In this document: in pieces, positions 1 through 64,000 of the stretch
How the letters are laid out: each line of letters begins with the position of its first letter
Position numbering within the stretch: position 1 is the first letter of the stretch
Assembly: GCA_965246995.1 (NCBI GenBank)
Contig: OZ252008.1
Location: forward strand, 562,323 to 626,322
Reading direction: 5' to 3'
Source: Vicinamibacterales bacterium
GTDB taxonomy: Bacteria; Acidobacteriota; Vicinamibacteria; Vicinamibacterales; UBA8438
Length of the DNA stretch: 64,000 nt
Made by a program: the position numbers and the translations under genes
The notes under the pieces: model-generated
Told to the model about the DNA's origin: nothing
What the model saw: the letters and a program-made list of their open reading frames with translations, nothing else
Databases searched by the model: none

Positions 1-882
1 GTGCTCCTTGAGGTCCTTCAGCCAGGCGAGCTTCTCGGCGCCGATGCCGTCCGGATCGTGGATGAAGCCGCCCGAGTCTGAGACGGTCACCACCTTGGCC
101 CCCAGTTCCACGAGCTTCTCGATCGCATAGAGGGCGACGTTGCCCGATCCCGAGATGACGGCGGTCTTCCCGCGGACCTCGTCCTTGCGGGTCGAGAGCA
201 TGTTCTGGAGGAAGTAGACGGCGCCGTAACCGGTCGCCTCGGTTCGGACCCGGCTACCCCCGAACGCGAGTCCCTTGCCGGTCAGCACCCCGGTGAAGCG
301 GTTCGACAGCCGCATGTACTGGCCAAACAGGTAGCCGATCTCGCGCGCGCCGACGCCGATATCACCCGCCGGGATATCGGTGTCCTCGCCGATATGGCGG
401 TGCAGCTCGCGCATCATCGCCTGGCAGAACCGCATCACGTCGGTGTCGCTCTTGCCGCGCGGATCGAAGTTCGCGCCGCCCTTGGCGCCGCCCATCGGCA
501 ACCCGGTCAGACTGTTCTTCAGGATCTGTTCGAAGCCGAGGAACTTCAGCACGCTGCGGGTCACCGTCGGATGGAAGCGAAGCCCTCCTTTATAGGGGCC
601 GATCGCGTTCGAGAACTGCACCCGCCACGCGCGGTCGGCATGGACGAGGCCGTCGTCGCCCTGCCAGGTGACACGGAACGTGATGATCCGGTCCGGTTCG
701 GTCAGCCGCTCGAGAATCTTCAGCCGTTCGAATTCCGGGTGGTGGTTCCGGATGAACGGGATGACCGACTCGGCCACCTCCCGCACCGCCTGGTGGAACT
801 CCGGCTCCGCCGGGTTGCGGCGGACCAGACCCGCCATGAAGTTATCGATCGTGAGCGGCTTCGGCCGCGTGTGAACAAGCAT
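1..882 (-). CDS. gdhA: Glutamate dehydrogenase, first 294 codons. The 3' end runs off the window edge.
   Basis: Absent from the ORF track because it is open at the edge. My reverse translation from the ATG at 882 reads MLVHTRPKPLTIDNFMAGLVRRNPAEPEFHQAVR...GPYKGGLRFHPTVT...PMGGAKGGANFDPRGK...EKLVELGAKVVTVSDSGGFIHDPDGIGAEKLAWLKDLKEH. This contains the Glu/Leu/Phe/Val dehydrogenase signature. Confidence 0.9.
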   Translation of the reverse strand, partial: MLVHTRPKPLTIDNFMAGLVRRNPAEPEFHQAVREVAESVIPFIRNHHPEFERLKILERLTEPDRIITFRVTWQGDDGLVHADRAWRVQFSNAIGPYKGGLRFHPTVTRSVLKFLGFEQILKNSLTGLPMGGAKGGANFDPRGKSDTDVMRFCQAMMRELHRHIGEDTDIPAGDIGVGAREIGYLFGQYMRLSNRFTGVLTGKGLAFGGSRVRTEATGYGAVYFLQNMLSTRKDEVRGKTAVISGSGNVALYAIEKLVELGAKVVTVSDSGGFIHDPDGIGAEKLAWLKDLKEH

Positions 883-887
883 GACTG

Positions 888-1931
888 TTAGGGCCTCTTC
901 TTGAGCATAGCTGCCATGTCGCGTTTCTGTCCCGGCTGACGGTCGTCGCCGAGGGCGAGCATCCACATCGGGTAGGGGAGCTGCCGCGCGCTCACCTCGT
1001 CGAGCGACGTCACTTCGTCGGCCGACAGCGCGACGTCGACCGCAGCGAGGTTGTCGTGCAACTGATCCATGCGCTTCGCGCCGATGATGACGCTGGTGAC
1101 CGCGGGCTTGGCCAGCAGCCATGCCAGCGCCACCTGTGCGACCGACACGCCGTGCGCTTCGGCGATCGCGGCCATCACGTCGAGGGTGTCGAAGGCCTGG
1201 TCGCGGTCGATCGGCGGAAAGTCGAACGCGGCGCGCCGCGCGTCACGGTCGCGCGCGCCCTCCCGCGTGAACTTGCCGGTCAGGAAGCCCCCCGCGAGCG
1301 GACTCCAGACCAGCAGCCCGAGCCCCTGATCCTCGATGAGCGGAATGGTGTCCTGCTCGAGGTCGCGTCCCGCGAGCGAGTAGTACGACTGCGTCGCGCA
1401 GAACCGTTCGAAGCCGCGGCGCTCGGAGATGCCGAGCGCCTGCATCAGCTCCCACGCCTGCAGGTTCGAGCAGCCGATGTAGCGCACCTTCCCGGCCCGC
1501 ACCAGGTCGGTGAGGGCGCTGAGCGTCTCCTCGATATCCGTGTCCGGATCGCTCCGGTGGATCTGGTAGAGGTCGATGTAATCGGTGCCGAGCCGTCGCA
1601 GGCTCGCGTCGCACGCCTGCATGATGTGGAGCCGCGAGAGCCCCACGTCGTTCGCGCCCGGCCCCATTCGCCCGCGCGCCTTGGTGGCGATGACGACCTC
1701 TTGGCGCCGCGAGGCGAGCGCCTTCCCCAGGATCTCCTCGGAGTCGCCGGTCGAGTAGACGTCGGCGGTGTCGAAGAAGTTGATCCCTGCGTCGATGGAC
1801 GCGCCCACCAGCGCGTCGGCCTCCGTCTGACCGAGCGCGCCGATGACTTCCCACTCCGTCCCGAACGTCATCGCTCCCAGGCAGAGCTCCGACACGTAGA
1901 CACCAGTCCGTCCCAATCGTCGATATTGCAT
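888..1931 (-). CDS. Aldo/keto reductase family oxidoreductase
   Basis: 347-aa ORF. It reads MQYRRLGRTGVYVSELCLGAMTFG...INFFDTADVYSTGDSEEILGKAL...YIDLYQIHRSD...VRYIGCSN, the typical AKR pattern. Confidence 0.9.
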   Translation of the reverse strand: MQYRRLGRTGVYVSELCLGAMTFGTEWEVIGALGQTEADALVGASIDAGINFFDTADVYSTGDSEEILGKALASRRQEVVIATKARGRMGPGANDVGLSRLHIMQACDASLRRLGTDYIDLYQIHRSDPDTDIEETLSALTDLVRAGKVRYIGCSNLQAWELMQALGISERRGFERFCATQSYYSLAGRDLEQDTIPLIEDQGLGLLVWSPLAGGFLTGKFTREGARDRDARRAAFDFPPIDRDQAFDTLDVMAAIAEAHGVSVAQVALAWLLAKPAVTSVIIGAKRMDQLHDNLAAVDVALSADEVTSLDEVSARQLPYPMWMLALGDDRQPGQKRDMAAMLKKRP

Positions 1932-1988
1932 GGCGGAGATTCTATGCCTTAGCGATTACAGTGTAGAAGGTTGGTACAGAGGTCACGG

Positions 1989-2180
1989 ATGGCGCGCAAT
2001 CTCGAGAATGCGGAGACCGTACGGCTGGCCGAGGAACTGGAACGGCTACGTCCCGAGCGCTCCGGCCTGTCACGGCATGATCGGTTGCGGGCGCTCGCCC
2101 GGCTGTGCGCTCGGTTGCCGGAACGGGATCCACGCCTGGCCGACGAGATCGTCGGGTACGACGAGAACGGCCTGCCCTAG
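1989..2180 (+). CDS. VapB-type (Rv0623/PSK-like) antitoxin-like small protein with no cognate toxin gene
   Basis: MARNLENAETVRLAEELERL...RLADEIVGYDENGLP. The N-terminal ribbon-like segment and the C-terminal GYDExGLP ending resemble mycobacterial VapB30-type antitoxins, from memory. The track ORF starts at 1971; the ATG at 1989 is more likely. The stop TAG (2178-2180) is the flank of the MITE. Confidence 0.55.
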   Translation: MARNLENAETVRLAEELERLRPERSGLSRHDRLRALARLCARLPERDPRLADEIVGYDENGLP

Positions 2181-2338
2181 GAGCCCGTGGTGAAACCCCT
2201 GCTACATTCGAGCGGCGATGCATCCCGCCTGAACGGCGTTGCTCCTCGGTCTCATACGGCCAATATGCTCCCTCGTCGCGCCTTGTCAGGCGAGCGCCTC
2301 ACCGCTCTCGGTGCTACGCGGGGTTTCACCACGGGCTC
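2181..2338 (+). mobile_element. MITE-like palindromic element, copy A (short form, 158 bp)
   Basis: Termini are GGAGCCCGTGGTGAAACCCC ... GGGGTTTCACCACGGGCTCC, perfect 20-bp inverted repeats. It is flanked by CTAG (2177-2180) and CTAG (2339-2342). It is near-identical to five other copies in the window. Confidence 0.85.
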
Positions 2339-3082
2339 CTAGCGCCCGTCCCACTGTTCGAGCATCCAGTTGCCCGCGTCCTGCAGGGACGGAACGTAGC
2401 TGCCCATGTTGAAGTGACCGATCCCTTCGAGGGTCGTGAAGGCGACCGGGTGGCCGGCTGCCTCGAGGCGCTGGAACGCCTCCTCGGCGGGTTCGAAGGG
2501 GACCACTTCATCGACGCGGCTATGGATGATGTGGATCGGCATGGTGCCGAAGGCGTCGGGCGCGTGGTCACCGGGGCGGCCCGCGATGGGGATGGCGCCG
2601 GTGAAGAAGTCGGAGTGCTGCCCCGCGAAGAACCATGTGCCGGCGCCGCCGAGGCTGAAGCCGGTCACGAGGATGCGCGACCGGTCGATCGTGTAGTCGT
2701 CGAGGATCTGCTCGAGCAGCGCCATCACCCCCCGATCGGCTACCTCGGAGGTCCAGCGGCGGGTCGGCACGTCGGGGGCGACCATGATGGCGCCGAGCTC
2801 GCGCAACCCCGGCGCGAAGATGCCTTGCATGTTCCGGCTGCCGTAGTACGCGCCGTTGATGCCGCCGGGGTGGAGCGCCAGGACGAGCGGGCGCGGCTCG
2901 CCCGCCGGGTCGTAGCCGGCCGGCACCGATACGGCGTAAGGCATCTCGCCGTGGCCGTCGATCGTGAAGACCAGATGCTCCATCGTGGGACGTCCTCCCT
3001 GGAATGGGAGAACTACTGCTGTACTGGCTGCCGTCAGTCCCGCCCCCACGATCAGAATGCCGACTGACCGAATGGTACGCAT
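2339..3082 (-). CDS. Secreted alpha/beta-hydrolase (esterase/depolymerase-like)
   Basis: 247 aa with an N-terminal hydrophobic signal, the nucleophile elbow GFSLGG and a C-terminal His region (GIGHF). The stop codon is the reverse TAG of the CTAG flank of MITE copy A. Confidence 0.75.
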   Translation of the reverse strand: MRTIRSVGILIVGAGLTAASTAVVLPFQGGRPTMEHLVFTIDGHGEMPYAVSVPAGYDPAGEPRPLVLALHPGGINGAYYGSRNMQGIFAPGLRELGAIMVAPDVPTRRWTSEVADRGVMALLEQILDDYTIDRSRILVTGFSLGGAGTWFFAGQHSDFFTGAIPIAGRPGDHAPDAFGTMPIHIIHSRVDEVVPFEPAEEAFQRLEAAGHPVAFTTLEGIGHFNMGSYVPSLQDAGNWMLEQWDGR

Positions 3083-3265
3083 TCCGTTGTCCTCCTCAGT
3101 GGCCGCGCGATGCCAAGCTGCACCCGCCGCATGGTAACGTATCGATTTCGGATCGACGTGATCCCGCTGCTCAACTGTAGACCTAAAATTTCGTCCAGGA
3201 CTCGACGTGACCTGCCACTGGCGCTATATTCTTCGTAGCGTTCCACCGCGTCACCTACCGGAGAG

Positions 3266-4486
3266 GTGCCGGGTGTTCGGTGCAGCAAAGCGCGCCTCCG
3301 CGACGATATCACTTGTCTGACGGTGCCGAAGCACAGTCACGAAATCAGGGATCCGATTCACGTCTTTGTGCGTTTGGACAGCACAGAGCGCGATGTCCTC
3401 AATTCTGCTCCGTTTCAGAGGCTCCGCCACATTCATCAGCTCGCTCTGACGTACCTCGTGTATCCGGGGGCCACCCACCGCCGATTCGAGCACTCACTTG
3501 GCGTGATGGAGCTCGCGAGTCGAATCTTTGATGTCGTGACTAACCCCGCCAACATCAGCGAGGAAATCTCCAACCGCTTGGACGAAATTAGCCAGCCGGC
3601 TAAGCTTCAATACTGGCGTCGCGTCCTGAGGATGGCCGCTCTGTGCCATGATATGGGCCATCTTCCGTTTTCTCATGCCGCCGAGAAGGAATTGCTGCCT
3701 AACGGGTGGGACCACGAACGCATCACACGTAGCATTATAGATAGTGAAGAGATGCGGTCCATTTGGAATGGTATGACTCCGCCTCTTCGATCCGCGGACG
3801 TTATTAAATTGGCCATAGGGCCCACGAAGACAGACGACCTTGAGTTCTCAGAATGGGAAGCGATTCTCGGCGAGATCATCGTAGGAGATGCTTTCGGCGC
3901 TGATCGGATGGACTATCTTCTTCGAGATTCCCATCACGCCGGTGTCGCGTATGGCCGGTTCGATCACTATCGCTTGATTGACACATTGCGTATTTTGCCG
4001 GCAAAGGATATCGCGGGGGAAGAGCAAGTCGGAACACCCGCTCTCGGATTACAAGAAGGAGGACAGCAGTCTGCCGAGGCATTGTTACTCGCACGCTATT
4101 TTATGTATTCACAGGTCTATTTTCATCCGGTCCGTCGAATCTACGACATTCACCTCATGGAATTTCTGAAGGAATCGCTGGACGGAGGAACGTTTGCGAC
4201 AGATCCTGTGGACCACTTGCGTTTAACTGACAACGAAGTTACCGCTGCGTTCGTCGAGGCCGCTGGAAACAAGAATGCACGAGGTCATATTCACGCCAGT
4301 CGAATTGTCCAGCGACGGCACTTCCGACGCGTCTATGGACGGAATCCGGTGGATCTTGAGCGGAATCTTGAACCGGGAAGAGCCATATACCAAAGCGTTG
4401 TGCGGCGTGTTGGGGGCGGAGAACGTGAGACACGATCGCCGGCGACCGGGAGGGGGGTCGCCGGATTTTCCGATATTGCTTCATAA
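3266..4486 (+). CDS. SAMHD1-like HD-domain phosphohydrolase (COG1078-type putative dNTP triphosphohydrolase)
   Basis: IRDPIHVFVRL...FQRLRHIHQLALTYLVYPGATHRRFEHSLGV...CHDMGHLPFSH...GADRMDYLLRDSHHAGVAYG match the SAMHD1/YwfO-type HD motifs. An alternative GTG start lies at 3323. The gene sits in a lower-GC stretch. The 3' end may be frameshifted (see findings). Confidence 0.8.
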   Translation: MPGVRCSKARLRDDITCLTVPKHSHEIRDPIHVFVRLDSTERDVLNSAPFQRLRHIHQLALTYLVYPGATHRRFEHSLGVMELASRIFDVVTNPANISEEISNRLDEISQPAKLQYWRRVLRMAALCHDMGHLPFSHAAEKELLPNGWDHERITRSIIDSEEMRSIWNGMTPPLRSADVIKLAIGPTKTDDLEFSEWEAILGEIIVGDAFGADRMDYLLRDSHHAGVAYGRFDHYRLIDTLRILPAKDIAGEEQVGTPALGLQEGGQQSAEALLLARYFMYSQVYFHPVRRIYDIHLMEFLKESLDGGTFATDPVDHLRLTDNEVTAAFVEAAGNKNARGHIHASRIVQRRHFRRVYGRNPVDLERNLEPGRAIYQSVVRRVGGGERETRSPATGRGVAGFSDIAS

Positions 4487-4591
4487 CGATGAGGTTGTTC
4501 CCGCTACTTTGGCGTCGGAAGCGTTGGGGCAGATTCCCGCGGTGTCGGTAGATAACGTGTTCGTCGAACCGTCGAAGCAAAGAGAGGCTGG

Positions 4592-4749
4592 GAGTCCGTG
4601 GTGAAACCCCGGGTAGCACCGAGAGCGGCGAGGCGCTCGCCTGACAAGGCGCGACGAGGAAGCATATTGGCCATATGAGACCGAGGAGCAACGCCGTTCA
4701 GGCGGGATGCATCGCCGCTCGAATGTAGCGGGGGTTTCACCACGGGCTC
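4592..4749 (-). mobile_element. MITE-like palindromic element, copy B (short form, 158 bp, inverted orientation)
   Basis: Same family as copy A. Termini are GAGTCCGTGGTGAAACCCC ... GGGGGTTTCACCACGGGCTC. It is flanked by the direct repeat CTGG (4588-4591) and CTGG (4750-4753). Confidence 0.85.
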
Positions 4750-4808
4750 CTGGAGACTGGGTGGGTGAACATCGCGAAGAGGCGTTGAGCGAAACGGAGG
4801 GATGAGCG

Positions 4809-5351
4809 ATGGAAAGGCTCTTGGTGGCGGCACTGTTGCTGCGCTTGATTCGGGCGCAGAAGGAAGAAGGAAGCCCGGGCGGCGAGACCCATATTCAGAA
4901 GGCTGTCTATTTTCTGCAGGAGTTGATGCAAGTCCCGTTGAATTTTCGGTTCATCTTGTACCGATACGGACCGTATTCCTTTGAGCTTAGAGATGCGCTC
5001 ATGAGCTTGAGGGCGGATGGGTTGGTTCGACTTGAACCACAACGTTCGGTGGGAGCCAAGATCGTTCCGACGGAGCGCGGTGTGCGGTTCTTGGACTCGC
5101 GGCAAGCGGCGCTTGGGAAGTGGATGGCTAGAATCGAGTTCGTAGCAAAGGCGTTGGGAAGGAATGGCGCGCTCGGCTTGGAACGGCTTGGGACAGCGTA
5201 TTTCGTCACGCACAGGGCGACGATCGAAGCGACGGTTCAGGATCGAGTGAAGGAAGTGAGACGGCGTAAACTGCATATCACGGCGAACGACGCGAAGGAA
5301 GCGGTGGAGTGGGCGGACCGCATTACAGAGCAAGCGGCGACGGTCCGATAA
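4809..5351 (+). CDS. YwgA-like / winged-helix-type small protein, putative partner of the HD phosphohydrolase
   Basis: 180 aa. HIQKAVYFLQELMQVPLNFRFILYRYGPYSFELRDALMSLRADGLVRLE resembles the YwgA pattern (LQK.vY...F.f..YGPYS.EL) as I remember it. A GGAGGG ribosome-binding site lies 8 nt upstream. The 3' end overlaps gltX by 43 nt. Confidence 0.5.
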   Translation: MERLLVAALLLRLIRAQKEEGSPGGETHIQKAVYFLQELMQVPLNFRFILYRYGPYSFELRDALMSLRADGLVRLEPQRSVGAKIVPTERGVRFLDSRQAALGKWMARIEFVAKALGRNGALGLERLGTAYFVTHRATIEATVQDRVKEVRRRKLHITANDAKEAVEWADRITEQAATVR

Positions 5352-6964
5352 GGGTCCGAACGCGGTTCGCGCCGAGCCCGACCGGCTACCTGCACATCGG
5401 CGGGGTCCGGACAGCGCTATTCAACTGGCTCTTCGCGCGACGGCACGGCGGAACGTTCATCCTCCGCATCGACGACACCGACCGCGAGCGGAACGTGGCC
5501 GAGGCGCTGCAGCCGATCCTCGACGGCTTCCGCTGGCTCGGGATCGACTGGGATGAGGGACCGGAGGTGGGCGGATCGTGCGGCCCGTATTTCCAGTCGG
5601 AACGGGGCGACCGCTACCGCGCGGCGGTTGACGCCCTGATCGCGAGCGGGAGCGCGTACCGGGACTACGCGACGGCGGCCGAGACGGTTGCGGAGCGCGA
5701 AGCGGCGCGGCGGGCGAAGGCGCGCTTCATCTATAGCCGTCGCTGGATGGCGGAGACCGAGGTCGTTGCGGCGCGCTTCGAAGCCGAAGGCCGCACCGCG
5801 GTGGTCCGCCTCAGGATGCCGCGCGAGGGCGCGTGCGCGTTCGACGATCTGGTGCGCGGCCCCGTCGCGTTCGACTGGGCCCTCGAGCAGGACCACGTGA
5901 TTCAGCGCGCCGACGGCACGCCGCTCTATCACCTGGCGAGCGCGGTGGACGACCACGACTTCGGGATCACGCACGTCATCCGCGCGGAGGAGCACCTCTC
6001 CAACACGCCGCGGCAGATCTTCATCATGCAGGCGCTCGGATACGACCTGCCGCACTACGCCCACCTGCCGTACGTCGCGGCGCCGGGCGGCAGCGAGAAG
6101 CTGAGCAAGCGCAAGTTGGGGAAGTACCTGAAGCAGGATGACTTCCGGAAGGCGTACGAGCACGCGGCGGGCATCATGGACCGGCTGGGCGAACCGGTGA
6201 CGGAGGCGTTCAACCCGGTCATGGTCGCCTTCTACCGCGCCGTCGGCTACCTCCCGGACGCGCTCCTCAACTACCTGCTGCTCCTCGGCTGGTCGCTCGA
6301 CGACAGGACGGAGGACTTCTCGCGCGACGCGATGATCGCGAACTTCTCCCTCGAGCGCGTCAACAAGTCGGCGGCCAGCTTCGACCCGCAGAAACTGATG
6401 GCCTTCCAGGAGCGCCGGATGACCGGGCTCCCGCTGGACGAGAAGGTCGAGCAGGTCCGTCCGTACCTAGACCGTTTCGGCGCGCGGCTAGAGATGGAGC
6501 TTGATACCAATCTGAAACGCCTACGCGCCGTCGTGGCTGCCGCCGGCGACAGGATCAGGGTTGCGGGCGACATTCTGGACTACGTTGCCTTCTTCCAGTG
6601 CGACGACGAAGTCGCGTACGACGAAAGAGCGTTGAAGAAGCGTCTAGGCTCTGACGAGGCGAAGGATCTACTCGTGCGGTTCTATCAGGAAGTGCTTGAG
6701 ACTCTGCAACCCTTCAACTCTCGAACCATCGAGGGCGCGTTGCATAGGTTCGTCGAGAAGTGGGGGAGCAAGAAGGGACAAGTCGTCAACGCCGTTCGAG
6801 TCGCCGTTACCGGTAAGGCTGTTGGCTTCGGTTTGTACGAAGCGATGGAGATTCTTGGTCGGGATGAGTGCCTCGCTAGAATTGATCAAGCGCTGCACAA
6901 AGCGGATGCCATGAATGCGTCAGACCCTGCGGCCACCCCAACCACACCAGGACCGACACCGTGA
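5309..6964 (+). CDS. gltX: Glutamate--tRNA ligase
   Basis: [46 protein letters not shown] carries the HIGH motif, and KLSKR is also present. 551 aa. Confidence 0.93.
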
Positions 6965-8655
6965 CCCCTGCTGACGCCGCAACGCCGAGCCTCGACTTCA
7001 TTCGCGAAATCGTCGCCGACGACAAGGCGAACAACCGGCGCAACGGCCGCGTCCACACCCGTTTCCCGCCGGAGCCGAACGGCTACCTCCATATCGGCCA
7101 CGCGAAAGCGATCTGCCTCAACTTCGGCATCGCGCACGAGTACGACGGCCTCTGCAACCTCCGGATGGACGACACCAACCCGGAGACCGAGAAGGTCGAG
7201 TTCGTCTGCGCCATCGAGGACGACGTGCGCTGGCTCGGTTTCGACTGGGAGGAGCGCGCGTTCTACGCGTCCGACTATTTCGAACGGCTCTACGCGTGCG
7301 CGGTGACGCTGATCCGCAAGGGGCTCGCCTATGTCGATGACCTGCCGGGCGACCAGGTGAGCGCCTACCGCGGCCGCTGGGACGAGCCGGGCCGCGACAG
7401 TCCGTACCGCGACCGTGCCGTCGACGAGAACCTCGACCTGTTCCAGCGCATGCGCGCCGGCGAGTTCGAGGATGGCGCCCGAACGCTGCGCGCGAAGATC
7501 GACATGGCGGCGCCGAACATGAACATGCGCGATCCGACCATCTACCGGATCCGCCGCCGCCCGCACTACCGCTCGGGCGACGACTGGATGATCTATCCGA
7601 CCTACGACTTCACGCATCCGCTGTCGGATGCATTCGAGAGGATCACGCACTCCCTCTGCACGCTGGAGTTCGAGGATCACCGCCCGCTGTACGACTGGTA
7701 CCTGCAGGCGCTCGACTTCGAGGAGCCGCCCCGGCAGATCGAATTCGCCCGGCTCAACCTGACCTACACCGTCCTGAGCAAGCGCAAGCTCCTCGAGCTG
7801 GTGGAAGGGGGCCACGTCGCCGGCTGGGACGACCCGCGCATGCCGACGCTCACCGCGATGCGGCGGCGCGGCTGCCCGCCCGCGGCGCTCCGCGACTTCT
7901 GTAACCGGATCGGGATCGCGAAGGCGAACTCGGTGGTGCAGGTGGCGCAGCTCGACGACGCCATCCGGCGGGAGTTGAACCGGACGGCGACACGCGTCAT
8001 GGCGGTCCTCCGTCCGCTGAAGGTGGTGATAGAGAACTATCCGGAGGATCAGACCGAGCAGCTCCAGGCGGTCAACAACCCGGAGGACGAGAGCGCCGGC
8101 ACCCGCCCGGTCCCGTTCACGCGCGAACTCTGGATCGAGCGCGGCGACTTCATGGAGGACCCGCCCCGCAAGTTCTTCCGCCTCGCGCCGGGCCGCGAAG
8201 TGCGGCTGCGCTACGCTTACTTCCTAACCTGCCGCGACGTCATCAAGGACGCCGCCGGCAACGTCGTCGAGCTCCGGTGCACCTACGACCCGGAGACGCG
8301 CGGCGGTTATGCTCCCGACGGCCGGAAAGTGCGCGGGACGATCCACTGGGTCTCCGCGCGGCACGCGGTCCAGGCGCAGGCGCGGCTCTACGATCACCTC
8401 TTCAGCGCGGAATACCCGGAAGAGCTGCCGGAAGGCGCGAACTGGCTCGACGGCATCAATCCGGCGTCGCTCGAGACGGTCGGCACCTGCTACGTCGAAC
8501 CGAGCATCGCCGCCGCGCCGGCGGGGACGCGGTGCCAGTTCGAGCGCCTCGGCTACTTCTGCGTCGATCCCGACTCGACGGACGGACGGCCGGTCTTCAA
8601 CCGCACCGTGACCCTCCGGGATACCTGGGCCAGGATCGCCAAGCGGCAGGCGTAG
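6961..8655 (+). CDS. glnS: Glutamine--tRNA ligase
   Basis: [28 protein letters not shown]...[12 protein letters not shown] and VLSKRKL are class I GlnRS motifs. The GTGA start overlaps the gltX stop. Confidence 0.92.
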
Positions 8656-8685
8656 TAGGCTAGCCCCCCCACAGGAGGCCCCCCC

Positions 8686-10035
8686 ATGCAGCCCGATCAG
8701 CGACGCTCGTTCCTGCCGTCCTTCATCGTCGTGGGCGTACTCGCCGCGACGCTCGGCATCGGCGCTATTTTCCTCGGCGAGTTGTACGAAGCGACCACGC
8801 CGAGCGCCATTGCGGCCCCTGGCGATGTCGCCGGCGCGGTCGGCGAGGCCGATCTCGCCACCGTGGACCCCGCCGCCGTCGGGCTTTCCGCCGAACGTCT
8901 CGAGCGCCTCGACGATGGCCTGCAGGGGCTGGTGGACGACGGCAAGATCGCGGGCGTCGTCGCGCTGCTCGCCCGCCACGGCAAGATCGTGTTCACCGAC
9001 GTGGCCGGCGTCCAGAACGTCGATACCGGCAGCCCGATGGGGCGCGACTCCATCTTCCGCATCTTCTCGATGACGAAGCCGATCACCGGCGTCGCGATGA
9101 TGATGCTCTATGAGGAAGGGAAGTGGCGCCTGAACGATCCGGTCGAGCGCTACATCCCCGAGTTCGCCGACCTGAAGGTGCACGTCGGTGAGAACTCCGA
9201 CGGCTCGATGCGACTCGAGGACCCCGACCATCCGATCACGATGCGCGAACTGATGACGCATACCGCCGGCCTCGGCTACGTCCTCAATCCGCGCCACCCG
9301 GTCAACCAACTGTTCCTCGAGCAGCGCGTCCTCAACCCGACGGAAGAACTCCAGGTGATGATCGACAAGCTCGCCGGGATCCCGCTGCTGGAGCAGCCGG
9401 GGCAGCGCTGGATCTACAGCGTGGCGGTCGACGTGCGCGGCTACCTGGTGGAGCAGCTTTCGGGCGTGCCGTTCGAGCAGTTCCTGCAGGACCGCATCTT
9501 CGACCCGCTCGGCATGGTCGACACGAAGTTCTACGTCCCGGAGTCGAACGTCGACCGCATCGCGCTCCGTCACCGGATCGATGAGGGCGGCGACCTCGCG
9601 CTCGATTCACGCGGCGACCCGTTCACGTCGAACCCGGCCGGTCCGTCGGGCGGCGGCGGCCTCTTCGGCACCGCCGACGACTACCTCCGCTTCGCGCAGA
9701 TGCTCCTGAACGGCGGCGAGTTCGATGGCCACCGCCTGCTCTCGCCCCGCACCGTCGAGATGATGCGCACCAACCACATGTCGGCGCAGGCGACCGAGAA
9801 CATGCGCGCCGGCATGGGCTTCGGCATGGACGTCATGATCTACATGGATCCGGCCGCGGCCGGCGAGCCGCATGGCGTCGGCAGCTACTACTGGCTCGGC
9901 ATCGACGGCACCTGGTTCTGGATCGATCCGGTCCACGACCTCGTCTTCGTCGGCATGCTCCAGCATCAGGGCCCGAATCAGGGGATGACGCACGGGCTCA
10001 GCCGCAACTGGGTCTACCAGTCCATCGTGCACTGA
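8686..10035 (+). CDS. Serine hydrolase of the beta-lactamase/esterase (class C-like) family
   Basis: 449 aa with an N-terminal TM/signal segment and the S-x-x-K motif in FRIFSMTKPITGVAMMML. The family is beta-lactamase-related. Confidence 0.8.
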   Translation: MQPDQRRSFLPSFIVVGVLAATLGIGAIFLGELYEATTPSAIAAPGDVAGAVGEADLATVDPAAVGLSAERLERLDDGLQGLVDDGKIAGVVALLARHGKIVFTDVAGVQNVDTGSPMGRDSIFRIFSMTKPITGVAMMMLYEEGKWRLNDPVERYIPEFADLKVHVGENSDGSMRLEDPDHPITMRELMTHTAGLGYVLNPRHPVNQLFLEQRVLNPTEELQVMIDKLAGIPLLEQPGQRWIYSVAVDVRGYLVEQLSGVPFEQFLQDRIFDPLGMVDTKFYVPESNVDRIALRHRIDEGGDLALDSRGDPFTSNPAGPSGGGGLFGTADDYLRFAQMLLNGGEFDGHRLLSPRTVEMMRTNHMSAQATENMRAGMGFGMDVMIYMDPAAAGEPHGVGSYYWLGIDGTWFWIDPVHDLVFVGMLQHQGPNQGMTHGLSRNWVYQSIVH

Positions 10036-10064
10036 CGCCGGGCGTCGGCGCGCGGCCTTGCGGG

Positions 10065-10565
10065 TCAGCGAATGCGTTCCACGCGACCGGACGAGCTGCG
10101 GATGTCCTGCTCCTCGACCGCGCCGTCATGAATCGTCACGTTGCCGGAACTGCTGATGTCGATCTGGAGTGCGCCGGCTTCGATGCCCTCCATCGACAGG
10201 TCGCCGGAGCTGCTGATGTCGACCTCGAAGCGGTCCGCCGACAGCCTGGAGGCGTGCGCGTTGCCGCTGCTGGAGAGCGCGATACGCTCGAGGGACCTGA
10301 CGGTGAGCGTAAAGCGAACCGGTTCGGACGGCTGCAGATTGGCACCCCGCCGGCCGCGGATTCTCAGGGTGTCGCCGACCTGTTCCGCCTCGAAATACGG
10401 AAGCAGGTTGTCGTCCGTTTCGATGCGCAGCTCTTCCCGATCCCCAAGATGGATGTCCAGCTCGCCAAGCGTCGACAGCCGGACGCCGGTGAGGTCGGTG
10501 AACGTGTAGGTATCCTCGGCGATCGTTCCCGATCCCTGGAGGGTCTCCTGGTTGGTGATGCTCAC
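10065..10565 (-). CDS. GIN-domain (DUF2807-like, putative adhesin-head) beta-helical repeat protein
   Basis: 166 aa with repeated SSSG(D/N)..(I/V) strands (ALSSSGNAHAS, DISSSGDLSMEG, DISSSGNVTIHDG). No signal peptide is present. The GTG start overlaps the stop of a 19-codon upstream ORF (10562-10621). Confidence 0.55.
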   Translation of the reverse strand: MSITNQETLQGSGTIAEDTYTFTDLTGVRLSTLGELDIHLGDREELRIETDDNLLPYFEAEQVGDTLRIRGRRGANLQPSEPVRFTLTVRSLERIALSSSGNAHASRLSADRFEVDISSSGDLSMEGIEAGALQIDISSSGNVTIHDGAVEEQDIRSSSGRVERIR

Positions 10566-10711
10566 GCAGCCGTGCAGGGCGACCGCTCGGTTTGCGGATC
10601 AGGCTCCCCGGGCTTCGGCATGGAACTTGCGTACCTCCTTCGCATGTCGTTTTCCACTCACGGGAGGCGGCTGTCGCTACGGCCCCCGTTGCGGTAGCCT
10701 TGGAGGAAACG

Positions 10712-11272
10712 ATGATGCCGGACTTCTTGCGGATTGGCGCGGAGGTGATGATCGCGGTCGCGGCGATGCTCACCGTTCTCTGGCGTTTCAACGATTCGCT
10801 CGGTAAGGAGTTGCGCGCGGACATCAGGGTGCTTGGTACCGAGTTGCGCGGTGACATCAGCACTCTCGGTACCGAATTGCGCGGTGAAATCGGAGCACTC
10901 GATACCGAGTTGCGCGGTGAAATCGGGGCGCTCGATGGCAAGTTGTCCGGTGACATCAGGACACTCGGCACCGAGTTGCGTGGTGAAATCAAAACGCTCG
11001 GCACGGAGTTGCGCGGTGAAATCGGGGCACTCGATACCAGGTTCTGCGGTGAAATCGGCACGCTTGGCACGGAGTTGCGTGGTGACATCAGTGCTTTGCG
11101 TGTGGACAACAGAGAGCTGCTCGCCCGAGTGTCAAGAATTGAGGGGCTTCTTGAACTTCGCGCAGAACCGCGCACGAAGGTGGGCGCCACTCAGTCGTCG
11201 TCCGGGTCCAGTCCGGCGGACGATCGCGATGACCCCAAGGAGGATGCGGACAACGCTGTCGCGGGCGGTTAA
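10712..11272 (+). CDS. N-terminally membrane-anchored protein made of 11-residue (hendecad) tandem repeats
   Basis: The ATG at 10712 follows a GGAGGA site. A TM helix (FLRIGAEVMIAVAAMLTVLW) is followed by nine repeats of the type LGTELRGEIGA and an acidic disordered tail. The track ORF start at 10592 is probably too far upstream. Confidence 0.65.
   Translation: MMPDFLRIGAEVMIAVAAMLTVLWRFNDSLGKELRADIRVLGTELRGDISTLGTELRGEIGALDTELRGEIGALDGKLSGDIRTLGTELRGEIKTLGTELRGEIGALDTRFCGEIGTLGTELRGDISALRVDNRELLARVSRIEGLLELRAEPRTKVGATQSSSGSSPADDRDDPKEDADNAVAGG
10808..11104 (+). repeat. Nine tandem 33-bp repeats (consensus GAGTTGCGCGGTGAAATCGGGGCACTCGATACC), in frame in the CDS
   Basis: Unit boundaries counted by hand are 10808, 10841, 10874, 10907, 10940, 10973, 11006, 11039 and 11072. 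Confidence 0.9.
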
Positions 11273-11299
11273 CCTCGCGGATTCAGACCTTCTTCCTGC

Positions 11300-11728
11300 T
11301 CAGGCCGTCACCGTCTCGGGCTTGGGCGCGCCGGCGATCTTGCCCACGACCGCGCCTACCGCGACACACCACACGATCTCGAGGAGCGTCCAGGCCCAGG
11401 CGAGCGTGTAGGCGAAGTCGACTATCACGACGTTCAGAAACAGGTGGGTCGGAAAACCGATGAGCACGCCGGCATAGAGGCCGAAGATCGCTCCGCCCCC
11501 AGCTCCGTCGCGGAAGCAGGAGCGAACCCGCTGGTAGACCCAGACGAACACCGCTACCGAGACGAAATCGCCCACGGTGAGCGCGAGTGGTGAACCCTCG
11601 GTCCCGAACAGGGCGGTCTGCTGGACGTAGAAGGCATTTCCCAGCAGGAAGCCGTGAACGAGGAAGTCCAGGACGTTTGCGACGAGACCGCCAATCACAA
11701 TCGAGAGAACGATCTGCTTCTTGGTCAT
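11300..11728 (-). CDS. Small polytopic membrane protein (DUF1761-like?)
   Basis: 142 aa with four hydrophobic segments and no recognisable catalytic motif. Confidence 0.5.
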   Translation of the reverse strand: MTKKQIVLSIVIGGLVANVLDFLVHGFLLGNAFYVQQTALFGTEGSPLALTVGDFVSVAVFVWVYQRVRSCFRDGAGGGAIFGLYAGVLIGFPTHLFLNVVIVDFAYTLAWAWTLLEIVWCVAVGAVVGKIAGAPKPETVTA

Positions 11729-11750
11729 GATTCCTCCAGTGATTGCGTCC

Positions 11751-13499
11751 TCAGAGTGATTCCCGCAGATACCGCTCGCCGGTCCATTCCGGCGCCTGCT
11801 GATTGTGCTTTAGTCGCACGCGCTGCAGGGCCAGACCGGCGTAGTAATCATCGAGCCGGTCGCTGGCGTGTGCCACACCGGGCAGGCTCGCGGCGGCTTC
11901 CAGGGCGAAGCGGTCGGCAAGGAGCGGGTTCGGCGCGGTGCGGTACGCGCCATTCCACCAGTCGTAGATTCGCTCCTCCGCCTGGCGCAGGATCTGGTCT
12001 CCCGGCAGGAGATTGCGCTTCTCGTGCTGATTGACCTGCCGGTGTGCCGGCATCAGGTTCCAGAGGTCACCGCAGGGCCAGATCGCCCACGGGAAGCAGT
12101 GATCAATGTCGAGGGTTTGGCCTGAGAGCCGGCGACCGGTCCAGACACATTGCAGCGATCCCGTGGCCAGGAGGCGGTCGGCCTGTTCGCGGGCCACACG
12201 AACATCGCGTTCCGGCTCCATCCAGCTCATGGCGTGCGCAAGCGTCCGCTCGTCAAGCGAACGTCCCTGCCGGCCCGCGTACTCGTGCATGAGCAGCTTC
12301 CATTCCGCGACGATCGCTGGCTCGATCCAGACGCTCAGGCGCCGGATCGCCATCCATAGATGCATGGGAACGCGCAGCGTGCCGAAGCTCGCCAGGTAGG
12401 CCGGGGTCAAGCCTCCATCAACCGGCCGGGAGGGCTTGCTCGTCGTGCCCTCGTGGCGGACCGGAAGAATGGGATCGCTACTGTTCGGATAGGTCATGTA
12501 GCGAACCGGCATCCTCACGATCGTCGAGGTGACATCGGACAGGGCCCGGTGCAGCGCCGAAACGGTGTCGCGCGTGAACCGCGCACCCACCCGCAGATCG
12601 TGGTGAGAGACGTCCAGCCCTTCGACGCCATCCTGTTTGACGAACCCCAGTTTGTGGCCGGCGTGATCGTTGACCGGACTCTGCGGAATGTCCGCGTCGA
12701 GGAGCGGTTTGTAGAGTCGAATCCACGTCAGGGCGACGAGTCCCATCGGGATCGTGACATGGTCCTGATCCTGTTCCTCGGCGAGACCGAACGCGCCGTC
12801 GGCGATGCGGCAGAGCACGCGGAGCAGGCCCAGCTTGTAGGTTGAACTCTTCGAGTCGTTCAGGATGACGTTGCGGAGTAGCGGGAGCGCATCTGTCCCG
12901 TCGTCCGGGAGGCGGATCGCAACCTGGCTCCAGCGGACATCGCCGCGGCCCATCTGATCGTCGCCCGTCGCCTCCCGTTCCACGTACGCGCCGTGGTCCC
13001 GCGCGAGGCGGCGGAGTTCGGCAACCGTGACGGGGTGGAAGCCGCGGTTGTCTTCATCGGGTCCGTCGCGGAGGGTGATCGCGAGGAGACCGCCGGGCTT
13101 GAGCAGGGTGATCAGTTTGCGGAAGGCGCGAGGTCGATCCGTCGGGGCGAGGTGCATCCAGACCGCGCTCACGAGGATGACGTCGAACGAAAGGCCGGTC
13201 GAGAAGGTCTGCTTGAGCGCGGGAAGGCGGTCGTCGAGCCAGGTTATGGAACAGTCGGCGTGTCGGGCCCGGCCGAACTCCCGCATGCCGTCGGACGGCT
13301 CGACGGCGACGACGTCATAACCCATCCGGGAGAGTTGCGCGGCGTCGCGCCCGCTGCCGGCGCCCACGTCGAGGATGGCGGCGGGCGATGTCGGGAGCAG
13401 GTCGGCGAGCCAGCCGTGGACACGCTCGAAGGAGGTCGACTCGTAGCGCGCCGTGGCGGTCTCGGCGTGGGCGTTGTACCAGGCTATCGCGTCAGTCAT
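11751..13499 (-). CDS. Fusion protein with an N-terminal class I SAM-dependent methyltransferase, a central uncharacterised domain and a C-terminal HNH nuclease
   Basis: ILDVGAGSGRDAAQLSRMGYDVVAVEPS...VILVSAVWMHL...LLKPGGLL is the Rossmann SAM motif I and post-I region. The centre reads SKSSTYKLGLLRVLCRIA. The C-terminus reads LDIDHCFPWAIWPCGDLWNLMPAHRQVNQHEKRNLLP (HNH). 582 aa. Confidence 0.7.
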   Translation of the reverse strand: MTDAIAWYNAHAETATARYESTSFERVHGWLADLLPTSPAAILDVGAGSGRDAAQLSRMGYDVVAVEPSDGMREFGRARHADCSITWLDDRLPALKQTFSTGLSFDVILVSAVWMHLAPTDRPRAFRKLITLLKPGGLLAITLRDGPDEDNRGFHPVTVAELRRLARDHGAYVEREATGDDQMGRGDVRWSQVAIRLPDDGTDALPLLRNVILNDSKSSTYKLGLLRVLCRIADGAFGLAEEQDQDHVTIPMGLVALTWIRLYKPLLDADIPQSPVNDHAGHKLGFVKQDGVEGLDVSHHDLRVGARFTRDTVSALHRALSDVTSTIVRMPVRYMTYPNSSDPILPVRHEGTTSKPSRPVDGGLTPAYLASFGTLRVPMHLWMAIRRLSVWIEPAIVAEWKLLMHEYAGRQGRSLDERTLAHAMSWMEPERDVRVAREQADRLLATGSLQCVWTGRRLSGQTLDIDHCFPWAIWPCGDLWNLMPAHRQVNQHEKRNLLPGDQILRQAEERIYDWWNGAYRTAPNPLLADRFALEAAASLPGVAHASDRLDDYYAGLALQRVRLKHNQQAPEWTGERYLRESL

Positions 13500-13523
13500 C
13501 GGACGCGCCCTACGCGGCGCCGC

Positions 13524-14057
13524 TCACTCGAACACGTTGATCAGGGCATACGTGATCGCGCCGCCATCGGGGACGACGACCTGGTGCCACGAGCGGGCGG
13601 GCACATGGAGGATATCCCCCACGGTGACCTGGAACGCCTGCGCGCCTTCAAGTTGCGGCGTCTGACCTTCAGGCGGCTGTCCGTCGGTGAAGTTCACCCG
13701 CTCGCCGCCGACCCGAACTGTCCCGGAGCCCTTCAGGACGACGTAGATGTCCCACTTCGTCTCGTGGATCTCCGGCTGCGTGTAGCCCGCGCGGTGAATG
13801 ATCTGGACGGTGTGCGGCCGGTGGTCGGCGCTCGGCAGGGCCGTTTCGACCGCGAACGGCGTGCCCCAGATGCCCTCGCCGTTGGAGAGGGTTTCTTCGA
13901 GCGCGTCCTGAAAGTTCTCAACCGCCGCGGCGTCCCAGAGGATGTACTCCTCGGGACGAGGCTCGTTCGTGACATCCGCGAAAGGGTCGTCCTGCGCCGC
14001 CGCGAACGCAGGCAGTGCGAGAAACGCCAGCACCGTGAGGAAGCCTGCCGTGCGCAT
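13524..14057 (-). CDS. Secreted cupin-domain protein
   Basis: It has the signal peptide MRTAGFLTVLAFLALPAFAAAQ and cupin strands (HETKWDIYVVLKGSG...GDILHVPARSWHQV). Confidence 0.65.
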   Translation of the reverse strand: MRTAGFLTVLAFLALPAFAAAQDDPFADVTNEPRPEEYILWDAAAVENFQDALEETLSNGEGIWGTPFAVETALPSADHRPHTVQIIHRAGYTQPEIHETKWDIYVVLKGSGTVRVGGERVNFTDGQPPEGQTPQLEGAQAFQVTVGDILHVPARSWHQVVVPDGGAITYALINVFE

Positions 14058-14130
14058 GTGTCACCTCCATGGCGAGCGGGTTGTTGCGACGGTTATCGTA
14101 ACCGGGAAGCGGGCGTGCGGGGAGGTGGAC

Positions 14131-14183
14131 GTGCCGGTCGGGAGACCGGCACACCGACCGGCGAACCGACCGGCGCAGCGGCC
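14131..14183. repeat. GC-rich hairpin plus ~12-nt repeat element, copy 1 (intergenic)
   Basis: GTGCCGGTCGGGAGACCGGCACACCGACCGGCGAACCGACCGGCGCAGCGGCC. The hairpin is GCCGGTC-GGGA-GACCGGC, followed by (N5)GACCGGC units. Confidence 0.75.
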
Positions 14184-15500
14184 TTAATCGATCCCGATTC
14201 TCAGGACGGTAAAGAGTAACCAGCAGGTGAAGCCGCCGACGACGGTCATCGAGAGGCCCCACGCCATCAGCTGGTTGAAGAGTTTGCGGCTGTCCTCGTG
14301 AGCGGGTGCGGCGGCCATGCAGAGGGCGCCGAGCGTGGAGAGGGCAGAGACGTCCACGAGGTGCGCGCCGACGTTCATGGCGGAGGCGATGGCGAGCGGG
14401 CTGACGCCGCCTACCTGTTCGGCCAGGCCAGGTACCGTCGGGAGGAACGCCGGGAGAACGACGCCCGACGTGCTGCTGTAGATGGAAATGAACCCGGTGG
14501 TGAACGCCATGATGCCGGTGACGGTATAGCCCGTGGAGACACCGGCGAGCACGCGGGTAAAGAGTTCGAGACCGCCGGTCTCGTCCAGGACGGAGATCAG
14601 GACGGTCACGCCGCAGACCATCATGATGACGCGCCATGGCATCAGCTTGACCGCTTCGTTCTCGTCACCCGCCTTGAACAGCGCGAGGAGGATCGCACCG
14701 GCGAATGCGCCGAGGCCGACGTTGAGGTTGAAGCCGATGACGCCGACGAGAAGCGCACTGATGACGCCTATCGTGATCCAGTGGCGCCGCTCGAGGGTGC
14801 CGCCCCCATTGGCGGCCTCGCTTCCATCTGCCGCCGAGGACTCCGCCGTGTCGGAACCCGCGCCGGCGACCATCAGGTCGCCATGGTAGTAGCGGCCAAG
14901 CAGGCGCCACCCGCCCAGCAGGAAATACGCGGCGAGGGCGATGACGATGTGCGCCATCATGTTGTTCAGATAGGTCTGCACTTCGTTGCCGCCGAGGCCG
15001 ATGTCGGCCATGACGCCGTTGACGATGACGCCGGTCGGCGCAATGGGAGACAGCGCTCCGGCATTGGCGCCGTTGCCGATCATGATCGCCATCAGGAACG
15101 CCGGAATGCCCACCTGCCCGGCGACCGCCATGCCCATGGGCGCCATGAGCGCGGTTGACGAGATGTTGCCCGGCCCCACCGACGCAAGAATGAACGAGAG
15201 CAGGAAGAACATGATCGGCATCATGCCGACGTTGCCGCGGCAGAGGCGGACCGCCTTCTGAGCGATCAGGTCAAGGGTGCCGTTCGCCTGCGCCTGGGAA
15301 AAGAGCAGCGTGACACCGGCGAGTGTCAGAAAGAGCCGGGTCGGGAAACCGGCCATCACGTCGTTGGCACTCATGCCGGCTATGAAGACGCCAACCACCC
15401 ACGCGAGCGCGATCGCGAGGAACCCCACGTGGAGGCGGATCGTGCAACTGACGATGATGGCGATGGCGAGTGCGCCGAGCGAGAGGGTGGCGACGTCCAT
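14184..15500 (-). CDS. Ion-transporter superfamily permease (SLC13/DASS or ArsB/NhaD-like anion or carboxylate transporter)
   Basis: 438 aa, polytopic, with two hairpin-like motifs (SFILASVGPGNISSTALMAP and NVGAHLVDVSALSTLGAL) typical of the IT superfamily. Confidence 0.65.
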   Translation of the reverse strand: MDVATLSLGALAIAIIVSCTIRLHVGFLAIALAWVVGVFIAGMSANDVMAGFPTRLFLTLAGVTLLFSQAQANGTLDLIAQKAVRLCRGNVGMMPIMFFLLSFILASVGPGNISSTALMAPMGMAVAGQVGIPAFLMAIMIGNGANAGALSPIAPTGVIVNGVMADIGLGGNEVQTYLNNMMAHIVIALAAYFLLGGWRLLGRYYHGDLMVAGAGSDTAESSAADGSEAANGGGTLERRHWITIGVISALLVGVIGFNLNVGLGAFAGAILLALFKAGDENEAVKLMPWRVIMMVCGVTVLISVLDETGGLELFTRVLAGVSTGYTVTGIMAFTTGFISIYSSTSGVVLPAFLPTVPGLAEQVGGVSPLAIASAMNVGAHLVDVSALSTLGALCMAAAPAHEDSRKLFNQLMAWGLSMTVVGGFTCWLLFTVLRIGID

Positions 15501-15536
15501 GGGGCGGGAGTATATGGGAAAGGGTGGGTTTTATTT

Positions 15537-15586
15537 CGCCGGTCGGAGACCGGCGCACAGACCGGCGCACAGACCGGCGCACCATG
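15537..15586. repeat. GC-rich hairpin plus 12-nt repeat element, copy 2 (intergenic)
   Basis: GCCGGTCGGAGACCGGC followed by GCACAGACCGGC GCACAGACCGGC GCACC. Confidence 0.75.
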
Positions 15587-15635
15587 TCGCGCACCCACCG
15601 AGCCGATACAATGATCTGATCGCGCGGCGGCTGTA

Positions 15636-16979
15636 GTGCACATCATCATCATTGGCGGCGGCGACATCGGCTATCCGCTGGCCAAGGCCCTCTCGGCGCA
15701 GCACGACGTTTTCCTGGTCGACCGCGATCCGCTGCGCGCCCACCGTTTTTCCCACCTCGACGTGGAGTTCGTCGGCGGCAGCGGCACGAGCCCCGACGTG
15801 TTGCGGAACGCCGGCGTCGAGAAGTGCGACCTGCTGATCGCGGCGACGCGCCTGGACGAGGTGAACATCGTCGCCTGCTCGCTCGGGAGTGGCCTGGGCG
15901 CGAAGCGGACGGTCTGCTTCGTGACGAAGGCCGACCTGCTGGAGCAGCGGAGCGGGAACGACAGCCTCCAACGCAACTTCGGCATCGACGAGATCATCTG
16001 GCCGGAAGCGCAGCTCGCGGCGGGGATCGAGCGGATCATCATGGCGCCCGGCGCGGTCGACGCGGAGCTGTTTGCCGGCGGGCGGATCGAGCTGCTCGAG
16101 TTTCGCCTCGACGCTGGCTCGCCGTTCGTCGGCCGCGAGGTGGCGTCGCTTGCGCTCCCGGCCGGCGTCGTCATCATCGCGCTCAAGCACGAGCACTCGA
16201 CGTCTATTCCGAGCGGCCAGACCGTGCTGGAGGCGGGCGACAAGGTGGTGCTGATGGGGACGCGCGACGGGATGACGGACCTGCGCCCCATCATCGCGCC
16301 GGCGAGCAGGGACTCCGACCGGCAGATGGTCACCATCATCGGCGGCGGCGATGTCGGCTTCCGGCTTGCGCAGAGCCTCGACCGGGTGGATGGCATCCGT
16401 CTGGTCGTCATCGAGCGCGAGCGCGAGCGGGGTGAACTGCTGGCCGCGGCGCTCCGCAACGCACTGATCCTGCGGGGCGACGGTACCGACCTCGAGCTGC
16501 TCGAGTCGGAAGAGATCGGCCGGAGCGATGTGCTCGTTTCGGTAATCGACAACGACGAGCGGAACCTGCTCGCCTCGCTCCTCGGCCACCAGTTGGGCGT
16601 GCGCAAGGTGATTACGCGCGTCAGCAAGCCGTCGAACCATCATCTCTTCGAACGGGTCGGAATAGACGTGGCGCTGTCGGCGCGTGGCGCGGCGGTCACG
16701 TCCGTCATCCACGGGATTGATGGCGGCCGCGCGAGTCTGCTCGCCGTCCTCGAGGAGGGACAGGCACGCGTGGTTGAACTGGCCGTGCCGGGCGGGTTCC
16801 AGTCGACCGCGGTACGCGATCTCGGCCTGCCGAAGGATTCGATCATCGGATCCGTTCTGCGCGACGGCGCGGTAATCGTGCCCCGCGGCGACGATCGCGT
16901 TCAGGGAGGCGATCGCCTGCTGGTCTGCTGCACCGAGCCGGCCGTCCGCGGCGTGCGCGACCTGTTCGCCCACGCGTAG
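15636..16979 (+). CDS. trkA: Trk potassium uptake system, NAD-binding subunit
   Basis: Two RCK/TrkA-N repeats are present (HIIIIGGGDIGYPLAKAL and MVTIIGGGDVGFRLAQSL). 447 aa with a GTG start. Confidence 0.9.
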   Translation: MHIIIIGGGDIGYPLAKALSAQHDVFLVDRDPLRAHRFSHLDVEFVGGSGTSPDVLRNAGVEKCDLLIAATRLDEVNIVACSLGSGLGAKRTVCFVTKADLLEQRSGNDSLQRNFGIDEIIWPEAQLAAGIERIIMAPGAVDAELFAGGRIELLEFRLDAGSPFVGREVASLALPAGVVIIALKHEHSTSIPSGQTVLEAGDKVVLMGTRDGMTDLRPIIAPASRDSDRQMVTIIGGGDVGFRLAQSLDRVDGIRLVVIERERERGELLAAALRNALILRGDGTDLELLESEEIGRSDVLVSVIDNDERNLLASLLGHQLGVRKVITRVSKPSNHHLFERVGIDVALSARGAAVTSVIHGIDGGRASLLAVLEEGQARVVELAVPGGFQSTAVRDLGLPKDSIIGSVLRDGAVIVPRGDDRVQGGDRLLVCCTEPAVRGVRDLFAHA

Positions 16980-16984
16980 CCCAG

Positions 16985-17178
16985 GAGCCCGTGGTGAAAC
17001 CCCTGCTACATTCGAGCGGCGATGCATCCCGCCTGAACGGCGTTGCTCCTCGGACTGCGTTCAGTCCGCGGACTGCGTCAGTCCGCGGTCGCAATATGGC
17101 CAATATGCTCCCTCGTCGCGCCTTGTCAGCCGGGCGCCTCACCGCTCTCGGTGCGACGCGGGGTTTCACCACGGGCTC
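16985..17178 (+). mobile_element. MITE-like palindromic element, copy C (long form, 194 bp, two central hairpin modules)
   Basis: It has the same termini as copy A. The centre carries GGACTGCGTTCAGTCC and GGACTGCGTCAGTCC. Flanks are CCAG (16981-16984) and CTAG (17179-17182). It lies between trkA and trkH. Confidence 0.85.
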
Positions 17179-17192
17179 CTAGCACCCAGTCG

Positions 17193-18659
17193 ATGCGGGT
17201 CATCATCGTCGCGTCGATCGCCGGCCGTATCCTGCGGGTCTTCGGCGCCGCCTTTCTCGCCCCCGCCATCGTCGCCGCTCTCTACCGCGAGTGGACGGAC
17301 CTGCCCGGCTTCGTCATCGGCGGGTTGCTCTGCGCCGCGATCGGCGAAGCGATGATTCGCGGATCGCGCGGCGCCGGGGAAGACCTTCGCCGCATCGAGG
17401 CGCTCGCGGTGGTCTCCGGTGTCTGGCTGATGCTCGCCCTGCTGTGCGCGGTGCCCTACGTCTGGGTCGGGCTGCATCCCATCGATGCGTTATTCGAGGC
17501 GATGTCGGGCATCACGGCGACCGGCGCCACCATCCTGGTCGACTTCGACACACCGGGCCGCGGTTTCTTCTTCTGGCGCGCGATGACGCAGTGGCTGGGC
17601 GGCATGGGCGTTATCGCACTGGTGCTGGCGGTACTGCCGCGCCTCGCGATCGGGGTGCGGCAGCTCTTCGTCGCCGAGGTGCCGGGTCCGACCGAGGAGA
17701 AACTGGCGCCGCAGATCCGGAAGACCGCCGCGACGCTCTGGCGCTTTTATGCCGGGCTGACCGTGGCGGAGGTGATCGCACTGATGGTGGCGGGGATGCC
17801 GCTCTTCGATGCGGTCTGCCACGCGTTCACCAATGTCGCGGCGGGCGGGTTCTCGCCGGACCCGCAGTCTATTGCGGGCTACAACAGCGTCGCGATCGAG
17901 TGGATCGTCATCGTCTTCATGTTCTTGTCCGGCGCCAACTTCGCGCTCCAGTACCGCGCGGTGCTCGGTTACCCCGGCGGTCTGGTGCGCGACGACGAAT
18001 TCCGCGCTTACGTCGGCATCGCCACCGGTGCGGCGGCAATCCTGGCCGTGCTGTTGTGGCAGTTGGAATCAGCCGGCGCGCCCATCCGGACGGCGCTGTT
18101 CCAGGTGCTCTCCATCCTGACCACCACCGGCTACGCCAGCGTCGACTTCGAGATGTGGACGGATCAGACGAAGGTGGTGCTGCTCGCCATGATGTTCATC
18201 GGCGGCTGCGCCGGCTCGGCGGCGGGCGGCCCGAAGGTGCTGCGCCACATGCTGATCGGCCGTTTCACGCTGACCGAGCTGCGGCGCACGCTCCATCTGC
18301 GGGGTGTCATGCCCGTCAAGTTGGGCGGGAAGGCGGTGCCGGAGGAAGTAATCCGTTCCGTCCTGGTGTTCTTTCTCTTCTACATCCTGATGTTCGCGAT
18401 TAGCACCGCTGCCCTCATCGCCTTCGGCGCCGACATGGAGACGGCGGTGACCGCGACGGCCGGCACCCTCGGCAACGTCGGGCCGGGTTTCGGCGAGGTG
18501 GGACCGATGACGCACTATGGCAGTCTGCACCCGGTGAGCAAGTTGATGTTGACCGCCGCCATGTGGATTGGCCGCCTCGAGGTGGTCACGGTCCTGGCCC
18601 TCCTTCGCCCGGAGGTGTGGCTGCGGGCCCACTGGCAGGGCATCACCCCGCGCGGTTAG
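17193..18659 (+). CDS. trkH: Trk potassium uptake system, membrane subunit
   Basis: From the ATG at 17193 it reads MRVIIVASIAGRILRVFG... and is polytopic, with TrkH-type selectivity-filter-like segments (SGITATGAT, NVAAGGFS, LTTTGYAS). The track ORF start at 17043 lies inside the MITE. Confidence 0.88.
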   Translation: MRVIIVASIAGRILRVFGAAFLAPAIVAALYREWTDLPGFVIGGLLCAAIGEAMIRGSRGAGEDLRRIEALAVVSGVWLMLALLCAVPYVWVGLHPIDALFEAMSGITATGATILVDFDTPGRGFFFWRAMTQWLGGMGVIALVLAVLPRLAIGVRQLFVAEVPGPTEEKLAPQIRKTAATLWRFYAGLTVAEVIALMVAGMPLFDAVCHAFTNVAAGGFSPDPQSIAGYNSVAIEWIVIVFMFLSGANFALQYRAVLGYPGGLVRDDEFRAYVGIATGAAAILAVLLWQLESAGAPIRTALFQVLSILTTTGYASVDFEMWTDQTKVVLLAMMFIGGCAGSAAGGPKVLRHMLIGRFTLTELRRTLHLRGVMPVKLGGKAVPEEVIRSVLVFFLFYILMFAISTAALIAFGADMETAVTATAGTLGNVGPGFGEVGPMTHYGSLHPVSKLMLTAAMWIGRLEVVTVLALLRPEVWLRAHWQGITPRG

Positions 18660-18695
18660 GCGCGCCGTGGTTCGCCGGCGCTGGTTCGCCGGCAC

Positions 18696-20138
18696 TCACC
18701 CCATTCCCGCGAGCTGCGCGTTCAGGATGTCCCACGCGCGGCGGACATGCCGCTCTTCCGTCCGGATGTGACCAATGGCGAGGCGCAGGGCATACGCGCC
18801 GTGGAGCTTCGTGTGCGAGAGGAAGACCTCGCCGGTGGCGTTGACGGCGTCGAGCAGACGCTGGTTGAGCGCGTCTGGATCGTCACCACCGGTCGTGGCG
18901 CGGAAGCAGACGACGCTGAACGGCACCGGCGAAAGGCGCTCGAAGTCTGGGCTTGCGTCGACCCAGTCCGCGAACTGTTGTGCGAGGCGGATGTGTTCGG
19001 CGAGGCGCTCGCCGATCCCGTCGGATCCGAAGTAACGCAGCACCGCCCAGAGTTTCAGGGCGCGGAACCGGCGGCCGAGCTGCACGCCGGTATCCATCAG
19101 GTTGCGCACGCCGGCGTCGCCTTCGCGGGTCTGCAGATAGTCCGGCGTCAGCGAGAACGCCGCGCGCACATCGTCCATCCGCCGGCAATAGAACGCGCTG
19201 AGATCGAACGGCGTAAACAGCCACTTGTGCGGGTTGACGACTACCGAATCGGCCCGCGCGCAGCCGTCCATCACCCCGCCCATGCCGGGGACCAGCGCGG
19301 CCGCGCCGGCATACGCGGCATCGACGTGCAGCCAGATGCCGCCATCCCCGGCGACCAGATCGGCGATCGCTTCCACCGGATCGACGCTGGTGGTCGACGT
19401 TGTGCCGACCGTCGCGACGACCGCCATCGGGACGATGCCGGCGGCCCGGTCCGCCGCGATTGCTTCCCGCAGCGCATCCGCCCGCATCCGGAAACGGTCA
19501 TCGGCCGGGATCTTCCGGATCGCGTCCAACCCCAACCCGAGTGTCATCACCGCCTTGTCGACCGATGAATGCGCCTGCTCGGAGGCGTACACGGCCAGCG
19601 GTGGCAGGTCCGCGCGCCCTGCCATCCCCCGTGTCCGTGTCTCCGGCGCGGCCCGATGGCGCGCCGCCGCCAGCGCGTGCAGCGTCGAGATCGACGCCGT
19701 GTCGTAAATCACGCCTTCGAACGGCTCAGGCAGCCCGAGGAGTTGCCGGAGCCAGCCGAGGGTTACCTCTTCCAGCTCTGTCGCGGCGGGCGAGGTCCGC
19801 CACAGCATCGCCTGCACGTTGAGCGCGGCGGAAAGAAACTCCGCCAGCACGCCGGGGGCGCTGCCCGAGATGGCGAAGTATCCGAAGAAGCCGGGGTGGT
19901 TCCAGTGGGTGAGGCCGGGGACGACTACGCGCTCGAAGTCGCGGAAGATCGCCTCGAACTCCACCCCTTCGCGGGGCGGGTAGTCGGGCAGCGCGCCGCG
20001 GATGTCGCCCGGATTGGCGCGCGACAGTACCGGATAGCGTTCCGTGTCATCGAGGTACGTCGCGATCCAGTCGACGAGCGCATGCCCCTCGCGCCGAAAT
20101 GCCTCCGCATCCATGTCGCCGAGGCGTCTGCTGGACAC
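18696..20138 (-). CDS. PLP-dependent group II decarboxylase (aromatic-L-amino-acid/tyrosine decarboxylase-like)
   Basis: MDAEAFRREGHALVDWIATYL...THWNHPGFFGYFAISGS...NPHKWLF carries the PLP-lysine motif. The likely start is the ATG at 20114. Confidence 0.85.
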   Translation of the reverse strand: MSSRRLGDMDAEAFRREGHALVDWIATYLDDTERYPVLSRANPGDIRGALPDYPPREGVEFEAIFRDFERVVVPGLTHWNHPGFFGYFAISGSAPGVLAEFLSAALNVQAMLWRTSPAATELEEVTLGWLRQLLGLPEPFEGVIYDTASISTLHALAAARHRAAPETRTRGMAGRADLPPLAVYASEQAHSSVDKAVMTLGLGLDAIRKIPADDRFRMRADALREAIAADRAAGIVPMAVVATVGTTSTTSVDPVEAIADLVAGDGGIWLHVDAAYAGAAALVPGMGGVMDGCARADSVVVNPHKWLFTPFDLSAFYCRRMDDVRAAFSLTPDYLQTREGDAGVRNLMDTGVQLGRRFRALKLWAVLRYFGSDGIGERLAEHIRLAQQFADWVDASPDFERLSPVPFSVVCFRATTGGDDPDALNQRLLDAVNATGEVFLSHTKLHGAYALRLAIGHIRTEERHVRRAWDILNAQLAGMG

Positions 20139-20215
20139 GCGTTCAACTGCGTCGTGGGTGCGCCGCGCCGCCGCGGGCGGTCAGGAAGCGGCGCGGCGGC
20201 GCGAGCAGGGTGACG

Positions 20216-20767
20216 TCAGTTGCCGCCCAGGTAGTCGAGCGCGAACGTCTTCAGCGCGTCGCTCCGCAGGCCGATCGCCTCTGCCTCGACCGTCGCATCC
20301 TCGATCGAGTAGCCATCCTGCTTCACCCGCTTGATGAGCCACATGAAGCCCACCCGATTGGCGGATCCGCAGTGGATGTACACCGGCTGGTTCGCCGGCT
20401 CGGCCACCGTGTCCAGGAACTGATCGACGAGCTCGTCCGTCGGCTCCCGGAACGGGATATGGACGTAGTTCAGACCCACATCCTCGGCCGCTTCGCGCGA
20501 CGCCTCGACCCGTGCGTTCCGTTCACCCGCGGTCCGGAAGTTGATGACCGTGTTGAACCCGCGCTCGCGGATCTCCGGCATCGCTTCGGGACCGGTCGCC
20601 CCGGCGCACGCCACCGAGGCGTCTACCCGCGTGTAGTTCGGCACCCCTTCGGGGCCCTCTTCCTGCTGGAAGTTCTGCGCCTGCACGGCCACGACCGTTC
20701 CGGCCGCGACGAGCAGGATCGCAGCGAAAGCCGACACCAACGCCCCCGAGTTTCTTGACTGTTGCAT
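20216..20767 (-). CDS. Secreted or periplasmic Cys-based phosphatase-like protein (DSP-PTPase/DUF442-like)
   Basis: From the ATG at 20767 there is a signal-like segment SAFAAILLVAAGTVVAVQA. The CX5R P-loop is HCGSANRVG. The track ORF start at 20926 is probably too long. Confidence 0.65.
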   Translation of the reverse strand: MQQSRNSGALVSAFAAILLVAAGTVVAVQAQNFQQEEGPEGVPNYTRVDASVACAGATGPEAMPEIRERGFNTVINFRTAGERNARVEASREAAEDVGLNYVHIPFREPTDELVDQFLDTVAEPANQPVYIHCGSANRVGFMWLIKRVKQDGYSIEDATVEAEAIGLRSDALKTFALDYLGGN

Positions 20768-20807
20768 GACGGGTGATTGTACCATCGCTCCAGGGAGGGA
20801 GCCACAC

Positions 20808-21272
20808 ATGCCTGACGTCGTCCATACCAGCCGGATGCGGATCGAACGGGTGAAGGGCCCGGTCCGCCAAGCGTTTCTCGAGGGCTTCGACACGCCGATC
20901 CGCTTCGGCGTCCACGGGGGCATCAAGAAGTTCTACGGCGTCGAGCCTGAAGAGGAAGTCCCCGCGACGCTGGACTACATCGTCGGCGCAGTCGGCGGTT
21001 GACTGCTCGGGACACTTGCACGCGCACTGGAAGTGCGCAAAATTCCGGCGCCGCCCGACAAGATCAAGGCCCAGGTGGAGGGCGACATCGAGGCGATCGA
21101 CAATGTGCTGCGCATTACGCGCATCCGGGTCCGGTACGACCTGACGGTTCCGAGCGGGATGCGGGAGGCCGCCGAGCGCGCCGTCGCGAAGCACCCGAAG
21201 GGCTGCCCCGCTGCGAACAGCGTTGCCGGCTGCATAGACCTCGACATCACCGCCGACATCACCGAGGAGTAG
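20808..21272 (+). CDS. OsmC/YhfA-family peroxiredoxin-like protein with an in-frame TGA (21000-21002) at the conserved active-site Cys position; candidate selenoprotein
   Basis: Track ORFs 20766-21002 and 21033-21272 are in the same frame (both starts are divisible by 3) and are separated only by the TGA. The joined sequence is ...PATLDYIVGAVGG-[TGA]-LLGTLARALEVRKI...KHPKGCPAANSVAG. It parallels E. coli YhfA ...PSPMEMVLMAAGG-C-SAIDVVSIL...EKYCSVA (from memory). A GGGAGGGA site precedes the ATG at 20808. Confidence 0.6.
21022..21038 (+). promoter_or_regulatory. Candidate bacterial SECIS hairpin for the OsmC-like gene
   Basis: GCGCACU-GGA-AGUGCGC forms a perfect 7-bp stem. The G-rich apical loop starts 26 nt after the UGA. 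Confidence 0.4.
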
Positions 21273-21312
21273 GTCCACCGGCCCGCGGGCCGGCTTCGCC
21301 AAGACTCTCGCC

Positions 21313-22881
21313 GTGCCGCGCCTCATGCCGGACGTTCCAACCGCGGCGACCGTCCGGTGGCGCCCCTGGTGCGCGTCCACGTTCACGGATGCCCGCAGTG
21401 CCGGCGTCCCGGTGTTGCTGTCGCTCGGGCCGTCCTGGTGCCGCGCCACCGCCGCGATGGCGTCGGCCACGTACGGGGATCCCACCGTTGCCGCGCACGT
21501 TGCGGATCGGTTCATCCCGGTCCACGTCGATCCCGACGCACGTCCCGACATCGCCGACCGCTACAGCCTGGGCGGCTGGCCCACCACCGCCTTCCTGACA
21601 CCGGACGGCGACCTGCTGGGCGGCGAGACGTACATCCCGCCCGAACGGATGCGCGGCCTGTTGCCGCAGGTTGCCGACGCCTTCGCCGCACAGCGCGACG
21701 CGATTGCCGGGCGCGGCGGATCGGCAAGGGAAACACCCGTGCCGCCGTCCGCGCCCGACCGGACGATCGACGGTTGGCTCGCTGCCCACCTGCTCGATCA
21801 ATTCGACGCCACGCACGGCGGTTTCGGATCGGCGCCGAAGCGTGTGCATGCGGCGGCGCTCGAATATGCGGCGCGCCGCGCTGGGGCGGGGGACGACCGA
21901 TTTGGCGAGGTGGTCGATCGGACGCTGCGGGCGATCGGATGGGGTGGGCTGTACGACGACGTCAACGGCGGCGTGTTCCGCTATTGCGCGCGATCGGACT
22001 GGACGGAGCCGGCGACCGAGAAGCTGCTCGGTACGAATGCCGCGGCCTTGCGGCTCTTCCTGGAACGCGACGATGACCGTTGTCGGGAACGCGCCGTCCA
22101 TCTGATCAGCTACGTCCGGCGCACGCTGCTCGGGCGGCCGCATGGGCGCGCGGTGTTCTTTGCGAGTCAGCGGGCGGATCCGGCTTTCTATAGCTGCCGG
22201 TCGGGAGACCGGCGCGCCGACCGGCGCACAGACCACGACTACAGCCGGTCTGGAGACCGGCGAACGAATGAGCGCACCCACGAGACGCCGCCGGTGGTGG
22301 ATCGCGCGCTGTACGCGGACGGTACCGCGCTGATGGTCCGGGCCTGGACACGCGCCGCAACGGTGCTGGGTGACGAGAAGCTGCTGGCGGATGCGGTCGA
22401 CGCGCTGGAGCATGTGGTTGGCGGCACCTACGAGCGCGGCGGCGGCATCGCGCATCAGGTCGGCGAACGCGCGGACGCCGCCAGCCAGGTGCGAGGGTTG
22501 CTCGTCGATCAGGTGACGAACAGCGGAGCGCTCCTCGATCTGTATGCGGTGACGGACCGTGACGTCTATCTCGACATGGCGCAGGAACTGATGCACTTCT
22601 GCATCCGCCATCTCTGGAACGACGCGGCCGGAGGCTTCCGTGACCGGGTCCACGCGAACGACGACATCGGCCTCCTGCGGGAAGCGGTGTACCCCTTCGG
22701 CCTCAACTGCGACGCCGCTCGGGTCCTCGTCCGCCTCAGCCACCTGACGGGGCAGCCACAGTTTCGCGACCGTGCCCTCTCGACGCTCGCCGCGCAGTCC
22801 GCCGCCGCCCGCCCCCAGGGCGTCGACGCGGCGCCGTACGCCCTCGCGCTGCAGGATCTCGCCGCTACCCGCGATCCGTAG
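21313..22881 (+). CDS. Thioredoxin-fold DUF255/YyaL-like protein with a C-terminal (alpha/alpha)6-barrel-like domain
   Basis: WRPWCASTFTDARSAGVPVLLSLGPSWCRATAAMA...FIPVHVDPDARPDIADRY is DUF255-like, but the usual CHWCH motif is degenerate. It contains an in-frame GC-hairpin repeat insertion at 22193-22270. Confidence 0.65.
   Translation: MPRLMPDVPTAATVRWRPWCASTFTDARSAGVPVLLSLGPSWCRATAAMASATYGDPTVAAHVADRFIPVHVDPDARPDIADRYSLGGWPTTAFLTPDGDLLGGETYIPPERMRGLLPQVADAFAAQRDAIAGRGGSARETPVPPSAPDRTIDGWLAAHLLDQFDATHGGFGSAPKRVHAAALEYAARRAGAGDDRFGEVVDRTLRAIGWGGLYDDVNGGVFRYCARSDWTEPATEKLLGTNAAALRLFLERDDDRCRERAVHLISYVRRTLLGRPHGRAVFFASQRADPAFYSCRSGDRRADRRTDHDYSRSGDRRTNERTHETPPVVDRALYADGTALMVRAWTRAATVLGDEKLLADAVDALEHVVGGTYERGGGIAHQVGERADAASQVRGLLVDQVTNSGALLDLYAVTDRDVYLDMAQELMHFCIRHLWNDAAGGFRDRVHANDDIGLLREAVYPFGLNCDAARVLVRLSHLTGQPQFRDRALSTLAAQSAAARPQGVDAAPYALALQDLAATRDP
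22193..22270. repeat. GC-rich hairpin plus repeat element, copy 3 (in frame inside a CDS)
   Basis: CTGCCGGTCGGGAGACCGGCGCGCCGACCGGCGCACAGACC...GCCGGTCTGGAGACCGGCGAACG. It encodes the low-complexity peptide CRSGDRRADRRTDHDYSRSGDRRTNE. Confidence 0.7.
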
Positions 22882-23005
22882 CGCGCGGGCGGTTGGGCCT
22901 GCCCGGGAAGCCCGAGAAATCGACGCATCCCTATGCAGCCGTGCGAAACACGGAGTGCGCGCCGACGACGCCGATCCCCCGTGCTAGACTTCGCGCCGAA
23001 GAGTC

Positions 23006-24895
23006 GTGCCTTCCGACGCGCTTACCCTCACCGCTCTAGAACAGGTCGCCCTCCGCCTCCGCATCGCGTCCGTCCGCGCGACGAGCGAGGCGGGCAGCGG
23101 CCATCCATCGAGCTGCTGCTCCGCCGCCGACGTCGTGGCGGCGCTCTTCTTCGCGCAGATGCGCTTCGACCCGCGCGACCCGCAGCGTGAGGACAACGAT
23201 CGCTTCGTCCTGTCGAAGGGGCACGCCGCGCCGCTTCTCTACGCCGCCTGGGCCGAAGCGGGCTACGTTCCGAAAGACGAGCTGCTCAATCTCCGCAAGA
23301 TCGATTCCGACCTCGAGGGCCACCCGACGCGGCGGCTGCCGTTCGTCGACGTCGCGACCGGCTCGCTCGGCCAGGGGATCTGCGCCGCGATAGGTATCGC
23401 GCTGAATGCGCGCCGGATCGGTTCCACGTACCGGACGTACGTCCTGATCGGCGACGGCGAATCGGCCGAGGGCTCAGTCTGGGAAGCCGCGCAGGTGGCG
23501 CACCGGCAGGGGCTCGACAATCTCTGCGCCATCACCGACGTCAACGGCTACGGTCAGAGCCGCCCGACGCAGTGGGGCCACGACATGGAGGCCTACCGCG
23601 CGCGGTGGGAAGCTTTCGGCTGGCACGCGATCGTCATCGACGGCCACGACATGCGGCAGATCGTCGACGCGCTCGACCAAGCCGCGCGCACGGCTGGACG
23701 CCCGACGATGATTCTCGCGCGCACGCTGAAGGGGCGGGGCGTCGAGCTCATCGAAGGGAAGGACGGTTGGCACGGCAAGCCGATCCCGCCCGGCGACCCG
23801 CTCGGCACCGCCCTCGCCGAGCTGAACGCGAAGCGGGTGCCAGGGACCGCGACGCCGGATATCCCGCTGCCGCCGGAGCGCGCGCCCTCCGTTCAGGCCG
23901 CGCCGGCACCGAGCGGACCCCCCCGCTTGCCGGCGCCCCCGGCCTATGCGCTGGGTGAGAAGGTAGCGACGCGTGCCGCCTATGGCACGGCGCTTGCCGC
24001 GCTCGGCAGCGCCGACCCGCGCATCGTCGCGCTCGACGCCGACGTCAGCAATTCCACGTTCAGCCAGGACTTCGAGCAGCAACACGCCGATCGCTTCTAC
24101 CAGACCTACATCGCCGAACAGGTGATGGCGGGCATGGCGATGGGCTTCGCGAGCCGCGGCGCTATCCCGTTTCCGTCGACGTTCGCCGCGTTTCTGATAC
24201 GCGCCGCCGACTTCGTCCGGATGGCGGGCATCGGTCAGATGAACATCACGTTCGCGGGGTCGCACGCCGGCGTTTCGATCGGCCAGGACGGGCCGTCCCA
24301 GATGGCGCTGGAAGACCTCGCCATGATGCGCGCGGTCCCCGGCTGCGCCGTGCTGTACCCGAGCGACGGCGTGAGTGCGGCGCGCCTCGTCGAAGCGGCG
24401 GCGGGCTACGCGGGCATGGCCTACATCCGGACGACGCGCCCGGCGACGCCGGTCATCTACGGCCCGGACGAAGTCTTCCCGATCGGCGGCGCGAAAGTGG
24501 TGCGGGAGTCCGCGGACGACGCCGCGACGGTGGTCGCGGCCGGCATCACGCTGTTCGAGGCGCTCGCCGCGCACGACGAGCTTGCCGGTGACGGCATCGC
24601 CGTGCGCGTCATCGATGCCTACTCGGTTCAGCCGGTCGATCGCGACACGCTGCTTGCCGCCGCCCGGCAGACCGGCGGCCGCGTGATCACCGTCGAAGAC
24701 CACTACGCCGCGGGCGGTCTTGGCGACGCCGTCAGCGAGGCCCTCGCGCCCGACGGCATCGTTGTCGAGCGCCTCGCCGTCCGCGGGATTCCCCGCAGCG
24801 GCCCTCCCGCCGACCTGCTGGACCGCCACGGCATCTCCGCGGCCCGCATCGTCGCCGCCGTCCGCCGCCAGGTCGCCGCCGCAAGCTTGCCGTAG
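23006..24895 (+). CDS. tkt: Transketolase
   Basis: SGHPSSCCSAADVVAALFF...DRFVLSKGHAAPLLYA...GSLGQGI...LIGDGESAEGSVWEA carries the ThDP-binding motif, followed by the pyrimidine-binding and C-terminal domains. 629 aa. Confidence 0.9.
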   Translation: MPSDALTLTALEQVALRLRIASVRATSEAGSGHPSSCCSAADVVAALFFAQMRFDPRDPQREDNDRFVLSKGHAAPLLYAAWAEAGYVPKDELLNLRKIDSDLEGHPTRRLPFVDVATGSLGQGICAAIGIALNARRIGSTYRTYVLIGDGESAEGSVWEAAQVAHRQGLDNLCAITDVNGYGQSRPTQWGHDMEAYRARWEAFGWHAIVIDGHDMRQIVDALDQAARTAGRPTMILARTLKGRGVELIEGKDGWHGKPIPPGDPLGTALAELNAKRVPGTATPDIPLPPERAPSVQAAPAPSGPPRLPAPPAYALGEKVATRAAYGTALAALGSADPRIVALDADVSNSTFSQDFEQQHADRFYQTYIAEQVMAGMAMGFASRGAIPFPSTFAAFLIRAADFVRMAGIGQMNITFAGSHAGVSIGQDGPSQMALEDLAMMRAVPGCAVLYPSDGVSAARLVEAAAGYAGMAYIRTTRPATPVIYGPDEVFPIGGAKVVRESADDAATVVAAGITLFEALAAHDELAGDGIAVRVIDAYSVQPVDRDTLLAAARQTGGRVITVEDHYAAGGLGDAVSEALAPDGIVVERLAVRGIPRSGPPADLLDRHGISAARIVAAVRRQVAAASLP

Positions 24896-25048
24896 GCTGG
24901 TGCGGCGTCCAAGTCCGCCGGACTCTCGGTCCGGCAACCTCTGACCGCTCGATGCACGGGTCCGAGGCCGCACATTCGACGTGCAGTTTCAGGGCGAGTT
25001 GGCCGGGGTTGCGGTAGCATAGCGTCCAGGCTTCGCGAAGACGCAGGA

Positions 25049-26776
25049 ATGGTGATCATGTCCAGAAAGACACTGGCGGTGGCGGCGATGCTGGGAATCA
25101 CGCTGATCGGCTCCGACTTCCAAACGCAGGCGCAAACGCAGGATGCCCTCGGCCACGGCTACAGCCGCCCGGCCCGCAGCGTCCATGGCAGCCGTTCCGA
25201 GGTGATCGCCCCGAACGGTATGGTCGCGGCGAGCCAGCCGCTTGCCGCGCAGGTGGGCCTCGAGGTCCTCAAGTCGGGCGGCAACGCGATCGATGCCGCC
25301 GTCGCGGTCAACGCGATGCTCGGCCTGGTCGAGCCGCACATGAACGGGGTTGGCGGCGACCTCTTCGCCATCCTCTGGCACGCCGAGACCGAGCAGCTCT
25401 ATGCGCTGAACGGCACCGGGCGCGCGCCGTACGAGATCAGCCGCGAGACGCTGGTCAGCCAGGGCTACGAACGGATGCCGGGCGCCGGTCCGCTCACCTG
25501 GACGGTTCCGGGCGCGGTCGATGCCTGGTCGCAACTGCTCGAACGCTTCGGCACGATGGAGCTGGCCGACCTGCTCCAGCCCGCCATCGACTACGCGCGC
25601 AACGGCTTCCCGGTCAGCGAGATCATTCAGGGGCAGTGGTCCGGGTCGATGCCGTCCCTCCGCGAGTGGCCGACATCAGCCGCGACGTACCTGCCGAACG
25701 GCAGGCCGCCGGCTGTGGGCGAGCTGTTCAAGAACCCGCAGCTCGCGGACACCTACGAACAGGTCGCGCGCGGCGGCCGCGATGCGTTCTACCGCGGCGA
25801 GATCGCGCGGAAGATAGTCGCGTTCAGTGAAGCGAACGGCGGCTACTTCACGATGGCCGACTTCGAGGATCACACGTCCGAGTGGGTCGAGCCGGTCGGC
25901 ACCAACTACCGCGGCTACGACATCTGGGAGGTACCGCCCAACAGCTCCGGGATCCTCGCACTGATGATCCTGAACATCCTGGAGGGCTATGACATCGCGT
26001 CGCTCGGCCACAACAGCGCGGATGCGCTGCACCTCTTCGCGGAGGCGAAGAAGCTGGTCTGGGCGGATCGCAACACCTACGTCGCCGACGCGAACGCCAA
26101 CACGCTGCCGACGCAGCCGCTCATCTCGAAGCCGTATGCGGAATCGCGCCGCAAGATGATCGACAAGGGACGCGCCGCGACCGAGGTGACCCCCGGCAAC
26201 CCGTTCGAGCACAGCGACACCGTCTATCTGACCGTGGTCGACAAGGACCGGAACGCCATCTCGTTCATCGAGAGCATCTTCGGCGGTTTCGGCTCGAAGA
26301 TCGTGCCGGGCGACCTCGGCTTCGCGCTCCAGAACCGGGGTTCAGGCTTCTCCCTCGAGGAGGGGCACCTCAATTCGCTCGAGCCGCACAAGCGCTCGCT
26401 CCACACCAACATGCCGGGCTTCGTCACCAAGGACGGCAAGCCGTTCATGCCGTTCGGCGTGATGGGCGGTCCGATGCAGCCGCAGGGTCACTGGCAGATC
26501 CTGTCGAACATCATCGACCACGGCATGAACATCCAGGAAGCGGGCGACGCCGCGCGCGTGCGCCACAGCCCGAGCAGCTATCCGGGGGGCACGCTGGCCG
26601 TCGAGCCGGGCATCTCGGACGAAGTCATCGCGGAGCTCCGCCGCCGCGGCCACCATGTCGAACGGCAGGGTGGGGGCGGCATGGGGGGCTACCAGGCGAT
26701 CATGATCCACCCCGAAACCGGCATGCTCCACGGCGGGACCGATCCTCGCAAGGACGGTCTGGTGGCGGGGTACTAG
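25049..26776 (+). CDS. ggt: Gamma-glutamyltranspeptidase
   Basis: It has a signal peptide and GMVAASQPLAAQVGLEVLKSGGNAIDAAVA. The autoprocessing region reads HSDTVYLTVVDKDRNAISFIESIFGGFGS. The stop TAG (26774-26776) lies in the CTAG flank of MITE copy D. Confidence 0.9.
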   Translation: MVIMSRKTLAVAAMLGITLIGSDFQTQAQTQDALGHGYSRPARSVHGSRSEVIAPNGMVAASQPLAAQVGLEVLKSGGNAIDAAVAVNAMLGLVEPHMNGVGGDLFAILWHAETEQLYALNGTGRAPYEISRETLVSQGYERMPGAGPLTWTVPGAVDAWSQLLERFGTMELADLLQPAIDYARNGFPVSEIIQGQWSGSMPSLREWPTSAATYLPNGRPPAVGELFKNPQLADTYEQVARGGRDAFYRGEIARKIVAFSEANGGYFTMADFEDHTSEWVEPVGTNYRGYDIWEVPPNSSGILALMILNILEGYDIASLGHNSADALHLFAEAKKLVWADRNTYVADANANTLPTQPLISKPYAESRRKMIDKGRAATEVTPGNPFEHSDTVYLTVVDKDRNAISFIESIFGGFGSKIVPGDLGFALQNRGSGFSLEEGHLNSLEPHKRSLHTNMPGFVTKDGKPFMPFGVMGGPMQPQGHWQILSNIIDHGMNIQEAGDAARVRHSPSSYPGGTLAVEPGISDEVIAELRRRGHHVERQGGGGMGGYQAIMIHPETGMLHGGTDPRKDGLVAGY

Positions 26777-26952
26777 GAGCCCGTGGTGAAACCCCCGCTA
26801 CATTCGAGCGGCGATGCATCCCGCCTGAACGGCGTTGCTCCTCGGACTGTGGCAGTCCGCGGTCGTCATATGGCCAATATGCTCCCTCGTCGCGCCTTGT
26901 CAGGCGAGCGCCTCGCCGCTCTCGGTGCTACGCGGGGTTTCACCACGGACTC
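26777..26952 (+). mobile_element. MITE-like palindromic element, copy D (medium form, 176 bp, one central hairpin module)
   Basis: It has the same termini as the other copies and a central GGACTGTGGCAGTCC. It is flanked by CTAG (26773-26776) and CTAG (26953-26956). Confidence 0.85.
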
Positions 26953-28158
26953 CTAGTTCCACGGAGGGGTCCTCCCCAATTCCGCTGGCGCGAGGGACAA
27001 GTTGGGAAGAGCCGCGAGACGGGCCACGTCCGTGACCGCCAGGACTGTGATGTTGCGGTCCGCCGGGTAGGTGCTGTTCGTTGGACAGACGACGAACAGG
27101 TGATCGAGCCCGAGTGTGGCGGTAACGTTGCGCAACTGGGCGGTCACCCTGGGCGCCTCGCTGAACTTCACCTCGAATCCGATACGGCGGCCGCGGTGTA
27201 ACACGAGCAGGTCCAGCTCGCCGCCCCCGTGGGCCGCCCAGAACCACGCCTGAACGGGATCCAGGGCCGACAGGATCTGTTCGATCACGAAGCCTTCCCA
27301 GGATGGCCCGACACGCGGGTGGCTGAAGAGCTCGGCGTCGTTCCGGATCCCGAGCAACGCGTGCAGCAGACCGGTGTCGCGGAGGTAGACCTTCGGCGCC
27401 TTGACCTGGCGCTTGGCGACGTTCTCGTACCAGGGCTGGAGCTGGCGGACCATGAAGGCTCCGGTCAGCAGGTCCAGATAACCGCGGACCGTCTTGTCAG
27501 AGGCGCTGATCGAGCGGCCCAGGCTGGAGGCGTTCCAGGTCTGGCCGTGCCAGTGCGCGAGCATCGTCCAGAACCGCTCGAGGGCGGCGGCCCGGATGGT
27601 GATGCCCAATTGCGGGATGTCGCGTTCCAGGAACGTGCGTATGAACGCGCGGCGCCACGAGTGGCCGTCGTCATCCGTCGGCGCGAGATACGACCTCGGA
27701 AGTCCGCCGCGCAGCCAGAGCGTCCGCCAGGCGTCGGCGCCGGTCTCCGAGAGATCGAAGCCGGTCATATCGATGAACTCGACCCGGCCGGCGAGGGACT
27801 CGGATACAACCCGCACGATCCCGGGTGACGCGCTGCCCAGGATCAGGAAGCGCGTTCTCGCGCCGGGGCGGTCTGCCAGCACCCGCAGGACGTTGAAGAG
27901 GTGCGGCATCCGCTGGATTTCGTCCACCACAACCAAGCCGTCGAGCGCCCCGAGGACCAGCTCGGGATTGGCGATTCGGCGAACGTCCTGATTGGATTCC
28001 AGGTCAAGAAAGGTGGCGTTGCGCGTTGCCGCGAACTGCCGGGCGAGCGTCGTCTTGCCGCACTGCCGGGGTCCCAGCAGCGAGGTGACAGGCGCGCGGC
28101 GGGTTGCGGCGGCGAGTCGATCCAGGTAGTCGGAGCGGGCAACCAGGGTGTCTGACAC
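26953..28158 (-). CDS. AAA+ ATPase with a DUF4143-type C-terminal domain (COG1373-like)
   Basis: The Walker A motif is LLGPRQCGKTTLARQF and the Walker B region is LVVVDEIQ. 401 aa with a GTG start. The stop is the reverse TAG of the MITE flank. Confidence 0.75.
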   Translation of the reverse strand: MSDTLVARSDYLDRLAAATRRAPVTSLLGPRQCGKTTLARQFAATRNATFLDLESNQDVRRIANPELVLGALDGLVVVDEIQRMPHLFNVLRVLADRPGARTRFLILGSASPGIVRVVSESLAGRVEFIDMTGFDLSETGADAWRTLWLRGGLPRSYLAPTDDDGHSWRRAFIRTFLERDIPQLGITIRAAALERFWTMLAHWHGQTWNASSLGRSISASDKTVRGYLDLLTGAFMVRQLQPWYENVAKRQVKAPKVYLRDTGLLHALLGIRNDAELFSHPRVGPSWEGFVIEQILSALDPVQAWFWAAHGGGELDLLVLHRGRRIGFEVKFSEAPRVTAQLRNVTATLGLDHLFVVCPTNSTYPADRNITVLAVTDVARLAALPNLSLAPAELGRTPPWN

Positions 28159-28244
28159 GCTGATATTTCACTTGAACACTCGGATACTAGATCCGAATAT
28201 TCAATATATTGACACGCTGGCGCGGCGTTTGCCGCGATCTGTCG

Positions 28245-29009
28245 CTATCGTTCCTGCGGCACGAAGACGTCCCGCGCGGGCATCTGCACCTGCGCGAGCG
28301 TGCTGGCGTTCATCACCGCGTCGGTCTCGATGATGCCGTTCTCCGCGAGCAGCCAGGCGGAGAGGGCGTAGACCTCGTCGTTGGCGAGGGTGCCGGGTGC
28401 GTTCGAGGGCATCGCTCTCCGGATGTAGTCGAAGAGCGTGGTGGCGTAGGGCCAGTAGTTCCCCACCGTGAACGGGACGTCGTCACCGTCGCCACGCCAT
28501 TCCTCGTAACGGGGGCCGAACGGCGGCGCGGTCCCCGGTTCGTAGCCGACGAGCGGTTCTGCGCTCATTCCTTCGCCGGCGCGGCCGTGGCAACTGGCGC
28601 AGTGGCGGAGGTAGATCGGCGCGCCGTCGGCGTGGGAGCCTTCGCCTTCCGGGAGGCCGGTGCCGTCCGGCATCACATCGATGTCCCACGCGGTGATCTC
28701 TTCGTGGGTGGCCTCGCGGCCGAAGCCGAAGCGGTCGGGATAGCCGGCCGGCGCTGTGGTGCCGACCGGCGCTGTGGTGCCGACCGGCACTGTGGTGCCG
28801 ACCGCCGCCGTCGTGTCGGCGGGCGCCGCATCGGTCATTGTTGCCGGCTCGGCGGCGGGCGGTGCGCTGTCCGCGCCCGTGCAACCGGCCGCGAGCACTG
28901 CGACAGCGAACAGCGTGGAGGCGAGACGCGTGAGCGCGAGATGCGTGAGGGATCCCGGCGTGGACGCCGGCGGACCATACGCCGGCGCACCGCGCGTTAT
29001 GCGTCCCAC
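28245..29009 (-). CDS. sorB: Cytochrome c subunit of sulfite dehydrogenase (lipoprotein-type signal)
   Basis: CASCHGRAGEG is the heme c site, and the lipobox-like segment is LFAVAVLAAGC. The proposed GTG start at 29009 overlaps the sorA stop. The longer track ORF (to 29504) overlaps sorA out of frame and is unlikely to be real. Confidence 0.65.
   Translation of the reverse strand: MGRITRGAPAYGPPASTPGSLTHLALTRLASTLFAVAVLAAGCTGADSAPPAAEPATMTDAAPADTTAAVGTTVPVGTTAPVGTTAPAGYPDRFGFGREATHEEITAWDIDVMPDGTGLPEGEGSHADGAPIYLRHCASCHGRAGEGMSAEPLVGYEPGTAPPFGPRYEEWRGDGDDVPFTVGNYWPYATTLFDYIRRAMPSNAPGTLANDEVYALSAWLLAENGIIETDAVMNASTLAQVQMPARDVFVPQER
28748..28801. repeat. Three tandem 18-bp repeats (CCGGCGCTGTGGTGCCGA) inside sorB
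   Basis: Units start at 28748, 28766 and 28784. On the minus strand they encode (V/A)GTT(V/A)P x3 in the linker after the lipobox. Confidence 0.8.
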
Positions 29010-30220
29010 GGTTCCTCCTCGCGGTAGAAGACGTGGCCGTCGGACTGAACACGCCAGGCGGTGATCGGGTTGAGGTGGTAGCGCCGGGCGCGGCGGCCTC
29101 TCTGGGCAAGGAGTTCCGCGCGCGTCGGCTGGACGTAGCCGGTATCGTCGGTCGCGCGGCTCATGATCTCGGTCTCGTTGCCATCCCACTGCCACAGGTG
29201 GCGGAACCGGGTGTGCGCCTGGCGGAGCACCGGCTCCTGCAGACGCGCCGGCTGCCAGGTGGCGCCGCCATCGGTGCTGGTGTCGACCTGGGCGATGGTT
29301 CCGCGGCCGGACCAGGCGATGCCCCGGAGCTCTATCCAGCCCGGCTCGATCACCTCGGGATACGCCGGCGACGTAATCACCGAGCGGGCGTCGAAGACAA
29401 AGCTGAAGCTCCGCGCTTTGCCGTCGGCCATCGGGTCGGTGTACTTCGACGTCTCCTCGCGGGTCATGAACGGCTGATCGGCCAGCTCGATCCGGCGCAG
29501 CCACTTGACGTTCGAGTTTCCCTCCCAGCCGGGGAGCAGCAGGCGCGCCGGGTAGCCCTGCGACGGGCGCAGCGATTCACCGTTCTGGGCGTAGGCGATC
29601 ATCGCGTCGTCCCACGCCTTCTCCATCGGGACGCTCCGCGTCATCACGGCGGCGTCCTGTCCTTCGGCCAGCAACCAGGAGGCGTCGGGACTCGCCCCCA
29701 CCTCGCGGAAGAGCGTAGCCAGGGTGACGCCGGTCCATTCGGTGGTCGCCGTCATGCCGCAGACATTCTGCGGCATGGTCTCGGGGCCAGCCGCCTGCGG
29801 GTAGTTGCCGGAGCACTCCAGGAAGCAGATGCGCGACGTCGCGGGAAAGCGTTTCAGTTCGTCGAGCGTGAGGATCATGGGCCGCTCGACCATGCCGTGG
29901 ATCAGGAGCTGGTAGTTGTCCGGGTCGATCGACGGCACGCCGGCGTGGTGACGCTCGAAGTGGACATCGGATGGCGTGATCATGCCGTGGAGGTCCTGGA
30001 GCGGCGTGCGGGAGGAACCGCGGGTGACGGAGCCGCGCGAGAGCGTCGCGTGCGGCGAGCGGTCGCCGAGCACGCTGGGAGGACCGCCGGGGGCCTTCGT
30101 TGTGTCGCCGGATTGGGCGAGGGCGTCGCGCGACGTGGGGAGTGTCGTGGCGGCGATGGCGGTGGCGGCGGTCGCGAGGAGACGGCGCCGGGTAATTGTC
30201 TTCGTGCTGCTGCGGGGCAT
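28997..30220 (-). CDS. sorA: Molybdopterin sulfite dehydrogenase/oxidase catalytic subunit with a Tat signal
   Basis: The twin-arginine signal is [25 protein letters not shown]...ICFLECSGN...[25 protein letters not shown] are SorA/SUOX-family motifs. Confidence 0.85.
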
Positions 30221-30285
30221 TGCGTCCTCCTGTCGTGCGACGCAGCCGGACGAAGTTCTCCGGCGGCGCCGCTTCCACTCCGCCG

Positions 30286-30516
30286 TTACGCGGTGGTCAA
30301 CGCCTTCAGGGCGTCAAGGACTTCCTGGGGTTCCGGGAAGCGTTCCTCCTTGTGCTTGGAGAAAATCATCTCGCCATCGGCGATGACGTCGAAGATGCCG
30401 TTGGTTCCCTCGATCAACTCGGCGTCGATATCGAACGCCTGCCTGATGTCGGCCGCCAGACTGGTGGCCCGGGGTCCGTACTTTCAACGGGTGCAGTAGG
30501 TAATCGAAATCTTCAT
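30286..30516 (-). CDS. SelW/Rdx-family (SelW-SelT-SelH-like) small redox protein with a CxxU motif; the in-frame TGA at 30484-30486 is read as selenocysteine
   Basis: Not in the ORF track. My translation is [10 protein letters not shown]-[TGA][65 protein letters not shown], 77 codons in total. A GGGAGGAG ribosome-binding site lies 10 nt upstream of the ATG at 30516. The Rdx family hallmarks are present (YCxxC/U near the N-terminus, G.FeV..dG..ifsk...gRFPe). Confidence 0.75.
30451..30469 (-). promoter_or_regulatory. Candidate bacterial SECIS hairpin for the SelW-like gene
   Basis: The mRNA reads GGCCACCA-GUC-UGGCGGCC, giving 7 base pairs and one A.C mismatch. The apical loop starts with GU, about 22 nt after the UGA. 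Confidence 0.45.
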
Positions 30517-30570
30517 GGGTGGCGCACTCCTCCCGTGAATCCTACTCGGAAGCGGGGCTCGCGTCGACAG

Positions 30571-32115
30571 CTAGCGCCGCCAGGCGAACAGGCGGGTGAG
30601 GAGCGCTTTCTGGCGCGCGCTGAAGCGGGATCGGCGGAGCTGGTTTGCGGTCCGGCGCCAGGCCTCGGCCTGTGTGGGGTAGGGGTGAATCGCGGCGCCG
30701 ATGGTCCCCAGTCCGGCCCTGGCCTGCATAGCGACGGTCACCTCGCTGATCAGGTTGCCGGCGTCGGCGGCGACTATTGTCGCGCCCAGGATCCGGTCGG
30801 TCCCCTGCTGGACGAGGACCCGCGCGAAACCGGCCTCCTCGCCATCGAGCAGCGCGCGGTCGACCTCCTCGAGCGGCTGCGTGAACGTCTCGACGGCAAG
30901 GCCTTTCTCGCGGGCATCCGCTTCGTACATCCCGACGTGCGCGATCTCGGGTTCGGTGTACGTGCACCAGGGGATGATCAGGCTGTCGGTCGTCCGGCGC
31001 CCGAGACCCAACGGGTGGGGGAAGAGGGCGTTCTGGATGACGATCTGCGCCATCGCATCGGCGGTATGCGTGAACTTGAAGGGGAAGCAGATATCGCCGG
31101 CAGCGTAGATGCGGGGGTTGCTCGTCCGGAGGTAGCTGTCGACGGTGACCCCCGCCCGGTCGAACGCCACGCCCGCCGCCTCCAGGCCGAGGTTCTCGAC
31201 GTTGGGAGCGCGCCCGACGCCGACGAGGATGGCATCCACGGTGACGTCGCTGGCGGCGCCGTCCAAGGTGTAGCGAATGTTCTTCTGGCCGCCGTTCGCC
31301 CCATCCGACTCGACGGACTCGACCTTGGCGTTGAATATGAAGCGGACCCCATCGTGTGCCATGCGGTCCTGCACGACCTCCGCCGCGTCCGGATCTTCGC
31401 GTGGGAGGATGTGATCGAACATTTCGATCAGCGTCACCTCGCTGCCGAAGCGGGCGAACGCCTGCGCCATCTCGCAACCGATCGGACCGGCCCCGATTAC
31501 GGCCAGGCGCGGCGGCAGCTCGGTCAGGGAGAAGACGGTTTCGTTCGTCAGGTAGCCGGCTTCGGCGAGGCCCGGGATCGGCGGCGCCGCGGCGCGCGCG
31601 CCGGTGCAGATCGCGCCGCGCGCAAACTGCAGGGTCGTATCGCCTACCTGCAGCGTGTCCGGTCCGGCGAAGCGTCCTTCGCCAAGGAAGATATCGACGC
31701 CGAGGCCGCGGTAGCGCTCGGCCGAATCGACATGGCTGATGGTTGCGCGGAGGCGGCGCATCCGTTCCATCGCGATACCGAAGTCGCGCTGGACGCCACC
31801 GGGAAAGGTGAGGCCGAAGCCCGCGCCGTCCTGGGCGCTCGCCCAGACGCGCGCCGCGCGGATCATTCCCTTCGAGGGGACGCAGCCGACGTTCAGGCAG
31901 TCGCCCCCCATCAGGTGGCGTTCGACCAGTGCGACTTTCGCGCCGAGGCCTGCCGCTACCGACGCGCTGATCAGGCCGGCGGTCCCGGCGCCAACCACCA
32001 CCAGGTTGTAGCGGCCGTCCGGCGTGGGGTTCTGCCAATCGGGCGGATGGACATTCGCCGTCAACTGGCGGTTGAAAAGGTCGTCAGGGGGCAGCAGGGA
32101 TTCGATTTCAGTCAC
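30571..32115 (-). CDS. FAD-dependent pyridine nucleotide-disulfide oxidoreductase (mercuric reductase/dihydrolipoamide dehydrogenase-like, no NmerA domain)
   Basis: [47 protein letters not shown] carries the redox-active CxxxxC. It also has an NAD site ([12 protein letters not shown]) and a dimerisation domain. 514 aa. Confidence 0.85.
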
Positions 32116-32178
32116 GGCGGATCACTATATGCTGTAGCGCTGCGGTGCCCCCTTCGAATCGGGGCGGAAGGAGAAACC

Positions 32179-32844
32179 ATGCTGTTCGCCAACCCGGCCA
32201 GCCTTCGCGTCCCGGATGCCGACACGGCACTGCCCGGCCGCGACGAGCCGATACCGGTTTCGCCGGAGCACTTCGTGCACGGCCGGCGTATCGTCCCGCC
32301 GTTCCCGGACGGCGCCGGGCAGGTGCTCTTCGGGATGGGTTGCTTCTGGGGCGCGGAGAAGGCGTTCTGGGATGTGGAAGGCGTCTACGCGACGGCCGTC
32401 GGCTACGCGGGCGGGCTGACGAAGAACGCCACCTACCGGGAGGTGTGCGGCGGACAGACCGGCCACGCCGAAGTGGTGCTCGTGGTGTACGAACCGGACG
32501 TCCTGCCGTTCGAGCGGCTGCTGACCCTCTTCTGGGAGCATCATGACCCGACGCAGGGGATGCGCCAGGGGAACGATGTCGGGACGCAGTACCGGTCGAC
32601 CATCTATGTCGCGGGCGCCGAGCGGCTCCGCGCCGCCGAGGCGTCGTGGGAGCGCTACGCGCCGCTCCTGGCCGAGGCCGGTTACGGGCCGGTCACGACC
32701 GAGATCCGCGACCTGCCCCCCTTCTACTACGCCGAGGAGTATCACCAGCAGTATCTCGCCAAGAACCCGTTCGGGTACTGCGGGCACGGCGGAACCGGCG
32801 TCACGTGTCCCGTCGGCGTCGTGAGGGAGACGACGGCGCGTTGA
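32179..32844 (+). CDS. msrA: Peptide methionine (S)-S-oxide reductase
   Basis: From the ATG at 32179 (GGAAGGAG site upstream) it reads ...[16 protein letters not shown]...GYAGG...[15 protein letters not shown]...FWEHHDPTQ. It is embedded in a long spurious track ORF (30196-32844). Confidence 0.9.
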
Positions 32845-32878
32845 TTGGCCGATACGACGATCCGACAGATACGCGCCC

Positions 32879-33679
32879 GTGGGGCCGAGCGTTCCGATGA
32901 TCACCTGGACTGCGTACGAAGCGGTGCTGTTCGACCTCGATGGGGTGCTGACAGCGACGGCGCGGCTGCATGCGACGTCTTGGAAGCGGATGTTTGATGC
33001 GTTTTTGGGGGAACGGGGGACTGTTGGTAGTGCCGGTCGGGAAGGCAAAGGGAATGCCGGTCGGGAGACCGGCGGACCGACCGGCGGACCTTTTAAGAAA
33101 AGGGATTACGCGCGGTACGTGGATGGGCGCCCACGGTATGACGGGGTGCGCGCGTTTCTGGCGTCGCGCGGGATGACCTTGTCCGATGGCGAGCCGTCCG
33201 ATGCTCCGGGGCATGGGACGGTCTGCGCGCTGGGGAACCGCAAGAACGCCCTCTTTCACGAACTGCTGGCGACCGAGGGGGTCGAGACCTACGACGGGTC
33301 GCTGGCGGTGGTGCGGCATCTGCAGGCGAATGGGGTTCGGAGAGCGGTCGTCTCGTCGAGCCGCGGCTGCCGGGAGATTCTGGACGCGGCGGGGATCGCG
33401 GATCTGTTCGAGTTGCGTGTCGACGGACTGACGGCGGAGGCCGAGGGGCTGGCGGGGAAACCGGCCCCCGACATGTTCGTCCACGCGGCGCAGACCTTGG
33501 GCATCGAGCCGGCGCGCGCGGCGGTCGTGGAAGACGCCATCGCCGGGGTGCAGGCGGCACGCGCGGGAGGTTTCGGGCTCGTCGTCGCGATCGACCGGAC
33601 CGGGGCGCCGCAGGAGTTGGCGGCGGCAGGGGCGGATGTGGTCGTGACCGACCTGGGGGCGACGCTGGACGAACGGTAG
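32879..33679 (+). CDS. pgmB: Beta-phosphoglucomutase (HAD superfamily)
   Basis: VLFDLDGVLT is HAD motif I, and it continues ...YVDGRPRYDG...SSS...VVEDAIAGVQAARAGGF. An alternative ATG lies at 32897. It contains an in-frame GC-hairpin repeat insertion at 33033-33090. Confidence 0.8.
   Translation: MGPSVPMITWTAYEAVLFDLDGVLTATARLHATSWKRMFDAFLGERGTVGSAGREGKGNAGRETGGPTGGPFKKRDYARYVDGRPRYDGVRAFLASRGMTLSDGEPSDAPGHGTVCALGNRKNALFHELLATEGVETYDGSLAVVRHLQANGVRRAVVSSSRGCREILDAAGIADLFELRVDGLTAEAEGLAGKPAPDMFVHAAQTLGIEPARAAVVEDAIAGVQAARAGGFGLVVAIDRTGAPQELAAAGADVVVTDLGATLDER
33033..33090. repeat. GC-rich hairpin plus repeat element, copy 4 (in frame inside a CDS)
   Basis: GTGCCGGTCGGGAAGGCAAAGGGAATGCCGGTCGGGAGACCGGCGGACCGACCGGCGGACC. 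It encodes SAGREGKGNAGRETGGPTGGP. Confidence 0.7.
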
Positions 33680-33729
33680 GACCCCGCGGTGCGTGGGCGC
33701 ACGCGCGCTGGCGCACGCGGCAAGGAGTC

Positions 33730-36171
33730 ATGGCGAACCATCGACGGCATTCGGTCGACGACATCTACACGCACGATGAGTGGCGACTCATCGAGACCGA
33801 ATTCGATGAACGGCGCCTCGCCGCGTCGGAGTCGATCTTTGCCCTCGCCAACGGCTACGTCGGCATGCGCGGCACCTGCGACGAGGGGCAGCCGGTCGAG
33901 TACAGCGGCACCTACATCAACGGGTTTCATGAGACCTGGCCGATCGTCTACGGCGAGGAGGCGTTCGGCTTCGCGAAGGTGGGGCAGACGATCGTCGACG
34001 TTCCTGACGCGAAGATCCTGCGGCTCTACGTCGGCGACGAACCCTTCTTTCTGCCGACCGCCACGCTCGACGAGTTCCAGCGGGTGCTCGACATGCGAGC
34101 CGGCACGCTCGACCGCCGGCTGGTCTGGCGCCATGACTCGGGCCAGCGCGTCACGATCGAGTCCCGCCGTCTCGTCTCCCTCGAGCACCGGCATCTGGCG
34201 GCGATCGTCTACGACGTGACGCTGGCGCACGATGCGCCGGTCGTGATCGAATCCGAAATCACCGACTCGCGCCGCGCGCAGCACCAGAACGGCGATCCGC
34301 GCAGCAAGCAGGTGGGCTGCGAAGTGCTGAAGTCGCGCGTCAGTGAAACGCGCGGTCTTCGCATCGTGCGGGGCTATGCGGTGAAGTCGAGCGGGATGAC
34401 GCTGTCGTGTTCGGTCGATCACACCGTCGAGACCGAATGCGGAGTCACCACCGAGACCCAGGCGGACGCGGCGGGCGGCCGCGTGGTCTTCTCGATCGAC
34501 GGGAAAGCGAACACGCGGATCCGGATAGTCAAGTACATCGCTTACCACTCGTCGTCTAGCCGCCGAGGCCCCGACGAGCTCTGCCGCGAGGCGCGGCGCG
34601 TACTCGACCGGGCCGTCAAGCGCGGTGTCCAGGATCTGCTCGACAGCCAGCGGCGGTTCCTCGACCGGTTCTGGGATCGCTCCGACATCGTCGTCGATCA
34701 CAAGGAGTGGCAGCGGACCATCCGCTTCAACCTGTTCCACATCTGCCAGGCGACGGCGCGCGCCGAGGGCGTGGGCGTGCCGGCAAAGGGACTGACCGGT
34801 CCCGGGTACGAGGGCCACTACTTCTGGGACACCGAGATCTACCTGCTGCCGTTCCTCATCTACACGACGCCGCGTATCGCGCAGAACCTGCTGCGCGAGC
34901 GGCATCGTTATCTCGACAACGCGCGACAGCGCGCGCGCGAGGTGAACCAGAGGGGGGCGCTCTTCCCCTGGCGGACGATCAACGGCGCTGAGGCATCCGC
35001 CTACTACGCCGCCGGCACGGCCCAGTACCACATCAATGCCGACATCGCGTACGCGTTGCGCAAGTACGTCGACGTCACCGGCGACCAGGAATTCCTCGCG
35101 AAGGTGGGAGCCGAAATCCTGGTGGAGACGGCGCGGCTCTGGGCCGACCTGGGCTTCTACGCGCAGCGGCCCGGCCGTCCGGACGACGTCAGCTTCAAGA
35201 TCAACGGCGTGACGGGGCCGGACGAATACAACACCGTCGTCAACAACAACCTCTACACGAACCTGATGGCGCGCGAGAACCTCGGGTATGCGGCCAGCAC
35301 GATCCGCCAGCTGCACGATACCGATGCGTCGCAGTTCGCGGCGCTGGTCCGCAACACCGGGCTCGAGCTGAGCGAGGTGGACGAATGGCAGCGCGCCGCG
35401 AGCCTCATGTACGTGCCGTACGACGCGTCACAGCGCGTCCATCTGCAGGACGACATGTTCAAGGACAAGCAGGACTGGGACTTCGCGAACACGCCGCCCG
35501 AGAAGTACCCCCTGCTGCTGCACTACCACCCGCTCGTCATCTACCGCCATCGCGTGGTGAAGCAGGCCGATGTCGTCCTGGCGATGTTCCTGCTGGGCGA
35601 CGAGTTCTCGTTCGATCAGAAACGGAACAACTTCAACTTGTACGACCCGCTGACGACCCGCGACTCCTCGCTCTCGTCTTCGATCGAGAGCATCGTCGCG
35701 TCCGAGGTGGGGGAGTCGGAGAAGGCATTCCGGTATTCGACCGACGCGGGGCTGATGGACCTGGCGGACGTGGCGGGCAATGTCCACGACGGCTGCCATA
35801 TCGCGTCGATGGGTGGCTTCTGGATGACGCTGATCTATGGCTTCGCCGGGATGCGTGACTTCCGGGGAGCGATCAAGTTCTCTCCGCGCGTGCCGGAGGC
35901 GCTCGGCCGGCTGCGGTTTCCGCTCGAGATCCGGGGGCAGCGGCTGGACGTCGAGATGACACCGGCCGAGGCGACCTACACGCTGACAGGGAACGCGCCG
36001 CTGGTGATCGTGCACGAGGGGCAGGCGATCGAGCTGGCGCCGGGCGTGCCGGTCACCCGGCCTACGGTATCTGGAGCTGGTTCTCGACCCGCATCACCCC
36101 TTGGGTCTGCCCCACGATCCGCTGCAGTTCAATCACTTCGATCTGGCTCTGCACGTAGCCGACCAGAGTGA
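33730..36171 (+). CDS. Glycoside hydrolase family 65 disaccharide phosphorylase (trehalose/kojibiose/maltose phosphorylase-like)
   Basis: ESIFALANGYVGMRGTCDEG...GLTGPGYEGHYFWDTEIYLLPF...KQADVVLAMFLL are GH65 motifs. It is adjacent to pgmB. The last ~35 codons overlap the convergent BON gene and look low-complexity. Confidence 0.85.
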   Translation: MANHRRHSVDDIYTHDEWRLIETEFDERRLAASESIFALANGYVGMRGTCDEGQPVEYSGTYINGFHETWPIVYGEEAFGFAKVGQTIVDVPDAKILRLYVGDEPFFLPTATLDEFQRVLDMRAGTLDRRLVWRHDSGQRVTIESRRLVSLEHRHLAAIVYDVTLAHDAPVVIESEITDSRRAQHQNGDPRSKQVGCEVLKSRVSETRGLRIVRGYAVKSSGMTLSCSVDHTVETECGVTTETQADAAGGRVVFSIDGKANTRIRIVKYIAYHSSSSRRGPDELCREARRVLDRAVKRGVQDLLDSQRRFLDRFWDRSDIVVDHKEWQRTIRFNLFHICQATARAEGVGVPAKGLTGPGYEGHYFWDTEIYLLPFLIYTTPRIAQNLLRERHRYLDNARQRAREVNQRGALFPWRTINGAEASAYYAAGTAQYHINADIAYALRKYVDVTGDQEFLAKVGAEILVETARLWADLGFYAQRPGRPDDVSFKINGVTGPDEYNTVVNNNLYTNLMARENLGYAASTIRQLHDTDASQFAALVRNTGLELSEVDEWQRAASLMYVPYDASQRVHLQDDMFKDKQDWDFANTPPEKYPLLLHYHPLVIYRHRVVKQADVVLAMFLLGDEFSFDQKRNNFNLYDPLTTRDSSLSSSIESIVASEVGESEKAFRYSTDAGLMDLADVAGNVHDGCHIASMGGFWMTLIYGFAGMRDFRGAIKFSPRVPEALGRLRFPLEIRGQRLDVEMTPAEATYTLTGNAPLVIVHEGQAIELAPGVPVTRPTVSGAGSRPASPLGSAPRSAAVQSLRSGSARSRPE

Positions 36172-36802
36172 CGACGCCGTTGTCGACGATGATGTGGAAC
36201 GGTGGGTTCGACATCGTCCCGAAACGCTGAAAGTGGACGTTGGCAAAGACCTGCCGGGCGATGGAGTAGCGCAGCCGGTCGTCTGACCGCGTGGCGGGGA
36301 GCACATCGAAGTTCACCTGCACGTCCTGCACGCCCCGAATCTTCGCGATCCGCTCGAACAACTCGCGCGCCTTGTCCCGCTCCGGGGTCACCTTGCCGAA
36401 CAGCGTGACGGCGCCCTCGTTGACGCGGCCATCGATCAGATCCCATATCTGGTAGTGGGGATATCGCTGCACCGCGCGGCCCACCTCCTCGGCCAGGCGC
36501 TCCTCGTCCTCTTCCGCCGGGACGATGATTTCGCTGGCGACAGTGCTGATGCCGTTGACGCCGAGCGCCCGCTGAATGGCCCGGTGCTTGTCCCAGAAGG
36601 TGTTGACGGGCCCGGAGAGCGTCGCTTCGTCGCCGGCCACGGTCACCTCGAGTCGCCGCATGGAGCGCTCATCGTGCAATTCCCTCTCGACACGCTGCTG
36701 AAGCTGATCGGGGGTCTGCGCCGCGGGAGCGGCCGTGGCCACTACGGCAACGGCGGTCACGGCGAGGAAGACACGAACAAGGCGGTGTGATATCGAAGAC
36801 AT
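36062..36802 (-). CDS. Secreted protein with three BON domains (OsmY-like)
   Basis: A signal peptide is followed by three repeats ending in ...V.V..G.VTL.G.V (VTVAGDEATLSGPV, GRVNEGAVTLFGKV, IVDNGVVTLVGYV). Confidence 0.75.
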   Translation of the reverse strand: MSSISHRLVRVFLAVTAVAVVATAAPAAQTPDQLQQRVERELHDERSMRRLEVTVAGDEATLSGPVNTFWDKHRAIQRALGVNGISTVASEIIVPAEEDEERLAEEVGRAVQRYPHYQIWDLIDGRVNEGAVTLFGKVTPERDKARELFERIAKIRGVQDVQVNFDVLPATRSDDRLRYSIARQVFANVHFQRFGTMSNPPFHIIVDNGVVTLVGYVQSQIEVIELQRIVGQTQGVMRVENQLQIP

Positions 36803-36929
36803 TGTTTTCTCCAGCGCTGGGCTCCCTTCCGTTGTATCACACCCACGGACCGCGCGCCCGCGGCAGCCGCCCGCCGGCAGTCTCCAGCCGGCCAGCGGGA
36901 GTGGTTCCGGGTGCTACAGTTGTCGCCCG

Positions 36930-38375
<1,446 letters not shown>

Positions 38376-39973
38376 GAGTTTGCGCCGCAGAAAAGGGATG
38401 CGACAATCGCAGACCATCCGACGACGAAAGGACCTGATGTCGACGACGTTCCGCCGCTACGCACCGGACCAGACCCTGTTGCTGCCAGCCGACATGCGGG
38501 AGTGGCTGCCGGAAGGCCACTTGGCGCATCACGTGAGCGACCTGGTGGACGGTTTGGATCTGACGGCGTTCTACGCGCCGTATGAGGGAGACGGACGGCG
38601 CAACGCGCCGTATGCGCCGCGGATGCTGGTGAAGGTGCTGATCTACGCGTATGCGACGGGGGTGTTTTCGTCGCGGGGGATCGCGAAGAAGCTGGAAGAG
38701 GACGTGGCGTTCCGGGTGCTGGCGGCGGGCAACTTTCCGCAACACCGGACGGTGTGCGAGTTCCGTCGGCGGCACCTTGGGGACTTCAAGAAACTGTTTG
38801 TGGAGGTGGTGCGTCTGGCGCAAGAGCTGGGGCTGGCGAGCTTCGGGAAGTTGTCGATAGACGGGACGAAGGTGCGGGCGAACGCGAGCAAGCGCAAGGC
38901 GATGAGCTACGGTCGGATGCAGGAGGAGGAGCGTCGCTTGGTCGGCGAGATTGACGCGCTGCTGGCGTCGGCGGACGACGCTGACGCGGCCGAGGATGCG
39001 CGGTTGGGGGCGGAGGTGCGCGGCGACGAGCTGCCGACGGAGTTGCGGCGGCGGGAGGATCGTCTGGCGGCGATCCGGGCGGCGAAGGCGCGTCTGGAGG
39101 CGGCGCAGCGGGCGGCGGACGACGCGCGCGGGCGGCAGCCGGGCGAGGGTCGGAACCCGCAGGGCGGTCGGCCGTACAAGCGGGGGTATGGCGAGCCGGA
39201 CGAGAAGGCGCAGAGCAACTTCACGGATCCGGACAGCGGGATCATGAAGACGAGCAACGAAGGGTTCCAGCAGTGCTACAACGCGCAGGTGGCGGTGGAT
39301 GGTGACCACCAGTTGGTGGTGGCGACCGACGTGACGGCGAACGCGAGTGACCAGGGCGGGTTGCCGGCGCTGCTCGACGCGGTGTCGGAGACGTTCGACG
39401 CGCAGCCGGAGACGGTGCTGGCCGACGCCGGGTATTGCAACGAGCGGGACTTGGTGGACCTGGAGACGCGGGGCGTCAACGGGTATGTGGCGCCGGGACG
39501 AGAGGGTAAGACGGCGGCGACCAGCGACCCCAAGAAGCATCCGGCGACGAGTCGCATGTCGGAGAAACTGGCGACGCGGGCGGGCCGGGCGGCGTATGCG
39601 GAACGCAAGTGGCTGTCGGAGGCCCCGCACGGCTGGATCAAGCACGTGCTGGGATTCCGGCGCTTCAGCCTGCGGGGACTCGCCACGGCGGGCGGCGAGT
39701 GGGACTTGGTGTGCCTGGCGTTGAACGTCAAACGCCTTCAGCCCCTGATGGGGATGTGAAACGCGAGGTATGAAGCCGGCAACGGCCGCGCAGCGGTGCG
39801 AATCGTGGCCGCTGGCGAGCCCCGGGGCGCGTCGGAGCCGATTTTGCCGACCGTTTCGCCGGCCGCCGAGAATCGACCTCGCCCGCTGACCGGCGAAGTC
39901 GCCCCGACGCGGTGCGTCAGGTTGTGGGCCGACGGCCAACTATCGTCCGGCGAATCTCCTGCGGCGCAGACTC
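38376..39973 (+). mobile_element. IS1182-family insertion sequence, copy 1 (1598 bp)
   Basis: The inverted termini are GAGTTTGCGCCGCAG and CTGCGGCGCAGACTC. It is flanked by CTAG (38372-38375) and CTAG (39974-39977) and contains a single transposase ORF. Confidence 0.85.
38437..39759 (+). CDS. IS1182-family DDE transposase
   Basis: MSTTFRRYAPDQTLLLPADMREWLPEGHLAHHV...RNAPYAPRMLVKVLIYAYATGVFSSRGIAKKLEEDVAFRVLAAGNFPQHRTVCEFRRRH...LSIDGTKVRANAS is the typical IS1182 N-terminal region and DDE region. Confidence 0.88.
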   Translation: MSTTFRRYAPDQTLLLPADMREWLPEGHLAHHVSDLVDGLDLTAFYAPYEGDGRRNAPYAPRMLVKVLIYAYATGVFSSRGIAKKLEEDVAFRVLAAGNFPQHRTVCEFRRRHLGDFKKLFVEVVRLAQELGLASFGKLSIDGTKVRANASKRKAMSYGRMQEEERRLVGEIDALLASADDADAAEDARLGAEVRGDELPTELRRREDRLAAIRAAKARLEAAQRAADDARGRQPGEGRNPQGGRPYKRGYGEPDEKAQSNFTDPDSGIMKTSNEGFQQCYNAQVAVDGDHQLVVATDVTANASDQGGLPALLDAVSETFDAQPETVLADAGYCNERDLVDLETRGVNGYVAPGREGKTAATSDPKKHPATSRMSEKLATRAGRAAYAERKWLSEAPHGWIKHVLGFRRFSLRGLATAGGEWDLVCLALNVKRLQPLMGM

Positions 39974-39977
39974 CTAG

Positions 39978-41681
39978 CCCGGATAATTCAGGAAGGGTCC
40001 GATTACGGTAGAAAAACAAGAGCCTCCGCGTGGTATAAATGGCTTATTCACAGACATTTACCCACCACGGAGGCCCTTGCGTGACGATCAATACGATACC
40101 ACAGACTGTCCTCTTTCCGGATCTCTTCGACAAGCCCCTCGTCGCGACGTTCGACCGCCGGCACGCGAGTTCCGATGGCGGCGCCGTCCTGCTCAAGGCG
40201 GCGGAGCGCGTGTATGGGTTGGTGGCGGGTTTCGCCCGGTGTCTGGTGGACCGGCGGGAGCCCGGGAAGATCCGGCACACGCTGGCGGAGTTGCTCGGCC
40301 AGCGGATCTTCGGCATTGCCTGCGGCCATCCCGATGGCAACGACGCCGACCACCTCGCCGACGACCCGATCCACAAGCTGTTGCTCGGGCGGGACCCGGT
40401 GGCGGGGGAGGCGTTGGCCTCGCAGCCGACGATCTCGCGGTTCGAGAACGGCGTTGGCCGGTCCGCCCTCTACGAGCTGGCGCGCGAGCTGGCGATGCGG
40501 GTCATCGAGCGGCATCAGCGCCGGCTGGACGGGCGGGCGCGGCGCATCACGATCGACCTGGATCCGACCGACGACGCGACGCACGGCGCCCAGCAGCTCA
40601 CCTTCTTCAACGGGCACTACGATCGCTGGTGCTACCTGCCGTTGCTGGCGTTTCTGACCTTCGACAAGGAACGCGAACAGTATCTGTGCGCGGCGGTGCT
40701 GCGGCCCGGCAATGTGCCGGCCCCCCGCGGGACCGTGGGCGTGTTGTGCCGGCTGCTGCCCCTGCTGCGGCAGGCCTTTCCCCAGGCGCGGTTTCTCGTC
40801 CGGCTCGACGGGGGCTTTGCGACACCGGAGATCTTCGACTTCCTGGATGCCGAGCCGCGGCTCGACTACGTGGTGGCCATGGCCAAGAACGCCGTGTTGC
40901 AGCGCCACGCCGAGCCCGCCCTGCTCGTGGCGCAGGCCCAGAGCGCGGCCAGCGGCCAGACCGCGCAGGTCTACGCCGACACCCGCTATCGGGCCCGCAC
41001 GTGGGACCGCGACCGCCGCGTCGTGATCAAGGCCGAGGTCGTCCGGCTCGGCGACCGCGCCCCGCGCGACAACCCGCGCTTCGTCGTGACCAATCTGCGC
41101 CAGACGCCGCGCTTCCTCTATGAACGGATCTACTGCGCCCGCGGCGACATCGAGAACCGCATCAAGGAACTGCTCGATGGCCTGCAGATCGACCGCACGA
41201 GCTGCTGTCGCTTCTGGGCCAATCAACTGCGCGTGCTGCTCACCGCCGCCGCCTACGTGCTGATGCAAGAACTCCGGCTGCGCGCGGCGCGCACCGCCTG
41301 TGCCCGCGCCCAGGTGACGTGGCTGCGCGACCGGCTCCTCAAATTGGGGGCGCACGTCGTCGGCTCGGTCCGCCGCGTGGTCCTGCACCTGCCGACCGCC
41401 ACGCCGGACCTCCACGCCTGGCGGCACATCGCGCTGGCACTCGGCGCCCGCCCCGGATAGACCCCAGACAGCGCCCGTCAGCCGCGCATACACGCATCCC
41501 AACGGCGAACCGAGCCCGCCCATGGCGAAGCCGTCCCTGGACGGCCCCATACCCAGGCCTTCCGCACCGGCAATCAGTGTCTATCCCGCCGGCGCTCGAC
41601 GAAAACGACGCCCGGCGGGCCGTGTGCGCGACGATCACACCGTCCGAGGGGCCATCTTGGAGCCTTCAGGAATAGTCCGGG
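39978..41681 (+). mobile_element. IS1380-family insertion sequence, copy 1 (1704 bp)
   Basis: The termini are imperfectly inverted (CCCGGATAATTCAGGAAGG and CCTTCAGGAATAGTCCGGG). It is flanked by CTAG (39974-39977) and CTAG (41682-41685). Confidence 0.8.
40039..41460 (+). CDS. IS1380-family DDE transposase
   Basis: ATFDRRHASSDGGAVLLKAAERVYGLVAGFARCL...IFGIACGHPDGNDADHLADDP...LASQPTISRFENGV...ITIDLDPTDD is the IS1380 pattern. Confidence 0.88.
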   Translation: MAYSQTFTHHGGPCVTINTIPQTVLFPDLFDKPLVATFDRRHASSDGGAVLLKAAERVYGLVAGFARCLVDRREPGKIRHTLAELLGQRIFGIACGHPDGNDADHLADDPIHKLLLGRDPVAGEALASQPTISRFENGVGRSALYELARELAMRVIERHQRRLDGRARRITIDLDPTDDATHGAQQLTFFNGHYDRWCYLPLLAFLTFDKEREQYLCAAVLRPGNVPAPRGTVGVLCRLLPLLRQAFPQARFLVRLDGGFATPEIFDFLDAEPRLDYVVAMAKNAVLQRHAEPALLVAQAQSAASGQTAQVYADTRYRARTWDRDRRVVIKAEVVRLGDRAPRDNPRFVVTNLRQTPRFLYERIYCARGDIENRIKELLDGLQIDRTSCCRFWANQLRVLLTAAAYVLMQELRLRAARTACARAQVTWLRDRLLKLGAHVVGSVRRVVLHLPTATPDLHAWRHIALALGARPG

Positions 41682-41685
41682 CTAG

Positions 41686-41861
41686 GAGTCCGTGGTGAAA
41701 CCCCGCGTAGCACCGAGAGCGGCGAGGCGCTCGCCTGACAAGGCGCGACGAGGGAGCATATTGGCCATATGACGACCGCGGACTGCCACAGTCCGAGGAG
41801 CAACGCCGTTCAGGCGGGATGCATCGCCGCTCGAATGTAGCAGGGGCTTCGCCACGGGCTC
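41686..41861 (-). mobile_element. MITE-like palindromic element, copy E (medium form, 176 bp, inverted orientation)
   Basis: It belongs to the same family, with a central GGACTGCCACAGTCC. Flanks are CTAG (41682-41685) and CTAA (41862-41865). Confidence 0.85.
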
Positions 41862-41887
41862 CTAAGCCGCTGGCCGCGCGAGGCCGG

Positions 41888-42892
41888 TCACGCGCCTGGG
41901 GGGGCGATCGCTTCTGCGGCCGGGGAATCGGGCCAGCGCGGCTCCGGTTTGGCCACGTAGGTGGCGTGGGCGAGCTGGGACTGGAAGTAGGAGATCTGCG
42001 CCGCGTAGGCGGCCAGCCTGGCGAAGACGCGCGCGACGATATAGAGCTGGCCGATGACGAAAGCTCCCCAGACGGCATTGCCGCTCGCGCCGGCGCCCGG
42101 GGCCACGACCGCGTAGGCGGTGAAGATCAGCCCGAGGAGCGCGCCGTTCAATAGCCACAATCCCGCCACACCGACGACATGGCGTCGCATGAACCGCAGT
42201 GTAGCGAGGAGCGCACCGATCATGCTGTGGCGATCTTCCACGACGGCGCGGACGCGCGTGTAGTCGAATACCAGGTCGACGGCGGCGAGCAGCTCGGCGA
42301 AGATCAGGTAGAACGCAAACAGAGTCCATGCCGACGTGCGCTCCACCGTCACGTCGCGGACAAGCGTTTCGTAGACGTCTCCGAACAACCAGGGGTGCAG
42401 CCAGAGGAAGAGCGCCCCGTACACGGCCGCAGCGATGATGCCGAGTCGCGCGAAACGCCCGGCAAACCCGCCGCACGCCGAGAAGAACGCGGCGCTCCGG
42501 ATCGGCCGCTGCCGCGCCAGGCGATCGATCACGCCGCCGGCGAGAAAGATCCAGGCGAGGAACCAGACGATAGCGGGCAGCGTCGCCGGCCCTGGCGCGC
42601 TGCCGTTGAGCAGCCCGGAGAGGTTGAAGAGGACTCCCGCAAAGCCGATCACCCAGGGGCCGAACAAACCCTCGATGGCGTTCGCGTCGGCGCGGAACTC
42701 GATCCACCACATCTCGTCCCATCCCTCCGCCACGGCAGCGGCGGTGGTGCTCGGTCCGAGATCGGAGGCAATGCCGAGGAACAGCAGCAGCGCCAACGGC
42801 AGCACCGTGACGAGCGTCAGCGCCCACACCCCCAGCACCAGCGTCGGCGCCGCGGCGGTCCGGCGGAGCCCGTCGAGGAAGGCGGCGATCAT
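41888..42892 (-). CDS. Polytopic membrane protein of unknown function, translationally coupled to the M1 peptidase
   Basis: From the ATG at 42892 it reads MIAAFLDGLRR..., with about 8 hydrophobic segments. The ATGA overlaps the stop of the upstream peptidase gene. The track ORF start at 43108 is too long. Confidence 0.55.
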   Translation of the reverse strand: MIAAFLDGLRRTAAAPTLVLGVWALTLVTVLPLALLLFLGIASDLGPSTTAAAVAEGWDEMWWIEFRADANAIEGLFGPWVIGFAGVLFNLSGLLNGSAPGPATLPAIVWFLAWIFLAGGVIDRLARQRPIRSAAFFSACGGFAGRFARLGIIAAAVYGALFLWLHPWLFGDVYETLVRDVTVERTSAWTLFAFYLIFAELLAAVDLVFDYTRVRAVVEDRHSMIGALLATLRFMRRHVVGVAGLWLLNGALLGLIFTAYAVVAPGAGASGNAVWGAFVIGQLYIVARVFARLAAYAAQISYFQSQLAHATYVAKPEPRWPDSPAAEAIAPPGA

Positions 42893-44913
42893 GCGAGGAA
42901 ACCAACCGTCAGGAGGAGGTCCTGCAGCCAGATGATCGAGGCGAGCGTCCACTTGGTCGCCGCTTCGGCGGCGCGGGACCGCGTGGTCCGGCTGTTGTTC
43001 GTGAAGTCGGTGTCCAGCAACAGGACACGCTCCGGATCGACGGTTGCGGTCACCGCGCGCGACGGGCCGACGAAGCGGTAGTACGTCCACTGCGCGCGGC
43101 CGTCCCACCGCCGGCGTTCGGTCGTCCCGTCCGCGAACTCGACGAGGACGTCGACGGGGAAGATCCCGTCACCGTAGCGGCGGACCGCGACGAGCGATTC
43201 GAACCGGTTCGAGGTTCCTCCGGCGGCGGGGGAAACGCCGTCCGCCGCGCTGCCCGCTTCGTCCCGGTACTGGCCATCGTCGAACCATCCGCGTCCCGAT
43301 GCGTTGCGGCTGCCGAGTTGTGCGATGCCGTAGTCGAAGACGGCGGAGCTGCCGTGCACCTGATCGAAGAACCAGCCCAGGTCTTCGCCGGCCGCCGTGT
43401 TCATCGCGGTGAAGAAGTCGTCCGGCTTGGGATGACCGAACTTCCACTGCCGATAGAACGCCGACATGCCGCGCTGCATCACGTCCCAGCCGAGATGCCG
43501 TTCGAGCGTGTGAAGGTAGAGGGATGACTTGTTGTAGGTAATCGCGCCGCCCGAGCCCGGCCAGTAGCGGTAGGTCGGCGTGGCCTGCACGTCCGAGCGC
43601 GCGACCGCCCGGTACCCCGCGATCCGATCGCCATGAATGACGCGATCCCACGGAATGTCCGGTTGCGGCCACGGCACGAAGCCACCGAAGAAGCGGAGCT
43701 CGCGGACGAAGGGGAACGCCTCTTCCATCGCCCGCGCGGTGGCGTAGGTATTCAGCCCCTCGTCGAGCCACGAGTGCTCCATCTCGTTGTTGCCGACGCC
43801 GCTCTGGAAGAACATGTGTCCCGCTTCGTGGACCGTCACCTCCTCCGGGCCGTCGGTCGAGGCGGGGGACAGCCAGCGCGTGCCGGCGGTGATGAACATC
43901 GGGTATTCCATCCCGCCCGAGCGGCTCTGCCACGCCGGGTCCACGATGGTGATGTGGTCCCATGGGTACGCGCCGAACCACTCGCCGTAGAGGCGGAGCG
44001 TCTCGCGCGTCGCGCGGAGGTGCCGCTCTTCCTGGCCGGCATGCTCCGGCTGCAGCAACAGGCGCATGTCGACCGGCGGCAATGACGGGTGCTCGAACCG
44101 GTCTTCCACGACCAGGAAGTCCGGGCTCGTGGTCCAGGCGAACTCGTGAACATCCTCGGCGTGGAAGTGCCGTGTGGCGGTCCCGTCGCCGTTGTCGGTC
44201 ACTTCCTGCTCGCGTCCGGTGGCGCCCACGACCCAGTCGGCGGGCGCCGTGATCCGGACGTCATAGACGCCGTAGTCGGAAAAGAACTCGGTCCCGGTGT
44301 GGAACTGGTGGCAGTTCCAGCCCGCCGCCTCGAGGACACCGATCTTCGGGAACCAGTGGGAGAGGAAGAAGTAGTCGCCGATTGTCCCGGTCCGCGCGAA
44401 GGGGCGCGGGATGCGGCTGATCCACTCGATCTCGACCTCGATCGTCTCCCCGGGCGCGACCGGTCTCGGGAGCGGCACGCGCAGGACGGTCCGGTCGTCG
44501 GGGTTGCCGTCGTCAGGCGCGATGAACGCGGCGTCGCGGGTCAGGTCAACGGCGGCGCTGCCGCTGGCGCCATCCCCCGGCAGGCGAATGCTGCTGACAT
44601 CGATCCGGCCCCAGTCCTCCTCCGGGCGGCCGTGCAGCGCCGCACCCCGGCCGAGGAGGCGCTCGCGCATCCAGGTGGAGCGGGTGTTGCGCCAGGCGTT
44701 GTAGTAGAGATGGAACTGGAGTTCCGACGTCGGGTTCGGCGAGATATTCCGCCAGGTCAGCGTCTCGCGTCCGGTCAGCGTCCGCGCCGACGGGTCAAGC
44801 GTGACGTCGATGTCGTAGTTGGCGTTTCGCGGGGACGTCGGCGCCTGCGCCCCGCCCGGCGCGATGGCCAGGCCCAGGAGGAGGGCGATGGCCACGGCAT
44901 GTTTCGTACGCAT
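42889..44913 (-). CDS. Secreted M1-family (gluzincin) metallopeptidase
   Basis: From the ATG at 44913 it reads MRTKHAVAIALLLGLAIAPGGAQA (signal). HEAGHMFFQSGVGNNEMEHSWLDEGLNTY carries the HExxH-(18)-E motif. Confidence 0.8.
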   Translation of the reverse strand: MRTKHAVAIALLLGLAIAPGGAQAPTSPRNANYDIDVTLDPSARTLTGRETLTWRNISPNPTSELQFHLYYNAWRNTRSTWMRERLLGRGAALHGRPEEDWGRIDVSSIRLPGDGASGSAAVDLTRDAAFIAPDDGNPDDRTVLRVPLPRPVAPGETIEVEIEWISRIPRPFARTGTIGDYFFLSHWFPKIGVLEAAGWNCHQFHTGTEFFSDYGVYDVRITAPADWVVGATGREQEVTDNGDGTATRHFHAEDVHEFAWTTSPDFLVVEDRFEHPSLPPVDMRLLLQPEHAGQEERHLRATRETLRLYGEWFGAYPWDHITIVDPAWQSRSGGMEYPMFITAGTRWLSPASTDGPEEVTVHEAGHMFFQSGVGNNEMEHSWLDEGLNTYATARAMEEAFPFVRELRFFGGFVPWPQPDIPWDRVIHGDRIAGYRAVARSDVQATPTYRYWPGSGGAITYNKSSLYLHTLERHLGWDVMQRGMSAFYRQWKFGHPKPDDFFTAMNTAAGEDLGWFFDQVHGSSAVFDYGIAQLGSRNASGRGWFDDGQYRDEAGSAADGVSPAAGGTSNRFESLVAVRRYGDGIFPVDVLVEFADGTTERRRWDGRAQWTYYRFVGPSRAVTATVDPERVLLLDTDFTNNSRTTRSRAAEAATKWTLASIIWLQDLLLTVGFLA

Positions 44914-45020
44914 GCGGGGGATAGTAATGGCAGGTCGGGGTGAGCGTCGACGTCGTGCAATGCCGGCGTGGACGCCGGCGCACCATGGAGATCCCCGCCC
45001 CCATGGGCGCCGGCCCACCG

Positions 45021-46676
45021 CTAATCGCTCAGGCCGAAGGTGAAGACGACGTTGCCCGCGGCGATGCTGACGTACTGCTCGCCGTCCACGGAGTAGGTGA
45101 TCGGCGCGGCGTGCACCCTCGAGCCGACCGCCATGTGCCACAGCTCCTCGCCGCTCACCGCGTCGACGGCGAAGACGTAGCCGTCGACGGTCCCGCCGAA
45201 GACCAGATCGCCAGCCGTCGTCATCAGGCCCGAAGTCGAACGGGGCTGAATCGGATACTCCCACCGCACGTCGCCCGTCGCGGGGTCAATGGCGCGCACT
45301 GCGCTGTGGTAGGTGTCGGTCGGGGCCGCGTTCTCGCCGCCGCCTCCGGTGAACTGTTCGCCCTCGACGTAATCCTCGTCGCGGATGAAGTAGATCTGTT
45401 CTCCGTCGTACGCGTTGACGTAGAACAGCCCGGTGCGCGGGCTGAACGCCGGCGACCACCAGTTCGTGCCCCCGCCAATCGACGGCGCGACGAGTGTGCC
45501 TTCCAGCGACGGCTCCATGTTCGGCACGCGGATCGGCCGCCCGTTCTCGTCGAGCCCCTCGGCCCAGGTCTGCTTGGCGTACGGCTTGCCGACCAGGAAC
45601 TCGCCGGTCTCGCGGTCGAGTGTGTAGTAGAAGGCGTTGCGGTTGGCCCACATCATCACCTTCCGCATCTCACCCTCGTACATGATGTCGCCGAGGATCG
45701 GCACCTGGATGGCGTCCCAGTCGTGGATGTCGTGCGGCGTGAACTGGAAGTACCAGTCCATCTCGCCCGTCTCGCCGCTCAGCGCGAGCGCGGAGTCGCT
45801 GTACAGGTTGTCGCCCATGCGGACGTCGCCGTTCCAGTCGGGCCCGGGGTTGCCGGTACCCCAGTAGACGAGATCGAGGTCCGGGTCGTACGAGCCGGTG
45901 ATCCAGGTGGGTGATCCACCCGTCCGCCACGATTCGCCCGCCCAACTGTCGTTCCCCGGATCGTCCGGCCCCGGGATCGTGTGGGTGCGCCAGTTGCGCG
46001 TGCCGCTCTGCGCGTCATACGAATCGAGGAAGCCGCGGATGCCGAACTCGCCGCCGGCGATCCCGGTCACGACTTGATCCTTCACGATGAGCGGTGCGGC
46101 GGTCTTGGAGTAGCCCGCGCGATAGTCGGCTGCCGCGGTGCTCCAGAGCAGGTTGCCGCTGCGCGCGTCGATCGCCACCAGGCGCGCATCGAGCGTGCTC
46201 ATGTAGAGGGTCTCATCGAGGATGGCGACGCCCCGGTTGTTCCGGCCGCAGCAGATCCGCAGGTCGTCCGGCAGTTCGTGGTCGTAGCGCCAGTACTGCC
46301 GTCCCGTCGCGGCGTCGAGCGCGACGACGTTGCTCGGCGCCTCGGTGACGAACATGATGCCGTCGACGACCAGCGGCGTAGTTTCGGCGCGGTCGATCTC
46401 CGGTATCTGGTAGGCCCACTTCAGTTCGAGGTTCTGCACGTTGCGGCTGTGGATCTGCTCCAGCCCGCTGTAGCGCTGGCTGTCGAGGGTGCCGTTGTAC
46501 ATCAGCCAGTTCTCCGGCTCGTCGGCAGCGTTCAACAACCTTTCCCAAGTGACCGGCCGGAATGTCGACGCCCCGTCCGACTGGGCATTGAGGCCCACGA
46601 CCGCGACGCGATCCGCAACGGCGAACGCGACGGCCGCGACGGCGAGGCAGGCGATAAGCAGGGTAGTCCGCTTCAT
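45021..46676 (-). CDS. PQQ-dependent dehydrogenase (methanol/ethanol family quinoprotein)
   Basis: It has a signal peptide, NWLMYNGTLDSQRYSGL, the vicinal Cys pair in DDLRICCGRNNRGVA, and W-rich propeller repeats. 551 aa. Confidence 0.85.
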   Translation of the reverse strand: MKRTTLLIACLAVAAVAFAVADRVAVVGLNAQSDGASTFRPVTWERLLNAADEPENWLMYNGTLDSQRYSGLEQIHSRNVQNLELKWAYQIPEIDRAETTPLVVDGIMFVTEAPSNVVALDAATGRQYWRYDHELPDDLRICCGRNNRGVAILDETLYMSTLDARLVAIDARSGNLLWSTAAADYRAGYSKTAAPLIVKDQVVTGIAGGEFGIRGFLDSYDAQSGTRNWRTHTIPGPDDPGNDSWAGESWRTGGSPTWITGSYDPDLDLVYWGTGNPGPDWNGDVRMGDNLYSDSALALSGETGEMDWYFQFTPHDIHDWDAIQVPILGDIMYEGEMRKVMMWANRNAFYYTLDRETGEFLVGKPYAKQTWAEGLDENGRPIRVPNMEPSLEGTLVAPSIGGGTNWWSPAFSPRTGLFYVNAYDGEQIYFIRDEDYVEGEQFTGGGGENAAPTDTYHSAVRAIDPATGDVRWEYPIQPRSTSGLMTTAGDLVFGGTVDGYVFAVDAVSGEELWHMAVGSRVHAAPITYSVDGEQYVSIAAGNVVFTFGLSD

Positions 46677-46678
46677 GA

Positions 46679-47482
46679 CTAGTTATCCTCCTTGCGCAGC
46701 GAGAAGACGTAGGCGACCAGGTCATCCAGTTCCGCACCCGACCCCGAAACGGCGGGCATTGTCGAGTCGGTCACCCGCTCGACGGAGCGAACCTGGCTCT
46801 TGAGGAAATGCCACAGCCGCTCGTCCTCATCCATGATCCGGACCGAGAACGTGTCCTCGTTCATGCGGAGTCCCTCGACGCGTGAGCCATCCTCGCGAAC
46901 GATCCGCATCGTCCACCAGCGCGGGGTGACGTCGGCGTTCGGGTCGGTCAGCGCAGTCCGGATCTCGTCCGGTGTCAATCGTCCGCCGACATCCGACAGG
47001 TCCGGGCCGAGGCGGCCCCCGTCGCCGTTGACCATGTGGCATTGGCTGCAGTTCTGAGCCTCGTACGCCTGCGCTCCGCCGGACGCGTCGCCCGGCAGGT
47101 TGTAGTCGCTCGGGTCGAAGTTGAGCGAGTTGATGTAGGAGACGATCTGCCAGACGGCCTGATCCGACGCGCGGCTGCTAATGCCGATCATCGCGGTGTT
47201 GTCGATGCCGTCCTGGATCACCTCGAACATGCCCTGATCGGTGCTCGCATAGGTGAATTGCCCAATCGTCAGGTCGGGCGCGCCGGTCTCGTCGTTCCCC
47301 TTGGCGTCACGGCCATGACAGCGGCCGCACTGCGCACGGAAGAGCCGCTGACCTATTCGGGCGTCGACCGTGGTGTCATAGGGGTTTTCCTGCGCGGCGG
47401 CGGGAGTCGCGGCGATGCCGCTACCGCCGAAGGCAATCAGCCCGGCCGCGAGGATGTTGAAAGCCGTCAAGGGAGTCCGCAT
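46679..47482 (-). CDS. Dihaem c-type cytochrome, probable electron acceptor of the PQQ dehydrogenase
   Basis: Two CxxCH sites are present (CGRCH, CSQCH), with a signal peptide. Its stop lies 2 nt upstream of the dehydrogenase start. Confidence 0.8.
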   Translation of the reverse strand: MRTPLTAFNILAAGLIAFGGSGIAATPAAAQENPYDTTVDARIGQRLFRAQCGRCHGRDAKGNDETGAPDLTIGQFTYASTDQGMFEVIQDGIDNTAMIGISSRASDQAVWQIVSYINSLNFDPSDYNLPGDASGGAQAYEAQNCSQCHMVNGDGGRLGPDLSDVGGRLTPDEIRTALTDPNADVTPRWWTMRIVREDGSRVEGLRMNEDTFSVRIMDEDERLWHFLKSQVRSVERVTDSTMPAVSGSGAELDDLVAYVFSLRKEDN

Positions 47483-47602
47483 GGTGCCACCTCTCTACGG
47501 ATAGTCGTGTGGGCCGCATCATACCACCCACGCTGCCGTCCTTGAGCCGGTCCGGGGCGCGGGGATGCCGGTTCACCCGGTTATGATGGGAGCGGCAGCG
47601 CC

Positions 47603-48106
47603 ATGAAGACCCTCCTGATTCTGCGGCACGCCAAGTCCAGGTGGAAGGATCGGGAGCAATCGGACCACGACCGCTCTCTCAACAAGCGGGGCAAGCGCGA
47701 TGCTCCCCGAATGGGACGCCTCGCGGCGGAGCACGGTCTCCGCCCGGACCTGGTCCTCAGTTCTACCGCCAAACGGGCCCGGGTCACGGCCGAGGCGGTG
47801 GCGAGTGAGGCTGCCTACCCCGGCACGGTCCAACTGGAACGGCGGCTCTACCTCGCCAACCCGTCCGAGATCATCGAGGTCATCCGCGAATCGGCCGGCG
47901 ATGCGGCCACCGTCATGGTGGTGGGCCACAATCCCGGTCTCGAGGAGTTGGTCGCCCGCTTCGGCGGCGCCGGCGAGCCGTTGCCCACCGCGGCACTCGC
48001 CGAGATCCATCTGGAGATCCCCGCCTGGTCCAGGCTGACGCTCCAGAGCCCGGCGACGCTCGCGAATCTCTGGCGCCCGAGAGACCTGGCCCCCGACGAA
48101 GACTGA
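47603..48106 (+). CDS. Histidine phosphatase superfamily protein (SixA-like)
   Basis: LLILRHAKS carries the catalytic RHA motif, and it continues ...LSSTAKRARVTAE...VVGHNPGLEELV. 167 aa. Confidence 0.8.
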   Translation: MKTLLILRHAKSRWKDREQSDHDRSLNKRGKRDAPRMGRLAAEHGLRPDLVLSSTAKRARVTAEAVASEAAYPGTVQLERRLYLANPSEIIEVIRESAGDAATVMVVGHNPGLEELVARFGGAGEPLPTAALAEIHLEIPAWSRLTLQSPATLANLWRPRDLAPDED

Positions 48107-48220
48107 ACCGCCCACGGCCGCGGATTGCCGACAGTCGCCGAGTGTGCACTGTCCGTTTGGGTGTAGAATTGATGTTAATAGAAGGGTGGCTTATATACCG
48201 CGTTGAGGAGGATCTGGACG

Positions 48221-51158
48221 ATGAGAAAGACTCTGACAATCGCGCTCAGCCTTGCATTCGCGCTAACGGTCACGGCGAGCGCTTTTGCGCAGGGCCGCCA
48301 GACCGGAACCATCGGTGGCACCGCGGTGGACGCCCAGGGGCTTTCGCTCCCCGGTGTGACGATTACGGTCAGTTCGCCTTCCATGCAGGGGATGCGCACG
48401 GCTGTCAGTGATATCAACGGCAACTACTCGCTGCCGCAGCTCCCGCCGGGTGTGTACGCGGTGGTTTTCACGCTTTCCGGCTTCGGCGATGTCGAGGAGA
48501 TAGCCACGGTGCCGCTTGGCGGCGAGGTCGGCGTGAACGCGGTCATGGCGCCCGGCGGCGTCACCGAGACGGTGCAGGTAGTAGGCGTCGTCCCGGCGGA
48601 AATCCAGACGACGGAGACCGCCTCGAACATGGTGGTCGATGAAGTGAACGCGTTGCCGATGGGTCGGTCGCCGTTCGCTATCGCCGCGATTCAGCCCGGT
48701 CTGAATACGAACACGCCGAATGGCGGGCAGCTCGCGATCAACGGCGCGTTCGCGTACGACAACGTCTACCTGGTGGACGGTGTCGATACGAACGACAACC
48801 TGTTCGGGACGTCGAACGGGCTCTATGTCGCCGACGCGATCGAGGAGACGCAGGTACTCACCTCCGGGATCTCCGCCGAGTACGGTCGGTTCTCCGGCGG
48901 CGTCGTCAACGTCATCACGAAGAGCGGCGGCAACACGTTCTCGGGCAGTTGGCGCACGAATCTCGACAACCCGACGTGGGAAGGGCTCAACCCCTACGAG
49001 GTGGAGAACGAGGTGGAGCGGGAGGACATCCTGAACCAGACGCATGAGGCGACGCTCGGCGGACCGATCGCACGTGACCGCCTCTGGTTCTTCTCCTCGT
49101 ACCGCCGCGCGCGGACCACCACCAGCGACAGTTTCGCGCAGACCGCCATCTCGTACAACCATAGGACCAACAACGACCGGAACCAGATCAAGCTGACCGC
49201 CACGCTCGCGCCGGGACACACGCTGTCCGGCCAGTACATGCGGAACCAGACGTCCCGGTTCGACCGCCCCACCTTCGGCTTCAGCATCACGCCGGACACG
49301 CAGAACGACGCGGGGCGGCCGAACGACCTGTATGTCACGACCTACCGCGGCAGCCTGAGCCAGAACGTCTTTGCGGAGGCCCAGGTGTCGCAGAAGCGGC
49401 AGGGCTTCCGGGGCGGCGGCGGCACCGAGACCGCCATCGGGTACTCACCCTTCATCACCCTGACGCAGCAGTTGGGCCACTTCAACGGGCCCTACTTTGA
49501 CGCAACGGACCCGGAAGATCGGAACAACCTGCAGGTGACGGGCAACGTCACCTGGTACAAGGCGACGGAGTCATTCGGTTCGCACAACATCAAGGTGGGC
49601 TTCGAGAGCTACCGCTCGACCCGGACCGGCGGCAACTCGCAGTCGTCGACCGGCTTCGTCTTCGACGCCGACTACAAGGTGGATGCGAACGGCGACCCGG
49701 TCCTGGTCGACAACCGGCTGATCCCGGTGTTCTCTCAGTTCGACTCATTGATCGAGGACTGGAGGCCGGCGCGCGGGGCAAGGATCAACATCAGCACCAG
49801 GTCGTTCTTCATCAACGACAACTGGGCGTTCAACGATTACCTCTCGTTCAACCTCGGCGTGCGGGGTGAGATGGTCACGGGCGAGTCGACGCCGGGGGAC
49901 ATAACAACCGTCGACACGCGCTCGATTGTCCCGCGCGTCGCCGCGTCACTGGACCCGCTGGGTGACGGCCGCTTCTCGATTCAGGCGACCTACAGCCACT
50001 ACTCCGGGAAGTACAGCGAGGCGCAGTTCGCGGAGAACACGAACGTCGGGAAGCCGAGCCTGCTGTACCGTGTCTACACGGGTCCGACGCACGAGTGCCC
50101 GGGCCTGCCGAACGCGACGGCAGCGGACTGCCCCGGACTCGACCCCAACAACTACTTCACGGTCTTCGGCTCCTTTCCGACGCAGAATGTCTTCGCCGAC
50201 GACCGGCTCAATTCGCCCGTCACCAAGGAGTTCACGCTGTCGAGCGGCGCGACGCTCGGGACACGCGGGTACTTCCAGGCGACCTACGTCCGCCGCCGCT
50301 CGGGTAGCTTCGTGGAGGATTACCAGGACCTGACGACCGGGACGACGACGCTCATGGATCCGGACACCGGGGAGGAGTTCGGCACGTTCACGAACCAGGT
50401 CTTCGCGAACCCCGGCGACCTGGGGGACGACGCGGACGTCCTGCAGCGGAACTACGACGGGCTGCAGTTCGAGGCCCGGTACCAGCTCTTCGATAGGCTG
50501 TTGCTGAACGGTTCCACGACGATCCAGCTCAACAGCGAGGGGAACTTCGACGGCGAAGGAACCAACCAGCCTGGCGTCTCGTCGGTCTACGGCGATTGGC
50601 CGGAAGTGACGCCGGCGGATCGGTTCTATCCGTGGGGCCGCCTCGACGACTACCAGAAGCACCGGGTCCGCGTCTGGGGGGATCTACACCCTCGGCATGG
50701 GCTTCATGGGAGACCTGGATGTCGGCGGTTTCTGGCGTTACGACTCGGCCGAGAACTACAGCCTCGCGTCGAGCGCCTTCCGAGTGAGTTCCGAACAGCA
50801 GGCGATCCTCGACGAGCTCGGCTACATCGATGGTCCCACGTCTCGGACGCTCTACTACGACTCGGGTCGCGGGTCGGAGCCCTACAACGGCGTGGGTCGG
50901 TTCGACCTGTCGCTCCACTACGACATCCCGGTCTGGCGGGACCTGCGGCCGTGGCTGAAGTTCGATTGGTACAACGTGACCAATAACGACAAGCTGGTCC
51001 TCTTCAACACGACCATTCGGCATGACTCGAGCGGCCCGACGGACGCGTTGGGGATCCCGACCATGTACACCGAAGGGATCAACTTTGGCGAAGCGACCTC
51101 AGCCGGCCACTACCCGTCGGCACGGTCGTTCCTGATTTCCTTGGGCCTCCGTTTCTAG
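48221..51158 (+). CDS. TonB-dependent receptor-like outer-membrane protein with an N-terminal carboxypeptidase-regulatory-like domain, interrupted by a 1-nt frameshift in a G6 tract (50676-50681)
   Basis: It has a signal peptide, GTIGGTAVDAQGLSLPGVTITV...INGNYSLPQLPPGVY (the CarboxypepD_reg pattern) and a plug region. The frame-2 ORF decays into low-complexity text after ...HRVRVWG. The frame-0 ORF (50697-51158) continues IYTLGMGFMGDLDVGGFWRYDS... and ends in the barrel-type ...LISLGLRF. Confidence 0.75.
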
Positions 51159-51182
51159 CCCAGCGTTCCGGTAGTTCGACGA

Positions 51183-51226
51183 CCCCCGGGGGGCGCCACG
51201 CGGGTGGCCTCCCGGGGTTTCGTCTG
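51183..51226 (+). terminator. Putative intrinsic terminator after the receptor gene
   Basis: CCCCCGGGGGGCGCCACGCGGGTGGCCTCCCGGGG forms a long GC hairpin (CCCCGGG/CCCGGGG plus GCCAC/GTGGC), followed by TTTCGTCTGT, a short U tract. Confidence 0.45.
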
Positions 51227-51369
51227 TACGGCGCGCGTAGGTTTGTTGACGCCGACCGCGAGGATGTAGTGTCGGCTACTGGTCCCGATCCGCCTTTTCG
51301 AATCGGAGGCGGGCCGGCGCGGTCTCGTCGGACCGACCCACAGTTGGGTCCAGCGAGAGGAGCATTGCC

Positions 51370-53574
51370 ATGAAAGGGCTGATCGCCCTTGTCGTCGTCG
51401 TCTTCACCGGCGCGTCGGCGTCTGCTGCTCCCCTGACCTGCGACCTGGGCCAATACACGGCGAAGGACGGGCTCGCGGTAACCGTCGAATCGGATGTGCT
51501 GAGCGTCGCGTGGGCCGGCGACGACGGCAGCGACCTGCGGATGCGTTTTGTCATCCAGGACGGGCAGCCGATCGTGCGGGAGCTGGCGATTCGCCGGCAG
51601 GGCGGCGCCTGGGCCACGCTCGGTCAGGATCTCACACCCGAATTCCATGTCACGAGCGGCGTCCGCCGGCTGTCGTACCAGCAGTCACGGCCGCTCGAGG
51701 GGACGGGCGTCGAAATCGACCAGGAGGTGATCGACAGAGAGAAGTGGTACGTCTTCTGGGACGCGCCGCTTCTCGTTCCCGGCGTGACCGAGGGCAGAAA
51801 TCCCCGGAACTGGGGTCTCCCGCGCTCGCCGGAGGAAATCCGTCACATGGATGCGTCGTTCGCCACCTCGTCGTGCAGCGTGAAGACGGATGGCGCGCGC
51901 CTGGAGGTGACCTTTCCGGGCCTGTCGATGGGCATCTTCGCCGGCAATCTGCGCTTCACGGTCTATCGCGGCACGAACCTCGTGCGGATGGAGGCCATCG
52001 CGATGACCGAGGAGGACTCGGTCGCCTACATCTACGAAGGGGGCTTGCGCGGCTTTTCGACCGACACGCTGTCGCGTGTGGTGTGGAACGACCTCGGCGG
52101 CAACGCGCAACAGTACGGGTTCGGCGGCGTGACGAACGACACGAGGGTCGCGGTGAGGGCCGCCAACCGCGTGCTGGTCGCAGAAGGCCAGGGCGGGTCG
52201 GTCGCGGCGTTTCCGCCGCCCCACGCCTTCTTCTGGACACGGGAAGTGGACATCAATCTCGGTTACGTGTGGTACCGGCACGACGAGGGTGACCAGTTCG
52301 GCATCGGCGTGCGGCAGCACGATCGTGAAGAAGACCCGCGCTACGTCGAGAACTTCGCGTTGTACAACGCGCCGCCGGGCACCATGCAGCGGATGGCGAT
52401 GTACTTCTACGCCGGGACCGGCCCCGCGGAGGCCACACGCCAGGATGTGCTCGCCTTCACCTACGGTGACAAGTTCAAGGCGGTCCCGGGCTACCAGACG
52501 TTCGTTAACCACTTCCACCTCCGGTTCACCGAGCGGCAGCGCGCGCTCGGGTCGCTGGACTACAAGTTCCCGGACCTGGAGGCGATGAAGGCGGTGGGCC
52601 TCAACATCGTCGGGTTGAGCGATTTCCACGGCGACATGAATCCGAACGACCCTGGCCCGCTGCGGTTCGATGACTGGCGCGACTACGGCCTGGCGTCGCA
52701 GAAGGCCTCCGACGCCGACTTCCTCGTGACGCCCTGGGAAGAGCCGAGCGCGTACTTCGGCGGACACTTCAACACGATGTTCCCCAAGGTCGTGTACTGG
52801 TCGAAGGTGCGCGAGCCGGGGCAGCCGTACACCGAGCACGACCCCACCTACGGGACGGTGTACCACGTCGGCAACACGGATGACATGCAGCAGCTCCTGG
52901 ACGACGAGGACGGCTACTGGTTCCATGCGCACCCGCGCACCAAAGGCACGACGGGGTACCCGGATCACCTCTTCGACACGTCGTATCTGCGCAACGACCG
53001 CTACCTGGGCGTCGCCTTCAAGCCGGGCATGGGCCAGGATCTGTCGGAAAAGCGGATGTGCGAGTATCGCTGCTTCGACGCGGTGGACACGATGAACAAC
53101 CTCCTGGCCGGCTCCGGTCTGCGGCCGAAGTACATCATCGCGGACGTCGATACGTATCAGAAGGGCCCGAACGACGACATCTATGCGAACTTCCCGGTCA
53201 ACTACGTCAAGCTGGAGCGGTTGCCGAGGGCGGACGAGGACTGGAGCCCGATCCTGACCGCGCTCCGGAACGGCGACTTCTTCGTGACGACGGGCGAGGT
53301 TCTGATTACGAACCATGCTGTCGAAGGCACTGGGAACACGCGGACGTTCGGGGCCGACGTGCAGTGGACGTACCCGCTTGAATTCGTCGAAGTGGTCTGG
53401 GGCGATGGCACGAACATCGACCGGCGCATTGTCTCCGCCACCGATCTGCCTCCGTTCGGATCCCGGCGGTTCGAGATCCCGTTCGACGCCACCGGGAAGG
53501 CGTGGGTCCGCTTTGCCGTTTGGGACTCGGCCGGTAACGGCGCCTTCGTGCAGCCGATGTGGGTGAAGCCATGA
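51370..53574 (+). CDS. Secreted protein of unknown function, paralogue A (734 aa), with His-rich metal-hydrolase-like motifs in the C-terminal half
   Basis: It has a signal peptide. The motifs FVNHFHLRF, GLSDFHGD, GGHFNTMFP and WFHAHPRTKGTTGYPD suggest a metal-dependent (PHP-like?) fold. No confident family assignment is possible. Confidence 0.6.
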   Translation: MKGLIALVVVVFTGASASAAPLTCDLGQYTAKDGLAVTVESDVLSVAWAGDDGSDLRMRFVIQDGQPIVRELAIRRQGGAWATLGQDLTPEFHVTSGVRRLSYQQSRPLEGTGVEIDQEVIDREKWYVFWDAPLLVPGVTEGRNPRNWGLPRSPEEIRHMDASFATSSCSVKTDGARLEVTFPGLSMGIFAGNLRFTVYRGTNLVRMEAIAMTEEDSVAYIYEGGLRGFSTDTLSRVVWNDLGGNAQQYGFGGVTNDTRVAVRAANRVLVAEGQGGSVAAFPPPHAFFWTREVDINLGYVWYRHDEGDQFGIGVRQHDREEDPRYVENFALYNAPPGTMQRMAMYFYAGTGPAEATRQDVLAFTYGDKFKAVPGYQTFVNHFHLRFTERQRALGSLDYKFPDLEAMKAVGLNIVGLSDFHGDMNPNDPGPLRFDDWRDYGLASQKASDADFLVTPWEEPSAYFGGHFNTMFPKVVYWSKVREPGQPYTEHDPTYGTVYHVGNTDDMQQLLDDEDGYWFHAHPRTKGTTGYPDHLFDTSYLRNDRYLGVAFKPGMGQDLSEKRMCEYRCFDAVDTMNNLLAGSGLRPKYIIADVDTYQKGPNDDIYANFPVNYVKLERLPRADEDWSPILTALRNGDFFVTTGEVLITNHAVEGTGNTRTFGADVQWTYPLEFVEVVWGDGTNIDRRIVSATDLPPFGSRRFEIPFDATGKAWVRFAVWDSAGNGAFVQPMWVKP

Positions 53575-55838
53575 TGAAGACCACGATCACATCTGTCGCG
53601 TCCGTACTCTCCGTGACCGCGCTGGCCGCAGCTACCGTTGGGTTCGGCGCGTCGCCGGCGTATGCCGAGGCGCTGAACTGCAGTCTGACCGGATACCAGG
53701 CATCGCCAGGGCTGACCGCCGCCGTGGCCGATGACACACTGGCCCTCACCTGGGACGGGGACCCTGGCCAGGAAGTACGGCTCAGGCTGATGATCTCGGG
53801 CGGCGCGCCCACGATTCTGGACCTCGCGGTGCGGCGCAAGGGCGCGCGGTGGGCCACGCTGGTCAGCAACGCGAGGCCTGAATTCCGGGTAGCCTCCGGT
53901 CTGCGCCGGATCACCAATCAGCAACTGCGGCCGCTCCAGGCGCTCGGCGTCGACATCACGGCGGAGATCATCGACGAGGAAAAGTGGGACGCGTTCTGGG
54001 ACGCGCCCTTGAACCTCCCGGGCGGCGACGCGGCCCACGGAAACTCGACACCCCCGCTCGAGGGCCTCGATCATCAGCCGGGGCTGCCGCGCCTGCCGGA
54101 AGAGGTCACGCGCGCCACCGCGACGTATCAGGCGCAGGGATGCGAAGTGACGACCAACGGGGCGCGCCTTGAAGTGACCTTCCCCGGCGTCGAGTTGGGC
54201 GTCTTTGCCGGCCGGCTGCAATACACGGTGTTCCGGGGCACGAACCTGATCCGGCAGGAGGTCATTGCCAAGACAGACGAACCGTCGGTGGCCTACAAGT
54301 ACGAGGCCGGTCTCAGCGGGTTGGCGATTCAGCCGACGTCCCGGATGGTATGGCGCGACATCTCGAATCTCTGGCAGGACTATCAGTTCGGCGGCGCTCT
54401 GAACGAGAGCCCGGTGTCTCTGAAATCGAGCAACCGGCTGGTCGTTGCCGAAGTTCCAGGGGGGGCTATTGCGGCGTTCCCGCCGCCGCACAATTTCTTT
54501 TGGGCCCGCGAACTCGAGTTCAACCTCGGGTACACCTGGTATCGCAAGGATAGCGAGACGTCGTTCTCGTTCGGCGTCCGACAGCCCGACGGCGAGGAAG
54601 AGCCGACAGGCGTGGGCCGCGGAGCCGAGGATATCCGGCAGAACTCCGCGCTCCGCAGCGCGAGGCCGGGCACCTGGCAGCGGATGCCGGTCTTTTTCTA
54701 TGTCAGCGCCGGATCCGGCGAGGCCACGCTGGAGTCGGCGCTGGCCTTCACCCGCCAGGACACCTTCAAGCCGCTCGAAGGCCACAAGGTCATGGCGACC
54801 CACTTTCATACCCGATTCGTGCGGCGGCTGCAGGCATCCGGCATGGACACGAGGATTCGCGAGCTCGATGCGATGAAGGCGATCGGGATCAACATCCTGG
54901 GGCTGGGCGAGAGTTCGCGCGGCCCCGATCGCCTGAAGAACCAGGCTGATTACTTCGAAGGCGCCCGGCGACATTCCGACAAGGACTTCCTGATCATGCC
55001 GAGCGAGGAGGATTTTTCCGGCAATCTCGGCGGGCACAACGACGTCCTGCCGTCGAAGCCGGTCTTCTGGACGCAAGGCCGCGCCGATGGCCAAGCGTTT
55101 GTCGAGGAGCATCCCACGTACGGCACGGTCTATCACGTCGGCAACCCGGCGGACATGATGGAGATGGCCAAGCGGGAGAACATGCTCATCTACATGGCCC
55201 ATCCGCGCTCGAAGGGCTCGACCGGATTTCCGGACGCGATCAAGGACACGGCCCACTTTCGGCACGAGCACTATCGGGGGATCGGCTGGCGCTGGGGGAT
55301 GGGCATCGACGGGTCGGAGCGGCGCCTGTGCGAGCTTCGCTGCCTGGACCTGTTGGACGACATGAACAACTGGGTCGCCGACCAACCCACCCCGGCCAAG
55401 TATCTGCATGCCATTTCAGAGACCTATCAGAAGGGACCGGGGGACGACATCTACGCGAACAATCCGGTCAGCTACGTGAAGATCGATCAGCTCCCCGGGT
55501 CCGACGACTGGAGCCCGATCATCGACGCCATGAAGCGCGGCGACTACTTCGTGACCTCGGGAGAGGTGTTGATCCCCTCCTACGGCATCGAGGGAACTGG
55601 CGCCGACAGCACGATCATCGCCGAAGTGGAGTGGACCTTTCCGCTGGAATTCGTCGAGGTCGTCTGGGGAGACGGGCAGACGACTGACCGGCAGATCGTC
55701 TCGGCGACCGACCTGTTGCCGTTCGGCCGCCAACGGTTCGAAATCCCGTTCGACGCCACCGGGAAGAAATGGGTGCGTTTCGCCGCGTGGGACTCGGCAG
55801 GTAACGGCGCACTCGTGCAGCCGATCAAGCTCCAGTGA
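53571..55838 (+). CDS. Secreted protein of unknown function, paralogue B (755 aa)
   Basis: Its ATGA overlaps the stop of paralogue A. It is colinear with A (for example FPGVELGVFAGRLQYTVFRGTNLIRQE against FPGLSMGIFAGNLRFTVYRGTNLVRME, and the same C-terminal ...WVRFAAWDSAGNGALVQP). Confidence 0.6.
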   Translation: MMKTTITSVASVLSVTALAAATVGFGASPAYAEALNCSLTGYQASPGLTAAVADDTLALTWDGDPGQEVRLRLMISGGAPTILDLAVRRKGARWATLVSNARPEFRVASGLRRITNQQLRPLQALGVDITAEIIDEEKWDAFWDAPLNLPGGDAAHGNSTPPLEGLDHQPGLPRLPEEVTRATATYQAQGCEVTTNGARLEVTFPGVELGVFAGRLQYTVFRGTNLIRQEVIAKTDEPSVAYKYEAGLSGLAIQPTSRMVWRDISNLWQDYQFGGALNESPVSLKSSNRLVVAEVPGGAIAAFPPPHNFFWARELEFNLGYTWYRKDSETSFSFGVRQPDGEEEPTGVGRGAEDIRQNSALRSARPGTWQRMPVFFYVSAGSGEATLESALAFTRQDTFKPLEGHKVMATHFHTRFVRRLQASGMDTRIRELDAMKAIGINILGLGESSRGPDRLKNQADYFEGARRHSDKDFLIMPSEEDFSGNLGGHNDVLPSKPVFWTQGRADGQAFVEEHPTYGTVYHVGNPADMMEMAKRENMLIYMAHPRSKGSTGFPDAIKDTAHFRHEHYRGIGWRWGMGIDGSERRLCELRCLDLLDDMNNWVADQPTPAKYLHAISETYQKGPGDDIYANNPVSYVKIDQLPGSDDWSPIIDAMKRGDYFVTSGEVLIPSYGIEGTGADSTIIAEVEWTFPLEFVEVVWGDGQTTDRQIVSATDLLPFGRQRFEIPFDATGKKWVRFAAWDSAGNGALVQPIKLQ

Positions 55839-55875
55839 GGTTCCCGCCGCGAACGGGGGTCCGCGCGGCGAACCG

Positions 55876-57363
55876 TCAGCCCGCCGTCTTCACGTCCTCG
55901 TACAGCAGGACGCCCTGTTCGTCGTAGAAACGGAACGCCGCGGTCGGCGTCTCGCCGGGCGTGACGACGACATTCAGGAAACCGCCGGTCGGCTCGTCGT
56001 ACGTGTAGTACTGCATCACGAGCGCGTCGGGGTCGTTGGAGTCCGGGTCGCCCGGCGGCCGCCCGACACGGGAGTTGGCGTCGACGAGGGCGCCGGTCGA
56101 GAACTCTTCGAAGCCGGATGGGTCGAGCGAGTGGTACTGCCAGTGCCGGTCGCCGGTGACGATGTAGAGGTGCTTCTCAAGGAAGCCGTTCTCCGTCAGC
56201 CAGTCAACCAGGGCGTCGCGCTCCGCCCGGAAGCCGAGCGGGTTCGAGTGGTTGTCCCGCTTGGCCGGGTCGTGTCCCTCCGCCGCCCGTCCCGCCTGGT
56301 TGGCGTCGTCCGGGCCGATCATCGGGGTCGGTGAGATCAGGATCTTGAACGTCGCGTCGCTCGCGAGCAGCGTCTCCTTGAACCAGGCGAGCTGCTCGGC
56401 GCCCCAGAGCGTCTTGTCGGGCCCCGGCTCCATCATGTTCGCGCTCCGGTAGTCGCGTCCCTCGACCAGCCAGATCTGGAGATCCCGGCTGACGCGGTGC
56501 GTTCGGTAGGTCACCGGGTCGGGGTCGTTCGGGTCGGCCACCGGCACCTGCTCGAGGAAGATGCGACGTCCGAGTTCGGGGAGCGGCGCGACGTCGGTCG
56601 TGTTGTCGCAGTCGTTGAAGCGGTAGTCGTGATCGTCCTTCTGCCAGTACGTCGGCGTGTCCGCGAAGAAGTCGATGAAACGCTGCCGGCCGAGCTGTTC
56701 ATGCCACTTCCTGCGCATCGTGGGCGCGGTGTCGGCCCGCCCGTCGTACGGCGCGTCGTAGTAGACGTTGTCGCCGGTCGCGATGAAGAAGTCGGGCTCG
56801 AGGGCCAGCATCGACACGAGGCCCGGGAACCCGAGTTCCTTGTCGGGCCCGGTGTACATCCGGTTCGGGTTGTTGTAGAACTGGTGATAGTTCATCCCGG
56901 TGACGACGGTGAAGCTGGTTTGCGCCTCCGCGTCCGGACCCGGGTGGGTAGCGAACGAGCGGGTCGGTCCGCTCTCGGCGTTGTCGGGGTTAGGGCCGTA
57001 CAGGACACGGTAGAGGTACTCGGTCCCGGGCGTCAGGCCCGCGATCTGCGCCTTGACGATGTGGTCGTTCTCCGCCGTCGCCTCCAGCCAGGGGGTGACC
57101 CGCGGCGCCGCAAACTCCGGGTTGGTCGTAATCTCGAACCGCACGACGCCTGCCATGCCCGGCAGGTCGCCATCGACCCATCCCGACTTCGCGGTGAGGC
57201 GTGTCTGAAGGACGATGGAGGTATCGGTGGCCTCGCCGGCGATCTCCCCCTGCCCGTTCGTCATCAGGATCTCCACCGGCTCCGGCGCGCTCGTGCATGC
57301 CGCGGCCGCCACTGCAACCGCCGCAATCAGGTGTCTCTTCGTAGTCGCCATCGGAACCTCCAT
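55876..57363 (-). CDS. PhoD-like alkaline phosphatase/phosphodiesterase (metallophosphatase)
   Basis: It has a lipoprotein-like signal (AAVAVAAAAC). FIATGDNVYYD...WQKDDHDYRFNDC...HSNP... are PhoD-family motifs. The likely start is the ATG at 57351. Confidence 0.8.
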   Translation of the reverse strand: MEVPMATTKRHLIAAVAVAAAACTSAPEPVEILMTNGQGEIAGEATDTSIVLQTRLTAKSGWVDGDLPGMAGVVRFEITTNPEFAAPRVTPWLEATAENDHIVKAQIAGLTPGTEYLYRVLYGPNPDNAESGPTRSFATHPGPDAEAQTSFTVVTGMNYHQFYNNPNRMYTGPDKELGFPGLVSMLALEPDFFIATGDNVYYDAPYDGRADTAPTMRRKWHEQLGRQRFIDFFADTPTYWQKDDHDYRFNDCDNTTDVAPLPELGRRIFLEQVPVADPNDPDPVTYRTHRVSRDLQIWLVEGRDYRSANMMEPGPDKTLWGAEQLAWFKETLLASDATFKILISPTPMIGPDDANQAGRAAEGHDPAKRDNHSNPLGFRAERDALVDWLTENGFLEKHLYIVTGDRHWQYHSLDPSGFEEFSTGALVDANSRVGRPPGDPDSNDPDALVMQYYTYDEPTGGFLNVVVTPGETPTAAFRFYDEQGVLLYEDVKTAG

Positions 57364-57526
57364 GAATGCCCAAGCCTAGCCTAACCGCGGGCAGTGCTAC
57401 GCACCCGCCCGTGAGCGCCGGCGCAATGAAACCGCCCACTTATAATGGGCCGATGGCCAGCGAGTTCCGCCGCTTCGTCATCGACAATGACGGCTCGGTC
57501 ATCGACCTCACCACCCACCGCCACTA

Positions 57527-58399
57527 ATGCTGGCAGCAGAGCGGCATCGTAAGCGGGGGCTCTTCAAGAGCGAAGACCGACCGGCGGAGCTGGGGTGGCG
57601 GTTCCGCCTGCACGAGATCATCTTCGAAGCGGACACGCCCGCCGGCAAGCTCTTCGACGTCGCACTGCTGCTTGCCATCATCGCCAGCGTGGCGGTGGTG
57701 ATGCTCGAGAGCCTGCCGAACGTGCGGCCGCAGTTCGCCTCCCTGCTCCTCCAGATCGAGTGGGTGTTCACGCTCCTGTTCACCGTCGAGTACGCCGCGC
57801 GCATCGCGGCGGTGCGGTATCCGTCGCGCTACATCTTCAGTTTCTTCGGGTTGATTGACCTGATGGCGATCATCCCCACCTGGATCAGCCTGGTACTGCC
57901 CGGGGGCCAGGCGCTGATCGCGATCCGCGTGGTCCGGCTGATCCGCGTATTCCGTGTCCTGAAGCTCGGGCACTACCTGATGGGCGCGGAAGAGCTGACG
58001 GATGCGTTGCGCGAGAGCCGGCCGAGGATAGTCGTCTTTATGGCCGCAGTCGCGTCGATCGCGGTGGTGATGGGCGCGTTGATCTACCTGGTCGAAGGGG
58101 AGGAAAACGGCTTCACGTCGATCCCGCGGGGGGTCTACTGGGCCATCGTGACGATAACGACGGTCGGTTACGGCGACATCTCGCCGCAGACCACCGTCGG
58201 GCAGTTCGCCGCCGTGATCCTGATGCTGATTGGCTACGGGATCATCGCGGTGCCTACCGGCATCTTTTCGGCCGCCATCGCGCGGCGGGGGACGGACCCG
58301 ATATCGACGCAGGCGTGCCTGGAATGCAGCCGGGAGGGTCACGACCCGGACGCCGAGTTCTGCAAGCACTGCGGCGCCGACCTGCACCCGGGGGACTAG
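57527..58399 (+). CDS. Voltage-gated K+ channel (6-TM Kv-type) with a C-terminal zinc-ribbon tail
   Basis: The S4 segment is IRVVRLIRVFRVLKLGH and the selectivity filter is TTVGYGD. The tail is CLECSREGHDPDAEFCKHCGADL (CxxC...CxxC). The stop TAG (58397-58399) lies in the CTAG flank of the IS. Confidence 0.85.
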   Translation: MLAAERHRKRGLFKSEDRPAELGWRFRLHEIIFEADTPAGKLFDVALLLAIIASVAVVMLESLPNVRPQFASLLLQIEWVFTLLFTVEYAARIAAVRYPSRYIFSFFGLIDLMAIIPTWISLVLPGGQALIAIRVVRLIRVFRVLKLGHYLMGAEELTDALRESRPRIVVFMAAVASIAVVMGALIYLVEGEENGFTSIPRGVYWAIVTITTVGYGDISPQTTVGQFAAVILMLIGYGIIAVPTGIFSAAIARRGTDPISTQACLECSREGHDPDAEFCKHCGADLHPGD

Positions 58400-60018
58400 C
58401 AGCCTGTCGGACTTAGGCGCGGCAAACGCGCGTGGAAGCGACTTGGCACCTGTTTGAACGACGCCCTGTGTCTCTGTGCCGGGAGGGCCGCTTCGACCGA
58501 AACGGGGACTGTATCCTGGCCATCGGTCGCTGACGGCGCCTGGAGGTCTTTCTGACGCCTCTGGTGGGTCGCGAACACGCCGAGTTCCGCCCCGTATAGC
58601 CCCGTCATGCCAGCCTGAGGTTGTGCACGCGTCGGCAGTTATACGCCAGCGTTACCAAGGCCCATTCGCCCTCCACCTTCTCAAGACCCCGCAGCAGAAA
58701 CTGCCGGAAGCCCATCGCCTGCTTCACGATCCCGAACACCGGCTCCACCGTCTGCTGGCGCAAACGGTAATGCGCCCGGTGCTCCGGCAGTGCCATCTTC
58801 TCCTGCATCGACTTGATCCAGTCCGCCTGCGGCTCCTTCGCCAGCTGCTCCGGCGGCTCCGGTCGGAAGTCGTGCCGGCGCCGTTGGCCTTCCGCCCCCG
58901 TCGCCACCAACACCTCCACACCGCGACCTGCCAGTTGCGACACCTCGCTGCCCGTCGCGTAGCCACTGTCCGCCAGTACCCGATCCGCCGCGCCCACCGC
59001 CGTCGGTATCGCGTCCACGTCCGCCACCAACTCGTTGCGGTCGCTCGCGCACACGCTCACCCGCGACCCCAACACCAACTGACTGCCGTCGGCATCCACC
59101 ACCGCCTGCGCGTTGTATGCCTGGCGGTACTCATGGCGCCGGCTCTTGCGCATCAGCGCACTGTCCGCATCCGTCAGGTTGATCTGCGCCTTCGCCTCCG
59201 GCGCGTCCCTCGGCGGCGTGATGTGCCGACCCTTGCGCGATCCCGCACGCCGCTCCCGCGCCGCCACCGTGCGCTCGTACTCCGCCCGCTCCGCGTCCGC
59301 ACGCGCCTGCGCACGCCGTTCCAACTCCGCGCACGCACGGTCCAGCTTCGCCCGTAGCGTCTCGCGCCGCGACAACTCCTCCGGCAGACCCTGTGGGTCC
59401 GGCACGTCGTCCGTGTCGGCGTGCTCCGCCTGATCCAACAACCCCTCGATCTCGCCTCGCAACTGCTCGCGCAACGCCCCCGCACGGTCGTAGCGGATGC
59501 TGTTGCGCTTGTTCGCGTTCGCGTCCACCTTCGTCCCGTCCACGCTCACCGTCCCAACACGCAGCAACTGCAGCTCCTTCGCCAGCAGCAGTACCTGCAG
59601 GAACGCCTCCGCTACCGCTTCGAAGTTGCTGCGCCGGAACGTGCAGATCGTGTCGTGGTCCGGATGACAGTTCGCCGCCACGTACCGAACGCCAATGTCC
59701 CGATACGTCGCCCGCTCGATCCGACGCGAGCCGAAGATCCCGTTCGCGTAGCAGTACACCAGCAACGCCAGCATCATCCGCGGGTGATACTGCGCCGATC
59801 CGGTGCCCCGTTCGTTCACCTGGAACCGCTCCAGCGGCACCCGTTCCACCGCCTCCACCACGAAGTGCGCCAGATCGTCCTCAGGCAGCCAATCGCGCAG
59901 GTCCGGCGGCAGCAGATACAACTGCGACTGGTGCCGCTGTACAAAATTCGGCATCTACTTCTACCCCCTCAACTCGACAAGCCCCATTATAAAACCCGGG
60001 CCTAAGTCCGACAGGCTG
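58400..60018 (-). mobile_element. IS1182-family insertion sequence, copy 2 (1619 bp, a different element from copy 1)
   Basis: It has perfect 19-bp inverted termini, CAGCCTGTCGGACTTAGGC ... GCCTAAGTCCGACAGGCTG. It is flanked by CTAG (58396-58399) and CTAG (60019-60022). Confidence 0.88.
58605..59954 (-). CDS. IS1182-family DDE transposase
   Basis: MPNFVQRHQSQLYLLPPDLRDWLPEDDLAHFV...YHPRMMLALLVYCYANGIFGSRRIERATYRDIGVRYVAANCHPDHDTICTFRR...VSVDGTKVDANAN. Confidence 0.88.
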   Translation of the reverse strand: MPNFVQRHQSQLYLLPPDLRDWLPEDDLAHFVVEAVERVPLERFQVNERGTGSAQYHPRMMLALLVYCYANGIFGSRRIERATYRDIGVRYVAANCHPDHDTICTFRRSNFEAVAEAFLQVLLLAKELQLLRVGTVSVDGTKVDANANKRNSIRYDRAGALREQLRGEIEGLLDQAEHADTDDVPDPQGLPEELSRRETLRAKLDRACAELERRAQARADAERAEYERTVAARERRAGSRKGRHITPPRDAPEAKAQINLTDADSALMRKSRRHEYRQAYNAQAVVDADGSQLVLGSRVSVCASDRNELVADVDAIPTAVGAADRVLADSGYATGSEVSQLAGRGVEVLVATGAEGQRRRHDFRPEPPEQLAKEPQADWIKSMQEKMALPEHRAHYRLRQQTVEPVFGIVKQAMGFRQFLLRGLEKVEGEWALVTLAYNCRRVHNLRLA

Positions 60019-60022
60019 CTAG

Positions 60023-61733
60023 CCCGGATTTCTCACCGTTGTAGATACAAGAGACTGCCTGTGATGGCGTAAAGTGTTGTGGCCGCAATACTTTCACACC
60101 AGACACGGAGGCAGCCTCTTGTCCACACAGTGTACGCCAATCCAACTTGAATTTCCGCGTGTCGGCCGCCGCCGACTGGTGGCGCGTTTCGGTGGCGGGC
60201 GGATTACCTCCAACGCGGGCGCGCTATTACTGCAGGCCGTGGAAGCGTGCACGCAGGTGTGCCGGCGTGCGGCGCGGTGCTTCCAGGATCACCGGGACGG
60301 GCGGTGGGTGGAGCACACGGTCGAGGAGTTAGTGACGCAGCGGGTGTTTGGCCTGGCGCTGGGCTACGAAGACCTGAACGACCACGACACGCTGCGGCGC
60401 GACGCGCTATTGGCGGCGGTGGTGGGCAAGGCGGACCCGACCGGGGCATCCCGGGTGCGGGCGGCGGACCGCGGGTCGGCCCTGGCGGGCAAGAGCACGT
60501 TGAACCGGCTGGAGTTGGCGGGGCCTGACGCGGAGACGGACCGCTACAAGAAGGTGAGCTATGACCAGGCGGCGCTCGATGCGCTGCTGGTCGACCTGTT
60601 CATCGAGGCCCACCCGCAGCCGCCCGTGCGCATCGTGCTCGATGTCGATGCCACCGACGACCCGCTGCACGGCCAACAGGAAGGGCGCTTTTTCCACGGC
60701 TACTACCGGCACTACTGCTATCTGCCGCTGTATGTCTTCTGCGGCGCGCACGTGCTGTGTGCACGGCTCCGGCCGGCGAACATCGATGCGGCGGCCGGCG
60801 TGGTCGATGAACTGGCGTGGATCGTGGACCGCGTGCGGCAGGCGTGGCCGACGGTGGCCATTCTGGTGCGCGGCGACTCGGGCTTCTGCCGGGACGCGTT
60901 GCTGAACTGGTGCGAGGCGCACCAGGTGGACTATCTCATCGGGGTCGCCAAGAACGACCGCCTCAAGGCGCAACTGGCGCCGGCGATGGTGCAGGCCCAG
61001 GCCCAGTGCCAGGCGAGCGGTCAGCCGGCCCGGGTGTTCGCCGACTTCGGCTATCGCACGCGCAAGAGCTGGAGCCGGGAGCGGCGGGTCGTCGGCAAGG
61101 CCGAGCACCTGCCGGCCGGGCCGAATCCGCGCTTCGTGGTGACCTCGCTGCCGGCAGACCGCGTCCCGGCCCAGCCGCTGTATGAGGACCTGTATTGCGC
61201 CCGCGGCGATATGGAGAACCGCATCAAGGAGCAGCAACTGGCCTTGTTTGCCGACCGCACCAGCAGTGCCACCCTGCGGGCCAACCAGTTGCGCCTCTAC
61301 TGGTCGACCTTGGCCTACGTCCTGTTGCACGCGCTCCGCAGCCGGGCTTTGGCAGGCACCCGGCTCGCCCGCGCCCAATGCGACACCTTACGCCTCCGGC
61401 TGCTCAAGGTCGGCGCCCATATCCGTGTCACCGCACGCTGCGTCTGGGTCGCGTTGACCGACTATCTGCCTGACGCCGACCTGTTCATCCTCGCCGCCAA
61501 CCGCTTGCACCAAGCGCGCGCACCCGCCTGACGCCCCAGTCCAACGCCAGACCACGTCCGCAGCTACCCGGTGGACTACCCCGGGGCCGGCCCGCTGCGC
61601 CCGACACGCCGCCGTCGGTGTCGCAACCGCCCCGTCCGCCGCCTTCCAACCTCTCCCGCGCGTCCGTGCTGGACCTCCTGCGCCGTAAACTCACCGCTTC
61701 AGCCTCGCGCCGGGTGGCTGTGAGAAATCCGGG
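60023..61733 (+). mobile_element. IS1380-family insertion sequence, copy 2 (1711 bp)
   Basis: The inverted termini are CCCGGATTTCTCAC ... GTGAGAAATCCGGG. It is flanked by CTAG (60019-60022) and CTAG (61734-61737). Confidence 0.85.
60074..61531 (+). CDS. IS1380-family DDE transposase
   Basis: ARFGGGRITSNAGALLLQAVE...VFGLALGYEDLNDHDTLRRD...LAGKSTLNRLE...IVLDVDATDDPLHG. Confidence 0.88.
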   Translation: MLWPQYFHTRHGGSLLSTQCTPIQLEFPRVGRRRLVARFGGGRITSNAGALLLQAVEACTQVCRRAARCFQDHRDGRWVEHTVEELVTQRVFGLALGYEDLNDHDTLRRDALLAAVVGKADPTGASRVRAADRGSALAGKSTLNRLELAGPDAETDRYKKVSYDQAALDALLVDLFIEAHPQPPVRIVLDVDATDDPLHGQQEGRFFHGYYRHYCYLPLYVFCGAHVLCARLRPANIDAAAGVVDELAWIVDRVRQAWPTVAILVRGDSGFCRDALLNWCEAHQVDYLIGVAKNDRLKAQLAPAMVQAQAQCQASGQPARVFADFGYRTRKSWSRERRVVGKAEHLPAGPNPRFVVTSLPADRVPAQPLYEDLYCARGDMENRIKEQQLALFADRTSSATLRANQLRLYWSTLAYVLLHALRSRALAGTRLARAQCDTLRLRLLKVGAHIRVTARCVWVALTDYLPDADLFILAANRLHQARAPA

Positions 61734-61737
61734 CTAG

Positions 61738-61896
61738 GAGCCCGTGGTGAAACCCCCGCTACATTCGAGCGGCGATGCATCCCGCCTGAACGGCGTTGCT
61801 CCTCGGTCTCATACGGGCCAATATGCTCCCTCGTCGCGCCTTGTCAGTCGGGCGCCTCACCGCTCTCGGTGCGACGCGGGGTTTCACCACGGGCTC
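61738..61896 (+). mobile_element. MITE-like palindromic element, copy F (short form, 159 bp)
   Basis: It belongs to the same family. Flanks are CTAG (61734-61737) and CTAA (61897-61900). Confidence 0.85.
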
Positions 61897-61915
61897 CTAA
61901 GGAGGATAGCCGCGA

Positions 61916-63037
61916 CTACTGCTTCACCCGGAGGTCGCGGTCCAGTTCGACGACGGAAGCCCCCAGAGGCGAGAGACGACGGGCATACCGCGCATCGGTG
62001 ATGATGACGCGGTAGCCGTCTGGAGTTTCTTCCACCGCGTAGGCCGGGTAGCGGATCCAGGCGACGAGGCCCTGCACGTGCGGCGCGGTGCGTGCGGCGG
62101 CGATGATGGCGTCGGCGCGCGGACCGCGCGGCTGCCGATCGATGGCCCGCGCCGCCACACGGGGTTCGGCGCCCCGCAGCCAATCGAGATCGAGGAAGTG
62201 GTAATGCTCCGCGTCGGCGACGACGATGTCACGGCGGAACGGATTGCCCGGCGTAGGGGACGCCATCACTTCGATCGGCGTGTCGTCCCCCTGCGCGGCC
62301 AGCCACGCGGCTACCTGTTGCTCGGCGAGGCGCGAGGCAGCGACCATCACGACGATGTAGACCGCGATGGCGGAGAGGCAGATTGTGGCCAGGCGCGGCA
62401 AGGCCAGACGCCATTGTCCGCTCGCGCGCAGCCAGACGATCGCGGCGACGCCGACGCACCAGAGCAGCCGCGTTGCGGCCGGCGCTCCCTCGAAGCCGGT
62501 GACGAGTGACGTCGCGGCGACCCCCAGCACGACCCACGCCGCGAGACTGGCGCGTGACGTGCTGCGCGCGAGGACGACGGAGGTTCCCGCGAGCAGCCAG
62601 ACCCACGGGTCGACCACGAACAGCGCATCGCCGTGGTACCACGTTCCCGAGAACGGCATCAGGAAGCGCACGCCGTACGTGTTGAGCCAGTCCAGAGCCG
62701 GGTGCGTCCAGACGGCGATGGCGCAGACCGCGACGAGCGGAAGGGTTCGAACGGGCGGGCTGTTCTGCCGGACCGGTCCGGAGAACCACCGGCGCGCGCG
62801 ATCCGCGAGAATCAGCAGTCCGGCCAGTGCGAGGGGGAGAACGACCATCGCCAGCAGGCCGTGCGTCCAGCCGCGGCGAAAGCCGAGCGAGACGTCGCGC
62901 GTCATGAAGAGGGTGATGGCGTCGAGGTCCGGGGCGTTCGCGCCCAGCAGCAACGCTGGCGTGGCGAGTGCGGTGGCGCGGCGGAGCCGCGTCTCCGCCA
63001 GTGTCACGCCGATGAGGGTATGGGCGATTGGGTCCAT
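61916..63037 (-). CDS. Membrane-bound metal-dependent hydrolase (YdjM/DUF457-like) with a C-terminal extra-membrane domain
   Basis: MDPIAHTLIGVTLAE...GANAPDLD...RGWTHGLL are YdjM-type His/Asp motifs, followed by several TM helices. 373 aa. Confidence 0.7.
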   Translation of the reverse strand: MDPIAHTLIGVTLAETRLRRATALATPALLLGANAPDLDAITLFMTRDVSLGFRRGWTHGLLAMVVLPLALAGLLILADRARRWFSGPVRQNSPPVRTLPLVAVCAIAVWTHPALDWLNTYGVRFLMPFSGTWYHGDALFVVDPWVWLLAGTSVVLARSTSRASLAAWVVLGVAATSLVTGFEGAPAATRLLWCVGVAAIVWLRASGQWRLALPRLATICLSAIAVYIVVMVAASRLAEQQVAAWLAAQGDDTPIEVMASPTPGNPFRRDIVVADAEHYHFLDLDWLRGAEPRVAARAIDRQPRGPRADAIIAAARTAPHVQGLVAWIRYPAYAVEETPDGYRVIITDARYARRLSPLGASVVELDRDLRVKQ

Positions 63038-63093
63038 CGCGCGCCATAGAATAAACGCCTCGGTCGATGACCGTAGCGAGACGGGAGTAAAGC

Positions 63094-63930
63094 GTGACAG
63101 ACAACGTGCTGAAGGATGTGAACATCGCTTTTATCGGCGCGGGCGCCATGGGCTCCGCGATGATCGGCGGCCTGGTATCCCGCCATGGCGTCGAGCCGGC
63201 CCGTGTGACGGCCAGCGACAAGCATGCCGAACGGCTTGAGGAGATGCGGGACCAGTTCGGTATCGCGACGACGCACGACAACCGCGAGGCGGCGGCCGGC
63301 GGGCAGGTGGTCGTGCTGTCGGTGAAGCCGCAGGTATTGCCGGGTGTGTTGCACGAACTGCAGGGGGGTATCGATGCGGACGCGCTGGTGCTTTCCATCG
63401 TCGCCGGGGCGACGATCGCGACGATGGCGGGCGGGCTCGGTCACCGCGCCATCGTCCGGACGATGCCCAACACCCCGGCGCAGGTGGGTGAAGGCATGAC
63501 GGTCTGGTGCGCGACGCCGGAGGTGTCCGAGGCGCAGCGGGCGCAAGCGGGCGCGATCGTCGGCGCGCTCGGAAGGCAACTGTTCGTCGAGGACGAGGCG
63601 TTCCTCGACATGGCGACGGCGATCAGCGGGTCGGGGCCCGCGTATGTCTTCCTGATGATGGAGGCCCTGATTGACGCGGCGGTGCACCTCGGCTTCTCGC
63701 GCGCAGCGGCGCGCGAGCTGGTGCTGCAGACCATCCGGGGCTCGGCGATCTACGCGCAGCAGCAGCCGGTGCACCCGGCGGAGCTGCGGAACCGCGTGAC
63801 GTCGCCCGGAGGCACGAGCGCCGAAGCGCTCTACCAGCTCGAGAAGGGCAACTTCCGCACCGTCATCTCAAAGGCGGTGGTGGCGGCGTACAACCGGAGC
63901 GTCGAACTGGGACGGGGTGGTGGGCGCTGA
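63094..63930 (+). CDS. proC: Pyrroline-5-carboxylate reductase
   Basis: NIAFIGAGAMGSAMIGGL...VLSVKPQ...RTMPNTPAQVGEGMT...SGSGPAYVFLMMEAL...VTSPGGTSAEAL. GTG start. Confidence 0.9.
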   Translation: MTDNVLKDVNIAFIGAGAMGSAMIGGLVSRHGVEPARVTASDKHAERLEEMRDQFGIATTHDNREAAAGGQVVVLSVKPQVLPGVLHELQGGIDADALVLSIVAGATIATMAGGLGHRAIVRTMPNTPAQVGEGMTVWCATPEVSEAQRAQAGAIVGALGRQLFVEDEAFLDMATAISGSGPAYVFLMMEALIDAAVHLGFSRAAARELVLQTIRGSAIYAQQQPVHPAELRNRVTSPGGTSAEALYQLEKGNFRTVISKAVVAAYNRSVELGRGGGR

Positions 63931-64000
63931 ATCGGATGACGTGCGGCCAGGATCGCCCGCGGCGGCCTATTCACCGCGCGGGATAAGGCGCGACGGGAAC

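What the first reader, a model, noticed from the sequence alone, without database searches (positions are those of the whole stretch)
2177..2342. Element flanks double as stop codons: reconstructed empty sites are convergent genes sharing one CTAG
At copy A, the VapB-like gene (+) ends with the TAG at 2178-2180 and the esterase gene (-) ends with the reverse TAG at 2339-2341. Both stops lie in the two CTAG flanks. The same holds for copy D, with the ggt stop at 26774-26776 and the AAA ATPase stop at 26953-26955. Removing the element and one CTAG leaves two convergent genes whose stop codons overlap within a single palindromic CTAG.

The stops of ppk2 (38373-38375) and the Kv channel (58397-58399) are likewise the CTAG flanks of IS elements. 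Because CTAG contains TAG on both strands, a 4-bp duplication preserves both stop codons. This gives a neat explanation for why these elements accumulate exactly at gene ends without damaging them.
Basis: seen in the sequence. Interest (0 to 1): 0.55.

Follow-up and report, generated by a model that had tools for sequence, protein, structure and literature searches.

The report
Mobile elements landing in stop codons
A small non-coding mobile element, and two kinds of insertion sequence, in a GC-rich soil acidobacterium insert at the TA inside the rare sequence CTAG, which here sits largely in stop codons; the element's end base rebuilds a TAG stop, so insertions gather at gene ends without harming the genes. 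This is a tidy but expected result of known target-site rules.

Summary
Copies A (2180-2339) and D (26776-26953) of a 160-196 bp inverted-repeat element (MITE) are flanked by CTAG on both sides. All four flanks are stop codons of GC3-supported ORFs. The ppk2 and Kv stops are IS flanks.

The interpretation needs four corrections.
- The MITE duplicates TA, not CTAG. Its constant G...C termini rebuild TAG on each side.
- A related strain with the ppk2 site empty reads AGC-TAA-GCC. The native stop was TAA and became TAG on insertion.
- In three strains the Kv stop abuts MITE F only. The IS1182-like and IS1380-like elements therefore landed later in the regenerated CTAG, producing stacks.
- The ggt and esterase C-termini are native. 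The "VapB" ORF at copy A is a decayed relic: an ortholog carries vapB-vapC there. The AAA tail at copy D is not conserved. The "shared CTAG" empty site is thus unproven for A and D, although one free example exists elsewhere (L064:1349).

Across 63 copies from Vicinamibacterales genomes, 51% have at least one flank serving as a stop. Of free CTAG sites, 31% are stops, against 3% of free TA. After removing in-gene sites the excess is not significant. Target specificity, CTAG scarcity and purifying selection explain the pattern. I file it as a new member of a known kind.

The parts
2180..2339 (+). MITE copy A (160 bp, ends GGAG...CTCC), flanked by TA at 2178-2179 and 2340-2341. With the outer C and G, both junctions read CTAG.
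   Evidence: Folds as a near-perfect hairpin: -97 kcal/mol, z = -8.
4591..4750 (-). MITE copy B (160 bp, inverted relative to A). Flanks are CTG|TGG in the window but CTA|TAG in related strain L100.
16984..17179 (+). MITE copy C (196 bp) in the TrkA-TrkH spacer. The TrkA stop TAG (16977-16979) lies 4 nt upstream. Flanks are CCA|TAG.
26776..26953 (+). MITE copy D (178 bp), flanked by TA at 26774-26775 and 26954-26955. Both junctions read CTAG.
   Evidence: Also present in L093 and L094.
41685..41862 (-). MITE copy E (178 bp). Flanks are CTA|TAA. It is the rightmost member of the ppk2 stack.
   Evidence: Absent from L093-L097.
61737..61897 (+). MITE copy F (161 bp). Flanks are CTA|TAA. It is the rightmost member of the Kv stack.
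   Evidence: It directly abuts the Kv stop in L090-L092.
38375..39974 (+). IS1: an IS1182-family insertion sequence (1600 bp, TIR GGAGTTTGCGCCGCAG / GGAGTCTGCGCCGCAG) inserted in the ppk2 stop.
   Evidence: The transposase (38380-39759) matches NCBIfam IS1182 at 364 bits against a cut-off of 270. Pfam: DUF772 + DDE_Tnp_1 + DDE_Tnp_1_6.
39977..41682 (+). IS3: an IS1380-family insertion sequence (ends (G)CCCGGAT...ATCCGGG(C)) between IS1 and MITE E, with CTAG on both sides.
   Evidence: The transposase (40039-41460) matches NCBIfam IS1380 at 364 bits against a cut-off of 180.
58399..60019 (-). IS2: an IS1182-family insertion sequence (1621 bp, perfect 20-bp TIR GCAGCCTGTCGGACTTAGGC) inserted in the Kv stop CTAG.
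   Evidence: NCBIfam IS1182 at 304 bits against a cut-off of 270. Absent from L090-L092.
60022..61734 (+). IS3': an IS1380-family insertion sequence between IS2 and MITE F, with CTAG on both sides.
   Evidence: NCBIfam IS1380 at 385 bits against a cut-off of 180. Absent from L090-L092.
26774..26776 (+). ggt stop codon TAG. It is native: the same C-terminus and TAC-TAG occur in the empty ortholog.
26953..26955 (-). AAA_14/DUF4143 ATPase stop codon TAG. The C-terminal tail is not conserved, so its nativity is unproven.
2339..2341 (-). Esterase stop codon TAG. The C-terminus (...QWDGR) is native.
2178..2180 (+). Stop of the orphan, decayed vapB-like ORF. This is not the ancestral stop: the ortholog ends one codon later in a TGA that overlaps the vapC start.
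38373..38375 (+). ppk2 stop codon, now TAG. Its third base is the first base of IS1. The native stop was TAA.
58397..58399 (+). Kv-channel stop codon TAG. Its third base is supplied by the adjacent element (IS2 here, MITE F in L090-L092).

Best explanation
The window comes from a Vicinamibacterales (Acidobacteriota) genome of about 68% G+C. It carries a family of 160-196 bp non-autonomous inverted-repeat elements (MITEs).

Target and duplication. A DDE-type transposase supplied in trans inserts the MITE at the TA in the centre of 5'-C-TA-G-3', less often C-TA-A, and duplicates only the TA. The transposase is inferred and was not identified.

How the stop is rebuilt. The element always begins with G and ends with C. 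Each junction therefore reads TA|G when read inward, towards the element. A TAG or TAA stop whose TA is the target is rebuilt as TAG for a gene arriving from either side.

Why gene ends. CTAG is about 8-fold depleted in these genomes. About 40% of genes end in TAG, often after a C-ending codon. As a result, roughly one third of all free CTAG sites are stop codons, compared with 3% of free TA dinucleotides. Insertions inside genes are removed by selection. The combination makes copies accumulate exactly in stop codons, sometimes of two convergent genes at once.

Stacking. Each insertion regenerates CTAG at its junctions, or creates it from CTAA. Other elements that prefer CTAG (IS1182-family and IS1380-family ISs) then land in the same spot. 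This builds head-to-tail stacks of the form gene-stop|IS|IS|MITE.

Shown: the TA duplication, the target motif, the TAA-to-TAG change, the order of events at Kv, the intact C-termini of ggt, esterase, ppk2 and Kv, and the site statistics.

Inferred: the enzyme, the role of selection, and any effect on transcripts.
For: - Target logo from 66 copies: C at -3 in 57/66 and G at +3 in 56/66. TA is present in 58/66 on each side, and there is no preference beyond those positions.
- Flank pairs with unequal outer bases (CTA|TAA x4, TTA|TAG x3, GTA|TAA, ATA|TAT, CTA|TAT) keep the element's G...C ends constant, so only TA is duplicated.
- The empty ppk2 site in five contigs reads ...cgcagcTAAgccgctgg.... 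The filled site reads ...cgcagcTA|G[IS1]C|TA|G[IS3]C|TA|G[MITE E]C|TAAgccgctgg....
- In L090-L092 the Kv stop CTAG abuts MITE F directly. The window has IS2 and IS3' added there.
- In L001 the same AAA stop CTAG is followed by an IS1380-like end instead of MITE D.
- All 120 ggt homologs end ...GY or ...GF, and the free ortholog site L087 reads ggg-tac-TAG. The esterase homologs listed (45 read) end at the same position...W--R.
- Site statistics over 740 kb: 191 free CTAG, of which 31% are stops and 24% lie in genes. Of free TA, 3.0% are stops. Of occupied sites, 32/63 (51%) have at least one stop flank. Fisher p = 0.006 against all free CTAG, but p = 0.22 once in-gene free sites are excluded.
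- Stacking recurs elsewhere: MITE copies abut IS1-type ends in L039, L045, L053 and L085.
- IS630 is known to insert at TA in CTAG (Tenzen & Ohtsubo, cited in PMC2170065). An IS5-derived MITE is known to target CTAG or YTAA (PMC3189936). Some IS1182-family members target palindromes (PMC5678879).
Against: - No autonomous element with matching TIRs was found in the 85 loci, so the mobilising transposase is unknown.
- Gene calls in the multi-genome census rest on a crude GC3 heuristic rather than annotation.
- The loci were chosen because they contain the element. The 'free site' background therefore comes from element-rich neighbourhoods.
- Two of the four flanks at copies A and D do not fit simple 'native stop preserved': the vapB relic and the AAA tail.
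- For the IS1182-like and IS1380-like elements, a 2-bp and a 4-bp duplication cannot be told apart, because the target is a palindrome.
Confidence: 0.8

Rival explanations
1. One reading: the elements duplicate the 4-bp palindrome CTAG, and empty sites are convergent genes sharing one CTAG.
For: - 36 of 66 copies are flanked CTA|...|TAG. That is indistinguishable from a CTAG duplication when the target is CTAG.
- A free shared-CTAG convergent pair exists at L064:1349.
- IS1380-family elements may well duplicate 4 bp. Their CC... ends with CTAG on both sides are consistent with that.
Against: - The empty ppk2 site is CTAA with stop TAA.
- Copies E, F and about 10 others have unequal 4-mers on the two sides.
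- At copy A the ortholog has vapBC rather than a shared CTAG.
- At copy D the AAA gene is absent from the nearest empty ortholog, and its tail is unconserved.
Confidence: 0.1
2. Evolved safe-haven targeting, or host co-option. The elements actively seek gene ends, or are kept there because the long hairpin acts as a two-way terminator or insulator between convergent genes.
For: - Both flanks are stops in 4/63 occupied sites against 1/191 free CTAG sites (p = 0.014).
- The element folds into a very stable hairpin, z = -8.
- The constant G...C termini guarantee a TAG on each side.
Against: - Two of the four double-stop cases are the window copies for which the finding was selected. Without them the comparison is 2/57 against 1/191, which is not convincing.
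- After excluding in-gene sites, the excess at stops is not significant (p = 0.22).
- No T-run follows the hairpin.
- Many copies lie next to gene starts (27 of 126 flanks) or in plain spacers.
Confidence: 0.12
3. Artefact of ORF reading. Every junction reads TAG inward, so any ORF entering in the right frame, including truncated or spurious ones, ends there. The 'stop codons' would then be incidental.
For: - The vapB-like ORF at copy A is a decayed relic ending one codon short of the ortholog's stop.
- The AAA tail is a non-conserved extension that simply runs until the CTAG.
- High-GC DNA has many long spurious ORFs.
Against: - ggt, esterase, ppk2 and Kv end at the family-typical or strain-identical C-terminus.
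- Pfam profiles are matched to their ends: ggt 512/512 and PPK2 226/229.
- Flank-stop ORFs in other genomes are 125-949 aa long with coding GC3.
- Stop positions peak sharply at the flank: 36 exactly in the flank against 18 within the next 50 nt.
Confidence: 0.05

Closest known systems
IS630 (IS630/Tc1/mariner superfamily) target choice: TA within 5'-CTAG-3'
   Same: Insertion at the central TA of CTAG with a 2-bp TA duplication (Tenzen et al. 1990; Tenzen & Ohtsubo 1991, as cited in PMC2170065). Many bacterial MITEs such as RUP and Correia are likewise TA-flanked (PMC2229807).
   Different: No IS630-type transposase or matching TIR was found. The termini are GGAG/GCAG, not IS630-like. The element is non-autonomous. 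The host is a high-GC acidobacterium, where the target coincides with stop codons.
MITEPsy1 / IS5-family elements targeting CTAG or YTAA (Pseudomonas syringae)
   Same: A roughly 100-bp MITE with GG... termini that inserts at CTAG or YTAA (PMC3189936). The motif is the same C-TA-R found here.
   Different: MITEPsy1 duplicates 4 nt, whereas this MITE duplicates 2 (TA). No stop-codon association was reported in the passages read.
IS1182 family
   Same: IS1 and IS2 in the window are members by NCBIfam score. The family is said to include members that target palindromes (PMC5678879). The MITE termini share 7-9 of their first 13 nt with IS1 and IS2 ends, against 2-3 of 13 with the IS1380-like ends. 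A 108-bp mini-element with IS1-type TIRs exists at L085.
   Different: The TIR similarity is too weak to call IS1 or IS2 the parent. The mobilising enzyme for the MITE was not identified.
Mariner (Himar1) TA insertions in GC-rich genomes, and MIRU repeats overlapping stop/start codons in Mycobacterium (from my own knowledge, not checked here)
   Same: TA-specific elements in high-GC DNA find many of their tolerated sites in or next to stop codons. Small repeats can share stop codons with flanking genes.
   Different: Those are laboratory transposons or a different type of repeat. This is a natural MITE population with direct empty/filled pairs and IS stacking.

Membership tests
MITE (non-autonomous TIR element) | Short, with no coding capacity | tested here: met
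   Length 160-196 bp in the window, with a mode of 160 bp over 66 copies. No Rfam match.
MITE (non-autonomous TIR element) | Terminal inverted repeats | tested here: met
   A 20-nt TIR gives 12 hits against 0.01 expected. The whole element folds as a hairpin.
MITE (non-autonomous TIR element) | Target-site duplication shown by an empty/filled comparison | tested here: met
   The ppk2 site is CTAA when empty and carries TA...TA when filled. TA flanks occur in 58/66 copies on each side.
MITE (non-autonomous TIR element) | Multicopy, with presence/absence polymorphism | tested here: met
Copy E is absent from L093-L097.
MITE (non-autonomous TIR element) | A cognate autonomous IS with matching TIRs | tested here: inconclusive
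   No TIR pair more than 326 bp apart was found, and no transposase lies next to solo TIRs.
IS630/Tc1-mariner-derived element | TA duplication with a preference for CTAG | tested here: met
IS630/Tc1-mariner-derived element | TIRs matching an IS630-family IS, with a DDE_3-type transposase in the same genomes | not tested
   No such transposase was seen in the window or the loci, but no dedicated search was run.
IS1182 family (IS1, IS2) | Transposase scores above the NCBIfam NF033551 cut-off | tested here: met
   363.9 and 304.5 bits against a cut-off of 270.
IS1380 family (IS3, IS3') | Transposase scores above the NCBIfam NF033539 cut-off | tested here: met
   364.2 and 384.8 bits against a cut-off of 180. 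Pfam DDE_Tnp_1_4.
IS1380 family (IS3, IS3') | Short (4-5 bp) target duplication and CC termini (recalled from ISfinder, not checked) | tested here: inconclusive
   The ends are CCCGGAT... with CTAG on both sides. A 2-bp TA duplication with G...C ends fits equally well.

The most novel reading that the evidence does not exclude
Stop-codon landing may be more than a by-product. On this reading, the MITE's G...C termini turn TAA and TAG stops into perfect CTAG sites that recruit unrelated IS families (IS1182, IS1380). The result would be self-renewing 'landing pads' at gene ends. The MITE hairpin would be kept preferentially between convergent genes as a two-way transcript insulator. That would amount to a lineage-wide safe-haven system shared by several element families in Vicinamibacterales.
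Probability: 0.15. Interest if true: 0.55.

Novelty: new member of a known kind. Interest (0 to 1): 0.35.

Why it matters
- It explains in concrete terms how a high-GC genome can carry many copies of TA/CTAG-specific elements at little cost. The target motif is scarce inside genes and common in stop codons, and the element's terminal base rebuilds the stop.
- The natural empty/filled pairs found here show a TAA-to-TAG stop change caused by insertion. They also show step-wise stacking of three element families at one regenerated site. This helps in annotating MAGs from an abundant but poorly studied soil lineage.
- In annotation, ORFs may be wrongly extended into MITEs, and assemblies break at these stacks.
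- It also warns that a stop codon in an element flank is not proof of an intact gene. The vapB relic next to a lost vapC is an example.

Tried and rejected
- Rfam scan of the window: no family.
- Exact-protein look-ups for ggt, esterase and ppk2: not on record. Neighbouring genes were used instead.
- Exact-pattern scans of metagenome contigs for the reconstructed empty sites of D (GGCGGGGTACTAGTTCCACGGAGG) and A (GGCCTGCCCTAGCGCCCGTCCCAC): 0 hits each. No true empty site for A or D was obtained.
- Search for the autonomous parent. No TIR pairs more than 326 bp apart turned up. tblastn of the four window transposases against the 85 loci hit only IS1380 fragments in L075. ORFs next to solo TIRs in L034 and L016 are not transposases; one is a Na/Ca exchanger and one a thioesterase.
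- IS1 or IS2 as the MITE parent: rejected as unproven, since only 7-9 of the first 13 terminal nt are shared.
- Literature searches for a described stop-codon/CTAG MITE association: nothing specific. They found only the known CTAG/TA target preferences and CTAG under-representation.
- Excess of double-stop sites (p = 0.014): judged unreliable, because 2 of the 4 cases are the ascertained window copies.

Full report
**Observation**

The sequence is as described. Copy A is GGAGCCCGTGGTGAAACCCC...GGGGTTTCACCACGGGCTCC at 2180-2339. Copy D lies at 26776-26953. Each has CTAG at both junctions.

The ORFs 1971..2180(+), 2339..3082(-), 25049..26776(+) and 26953..28158(-) end in those CTAGs. ppk2 (..38375) and the Kv channel (..58399) end in CTAGs that abut IS ends. 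A third-position GC test marks all of these as coding frames. Pfam identifies them as a VapB-like Rv0623 domain, an alpha/beta hydrolase, gamma-glutamyltranspeptidase, AAA_14+DUF4143, PPK2 and an ion channel.

The window has six copies of the element: A, B 4591-4750, C 16984-17179, D, E 41685-41862 and F 61737-61897. It has only 25 CTAG against 81 expected, and 11 of them flank mobile elements.

**What the elements are**

The 160-196 bp element is a MITE. It has 20-nt TIRs, no coding capacity, a hairpin fold (-97 kcal/mol, z = -8) and no Rfam match.

Nearly all are Vicinamibacterales MAGs, so the window is from that order of Acidobacteriota.

The two IS at the ppk2 and Kv stops (38375-39974 and 58399-60019) encode IS1182-family transposases. 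Each is followed by an IS1380-family element (39977-41682 and 60022-61734) and then by a MITE, E or F. Both loci are therefore stacks of the form stop|IS1182|IS1380|MITE. Each junction is a CTAG, except the outermost right one, which is CTAA.

**Size of the duplication**

In 66 paired copies the flanks are CTA|...|TAG in 36. The informative exceptions are CTA|TAA x4, TTA|TAG x3, GTA|TAA, ATA|TAT and CTA|TAT. In these the bases outside the TA differ between the two sides, while the element's first G and last C never change. The logo is C(57/66)-TA-G(56/66), with nothing beyond it.

The MITE thus duplicates TA inside C-TA-G. The apparent CTAG at each junction is outer base + TA + element terminus.

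**Empty and filled sites**

1. *ppk2.* Five contigs from related strains carry an identical neighbouring BON protein. They read ...ctgaagcgcagcTAAgccgctggccgcgcgaggccggTCA..., with no IS1, IS3 or MITE E. The window has the same left and right sequences, separated by the three-element stack. The native stop was TAA. It is now TAG because the adjacent element supplies the G. Only TA was added per junction.
2. *Kv.* Three contigs with the identical Kv protein have the stop CTAG directly abutting MITE F, followed by CTAA and the YdjM gene. IS2 and IS3' therefore entered later, at the CTAG of the Kv/MITE junction.
3. *ggt.* All 120 best homologs end ...GY or ...GF, as the window protein does. The closest ortholog (90% identity, L087) has an unoccupied ...ggg tac TAG cacgta CTA..., that is, a free CTAG stop. 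The 83-84% orthologs use TAC TGA and carry no element.
4. *Esterase.* The homologs listed (45 read) end at the same position with a terminal Arg...W--R; one (P0160) has a short extension.
5. *AAA.* A metagenome contig with the identical AAA protein has the same stop CTAG followed by an IS1380-like end instead of MITE D. The site was therefore hit independently.

**Where the reconstruction fails**

At copy A, the ortholog L101 (esterase 84% identical, same aldo-keto reductase neighbour) carries an intact vapB (84 aa, ending ...GLPT with a TGA that overlaps the vapC start). It also carries vapC (PIN, 137 aa), convergent on the esterase, whose stop there is TGA.

The window has no vapC. Its vapB has a 21-aa internal deletion and ends at ...GLP-TAG. 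MITE A sits exactly where vapC would be. The "VapB" stop is therefore the end of a relic. The inferred empty site (VapB and esterase sharing one CTAG) probably never existed in that form. A MITE-associated deletion, or recombination between two copies, is the simplest account, but this is inference.

At copy D, the AAA gene and about 100 bp of AT-rich DNA are absent from L087. The AAA C-terminal tail is 9-15 residues longer than in its 84-91% identical homologs and is not conserved. That ORF may simply run on until the palindromic CTAG.

No true empty site for A or D was found. The arrangement itself is real elsewhere: L064:1349 is a free CTAG shared by two long convergent ORFs.

**Is the association more than target availability?**

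The analysis covers 740 kb of Vicinamibacterales DNA at 68.8% G+C.

| Class of site | Number | Share that are stops | Share inside ORFs |
|---|---|---|---|
| Free TA | 9172 | 3.0% | 74% |
| Free CTAG | 191 (about 8-fold fewer than base composition predicts) | 31% | 24% |
| MITE copies away from locus edges | 63 | 32 (51%) have at least one flank that is the stop of a coding-like ORF | at most 5 weak candidates |

Fisher p is 0.006 against all free CTAG. It rises to 0.22 once in-gene free sites are removed. Specificity for C-TA-G, the concentration of that motif in stop codons (TAG is about 40% of stops) and loss of in-gene insertions are therefore sufficient.

The excess of double-stop sites (4/63 against 1/191, p = 0.014) depends on the two ascertained window copies, and I do not rely on it. 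The gene calls here are heuristic.

**Stacking is general**

Fifteen of 66 copies abut a G[GC]AG-type terminal motif across the TA. At least four of these (L039, L045, L053, L085) are clear IS1-type ends, and L085 also holds a 108-bp mini-element with IS1-type TIRs. This follows from each insertion regenerating its own target.

**Comparison with known systems**

- IS630 inserts at TA in CTAG (cited in PMC2170065).
- MITEPsy1, an IS5 derivative, targets CTAG or YTAA with a 4-nt duplication (PMC3189936).
- Most bacterial MITEs are TA-flanked (PMC2229807).
- Some IS1182-family members target palindromes (PMC5678879).

I found no paper describing the stop-codon coincidence or this MITE family. The behaviour nevertheless follows from known rules.

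The parent IS is unresolved. The MITE termini share 7-9 of their first 13 nt with the IS1182-like ends, which is only a hint.

**Verdict**

The mechanism is ordinary: target-site specificity combined with sequence composition and selection. It comes with three neat details: TA duplication with G/C termini rebuilding TAG, a TAA-to-TAG conversion, and IS stacking at regenerated CTAG sites. It is a new member of a known kind, of modest interest.

Noticed in passing
window 1971-2339; L101 3200-4060: MITE A occupies the exact place of a vapC (PIN) toxin gene that is present in an ortholog. The remaining vapB has a 21-aa internal deletion and has lost its last codon. This looks like an orphan antitoxin relic left by a MITE-associated deletion.
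   Followed up: partly
window 26953-28250; L087 4230-4250: The AAA_14/DUF4143 ATPase gene and an AT-rich upstream stretch (containing a TCGGAT-ACTAG-ATCCGA hairpin with a CTAG at 28187) are absent from the closest ggt ortholog locus. There the ggt and cytochrome c stops are only 6 nt apart. The AAA C-terminal tail is not conserved.
   Followed up: partly
window 38375-41862 and 58399-61897; L001 4203-6090: The same order, gene-stop | IS1182-like | IS1380-like | MITE, occurs twice in the window. L001 has stop | IS1380-like | MITE with GCAG ends. The IS1380-like element lies next to a MITE end in every case seen (3 of 3, plus fragments in L075). This may be a preference for MITE junctions.
   Followed up: partly
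window 4588-4753; L100 20893-21058; flanks of 66 copies: Nearly all non-TA flank variants are CCAG or CTGG, that is, transitions of CTAG. Copy B is CTAG on both sides in strain L100 but CTGG on both sides in the window. This suggests directional decay of CTAG, as proposed elsewhere for very-short-patch-type repair. That link is recalled from memory and was not tested.
   Followed up: no
window 10764-11126: A tandem array of at least eight 33-bp units (64-79% identical to the reference unit) lies inside overlapping ORFs.
   Followed up: no
window 14132-14183, 15536-15575, 22195-22282, 33055-33094: A second, GC-rich short repeat family (TGCCGGTCGGGAGACCGGC...CCGACCGGCG) occurs in intergenic spacers. 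It looks REP-like.
   Followed up: no
window 6467-6879: Four CTAG sites cluster within about 400 bp, inside the gene 5309-6964 (tRNA-synt_1c-type by synteny with L100). This is unusual given the genome-wide scarcity of CTAG. The 2-6 kb region also has lower G+C (0.62).
   Followed up: no
window copies C, D, E (for example 26846-26870); L016 2263, L034 4392, L083: The MITE has size variants of 160, 178 and 196 bp, caused by one or two copies of an internal small hairpin (GGACTG..CAGTCCGCGG). Other genomes carry half-elements or chimeric derivatives that share only the right arm, with no transposase nearby.
   Followed up: partly
window 17043-17192: The mechanical ORF for TrkH (17043..18659) starts at a TTG inside MITE C. 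The real start is about 17193, judged from the 488-aa ortholog in L100. This shows how these elements can mislead ORF calls.
   Followed up: partly

Follow-up and report, generated by a model that had tools for sequence, protein, structure and literature searches.

A CTAG-targeting MITE family of the Vicinamibacterales that duplicates TA and probably depends on an IS1182-type transposase

Bacterial MITE-like repeats of 100-160 bp that lie between genes are known from the Correia elements of Neisseria and the ERIC elements of Enterobacteria, which form long hairpins when transcribed and carry internal modules that vary their length. Correia also duplicates TA. The repeat family described here, found in a window of 64,000 nucleotides of DNA from a Vicinamibacterales bacterium, has these same properties, but it bears no sequence relationship to Correia or ERIC, its hosts belong to a different phylum, and the targeting of CTAG and of stop codons is its own. 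The promoter, IHF-site and RNase III functions named in comparison with Correia and ERIC are not in evidence for it. A 100-nt MITE with GG-type ends, MITEPsy1 of Pseudomonas syringae, inserts at CTAG or YTAA and was assigned an IS5-superfamily origin and a 4-nt duplication (PMC3189936). In contrast to MITEPsy1, the present element duplicates the central 2 nt only, is longer and forms a full hairpin.

Two groups of insertion sequences also come close. Those of the CTAG-targeting IS1182 subgroup have in common with the MITE the junction CTA↓G...C↓TAG (arrows, junctions), the signature GGAG/GCAG-YC-YGT and the host lineage, and one of them (IS1182 #2 of the window) has smaller palindromic derivatives. 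They differ in that the MITE contains no transposase gene, possesses 55-nt complementary arms that IS1182 ends lack, and has a terminal inverted repeat (TIR) that departs from every IS1182 end seen after ~13 nt. IS630 elements and the MITEs derived from them resemble our element in TA duplication, preference for TA in CTAG and cut-and-paste DDE logic. For IS630, duplication of TA within CTAG was described by Tenzen and Ohtsubo (1991; cited in PMC2170065), and for the IS1182 family a 4-bp duplication by ISPse1 (PMC3281130) and a GGCC target of ISPsy36 (PMC8027508) were reported. These reported IS1182 duplications and targets count against an IS1182 source, and the IS630 behavior fits the target of the MITE.

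Table 1. Mobile elements, modules and the interrupted gene in the window (lengths of MITE copies include the terminal G and C).
Feature	Coordinates	Strand	Remarks
MITE copy A	2180-2339	+	160 bp, short form; perfect TIRs 2180-2199 and 2320-2339
HD-domain phosphohydrolase gene	3266-4805	+	tblastn with homologue P0004, reconstruction
MITE copy B	4591-4750	-	160 bp, short form, inverted; flanks CTGG/CTGG
MITE copy C	16984-17179	+	196 bp, two central 18-nt modules
Two tandem 18-nt hairpin modules, GGACTGCGTTCAGTCC and GGACTGCGTCAGTCC	17052-17084	+	tip of copy C
MITE copy D	26776-26953	+	178 bp, one central module
Single 18-nt modules	26844-26858 (copy D), 41780-41794 (copy E)		pattern scan
IS1182-family IS #2	38375-39974	+	1600 bp; TIRs GGAGTTTGCGCCGCAG, GGAGTCTGCGCCGCAG; CTAG at both junctions
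IS1380-family IS a	39978-41681	+	1704 bp; ends CCCGGATAATTC...; 4-bp CTAG duplication
MITE copy E	41685-41862	-	178 bp, one central module, inverted
IS1182-family IS #1	58399-60019	-	1621 bp; TIR GCAGCCTGTCGGACTTAGGC; CTAG at both junctions
IS1380-family IS b	60023-61733	+	1711 bp; at CTAG between IS1182 #1 and MITE F
MITE copy F	61737-61897	+	161 bp, short form

The six repeats are copies of a previously undescribed non-coding MITE of ~160 bp. An earlier note on this DNA had recognized them as such, i.e. as a non-coding, TIR-bounded, target-duplicating, multi-copy mobile repeat, and this reading stands. All six were present at the positions it gave: a window scan for the TIR GGAGCCCGTGGTGAAACCCC allowing up to 3 mismatches returned 12 matches where 0.01 were expected, and copies A-F could be aligned along their entire length. 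Each copy is bounded by perfect 20-nt TIRs, GGAGCCCGTGGTGAAACCCC and its complement. Since the TIR reaches one base further on each side than was noted (2180-2339 and not 2181-2338 for copy A), it includes the last base (G) of the left CTAG and the first base (C) of the right one. The arms are complementary over ~55-58 nt, shorter than the ~70 bp per side first described, and the entire element is a single long imperfect hairpin. Its centre of ~45 nt is conserved and non-palindromic and may hold one or two extra 18-nt mini-hairpins. This modular centre was correctly described before: the alignment displays the extra modules as insertions of +18 and +36 nt, giving with 0, 1 or 2 modules the length classes 158/158/159, 176/176 and 194 nt in the earlier numbering, and a pattern scan found the module GGACTG-N3-4-CAGTCC nowhere in the window outside the MITE copies. 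Copies D and E are 98% identical and have one module variant in common, which means that this variant was itself copied. A recurrent 51-aa open reading frame had no match in Pfam. As a MITE family this is an ordinary kind of element with a few instructive features.

Comparison of 72 copies showed that C-TA-G is the preferred target of the MITE, which inserts at the TA and duplicates it. The true ends are GGAGCC...GGCTCC. The inner flank base (left G, right C) is almost invariant, whereas the outer flank bases are free to vary and never have a mirrored counterpart on the opposite side (for example TTAG/CTAG, GTAG/CTAA, CTAG/CTAA and ATAG/CTAT). The duplication is confined to the central dinucleotide, as in TA/TA, CA/CA and TG/TG. 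Copy A, for instance, which scored 189 bits with nhmmer, has TA duplications at 2178-2179 and 2340-2341. The flanking tetramers had been read accurately (CTAG/CTAG for A and D, CCAG/CTAG for C, CTAG/CTAA for E and F, CTGG/CTGG for B) and the CTAG preference holds, but the duplication is of 2 bp and not of 4 bp as had been supposed. Of the 4-bp flanks, the inner base is part of the element. The flanks of copy B represent a duplicated CA dinucleotide when read in the orientation of the element.

Copy B also allowed reconstruction of an insertion. The conserved HD-domain phosphohydrolase gene has a frameshift near 4395, and copy B cuts off its final ~21 codons (4750-4805). Excising 158 bp together with one CTGG (162 nt) restores the frame, and the resulting C-terminus, ...VSVDNVFVEPSKQREAGDWVGEHREEALSETEG followed by a stop codon, aligns colinearly with 40 homologues. 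Scored with BLOSUM62, the reconstruction averaged 42.6 with one CTGG, 25.5 with none and 21.4 with both. The same state of gene and copy B was found on an independent contig (L092).

The MITE occurs widely in the Vicinamibacterales, an order of soil bacteria. A TIR scan using one genome per species gave at least 91 loci, and the matches listed were nearly all from Vicinamibacterales MAGs. In these loci and the window nhmmer detected at least 111 separate matches, at least 72 of them full length. The full-length copies come from the genomes of at least 22 Vicinamibacterales species, and their most common length is 158 bp. The MITE is supported as mobile, with copies occupying unrelated loci. 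Identities of 95.8-97.6% within one genome, compared to an average of 86.6% between genomes, support recent amplification. The search for empty sites in relatives that the earlier note proposed yielded one filled/empty difference. OZ253576.1 is filled (L050, 1243-1447) and the orthologous position in OZ244838.1 (L087) is empty; these genomes are 92% identical and two other MITE sites are filled in both. The empty site does not carry a single CTAG but reads CCGG... where the filled site has CTAG..., and is not base-precise, so it could reflect a deletion in OZ244838.1 instead of an ancestral empty site.

The earlier note placed all copies at gene 3' ends or in operon spacers; most do lie at gene 3' ends, and copy B interrupts the 3' end of its gene. 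When gene direction is judged from codon periodicity, 64 neighboring genes read toward the MITE and 33 away from it, and 14 flanking gene pairs are convergent against 3 divergent. A codon-periodic open reading frame of at least 100 codons takes its stop codon from the flanking TAG at 33 of the 144 MITE ends. Copies A and D each separate two convergent genes whose TAG stop codons both lie within the flanking CTAGs. The neighbors of A encode a Rv0623-like antitoxin (1971-2180, +) and an alpha/beta hydrolase (2339-3082, -), those of D a gamma-glutamyltranspeptidase (25049-26776, +) and an AAA_14/DUF4143 ATPase (26953-28158, -). Copy C occupies the trkA-trkH spacer (TrkA 15636-16979, TrkH homology from ~17202). 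That the flanking CTAG often supplies the TAG stop codon of an abutting gene agrees with the strong bias of the copies toward 3' ends. Duplication of TA would rebuild the stop codon on both sides of the MITE, and such insertions would therefore be nearly harmless.

The MITE is presumably moved in trans by a DDE transposase, and its terminal sequences point to an enzyme that probably comes from the CTAG-targeting IS1182 subgroup. This subgroup has the terminal signature GGAGYCYGT and the CTA↓G junction, and includes two members in the window. IS1182 #2, whose transposase (38380-39759) scored 363.9 bits with NF033551 IS1182 (cut-off 270), has an inverted repeat that is 95% complementary and a junction, CTA↓GGAG..., of the same structure as that of the MITE. 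The transposase of IS1182 #1 (58605-59954, -) scored 304.5 bits with the same model (cut-off 270), and the terminal 12 nt of this element equal the MITE end at 8 positions. An inverted-repeat search recovered the termini of 68 of 80 metagenomic IS1182-family relatives, most of which read CTA↓GGAGYCTG.... With a position weight matrix of IS1182 ends, which is partly circular since the ends were chosen by a motif that fixes the first eight positions, the MITE TIRs scored 8.5-10.9 bits and ranked in the top 6 of the 112,358 20-mers of the window; the window IS1182 ends scored 11.9 and 13.4, the IS630 ends -8.5 and -15.6 and an IS1380 end -40.5. Over the terminal 12 nt the MITE agrees with IS1182 at 7-8 positions, with IS630 at 3-6 and with IS1380 at 2-3. 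The comparison with IS ends suggested earlier thus gave a resemblance to IS1182 that fades beyond ~13 nt, but no insertion sequence with identical ends. Mini-palindromes of ~48 bp with the TIR of IS1182 #2 occur at two loci (L004 and L082), which shows that this lineage does spawn miniature derivatives. An autonomous element with the 20-nt TIR of the MITE was not found in the 91 listed genome loci, 80 metagenomic IS1182 loci or viral contigs, so the mobilizing enzyme is assigned at the family level only. The IS5-type source proposed earlier was close as a family guess, the best match being IS1182, an IS5 relative, but not in its 4-bp duplication. Taken as a whole, a MITE inserting at the TA of CTAG and moved in trans, probably by an IS1182-subgroup enzyme, is the best explanation, and we consider it likely to be correct.

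Mobilization by an IS630/Tc1-mariner transposase, which would make the MITE a bacterial Stowaway-like element and not an IS1182 derivative, is the strongest competitor. A TA duplication in a preferred CTAG is classic IS630 target behavior (Tenzen and Ohtsubo 1991; cited in PMC2170065). Two MITE-rich genomes contain an active-looking IS630-family element (1.2 kb, 3 copies, 99% identity, NF033545 131 bits) which inserts as CTA↓G...C↓TAG, often adjoining MITE ends. The MITE is also palindromic along its whole length, which is typical of MITEs of the IS630/Tc1-mariner superfamily and counts for this explanation. However, the ends of the resident IS630 element, GTGGTCCGTCACG... and GTGCTGTGCCATC..., are dissimilar to the MITE tips (6/12 and 3/12 identical positions) and score negatively with the IS1182-end matrix where the MITE scores positively. 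No IS630-type gene was found in the window, and none with the MITE TIR among the 91 listed loci. An IS630-type source is therefore unlikely in our view.

When folded, every window copy forms a single long imperfect hairpin, with z = -6.6 to -9.9 relative to shuffled sequences. Both sides change in 22 of 60 hairpin pairs (87 covarying cells, compared with 21.8 after shuffling and 1-11 in slid controls), compensatory substitutions keep the hairpin across at least 17 genomes, and for several pairs three different pair types occur. All 50 sequences retain a tandem T.G (U.G) pair unchanged, while neighboring pairs covary. Since compensatory changes maintain pairing, the long hairpin is under constraint, and the MITE is structurally constrained as well as mobile. 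This covariation exceeds what TIR recognition needs and leaves room for a structural function. It could even be argued that the MITE is primarily a selected structured nucleic acid, such as a long RNA hairpin that stabilizes the 3' UTR, is targeted by RNase III or insulates convergent genes from each other, with mobility merely its historical origin. Conservation of the 158-bp length and the unpaired centre between species and the 3'-end and convergent-gene bias agree with this, as does a promoter-like CTGACA-16-CATATT in the conserved centre. Of the covariation and own promoter that the earlier note had taken as signs of an RNA gene, the covariation is strong, but the promoter-like sequence is a 9/12 match, expected by chance about once per 4 kb. 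Furthermore, the orientation of the MITE is unbiased with respect to co-directional host genes (8 sense, 7 antisense), and its G.U and A.C mismatches do not consistently favor either strand (three invariant G.U columns, 4-5 subfamily-specific A.C columns). No Rfam family matched even at E<=1, and the RNAalifold consensus does not recover the long hairpin. The hairpin lacks a following T-tract and thus does not qualify as an intrinsic terminator. Gene truncation, as by copy B, and truncated solo ends, as found at several loci, typify selfish DNA. We consider primary selection as a structured nucleic acid improbable.

A REP/BIME-like element or IS200/IS605-type PATE, moved as single-stranded DNA by a Y1 (HUH) enzyme to a fixed tetranucleotide with no duplication, would match the conserved tetranucleotide at both borders, the strong hairpins and the intergenic, high-copy occurrence, but was already disfavored and is hardly credible, as the perfect TIRs extend to the tips and are not subterminal hairpins, non-canonical flanks co-vary as direct repeats (CA/CA, TG/TG), the copy B reconstruction needs a duplication, 158 bp far exceeds the REP size of 20-40 bp (PMC3733652), and neither the window nor the examined loci showed a Y1 transposase gene.

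The tetranucleotide CTAG is rare in this genome of 67% G+C: the window has 25 occurrences against 82 expected, with mobile-element junctions making up 11 of them. Each MITE end recreates CTAG together with its TA, and MITE ends thereby become landing pads for CTAG-seeking insertion sequences. IS1380, IS1182 and IS630 elements adjoin MITE ends at common CTAGs in the window and at L043, L038, L062, L044 and L090. In the window, IS1380 a (NF033539, 364 bits, cut-off 180) sits between IS1182 #2 and copy E, which adjoins its right end through the common CTAG 41682-41685, and copy F adjoins the right end of IS1380 b (NF033539, 384.8 bits) at CTAG 61734-61737; the other flank is CTAA in both copies. 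The role of MITE ends as CTAG landing pads accounts for the two [IS1182][IS1380][MITE] arrays of the window.

The 20-nt terminal inverted repeat (TIR) GGAGCCCGTGGTGAAACCCC gave 12 matches in the window at up to 3 mismatches, against 0.01 expected, and these form six inward-facing pairs that bound six copies (A to F) of a MITE, here a non-coding hairpin repeat of about 160 bp. The copies could be aligned end to end and were also recovered as direct and inverted repeat families, in agreement with the six TIR-bounded elements described in the earlier note. Their positions agreed as well, but each end lies one base further out because the terminal G and C are part of the TIR. As had been proposed, the length classes differ by 0, 1 or 2 central 18-nt modules of the form GGACTG-N3-4-CAGTCC, which was confirmed by the alignment and by a pattern scan that detected no such module elsewhere in the window. 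On folding, a single long, imperfectly paired hairpin was obtained for each copy (z-scores from -6.6 to -9.9), and the palindromic arms were about 55-58 nt long, shorter than the 70 bp estimated before. The recurrent 51-aa ORF and an overlapping 150-aa ORF had no Pfam match and the ORFs were not the same between length variants, in line with the earlier view that the repeated peptide does not reflect coding capacity. The density in the window is approximately one MITE per 11 kb.

Coordinates of the MITE copies (terminal G and C counted) and insertion sequences in the window
Feature	Coordinates	Orientation	Length	Remark
Copy A	2180-2339		160 bp
Copy B	4591-4750	inverted	160 bp
Copy C	16984-17179		196 bp
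Copy D	26776-26953		178 bp
Copy E	41685-41862	inverted	178 bp
Copy F	61737-61897		161 bp
IS1182-family #1	58399-60019			transposase ~40% identical to that of #2
IS1182-family #2	38375-39974			transposase ~40% identical to that of #1
IS1380-family a	39978-41681
IS1380-family b	60023-61733

A TIR scan covering one genome per species returned at least 91 loci, nearly all of them in MAGs of Vicinamibacterales/Vicinamibacteria (Acidobacteriota); the handful of exceptions were chance single matches. Vicinamibacterales are abundant, mostly uncultured soil bacteria. With a profile built from the six copies, at least 111 non-overlapping matches were found in the listed loci and the window. Of these 72 were full length, originating from at least 22 species-level genomes and having a modal length of 158 bp when the terminal G and C are left out. 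The TIRs are conserved in these 72 full-length copies among the matches listed, and the flanking sequences are unrelated between loci, a few orthologous pairs excepted. Copies of one genome share 95.8-97.6% identity whereas the mean across genomes is 86.6%, which fits separate recent amplification in each lineage. Copies D and E represent a common one-module variant and are 98% identical, indicating that length variants propagate as such. Searches of viral contigs and plasmids, and of the searchable literature with the TIR string, gave no match to the MITE. Solo ends were present at loci from other genomes or metagenomes (L007, L013, L022, L030, L036, L042, L066, L069, L077 and L079), and in many of them only CTAG and 26-60 nt of the right arm precede unrelated sequence. 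Such solo ends are truncated copies or deletion remnants.

Copy B interrupts a gene for an HD-domain phosphohydrolase within its 3′ end. Homologues are about 441 aa long and are directly followed by the next gene. Relatives with 73% amino-acid identity were too diverged to provide empty sites at the DNA level but were usable for reconstruction at the protein level. In-silico removal of the 158-bp body together with one CTGG (162 nt) restored the ORF, which then ended in ...VSVDNVFVEPSKQREAGDWVGEHREEALSETEG and a stop codon, with the ATG of the next gene directly after. The restored C-terminus was colinear and gap-free with homologues such as ...SIDYVYAGRSLHDRAREWWREHREEVIQ..., and the mean score against 40 homologous C-termini was 42.6 when one CTGG was kept, as compared to 25.5 with none and 21.4 with both. 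The HD-domain gene (3266-4486) is frameshifted near 4395 both in the window and in an independent metagenome contig, L092, and in the window it has about 58 nt at 3920-3977 that L092 lacks. It is possible that the gene has been decaying since the MITE was inserted.

Since contig L092, which is 99.5% identical, also has copies A and B, these are not assembly artefacts. No empty site for A or B was found, L092 being the only near-identical contig and having both sites filled, and an exact-protein look-up of the GGT gene for an empty site gave no record. Presence/absence was observed between the genomes OZ253576.1 and OZ244838.1, which are approximately 92% identical at the DNA level and have two filled sites in common. 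A third site holds a 198-bp copy in one of them (locus L050) that is missing in the other (locus L087). Because the empty site is not base-precise, it shows presence/absence but not duplication.

The tetramers flanking the window copies were exactly those given in the earlier note, i.e. CTAG/CTAG for A and D, CCAG/CTAG for C, CTAG/CTAA for E and F, and CTGG on both sides of B, which it had explained by a 4-bp duplication at YTAR/CTAG targets as made by IS5-type transposases. Canonical sites are ambiguous in this respect, as CTAG·GAGCC...GGCTC·CTAG and C-TA·GGAGCC...GGCTCC·TA-G (dots mark the element ends) are identical in sequence. Flank statistics of the 72 full-length copies among the matches listed point to a 2-bp target-site duplication. 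In about 70 of the 72, a G adjoins the body on its left side and a C on its right side, whereas the outer bases are variable, differ from one side to the other in 12 copies or more, and are never mirrored (TTAG/CTAG, ATAG/CTAG, GTAG/CTAA, CTAG/CTAA, ATAG/CTAT); a TTAG/TTAG or CTAA/CTAA pair did not occur among the 72 copies listed. When the central dinucleotide deviates from TA on both sides it is usually a direct repeat, either CA/CA (copy B, L031, L058) or TG/TG (L088, L089). The non-canonical flanks thus indicate that the element ends in GGAGCC...GGCTCC and duplicates TA in a preferred C-TA-G context. With the inner G and C fixed and the outer bases unequal, the four flanking bases are not all duplicated and the 4-bp explanation was abandoned; a 3-bp duplication was rejected since it fits locus L091 only. 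At L024, L021 and L016 the flanks match as inverted repeats (CCAG/CTGG, CTGG/CCAG), which falls outside the TA-duplication model, and it is precisely here that the orthologous copies L021 and L031 differ.

The tetranucleotide CTAG is strongly depleted in the window, occurring 25 times with 82 occurrences expected from the dinucleotide content, and 11 of these sites form the borders of the MITEs and of four insertion sequences. Copies A and D lie between convergent genes, each of which terminates at the TAG of the CTAG next to it. In the 72 copies among the matches listed, 33 of 144 ends are flanked by a TAG that terminates a codon-periodic ORF of 100 codons or more. Judged by codon periodicity, 64 flanking genes point toward the element and 33 away from it, with 14 convergent versus 3 divergent arrangements. 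Between co-directional genes the orientation of the element showed no preference (8 versus 7). A TA duplication inside C-TAG would rebuild the stop codon on both sides, from which we infer that such insertions should be close to neutral. In this way a rare tetranucleotide would direct the MITE to harmless positions at gene 3′ ends, and two new targets for other elements would arise from each insertion.

The two IS1182-family and two IS1380-family elements in the window are all above NCBIfam cut-offs and all bounded by CTAG. Together with copies E and F they make up two arrays of the order IS1182, IS1380, MITE (38375-41862 and 58399-61897), in which neighboring elements share a CTAG at each junction. 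Their components have diverged to 37-40% amino-acid identity and are not oriented alike. The arrays have the appearance of independent accumulations at CTAGs that MITE ends recreate, rather than of a single unit that was duplicated.

To relate the MITE to a transposase, 80 metagenomic relatives of the IS1182 transposases were searched for inverted repeats, and termini were recovered for 68. Most of these end in CTA·GGAGYCTGTCGG... or ...GGAGTCTGCGCGG..., and both window IS1182 copies also have ends of the form CTA·GGAGYCTG, which makes this a subgroup-wide IS1182 signature. On a matrix of these ends the MITE TIR scored 8.5-10.9 bits, within the top 6 of 112,358 background 20-mers; the window IS1182 ends scored 11.9 and 13.4, IS630 ends -8.5 and -15.6 and an IS1380 end -40.5. 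Ungapped identity at the tip was 7-8/12 for IS1182, 3-6/12 for IS630 and 2-3/12 for IS1380. The best IS1182 match to the full MITE TIR was 13/20 (right end of locus L126), and identity over the full TIR length was not encountered. From the end sequences we consider it somewhat probable, with moderate confidence, that the MITE belongs to the IS1182-type subgroup. For members of the IS1182 family 4-bp duplications or a GGCC target have been reported (PMC3281130, PMC8027508).

The main alternative is that the MITE is moved by an IS630-family transposase. The TA duplication would agree with this, and TA within CTAG is a documented target of IS630 (cited in the reference list of PMC2170065). Two MITE-rich genomes contain an apparently active IS630-family element (NF033545) whose CTAG/TA behavior is the same. 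However, the ends of these resident elements match the MITE at only 3-6 of 12 positions and are negative on the end matrix. The IS630-family element is 1.2 kb long, encodes a two-ORF (frameshift) transposase and was found at L043 4426-5641, L038 3180-4392, L066 5616-6828 and L016 1-678. Several copies are 99% identical in OZ253664.1 and copies in OZ253581.1 are 93-95% identical; all are at CTAG, often adjoining a MITE end.

An autonomous parent of the MITE was not found in any of the searches. Among the loci listed from the TIR scan (at least 91) there were no MITE-TIR pairs 0.7-3 kb apart. The candidate L091 resolved into two separate MITEs, and solo TIRs, considered as possible parent ends, proved to be either truncated copies or fusions with another small repeat; tblastn with the window IS1182 and IS1380 and the L043 IS630 transposases placed no gene beside any solo TIR. 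None of the 80 metagenomic IS1182 loci had an end within 4 mismatches of the MITE TIR, and viral contigs and plasmids held no autonomous element with such TIRs. In a profile search of 5.8 billion proteins all of the best 120 hits were closely related to the two IS1182 copies in the window. At L004 2913-2960 and L082 5267-5315, palindromes of about 48 bp consist of two TIRs of the IS1182 #2 type (GGATTCTGCGCCGCA...) and are a second, even smaller derivative family of that lineage.

The hairpin itself is under constraint. RNAalifold consensus folding gave local hairpins instead of the long stem, and therefore the long stem from the minimum-free-energy fold was tested directly on a set of 50 distinct short-form copies taken from 17 genomes, in which 89.9% of cells were paired. 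Both sides changed in 22 of 60 stem pairs, amounting to 87 cells, as compared to 21.8 ± 7.5 in shuffles (0 of 500 reached the observed value) and 1-11 in slid controls. Several stem pairs occur as G:C, C:G and A:U, a tandem T.G (U.G) pair is invariant with covarying adjoining pairs, and the center is conserved yet unpaired. The earlier note had held that covariation could speak against a mobile repeat; covariation is indeed present, but mobility is not overturned by it. The left TIR has subfamily-specific A.C mismatches, due to which neither strand is clearly favored. Rfam gave 0 hits with the whole window at gathering thresholds and 0 hits with copy C at E≤1. Without orientation bias or an Rfam match, the constraint is not attributable to RNA function; a requirement of the transposition machinery and a property of the DNA hairpin are equally possible causes. 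The center contains a promoter-like CTGACA-16-CATATT on the antisense strand, pointing to the left arm (2262-2289 (-) in copy A, 4641-4668 (+) in copy B), which is weak with a 9/12 consensus match.

We consider it unlikely that the hairpin, with its conserved bulges, invariant U.G, compensatory changes and fixed 158-bp length, was kept across Vicinamibacterales because it is functional. If so, it could be a domesticated RNA or DNA structure between convergent genes, e.g. an insulator or an element at transcript ends that arose when the transposon inserted into overlapping TAG stops. It could also be that an IS1182-type transposase recognizes a folded, hairpin-shaped substrate, which for a DDE family would be a novel requirement. 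Fold-back regeneration is an improbable origin of the covariation since conserved mismatches persist beside compensatory pairs.

With a length of 160-196 bp, TIRs, a target-site duplication, no coding capacity, presence/absence polymorphism and occurrence at many unrelated loci, the repeat has the features of a MITE, except for a cognate autonomous element with matching TIRs. Many accepted MITE families likewise have no known autonomous partner, and a missing partner thus makes the source less certain but leaves the class unaffected. The repeat is a new, order-wide MITE family and not a new kind of element; the earlier note was right in outline in calling it a mobile MITE but wrong on the duplication length. 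Mechanistically it behaves like MITEs of the IS630 or IS5 type, and its form is similar to that of Correia and ERIC elements. REP/BIME elements, which are RAYT-associated, are 20-40-bp palindromes with GTAG/CGTC tags and a Y1 transposase (PMC3733652); identity with these was rejected because the MITE is 158 bp with TIRs and a duplication, and no such tag or gene was seen.

The MITE breaks short-read assemblies, as seen for contig L092 which ends inside copy A. It also makes spurious ORFs such as the recurrent peptide, truncates genes (copy B) and nucleates insertion-sequence pile-ups. A family model would improve MAG annotation and the MITE could act as a lineage marker. The current understanding of transposition is unchanged by these findings, and the hairpin covariation without orientation bias poses a small, testable question, namely what constrains palindromic MITEs.

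Other repeats were observed as well. A short repeat, GGGGCTGCGCCCCAAACCCCCGGCAAGCGCTAGCGGGGACCCC, occurs in OZ253664.1 (L038 4392-4600, L017 2260-2445, L016 6710-6865 and L027 4112-4482) and is at times fused to a single MITE arm, giving chimeric elements of about 200 bp. In the window, a 33-bp tandem repeat of at least 8 copies with 64-79% identity is present at 10764-11126, where it is contained in long ORFs of either strand. Between genes, at 14132-14183, 15536-15575, 22195-22282 and 33055-33094, a short palindromic repeat rich in GC, TGCCGGTCGGGAGACCGGC...CCGACCGGCG, recurs and may be a separate REP-like family. The 88-nt tRNA-Gly(ccc) called by ARAGORN at 54450-54537 is inside a long ORF (53559-55838), one of a paralogous gene pair, and is probably a false positive.

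What the first reader, a model, noticed from the sequence alone, without database searches (positions are those of the whole stretch)
11751..13499. Single polypeptide fusing a small-molecule-type SAM methyltransferase to an HNH nuclease
The 582-aa protein has an N-terminal class I methyltransferase domain (ILDVGAGSGRD...VEPS...LKPGG). This is the Methyltransf_11/25-like kind and lacks the (D/N/S)PP(Y/F) motif of DNA N-methyltransferases. A central region (...SKSSTYKLGLLRVLCRIADG...IPMGLVALTWIRLYKPL...) reminds me of the N-terminal recognition modules of some HNH restriction-like proteins. The C-terminus is an HNH motif (DIDHCFPW...WNLMPAHRQVNQHEKRNLLP). Pairing a methyl-donor domain with a nuclease in one chain suggests a self-contained modification/restriction-like or nucleic-acid-modifying conflict protein. 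I cannot place it in a described defence family.
Basis: partly seen in the sequence, partly recalled or inferred. Interest (0 to 1): 0.58.

Follow-up and report, generated by a model that had tools for sequence, protein, structure and literature searches.

The report
Uncharacterised methyltransferase–HNH defence nuclease family
The gene is real and encodes one protein that joins a SAM-methyltransferase domain, a previously undescribed middle domain and a Cas9-type HNH nuclease. It belongs to a large, unnamed family that sits in bacterial anti-phage defence islands, often next to DNA-phosphorothioation genes or modification-dependent restriction enzymes, and nobody has tested what it does.

Summary
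Window 11751-13499 (-) encodes a 582-aa protein with three parts: a class I SAM-methyltransferase domain (aa 1-197), a family-specific middle domain (aa ~203-445) and a Cas9-type HNH nuclease with an intact D466-H467...N481...N490 motif.

The fusion is not a mis-assembly. More than 160 full-length homologues share it, at least 483 species-level genomes encode a relative, and all three domains are under purifying selection (dN/dS about 0.17).

No Pfam, NCBIfam, PADLOC, PDB or literature entry describes the family. The middle domain matches nothing, and it is not the sulfur-binding domain of ScoMcrA-type enzymes.

Gene context points to defence. The gene's neighbours vary and it also occurs on plasmids and integrative elements. 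It is almost absent from phages.
- In 11-12 of 80 genome loci it abuts SspABCD or DndA/DndC phosphorothioation genes, in at least four arrangements.
- In 15 other loci it abuts or is co-oriented with a SauUSI-like type IV restriction gene.
- Elsewhere it lies beside McrBC or HNH_2 nucleases.

The window copy is solitary, in a housekeeping context.

Best reading: a restriction-type DNA nuclease whose accessory SAM domain has an unknown role. I rate it a new variant of a known kind. Function is untested.

The parts
11751..13499 (-). Whole gene: 582-aa methyltransferase / middle domain / HNH protein, stop codon 11751-11753
   Evidence: ORF. Full-length homologues. dN/dS 0.16-0.18 against L009-L012.
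12909..13499 (-). N-terminal class I SAM-methyltransferase domain (aa 1-197)
   Evidence: Pfam Methyltransf_25/11/23/12 at E 1e-14 to 7e-12; TehB weak. Foldseek best matches are small-molecule class I methyltransferases such as 3h2b, 3e23, TehB and TPMT. It shares invariant residues with ~200-aa stand-alone methyltransferases. pLDDT 80-95.
13344..13370 (-). SAM-binding motif I, DVGAGSGRD (aa 44-52)
   Evidence: G46 and G50 are invariant in A1, A3 and A4; G48 is invariant in A1 and A4 and nearly invariant in A3; R51 and D52 are invariant or nearly so.
12894..12911 (-). Conserved junction LPDDGT (aa 197-202) between the methyltransferase and middle domains
   Evidence: P198 D200 G201 are invariant in A1. 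Stand-alone methyltransferases end just before this motif.
12165..12893 (-). Family-specific middle domain (aa 203-445), presumed nucleic-acid recognition module. It starts with helix / helix / beta-hairpin / helix and carries the motif R209..D215.K217..Y221-K222
   Evidence: Model m1c3374f75e99, pLDDT 92.4. Invariant R209 K217 K222 G253 W259. No Pfam, PDB or BFVD match. Not SBD, DUF3427 or DUF4007 by hhalign.
12000..12164 (-). Cas9-type HNH (HNH_4) nuclease domain (aa 446-500)
12099..12104 (-). Catalytic D466-H467 of the HNH motif
   Evidence: Invariant in A1, A2 and A3. Aligned with SpCas9 D839-H840.
11754..11999 (-). C-terminal helical extension (aa 501-582) with conserved WW514-515, F531, E534 and the terminal QQxPEW motif

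Best explanation
The gene encodes a member of a large, unnamed family of single-chain defence-island endonucleases.

Shown:
- The core is a family-specific middle domain plus a Cas9-type HNH domain with all catalytic residues. This core also exists as a free-standing ~385-aa protein in cyanobacteria, Deinococcus and Hymenobacter.
- An N-terminal SAM-binding class I methyltransferase domain, derived from a family of ~200-aa stand-alone methyltransferases, is fused at a conserved LPDDGT junction.
- All three parts are under purifying selection.
- The family is carried by chromosomes, plasmids and integrative elements but hardly at all by phages.
- It recurs next to DNA-modification-based immunity genes: SspABCD, DndA/DndC, SauUSI-like and McrBC type IV enzymes, and HNH_2 nucleases.

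Inferred:
- The middle domain recognises a feature of DNA, more likely a modification or structure than a variable sequence, because the domain is highly conserved.
- The HNH domain then nicks or cleaves that DNA, so the protein acts as a restriction-type barrier to phages and plasmids.
- The methyltransferase domain is an accessory module that couples nuclease action to SAM, either as an allosteric SAM switch or by methylating the target.

The window copy is a solitary, vertically inherited copy in a Vicinamibacterales-like genome. It works without an adjacent partner, or with one encoded outside the 64-kb window.
For: Architecture and catalytic residues.

Family size and fixed architecture: 483 genomes; 1313 representatives at 50% identity.

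Selection: dN/dS 0.16-0.18, similar in all three domains.

Defence context:
- Ssp/Dnd genes confirmed by PADLOC and NCBIfam.
- SauUSI-like mREase_IV at E 1e-213 to 1e-225 in 15 loci, with arrangements from co-oriented and abutting to flanking variable PDC-M26/PDC-M60 genes or a Gabija-like gene pair.
- McrBC next to the gene on Roseomonas p546-5.
- Two HNH_2 nucleases flanking it in Azospirillum ramasamyi.
- An integrase/Prim-Pol island in Mesorhizobium.
- A toxin-antitoxin pair and a bona fide PT-DNA restriction endonuclease nearby in L001.

Absence from phages.

Modularity: methyltransferase-less middle+HNH proteins match the family profile at E 1e-38 to 1e-43. Stand-alone methyltransferases share the invariant residues.

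Precedent: HNH nucleases embedded in PT-modification neighbourhoods have been proposed as alternative restriction components (PMC10853773).
Against: - No experiment exists for any member.
- The window copy and its closest relatives sit among housekeeping genes (cupin, CitMHS, TrkA/TrkH, gltX/glnS) with no defence gene adjacent. A 406-aa HD protein lies ~7.3 kb away (3266-4486); it was not scanned against PADLOC. No Ssp/Dnd gene is present anywhere in the 64 kb.
- Most loci have no recognisable partner.
- The substrate of the middle domain is unknown, and DNA binding is inferred only from the fold start and conserved basic residues.
- The role of the methyltransferase domain is unresolved. Type IV-like enzymes do not need SAM.
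- Clustering in defence islands is correlative.
Confidence: 0.5

Rival explanations
1. The protein is a component of phosphorothioate (PT) DNA systems. It is either the PT-sensing effector that takes the place of SspE/SspFGH/DndFGH, or the DNA-targeting nickase of a reduced modification module. The candidate modules are DndA + short DndC + X, and SspC + SspD + X lacking the SspB nickase. Solitary copies such as the window's would work with PT genes elsewhere in the genome, or be orphans.
For: - 11-12 of 80 species-level loci have Ssp or Dnd modification genes directly adjacent.
- There are at least four arrangements. Full sspABCD lies convergent, 33 bp away, in L044, and L059 is the same type. 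sspC-sspD lies divergent in L001/L015/L017/L025. Cysteine desulfurase-SspB-SspD-190aa-X lies on one strand in L005. DndA-DndC(386 aa, above the TIGR03183 cutoff)-X lies on one strand in L007/L028/L031.
- The PT-linked copies fall in several subclades of the Acidobacteria clade that also holds the window's lineage.
- Background is low: 6.3% of gut genomes carry any dnd/ssp genes (PMC12914056 abstract).
- No SspE-like protein was recognised in the complete Ssp loci.
- A 42%-identical methyltransferase domain lies inside a dnd locus in Rhizobium phaseoli.
- Methyltransferase-less relatives sit next to PT-DNA-restriction-like HNH genes in Tolypothrix and Deinococcus.
Against: - About 85% of the first sample and 0 of 80 loci of the distant clade have no PT gene within 8-10 kb.
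- The 64-kb window has none.
- The solitary lineage is still under purifying selection.
- PT loci next to X look partly decayed while X stays intact: SspC fragments in L013/L014/L017/L025, and fragments in L052 of the unknown gene (cluster 'c27') that lies upstream of sspA in the complete loci.
- The middle domain shows no relation to the sulfur-binding domain or to SspB/DUF4007.
- PT-dependent HNH enzymes are themselves often found in dnd loci, so adjacency does not show dependence.
Confidence: 0.2
2. The protein is a self-contained restriction-modification enzyme. The methyltransferase domain marks host DNA and the HNH domain cuts unmarked DNA, both guided by the shared middle domain.
For: - Methyltransferase, putative recognition domain and nuclease are fused in one chain.
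- Most copies are solitary and so must be self-sufficient.
- All domains are under purifying selection.
- The SAM-binding motifs are conserved.
Against: - No DPPY-type or PCQ-type DNA-methyltransferase motif occurs in 163 members.
- The closest relatives of the methyltransferase domain are ~200-aa stand-alone enzymes in housekeeping contexts that share the same invariant residues.
- The putative recognition domain is highly conserved rather than diversified like a target-recognition domain.
- The middle+HNH core exists without any methyltransferase. That would be lethal for an enzyme that cuts unmodified DNA.
Confidence: 0.1
3. The protein is a SAM-level guard acting by abortive infection. The methyltransferase-fold domain holds SAM and keeps the HNH domain off. 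Phage SAM-degrading enzymes, which disarm SAM-dependent R-M/BREX-type systems, would release the nuclease.
For: - The SAM site is conserved.
- The methyltransferase domain is an add-on to an autonomous nuclease core.
- The gene lies next to other immunity systems that it could back up.
- From my own knowledge, guards that sense anti-defence activities are a known theme, for example PARIS and PrrC.
Against: - There is no direct evidence.
- Residues beyond the SAM site that are shared with stand-alone methyltransferases (Y8, H28, W87, W114, H116, R152, W190) suggest a retained acceptor pocket, hence catalysis rather than pure sensing.
- From my own knowledge, its commonest partners (PT systems, type IV enzymes) are not SAM-dependent.
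Confidence: 0.1
4. The protein is not a defence gene. It would be a housekeeping nucleic-acid or small-molecule enzyme that happens to carry an HNH domain.
For: - The window and its relatives L006 and L009-L012 share broadly similar housekeeping surroundings, although the immediately upstream gene is not conserved in L009-L012.
- The gene is tightly spaced between a cupin gene and a small membrane-protein gene, with 24-bp and 22-bp gaps.
- Many loci have only metabolic neighbours.
Against: - Distribution is patchy: 483 of 185,579 species genomes.
- Neighbours vary widely.
- The gene is carried on plasmids and integrative elements.
- It is repeatedly juxtaposed with restriction and defence genes in unrelated arrangements.
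Confidence: 0.07

Closest known systems
ScoMcrA/EcoWI-type PT-dependent type IV restriction endonucleases (sulfur-binding domain + HNH; NCBIfam NF045808)
   Same: Single-chain sensor-domain + HNH logic. Mostly solitary genes in defence islands. Often found inside or beside dnd/ssp loci. A bona fide member lies about 5 kb from the homologue in L001.
   Different: Different HNH subfamily: HNH_4 (Cas9-type, DH..N..N) rather than HNH_2. The middle domain has no detectable relation to the sulfur-binding domain, hhalign probability 0.2%. No SRA domain. The extra N-terminal SAM-methyltransferase domain has no counterpart.
SspE, the PT-sensing effector of SspABCD (DUF262 NTPase + DUF1524 HNH-like nickase; domain composition from my own knowledge and PMC9646914)
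   Same: Occupies the position next to sspABCD in some genomes (L044, L059, L074). Two-part sensor/regulator + His-Me nuclease design. A nucleotide-type cofactor domain is fused to a nickase-type nuclease.
   Different: No DUF262 or DUF1524 match. The cofactor domain is a SAM methyltransferase fold, not a ParB-like NTPase. Most members, the window copy included, have no Ssp genes nearby.
HNH domain of Cas9 / Pfam HNH_4
   Same: Best sequence and structure match for aa 446-500. D466-H467, N481 and N490 align with SpCas9 D839-H840, N854 and N863. This suggests one-metal, single-strand cleavage chemistry.
   Different: No RuvC domain, no guide-RNA-binding lobes and no CRISPR context. The similarity covers one domain only.
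Type IIG/IIC fused restriction-modification enzymes, e.g. MmeI and BpuSI (from my own knowledge)
   Same: Methyltransferase, recognition module and nuclease in one polypeptide. Self-sufficient single gene.
   Different: Those use gamma-class N6-adenine methyltransferases with NPPY/DPPY and PD-(D/E)XK nucleases, and their target-recognition domains are hypervariable. Here there is no DPPY, the methyltransferase is of the small-molecule type, the nuclease is HNH, and the middle domain is conserved.
TehB / TPMT-like and other Methyltransf_25/11 class I methyltransferases, including ~200-aa stand-alone homologues in Azospirillum, Paraburkholderia and Streptomyces
   Same: Fold, SAM motifs and a shared set of invariant residues, at 40-42% identity to the stand-alone proteins.
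   Different: Those are free-standing enzymes with no nuclease. All named NCBIfam models score far below their cutoffs. The acceptor substrate is unknown for both.
MADS mad2 (PADLOC PDLC04134)
   Same: Local hit at E 8e-17 between aa 25-174 and model positions 277-420, the methyltransferase-fold region.
   Different: mad2 is the predicted N6 DNA methyltransferase of an eight-gene operon (bioRxiv 10.1101/2023.03.30.534895). There are no other PADLOC hits, no mad genes were seen among the neighbours examined, and only one domain is shared.
SauUSI-like type IV enzyme (PLD nuclease + SF2 helicase + DUF3427; PMC3141236). This is the recurrent neighbour, not a homologue.
   Same: Genetic partner in 15 loci, down to 36-37% identity between the partner proteins.
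   Different: No sequence or profile similarity to the protein studied here.

Membership tests
HNH (beta-beta-alpha-Me) nuclease superfamily, HNH_4/Cas9 subfamily | Profile match to HNH_4 | tested here: met
   Window protein E 1.2e-4, 22.4 bits against cutoff 22. 37 of 37 diverse members match, best E 2.2e-10.
HNH (beta-beta-alpha-Me) nuclease superfamily, HNH_4/Cas9 subfamily | Catalytic D-H ... N ... N residues present and conserved | tested here: met
   D466, H467 and N481 are invariant and N490 is at least 90% conserved. They align with SpCas9 D839/H840/N854/N863.
HNH (beta-beta-alpha-Me) nuclease superfamily, HNH_4/Cas9 subfamily | Metal-dependent nuclease activity | not testable with these tools
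   Needs purified protein.
Class I SAM-dependent methyltransferases (Methyltransf_25/11) | Rossmann-fold profile match, GxGxG motif I and an acidic residue after beta-2 | tested here: met
   E 1e-14. G46 and G50 are invariant across A1, A3 and A4; G48 and E67 are invariant in A1 and A4 and conserved in A3. Foldseek TM about 0.7-0.77 to 3h2b/3e23.
Class I SAM-dependent methyltransferases (Methyltransf_25/11) | SAM binding and methyl transfer | not testable with these tools
   Needs biochemistry.
DNA amino- or C5-methyltransferases of R-M systems | Motif IV (D/N/S)PP(Y/F/W), or the PCQ catalytic motif | tested here: not met
   None in the window protein and none in 163 full-length members.
Type IIG/fused R-M enzymes | Hypervariable target-recognition domain among homologues | tested here: not met
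   The middle domain is conserved. Whole-protein identity is 57-65% across phyla, with many invariant middle-domain columns.
PT-dependent type IV HNH enzymes (ScoMcrA/EcoWI, NF045808) | Sulfur-binding domain (PF26340) N-terminal to the nuclease | tested here: not met
   No Pfam or NCBIfam hit. hhalign probability 0.2% against a 57-sequence SBD-HNH profile.
PT-dependent type IV HNH enzymes (ScoMcrA/EcoWI, NF045808) | HNH_2-type nuclease domain | tested here: not met
   The nuclease is HNH_4. The SBD-HNH profile does not align to it.
SspE (Ssp effector) | DUF262 NTPase + DUF1524 nuclease domains | tested here: not met
   No such Pfam or PADLOC hits.
SspE (Ssp effector) | Encoded next to sspABCD | tested here: inconclusive
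   Met in L044, L059 and L074 and partly in L001-type, L005, L052 and L055. Not met in the window or in most loci.
MADS (mad1-8) | Full-length match to a mad protein | tested here: not met
   Only aa 25-174 match positions 277-420 of the 492-position mad2 model.
MADS (mad1-8) | Presence of the other mad genes (mad6-8 mandatory) | not tested
   The window neighbours were scanned against Pfam only and look like housekeeping genes. The locus neighbours scanned with PADLOC gave no mad hits.
Any PADLOC v2 defence system or candidate | Profile hit over the nuclease or middle domain | tested here: not met
   The single hit covers the methyltransferase part only.

The most novel reading that the evidence does not exclude
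The TehB/TPMT-like methyltransferase domain S-methylates a sulfur-containing DNA modification. The candidates are the phosphorothioate made by the adjacent Ssp/Dnd enzymes, or a thiolated base made by the cysteine desulfurase + PP-loop ATPase pair in the three-gene DndA-DndC'-X operon. That would create a methyl-thio DNA mark, or a labile phosphotriester, which the fused HNH domain reads or exploits. This would be a new DNA-modification chemistry coupled to a nuclease in one chain. A related reading is 'mark and destroy': the protein methylates invading DNA and the adjacent SauUSI-like methyl-directed enzyme then cuts it. That is similar to what has been proposed, but not shown, for the Ambrosia system.
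Probability: 0.06. Interest if true: 0.9.

Novelty: new variant of a known kind. Interest (0 to 1): 0.6.

Why it matters
If the reading holds, this is a widespread restriction-type nuclease family that no annotation pipeline or defence-finder recognises. At least 483 species-level genomes carry it and it has more than 1300 clusters at 50% identity. Databases label it only as 'methyltransferase'.

Its domain combination is unprecedented among described defence proteins: a SAM-methyltransferase fold, a new domain and a Cas9-type HNH.

Its repeated linkage to phosphorothioation modules that lack their usual partners (no SspE, sometimes no SspB or SspC, or only DndA+DndC) bears on an open question in the PT field. 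Most PT modification loci lack DndFGH, so what restricts DNA there (PMC10853773)?

The family also offers a compact, well-folded HNH nickase scaffold with a new recognition domain. Cultured hosts are available for direct tests: Roseomonas mucosa, Azospirillum ramasamyi and A. oryzae, Sphingobium yanoikuyae and Pseudoalteromonas sp. THAF3.

Tried and rejected
- Mis-assembly or two genes: rejected.
- Middle domain is the sulfur-binding domain: rejected at profile level, hhalign probability 0.2% or less, and there is no Pfam PF26340 hit.
- Middle domain is DUF3427 or any part of the SauUSI-like neighbour: probability 0.1%. Middle domain is DUF4007/SspB: probability 0.1%.
- PT genes in the window: none found by tblastn with ten neighbour proteins from the PT-linked loci, including cysteine desulfurase, SspB/DUF4007, SspC, SspD and DndC.
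- A universal partner gene: clustering of neighbours in 160 loci found none.
- Phage origin: one partial hit in 2.9 million viral contigs. The only hit among 50,697 phage genomes is a stand-alone methyltransferase.
- The first genome-contig scan with the single protein found nothing because its patterns were too specific. The alignment-based scan worked.
- The unknown 690-850-aa gene upstream of sspA in the complete Ssp loci (my neighbour cluster 'c27') as a hidden SspE: no Pfam, PADLOC or PDB-sequence match.
- Stand-alone methyltransferase homologues as a general PT marker: only the Rhizobium phaseoli one lies in a dnd locus. Three others are in housekeeping contexts.
- Literature: nine full-text searches or readings found no description of this architecture.
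Full report
OBSERVATION

The window carries an ATG-initiated ORF at 11751..13499 on the minus strand, encoding 582 aa.

Pfam places Methyltransf_25/11/23/12 on aa 24-163 (E 1e-14 to 7e-12). TehB matches weakly. HNH_4 matches aa 451-499 just above its gathering score (E 1.2e-4). NCBIfam gives only sub-threshold hits to assorted small-molecule, protein and tRNA methyltransferases such as CpaM, the daptide methyltransferase, UbiG, PCMT and TehB. PADLOC gives a single local hit of aa 25-174 to the methyltransferase part of MADS mad2. PHROGs gives nothing of note.

The protein has no [DNS]PP[YFW] or PCQ motif. Neither do the first 210 residues of 163 full-length homologues.

A REAL, FIXED ARCHITECTURE

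A search of 5.8 billion proteins returned 3223 hits. The 120 best are 57-100% identical, nearly all 570-596 aa (three are shorter), and cover about 99% of the query. They come from Acidobacteriota, Proteobacteria (including a cultured Mesorhizobium) and Chloroflexi assemblies, and are named only 'methyltransferase domain-containing protein'.

A word-index-free search with aa 200-582 found 1313 cluster representatives at E<=1e-3. Most are proteins of about 560-590 aa in which the match begins near residue 200. The shorter ones mostly still start with fragments of the methyltransferase domain, so they are truncated gene calls.

An alignment-based scan of one genome per species found relatives in at least 483 genomes. 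These include Vicinamibacterales, Bryobacterales, Paracoccaceae, Rhodothermales, Poriferihabitaceae, Myxococcota and a cyanobacterium, and many are sponge-associated MAGs. The window's closest relatives are Vicinamibacterales (82-88% identity).

Against those relatives dN/dS is 0.16-0.18. It is alike for the methyltransferase part (about 0.19), the middle part (about 0.16) and the HNH/C-terminal part (about 0.15). Mis-assembly and pseudogene explanations are excluded.

THE THREE PARTS

(i) Methyltransferase domain. Motif I (DVGAGSGRD), E67 after beta-2, the W87..D90.L92-P93 motif and S111-A-V-W114-M-H116 are conserved even among members only 31-43% identical. One member has an eroded motif I.

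Structurally it resembles small class I methyltransferases: 3h2b, 3e23, UbiG, TehB and TPMT.

Plasmid records contain ~200-aa stand-alone proteins 40-42% identical to this domain, in Azospirillum, Paraburkholderia and Streptomyces. They share Y8, H28, G46/48/50, D52, E67, W87, D90, P93, W114, H116, R152 and W190, and they end exactly where the fusion protein continues with the conserved junction LPDDGT. Three of them lie in housekeeping contexts. One, in Rhizobium phaseoli pRphaN831b, carries an N-terminal membrane segment and lies inside a dnd locus. That locus comprises DGQHR protein 1, the methyltransferase, TusA, an FtsK/DndE-like protein, DndD, a small protein, DndC and an HNH gene.

(ii) Middle domain (aa ~203-445). 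With a 37-sequence alignment of members 28-48% identical, AlphaFold gave a confident model of aa 200-582 (pLDDT 92.4, pTM 0.92). The domain starts helix / helix / beta-hairpin / helix. It carries the invariant or near-invariant residues R209, D215, K217, Y221 and K222, followed by G253, W259 and Q273.

(iii) HNH domain. All 37 diverse members match HNH_4. The family profile hits Cas9 HNH domains at E 5e-5, aligning D466-H467, N481 and N490 with SpCas9 D839-H840, N854 and N863. D466, H467 and N481 are invariant and N490 is at least 90% conserved.

Modularity. Proteins of ~385 aa in Tolypothrix, Nostoc, Leptolyngbya, Hymenobacter and Deinococcus plasmids match the middle+HNH profile end to end (E 1e-38 to 1e-43) and have no methyltransferase domain. 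The nuclease core is therefore autonomous, and the methyltransferase domain is an added module.

CONTEXT

The window copy lies between a cupin gene and a small membrane-protein gene, with 24-bp and 22-bp gaps. Around it are CitMHS, TrkA/TrkH, a decarboxylase, a beta-lactamase-like hydrolase and glnS/gltX. Its closest relative L006 has the same genes around it; the more distant L009-L012 share only part of this neighbourhood. None of the ten neighbour proteins from the PT-linked loci (cysteine desulfurase, SspB/DUF4007, SspC, SspD, DndC and others) finds a match anywhere in the 64 kb.

Elsewhere the neighbours change constantly, and no gene accompanies the family universally. Two associations recur.

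First association: phosphorothioation genes. In 11-12 of 80 species-level loci the gene abuts these genes, identified by PADLOC and NCBIfam. The arrangements are:
- a complete sspA-sspB-sspC-sspD operon convergent with it, 33 bp away in L044; L059 is of the same type;
- SspA-SspC-SspD without SspB (L074);
- SspD next to it in L052 and L055;
- sspC-sspD divergent from it (L001=L018, L015, L017, L025);
- cysteine desulfurase-SspB-SspD-190aa-X on one strand, without SspC (L005);
- a three-gene DndA-like / short DndC (386 aa, 334 bits against cutoff 290) / X operon (L007, L028, L031);
- a lone cysteine desulfurase downstream (L062).

On a tree these PT-linked copies fall in several subclades of the Acidobacteria clade that also contains the window's lineage. 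Given that only about 6% of genomes carry any dnd/ssp genes (PMC12914056 abstract), chance adjacency is very unlikely.

No SspE-like protein was recognised in the complete loci.

Several of the neighbouring PT genes look fragmented while X is intact: SspC in L013/L014/L017/L025, and in L052 the unknown gene that lies upstream of sspA in the complete loci (my neighbour cluster 'c27'). Some of this may be long-read indel error.

Second association: a type IV restriction gene. In a second, distant sample of 80 metagenome loci, 34-60% identical to a distant member, none has PT genes. Instead, 14 of them, plus L047 from the first sample, carry a ~1040-1077-aa PLD + SF2-helicase + DUF3427 protein next to X. 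PADLOC calls it mREase_IV at E 1e-213 to 1e-225. This is the SauUSI architecture (PMC3141236).

The pair occurs co-oriented and abutting in both orders (L096; L114/L119/L157), and divergent (L092, L047). It also occurs flanking two variable genes: PDC-M26A, PDC-M60A/B/C, or an AAA_15/OLD-TOPRIM + UvrD pair resembling Gabija. The association persists down to 36-37% identity between the partner proteins and appears in at least five lineages of the tree.

Other contexts:
- McrBC, VapBC and another HNH gene on Roseomonas p546-5;
- two HNH_2-type nucleases flanking it in Azospirillum ramasamyi;
- PLD + HNH_2 genes and an integrase in L008;
- an integrase/Prim-Pol/AAA_25 element in Mesorhizobium;
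- a bona fide PT-DNA restriction endonuclease, MazEF and an AAA_21/DUF3226 pair in L001.

The methyltransferase-less relatives in Tolypothrix and Deinococcus sit next to PT-DNA-restriction-like HNH genes.

The family is essentially absent from phages. There is one partial hit in IMG/VR, and only a stand-alone methyltransferase among 50,697 phage genomes.

INTERPRETATION

Shown:
- the architecture, intact nuclease and SAM motifs, and selection on all domains;
- an autonomous middle+HNH core;
- mobile, patchy distribution;
- repeated juxtaposition with DNA-modification-based immunity genes.

Inferred:
- the protein is a restriction-type DNA endonuclease;
- its conserved middle domain recognises a DNA feature, more likely a modification or structure than a variable sequence;
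- its HNH domain nicks or cleaves;
- the SAM domain is an accessory regulator or modifier.

I give this reading about 0.5.

The main rival (0.2) is that the family is specifically a component of PT systems, either as effector or as nickase. For it: multiple independent operonic arrangements, loci that lack SspB, SspC or SspE, and the R. phaseoli methyltransferase. Against it: most copies have no PT gene within 8-10 kb, none of the distant clade does, the window has none in 64 kb, the solitary lineage is still under selection, and there is no sulfur-binding-domain-like module. HNH nucleases inside PT-modification neighbourhoods have precedent as proposed alternative restriction components (PMC10853773).

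The methyltransferase is not of a DNA type. Its relatives are housekeeping-context stand-alone enzymes. The presumed recognition domain is not hypervariable. A methyltransferase-less core exists.

A SAM-depletion guard gets 0.1 and a non-defence housekeeping role gets 0.07. Both remain possible.

COMPARISON WITH KNOWN SYSTEMS

In logic it resembles the single-chain sensor+HNH type IV enzymes (ScoMcrA/EcoWI) and SspE. It fails their membership tests: no sulfur-binding domain, no HNH_2, no DUF262 and no DUF1524. It is a member of the HNH_4 nuclease and class I methyltransferase superfamilies only at domain level. It is not a MADS component.

No paper in the searchable library describes the architecture. 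I therefore rate it a new variant of a known kind: a restriction-type defence nuclease with an unprecedented domain combination and a new domain. Its function is entirely untested.

The most novel reading still open is that the TehB/TPMT-like domain methylates a sulfur-containing DNA modification made by the neighbouring enzymes. A variant of this reading has it marking DNA for the adjacent methyl-directed enzyme. I give this about 6%.

LIMITS
- There are no experiments.
- Neighbour analysis used crude ORF calling in high-GC DNA and loci of +/-8-10 kb.
- Whole-genome co-occurrence with PT genes could not be computed.
- The sensitive fold libraries were unavailable.
- The two locus samples are biased towards the query's and one distant member's relatives.

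Noticed in passing
window 3001-5351 (ORFs 3266-4486 + and 4809-5351 +): A low-GC islet (0.56 against about 0.67 elsewhere) holds a 406-aa HD + HD_assoc_2 protein, which looks like a dNTP triphosphohydrolase. It also holds a 180-aa ORF with no Pfam match. This may be a small acquired, possibly defence-related, insert about 7 kb from the gene studied. In Pseudoalteromonas THAF3 the homologue lies next to a dGTPase gene.
   Followed up: partly
window 10592-11272 (+), repeats 10799-11091: A 226-aa ORF with an N-terminal hydrophobic segment contains about 9 copies of a 33-bp unit, an 11-aa repeat (LGTELRGEI-type), 73-79% matches. The only hit is a sub-threshold Pfam match to Baculo_PEP_C.
   Followed up: partly
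L044 18553-20628 (-), L059 15057-17600 (-), L074 14444-15487 (-); fragments in L052 and L032: A 690-850-aa protein family encoded just upstream of sspA in the complete Ssp loci has no Pfam, PADLOC or PDB-sequence match. Fragments of it lie next to the methyltransferase-HNH gene in loci that have lost the Ssp genes. It is a candidate unknown Ssp partner.
   Followed up: partly
L100, L111, L158, L109, L112 (between the methyltransferase-HNH gene and the convergent SauUSI-like gene): The two conserved genes bracket a variable two- or three-gene cargo: PDC-M26A-like, PDC-M60A/B/C-like, an AAA_15/OLD-TOPRIM + UvrD pair resembling Gabija, or unknown proteins. This looks like a defence hotspot whose flanks are themselves defence genes.
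   Followed up: partly
L172 (Rhizobium phaseoli pRphaN831b, record 117.5-126.8 kb): An unusual dnd locus. It holds DGQHR protein 1, a membrane-anchored class I methyltransferase, a TusA-like sulfurtransferase, an FtsK-like translocase with a weak DndE-like N-terminus, DndD, a small protein, DndC and an HNH endonuclease.
   Followed up: partly
L005 4129-9716; L074; L001/L015/L017/L025: Reduced Ssp modules. L005 has cysteine desulfurase-SspB-SspD plus an unknown 190-aa protein but no SspC. L074 and the L001 group have SspC-SspD but no SspB. These are either decaying loci or variants in which another protein supplies the missing function.
   Followed up: no
L006 (P0003), residues ~290-345 of the homologue: The 86%-identical homologue has an internal stretch that diverges abruptly and then returns to register. 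This looks like a pair of compensating frameshifts. It could be long-read assembly error or early decay.
   Followed up: no
L170 6726-8146, L176 5690-7131, L177 5612-7131: The methyltransferase-less middle+HNH genes are each preceded by a small ORF of 79-94 aa on the same strand. In Hymenobacter it is annotated as a DNA-binding protein. It may be a conserved small partner or regulator.
   Followed up: no
Loci L009-L088 record titles: Many carriers are sponge-associated MAGs (Poriferihabitaceae, the SB066x, jk18x and p16x bins) and marine Paracoccaceae. This suggests ecological enrichment in symbiont genomes.
   Followed up: no
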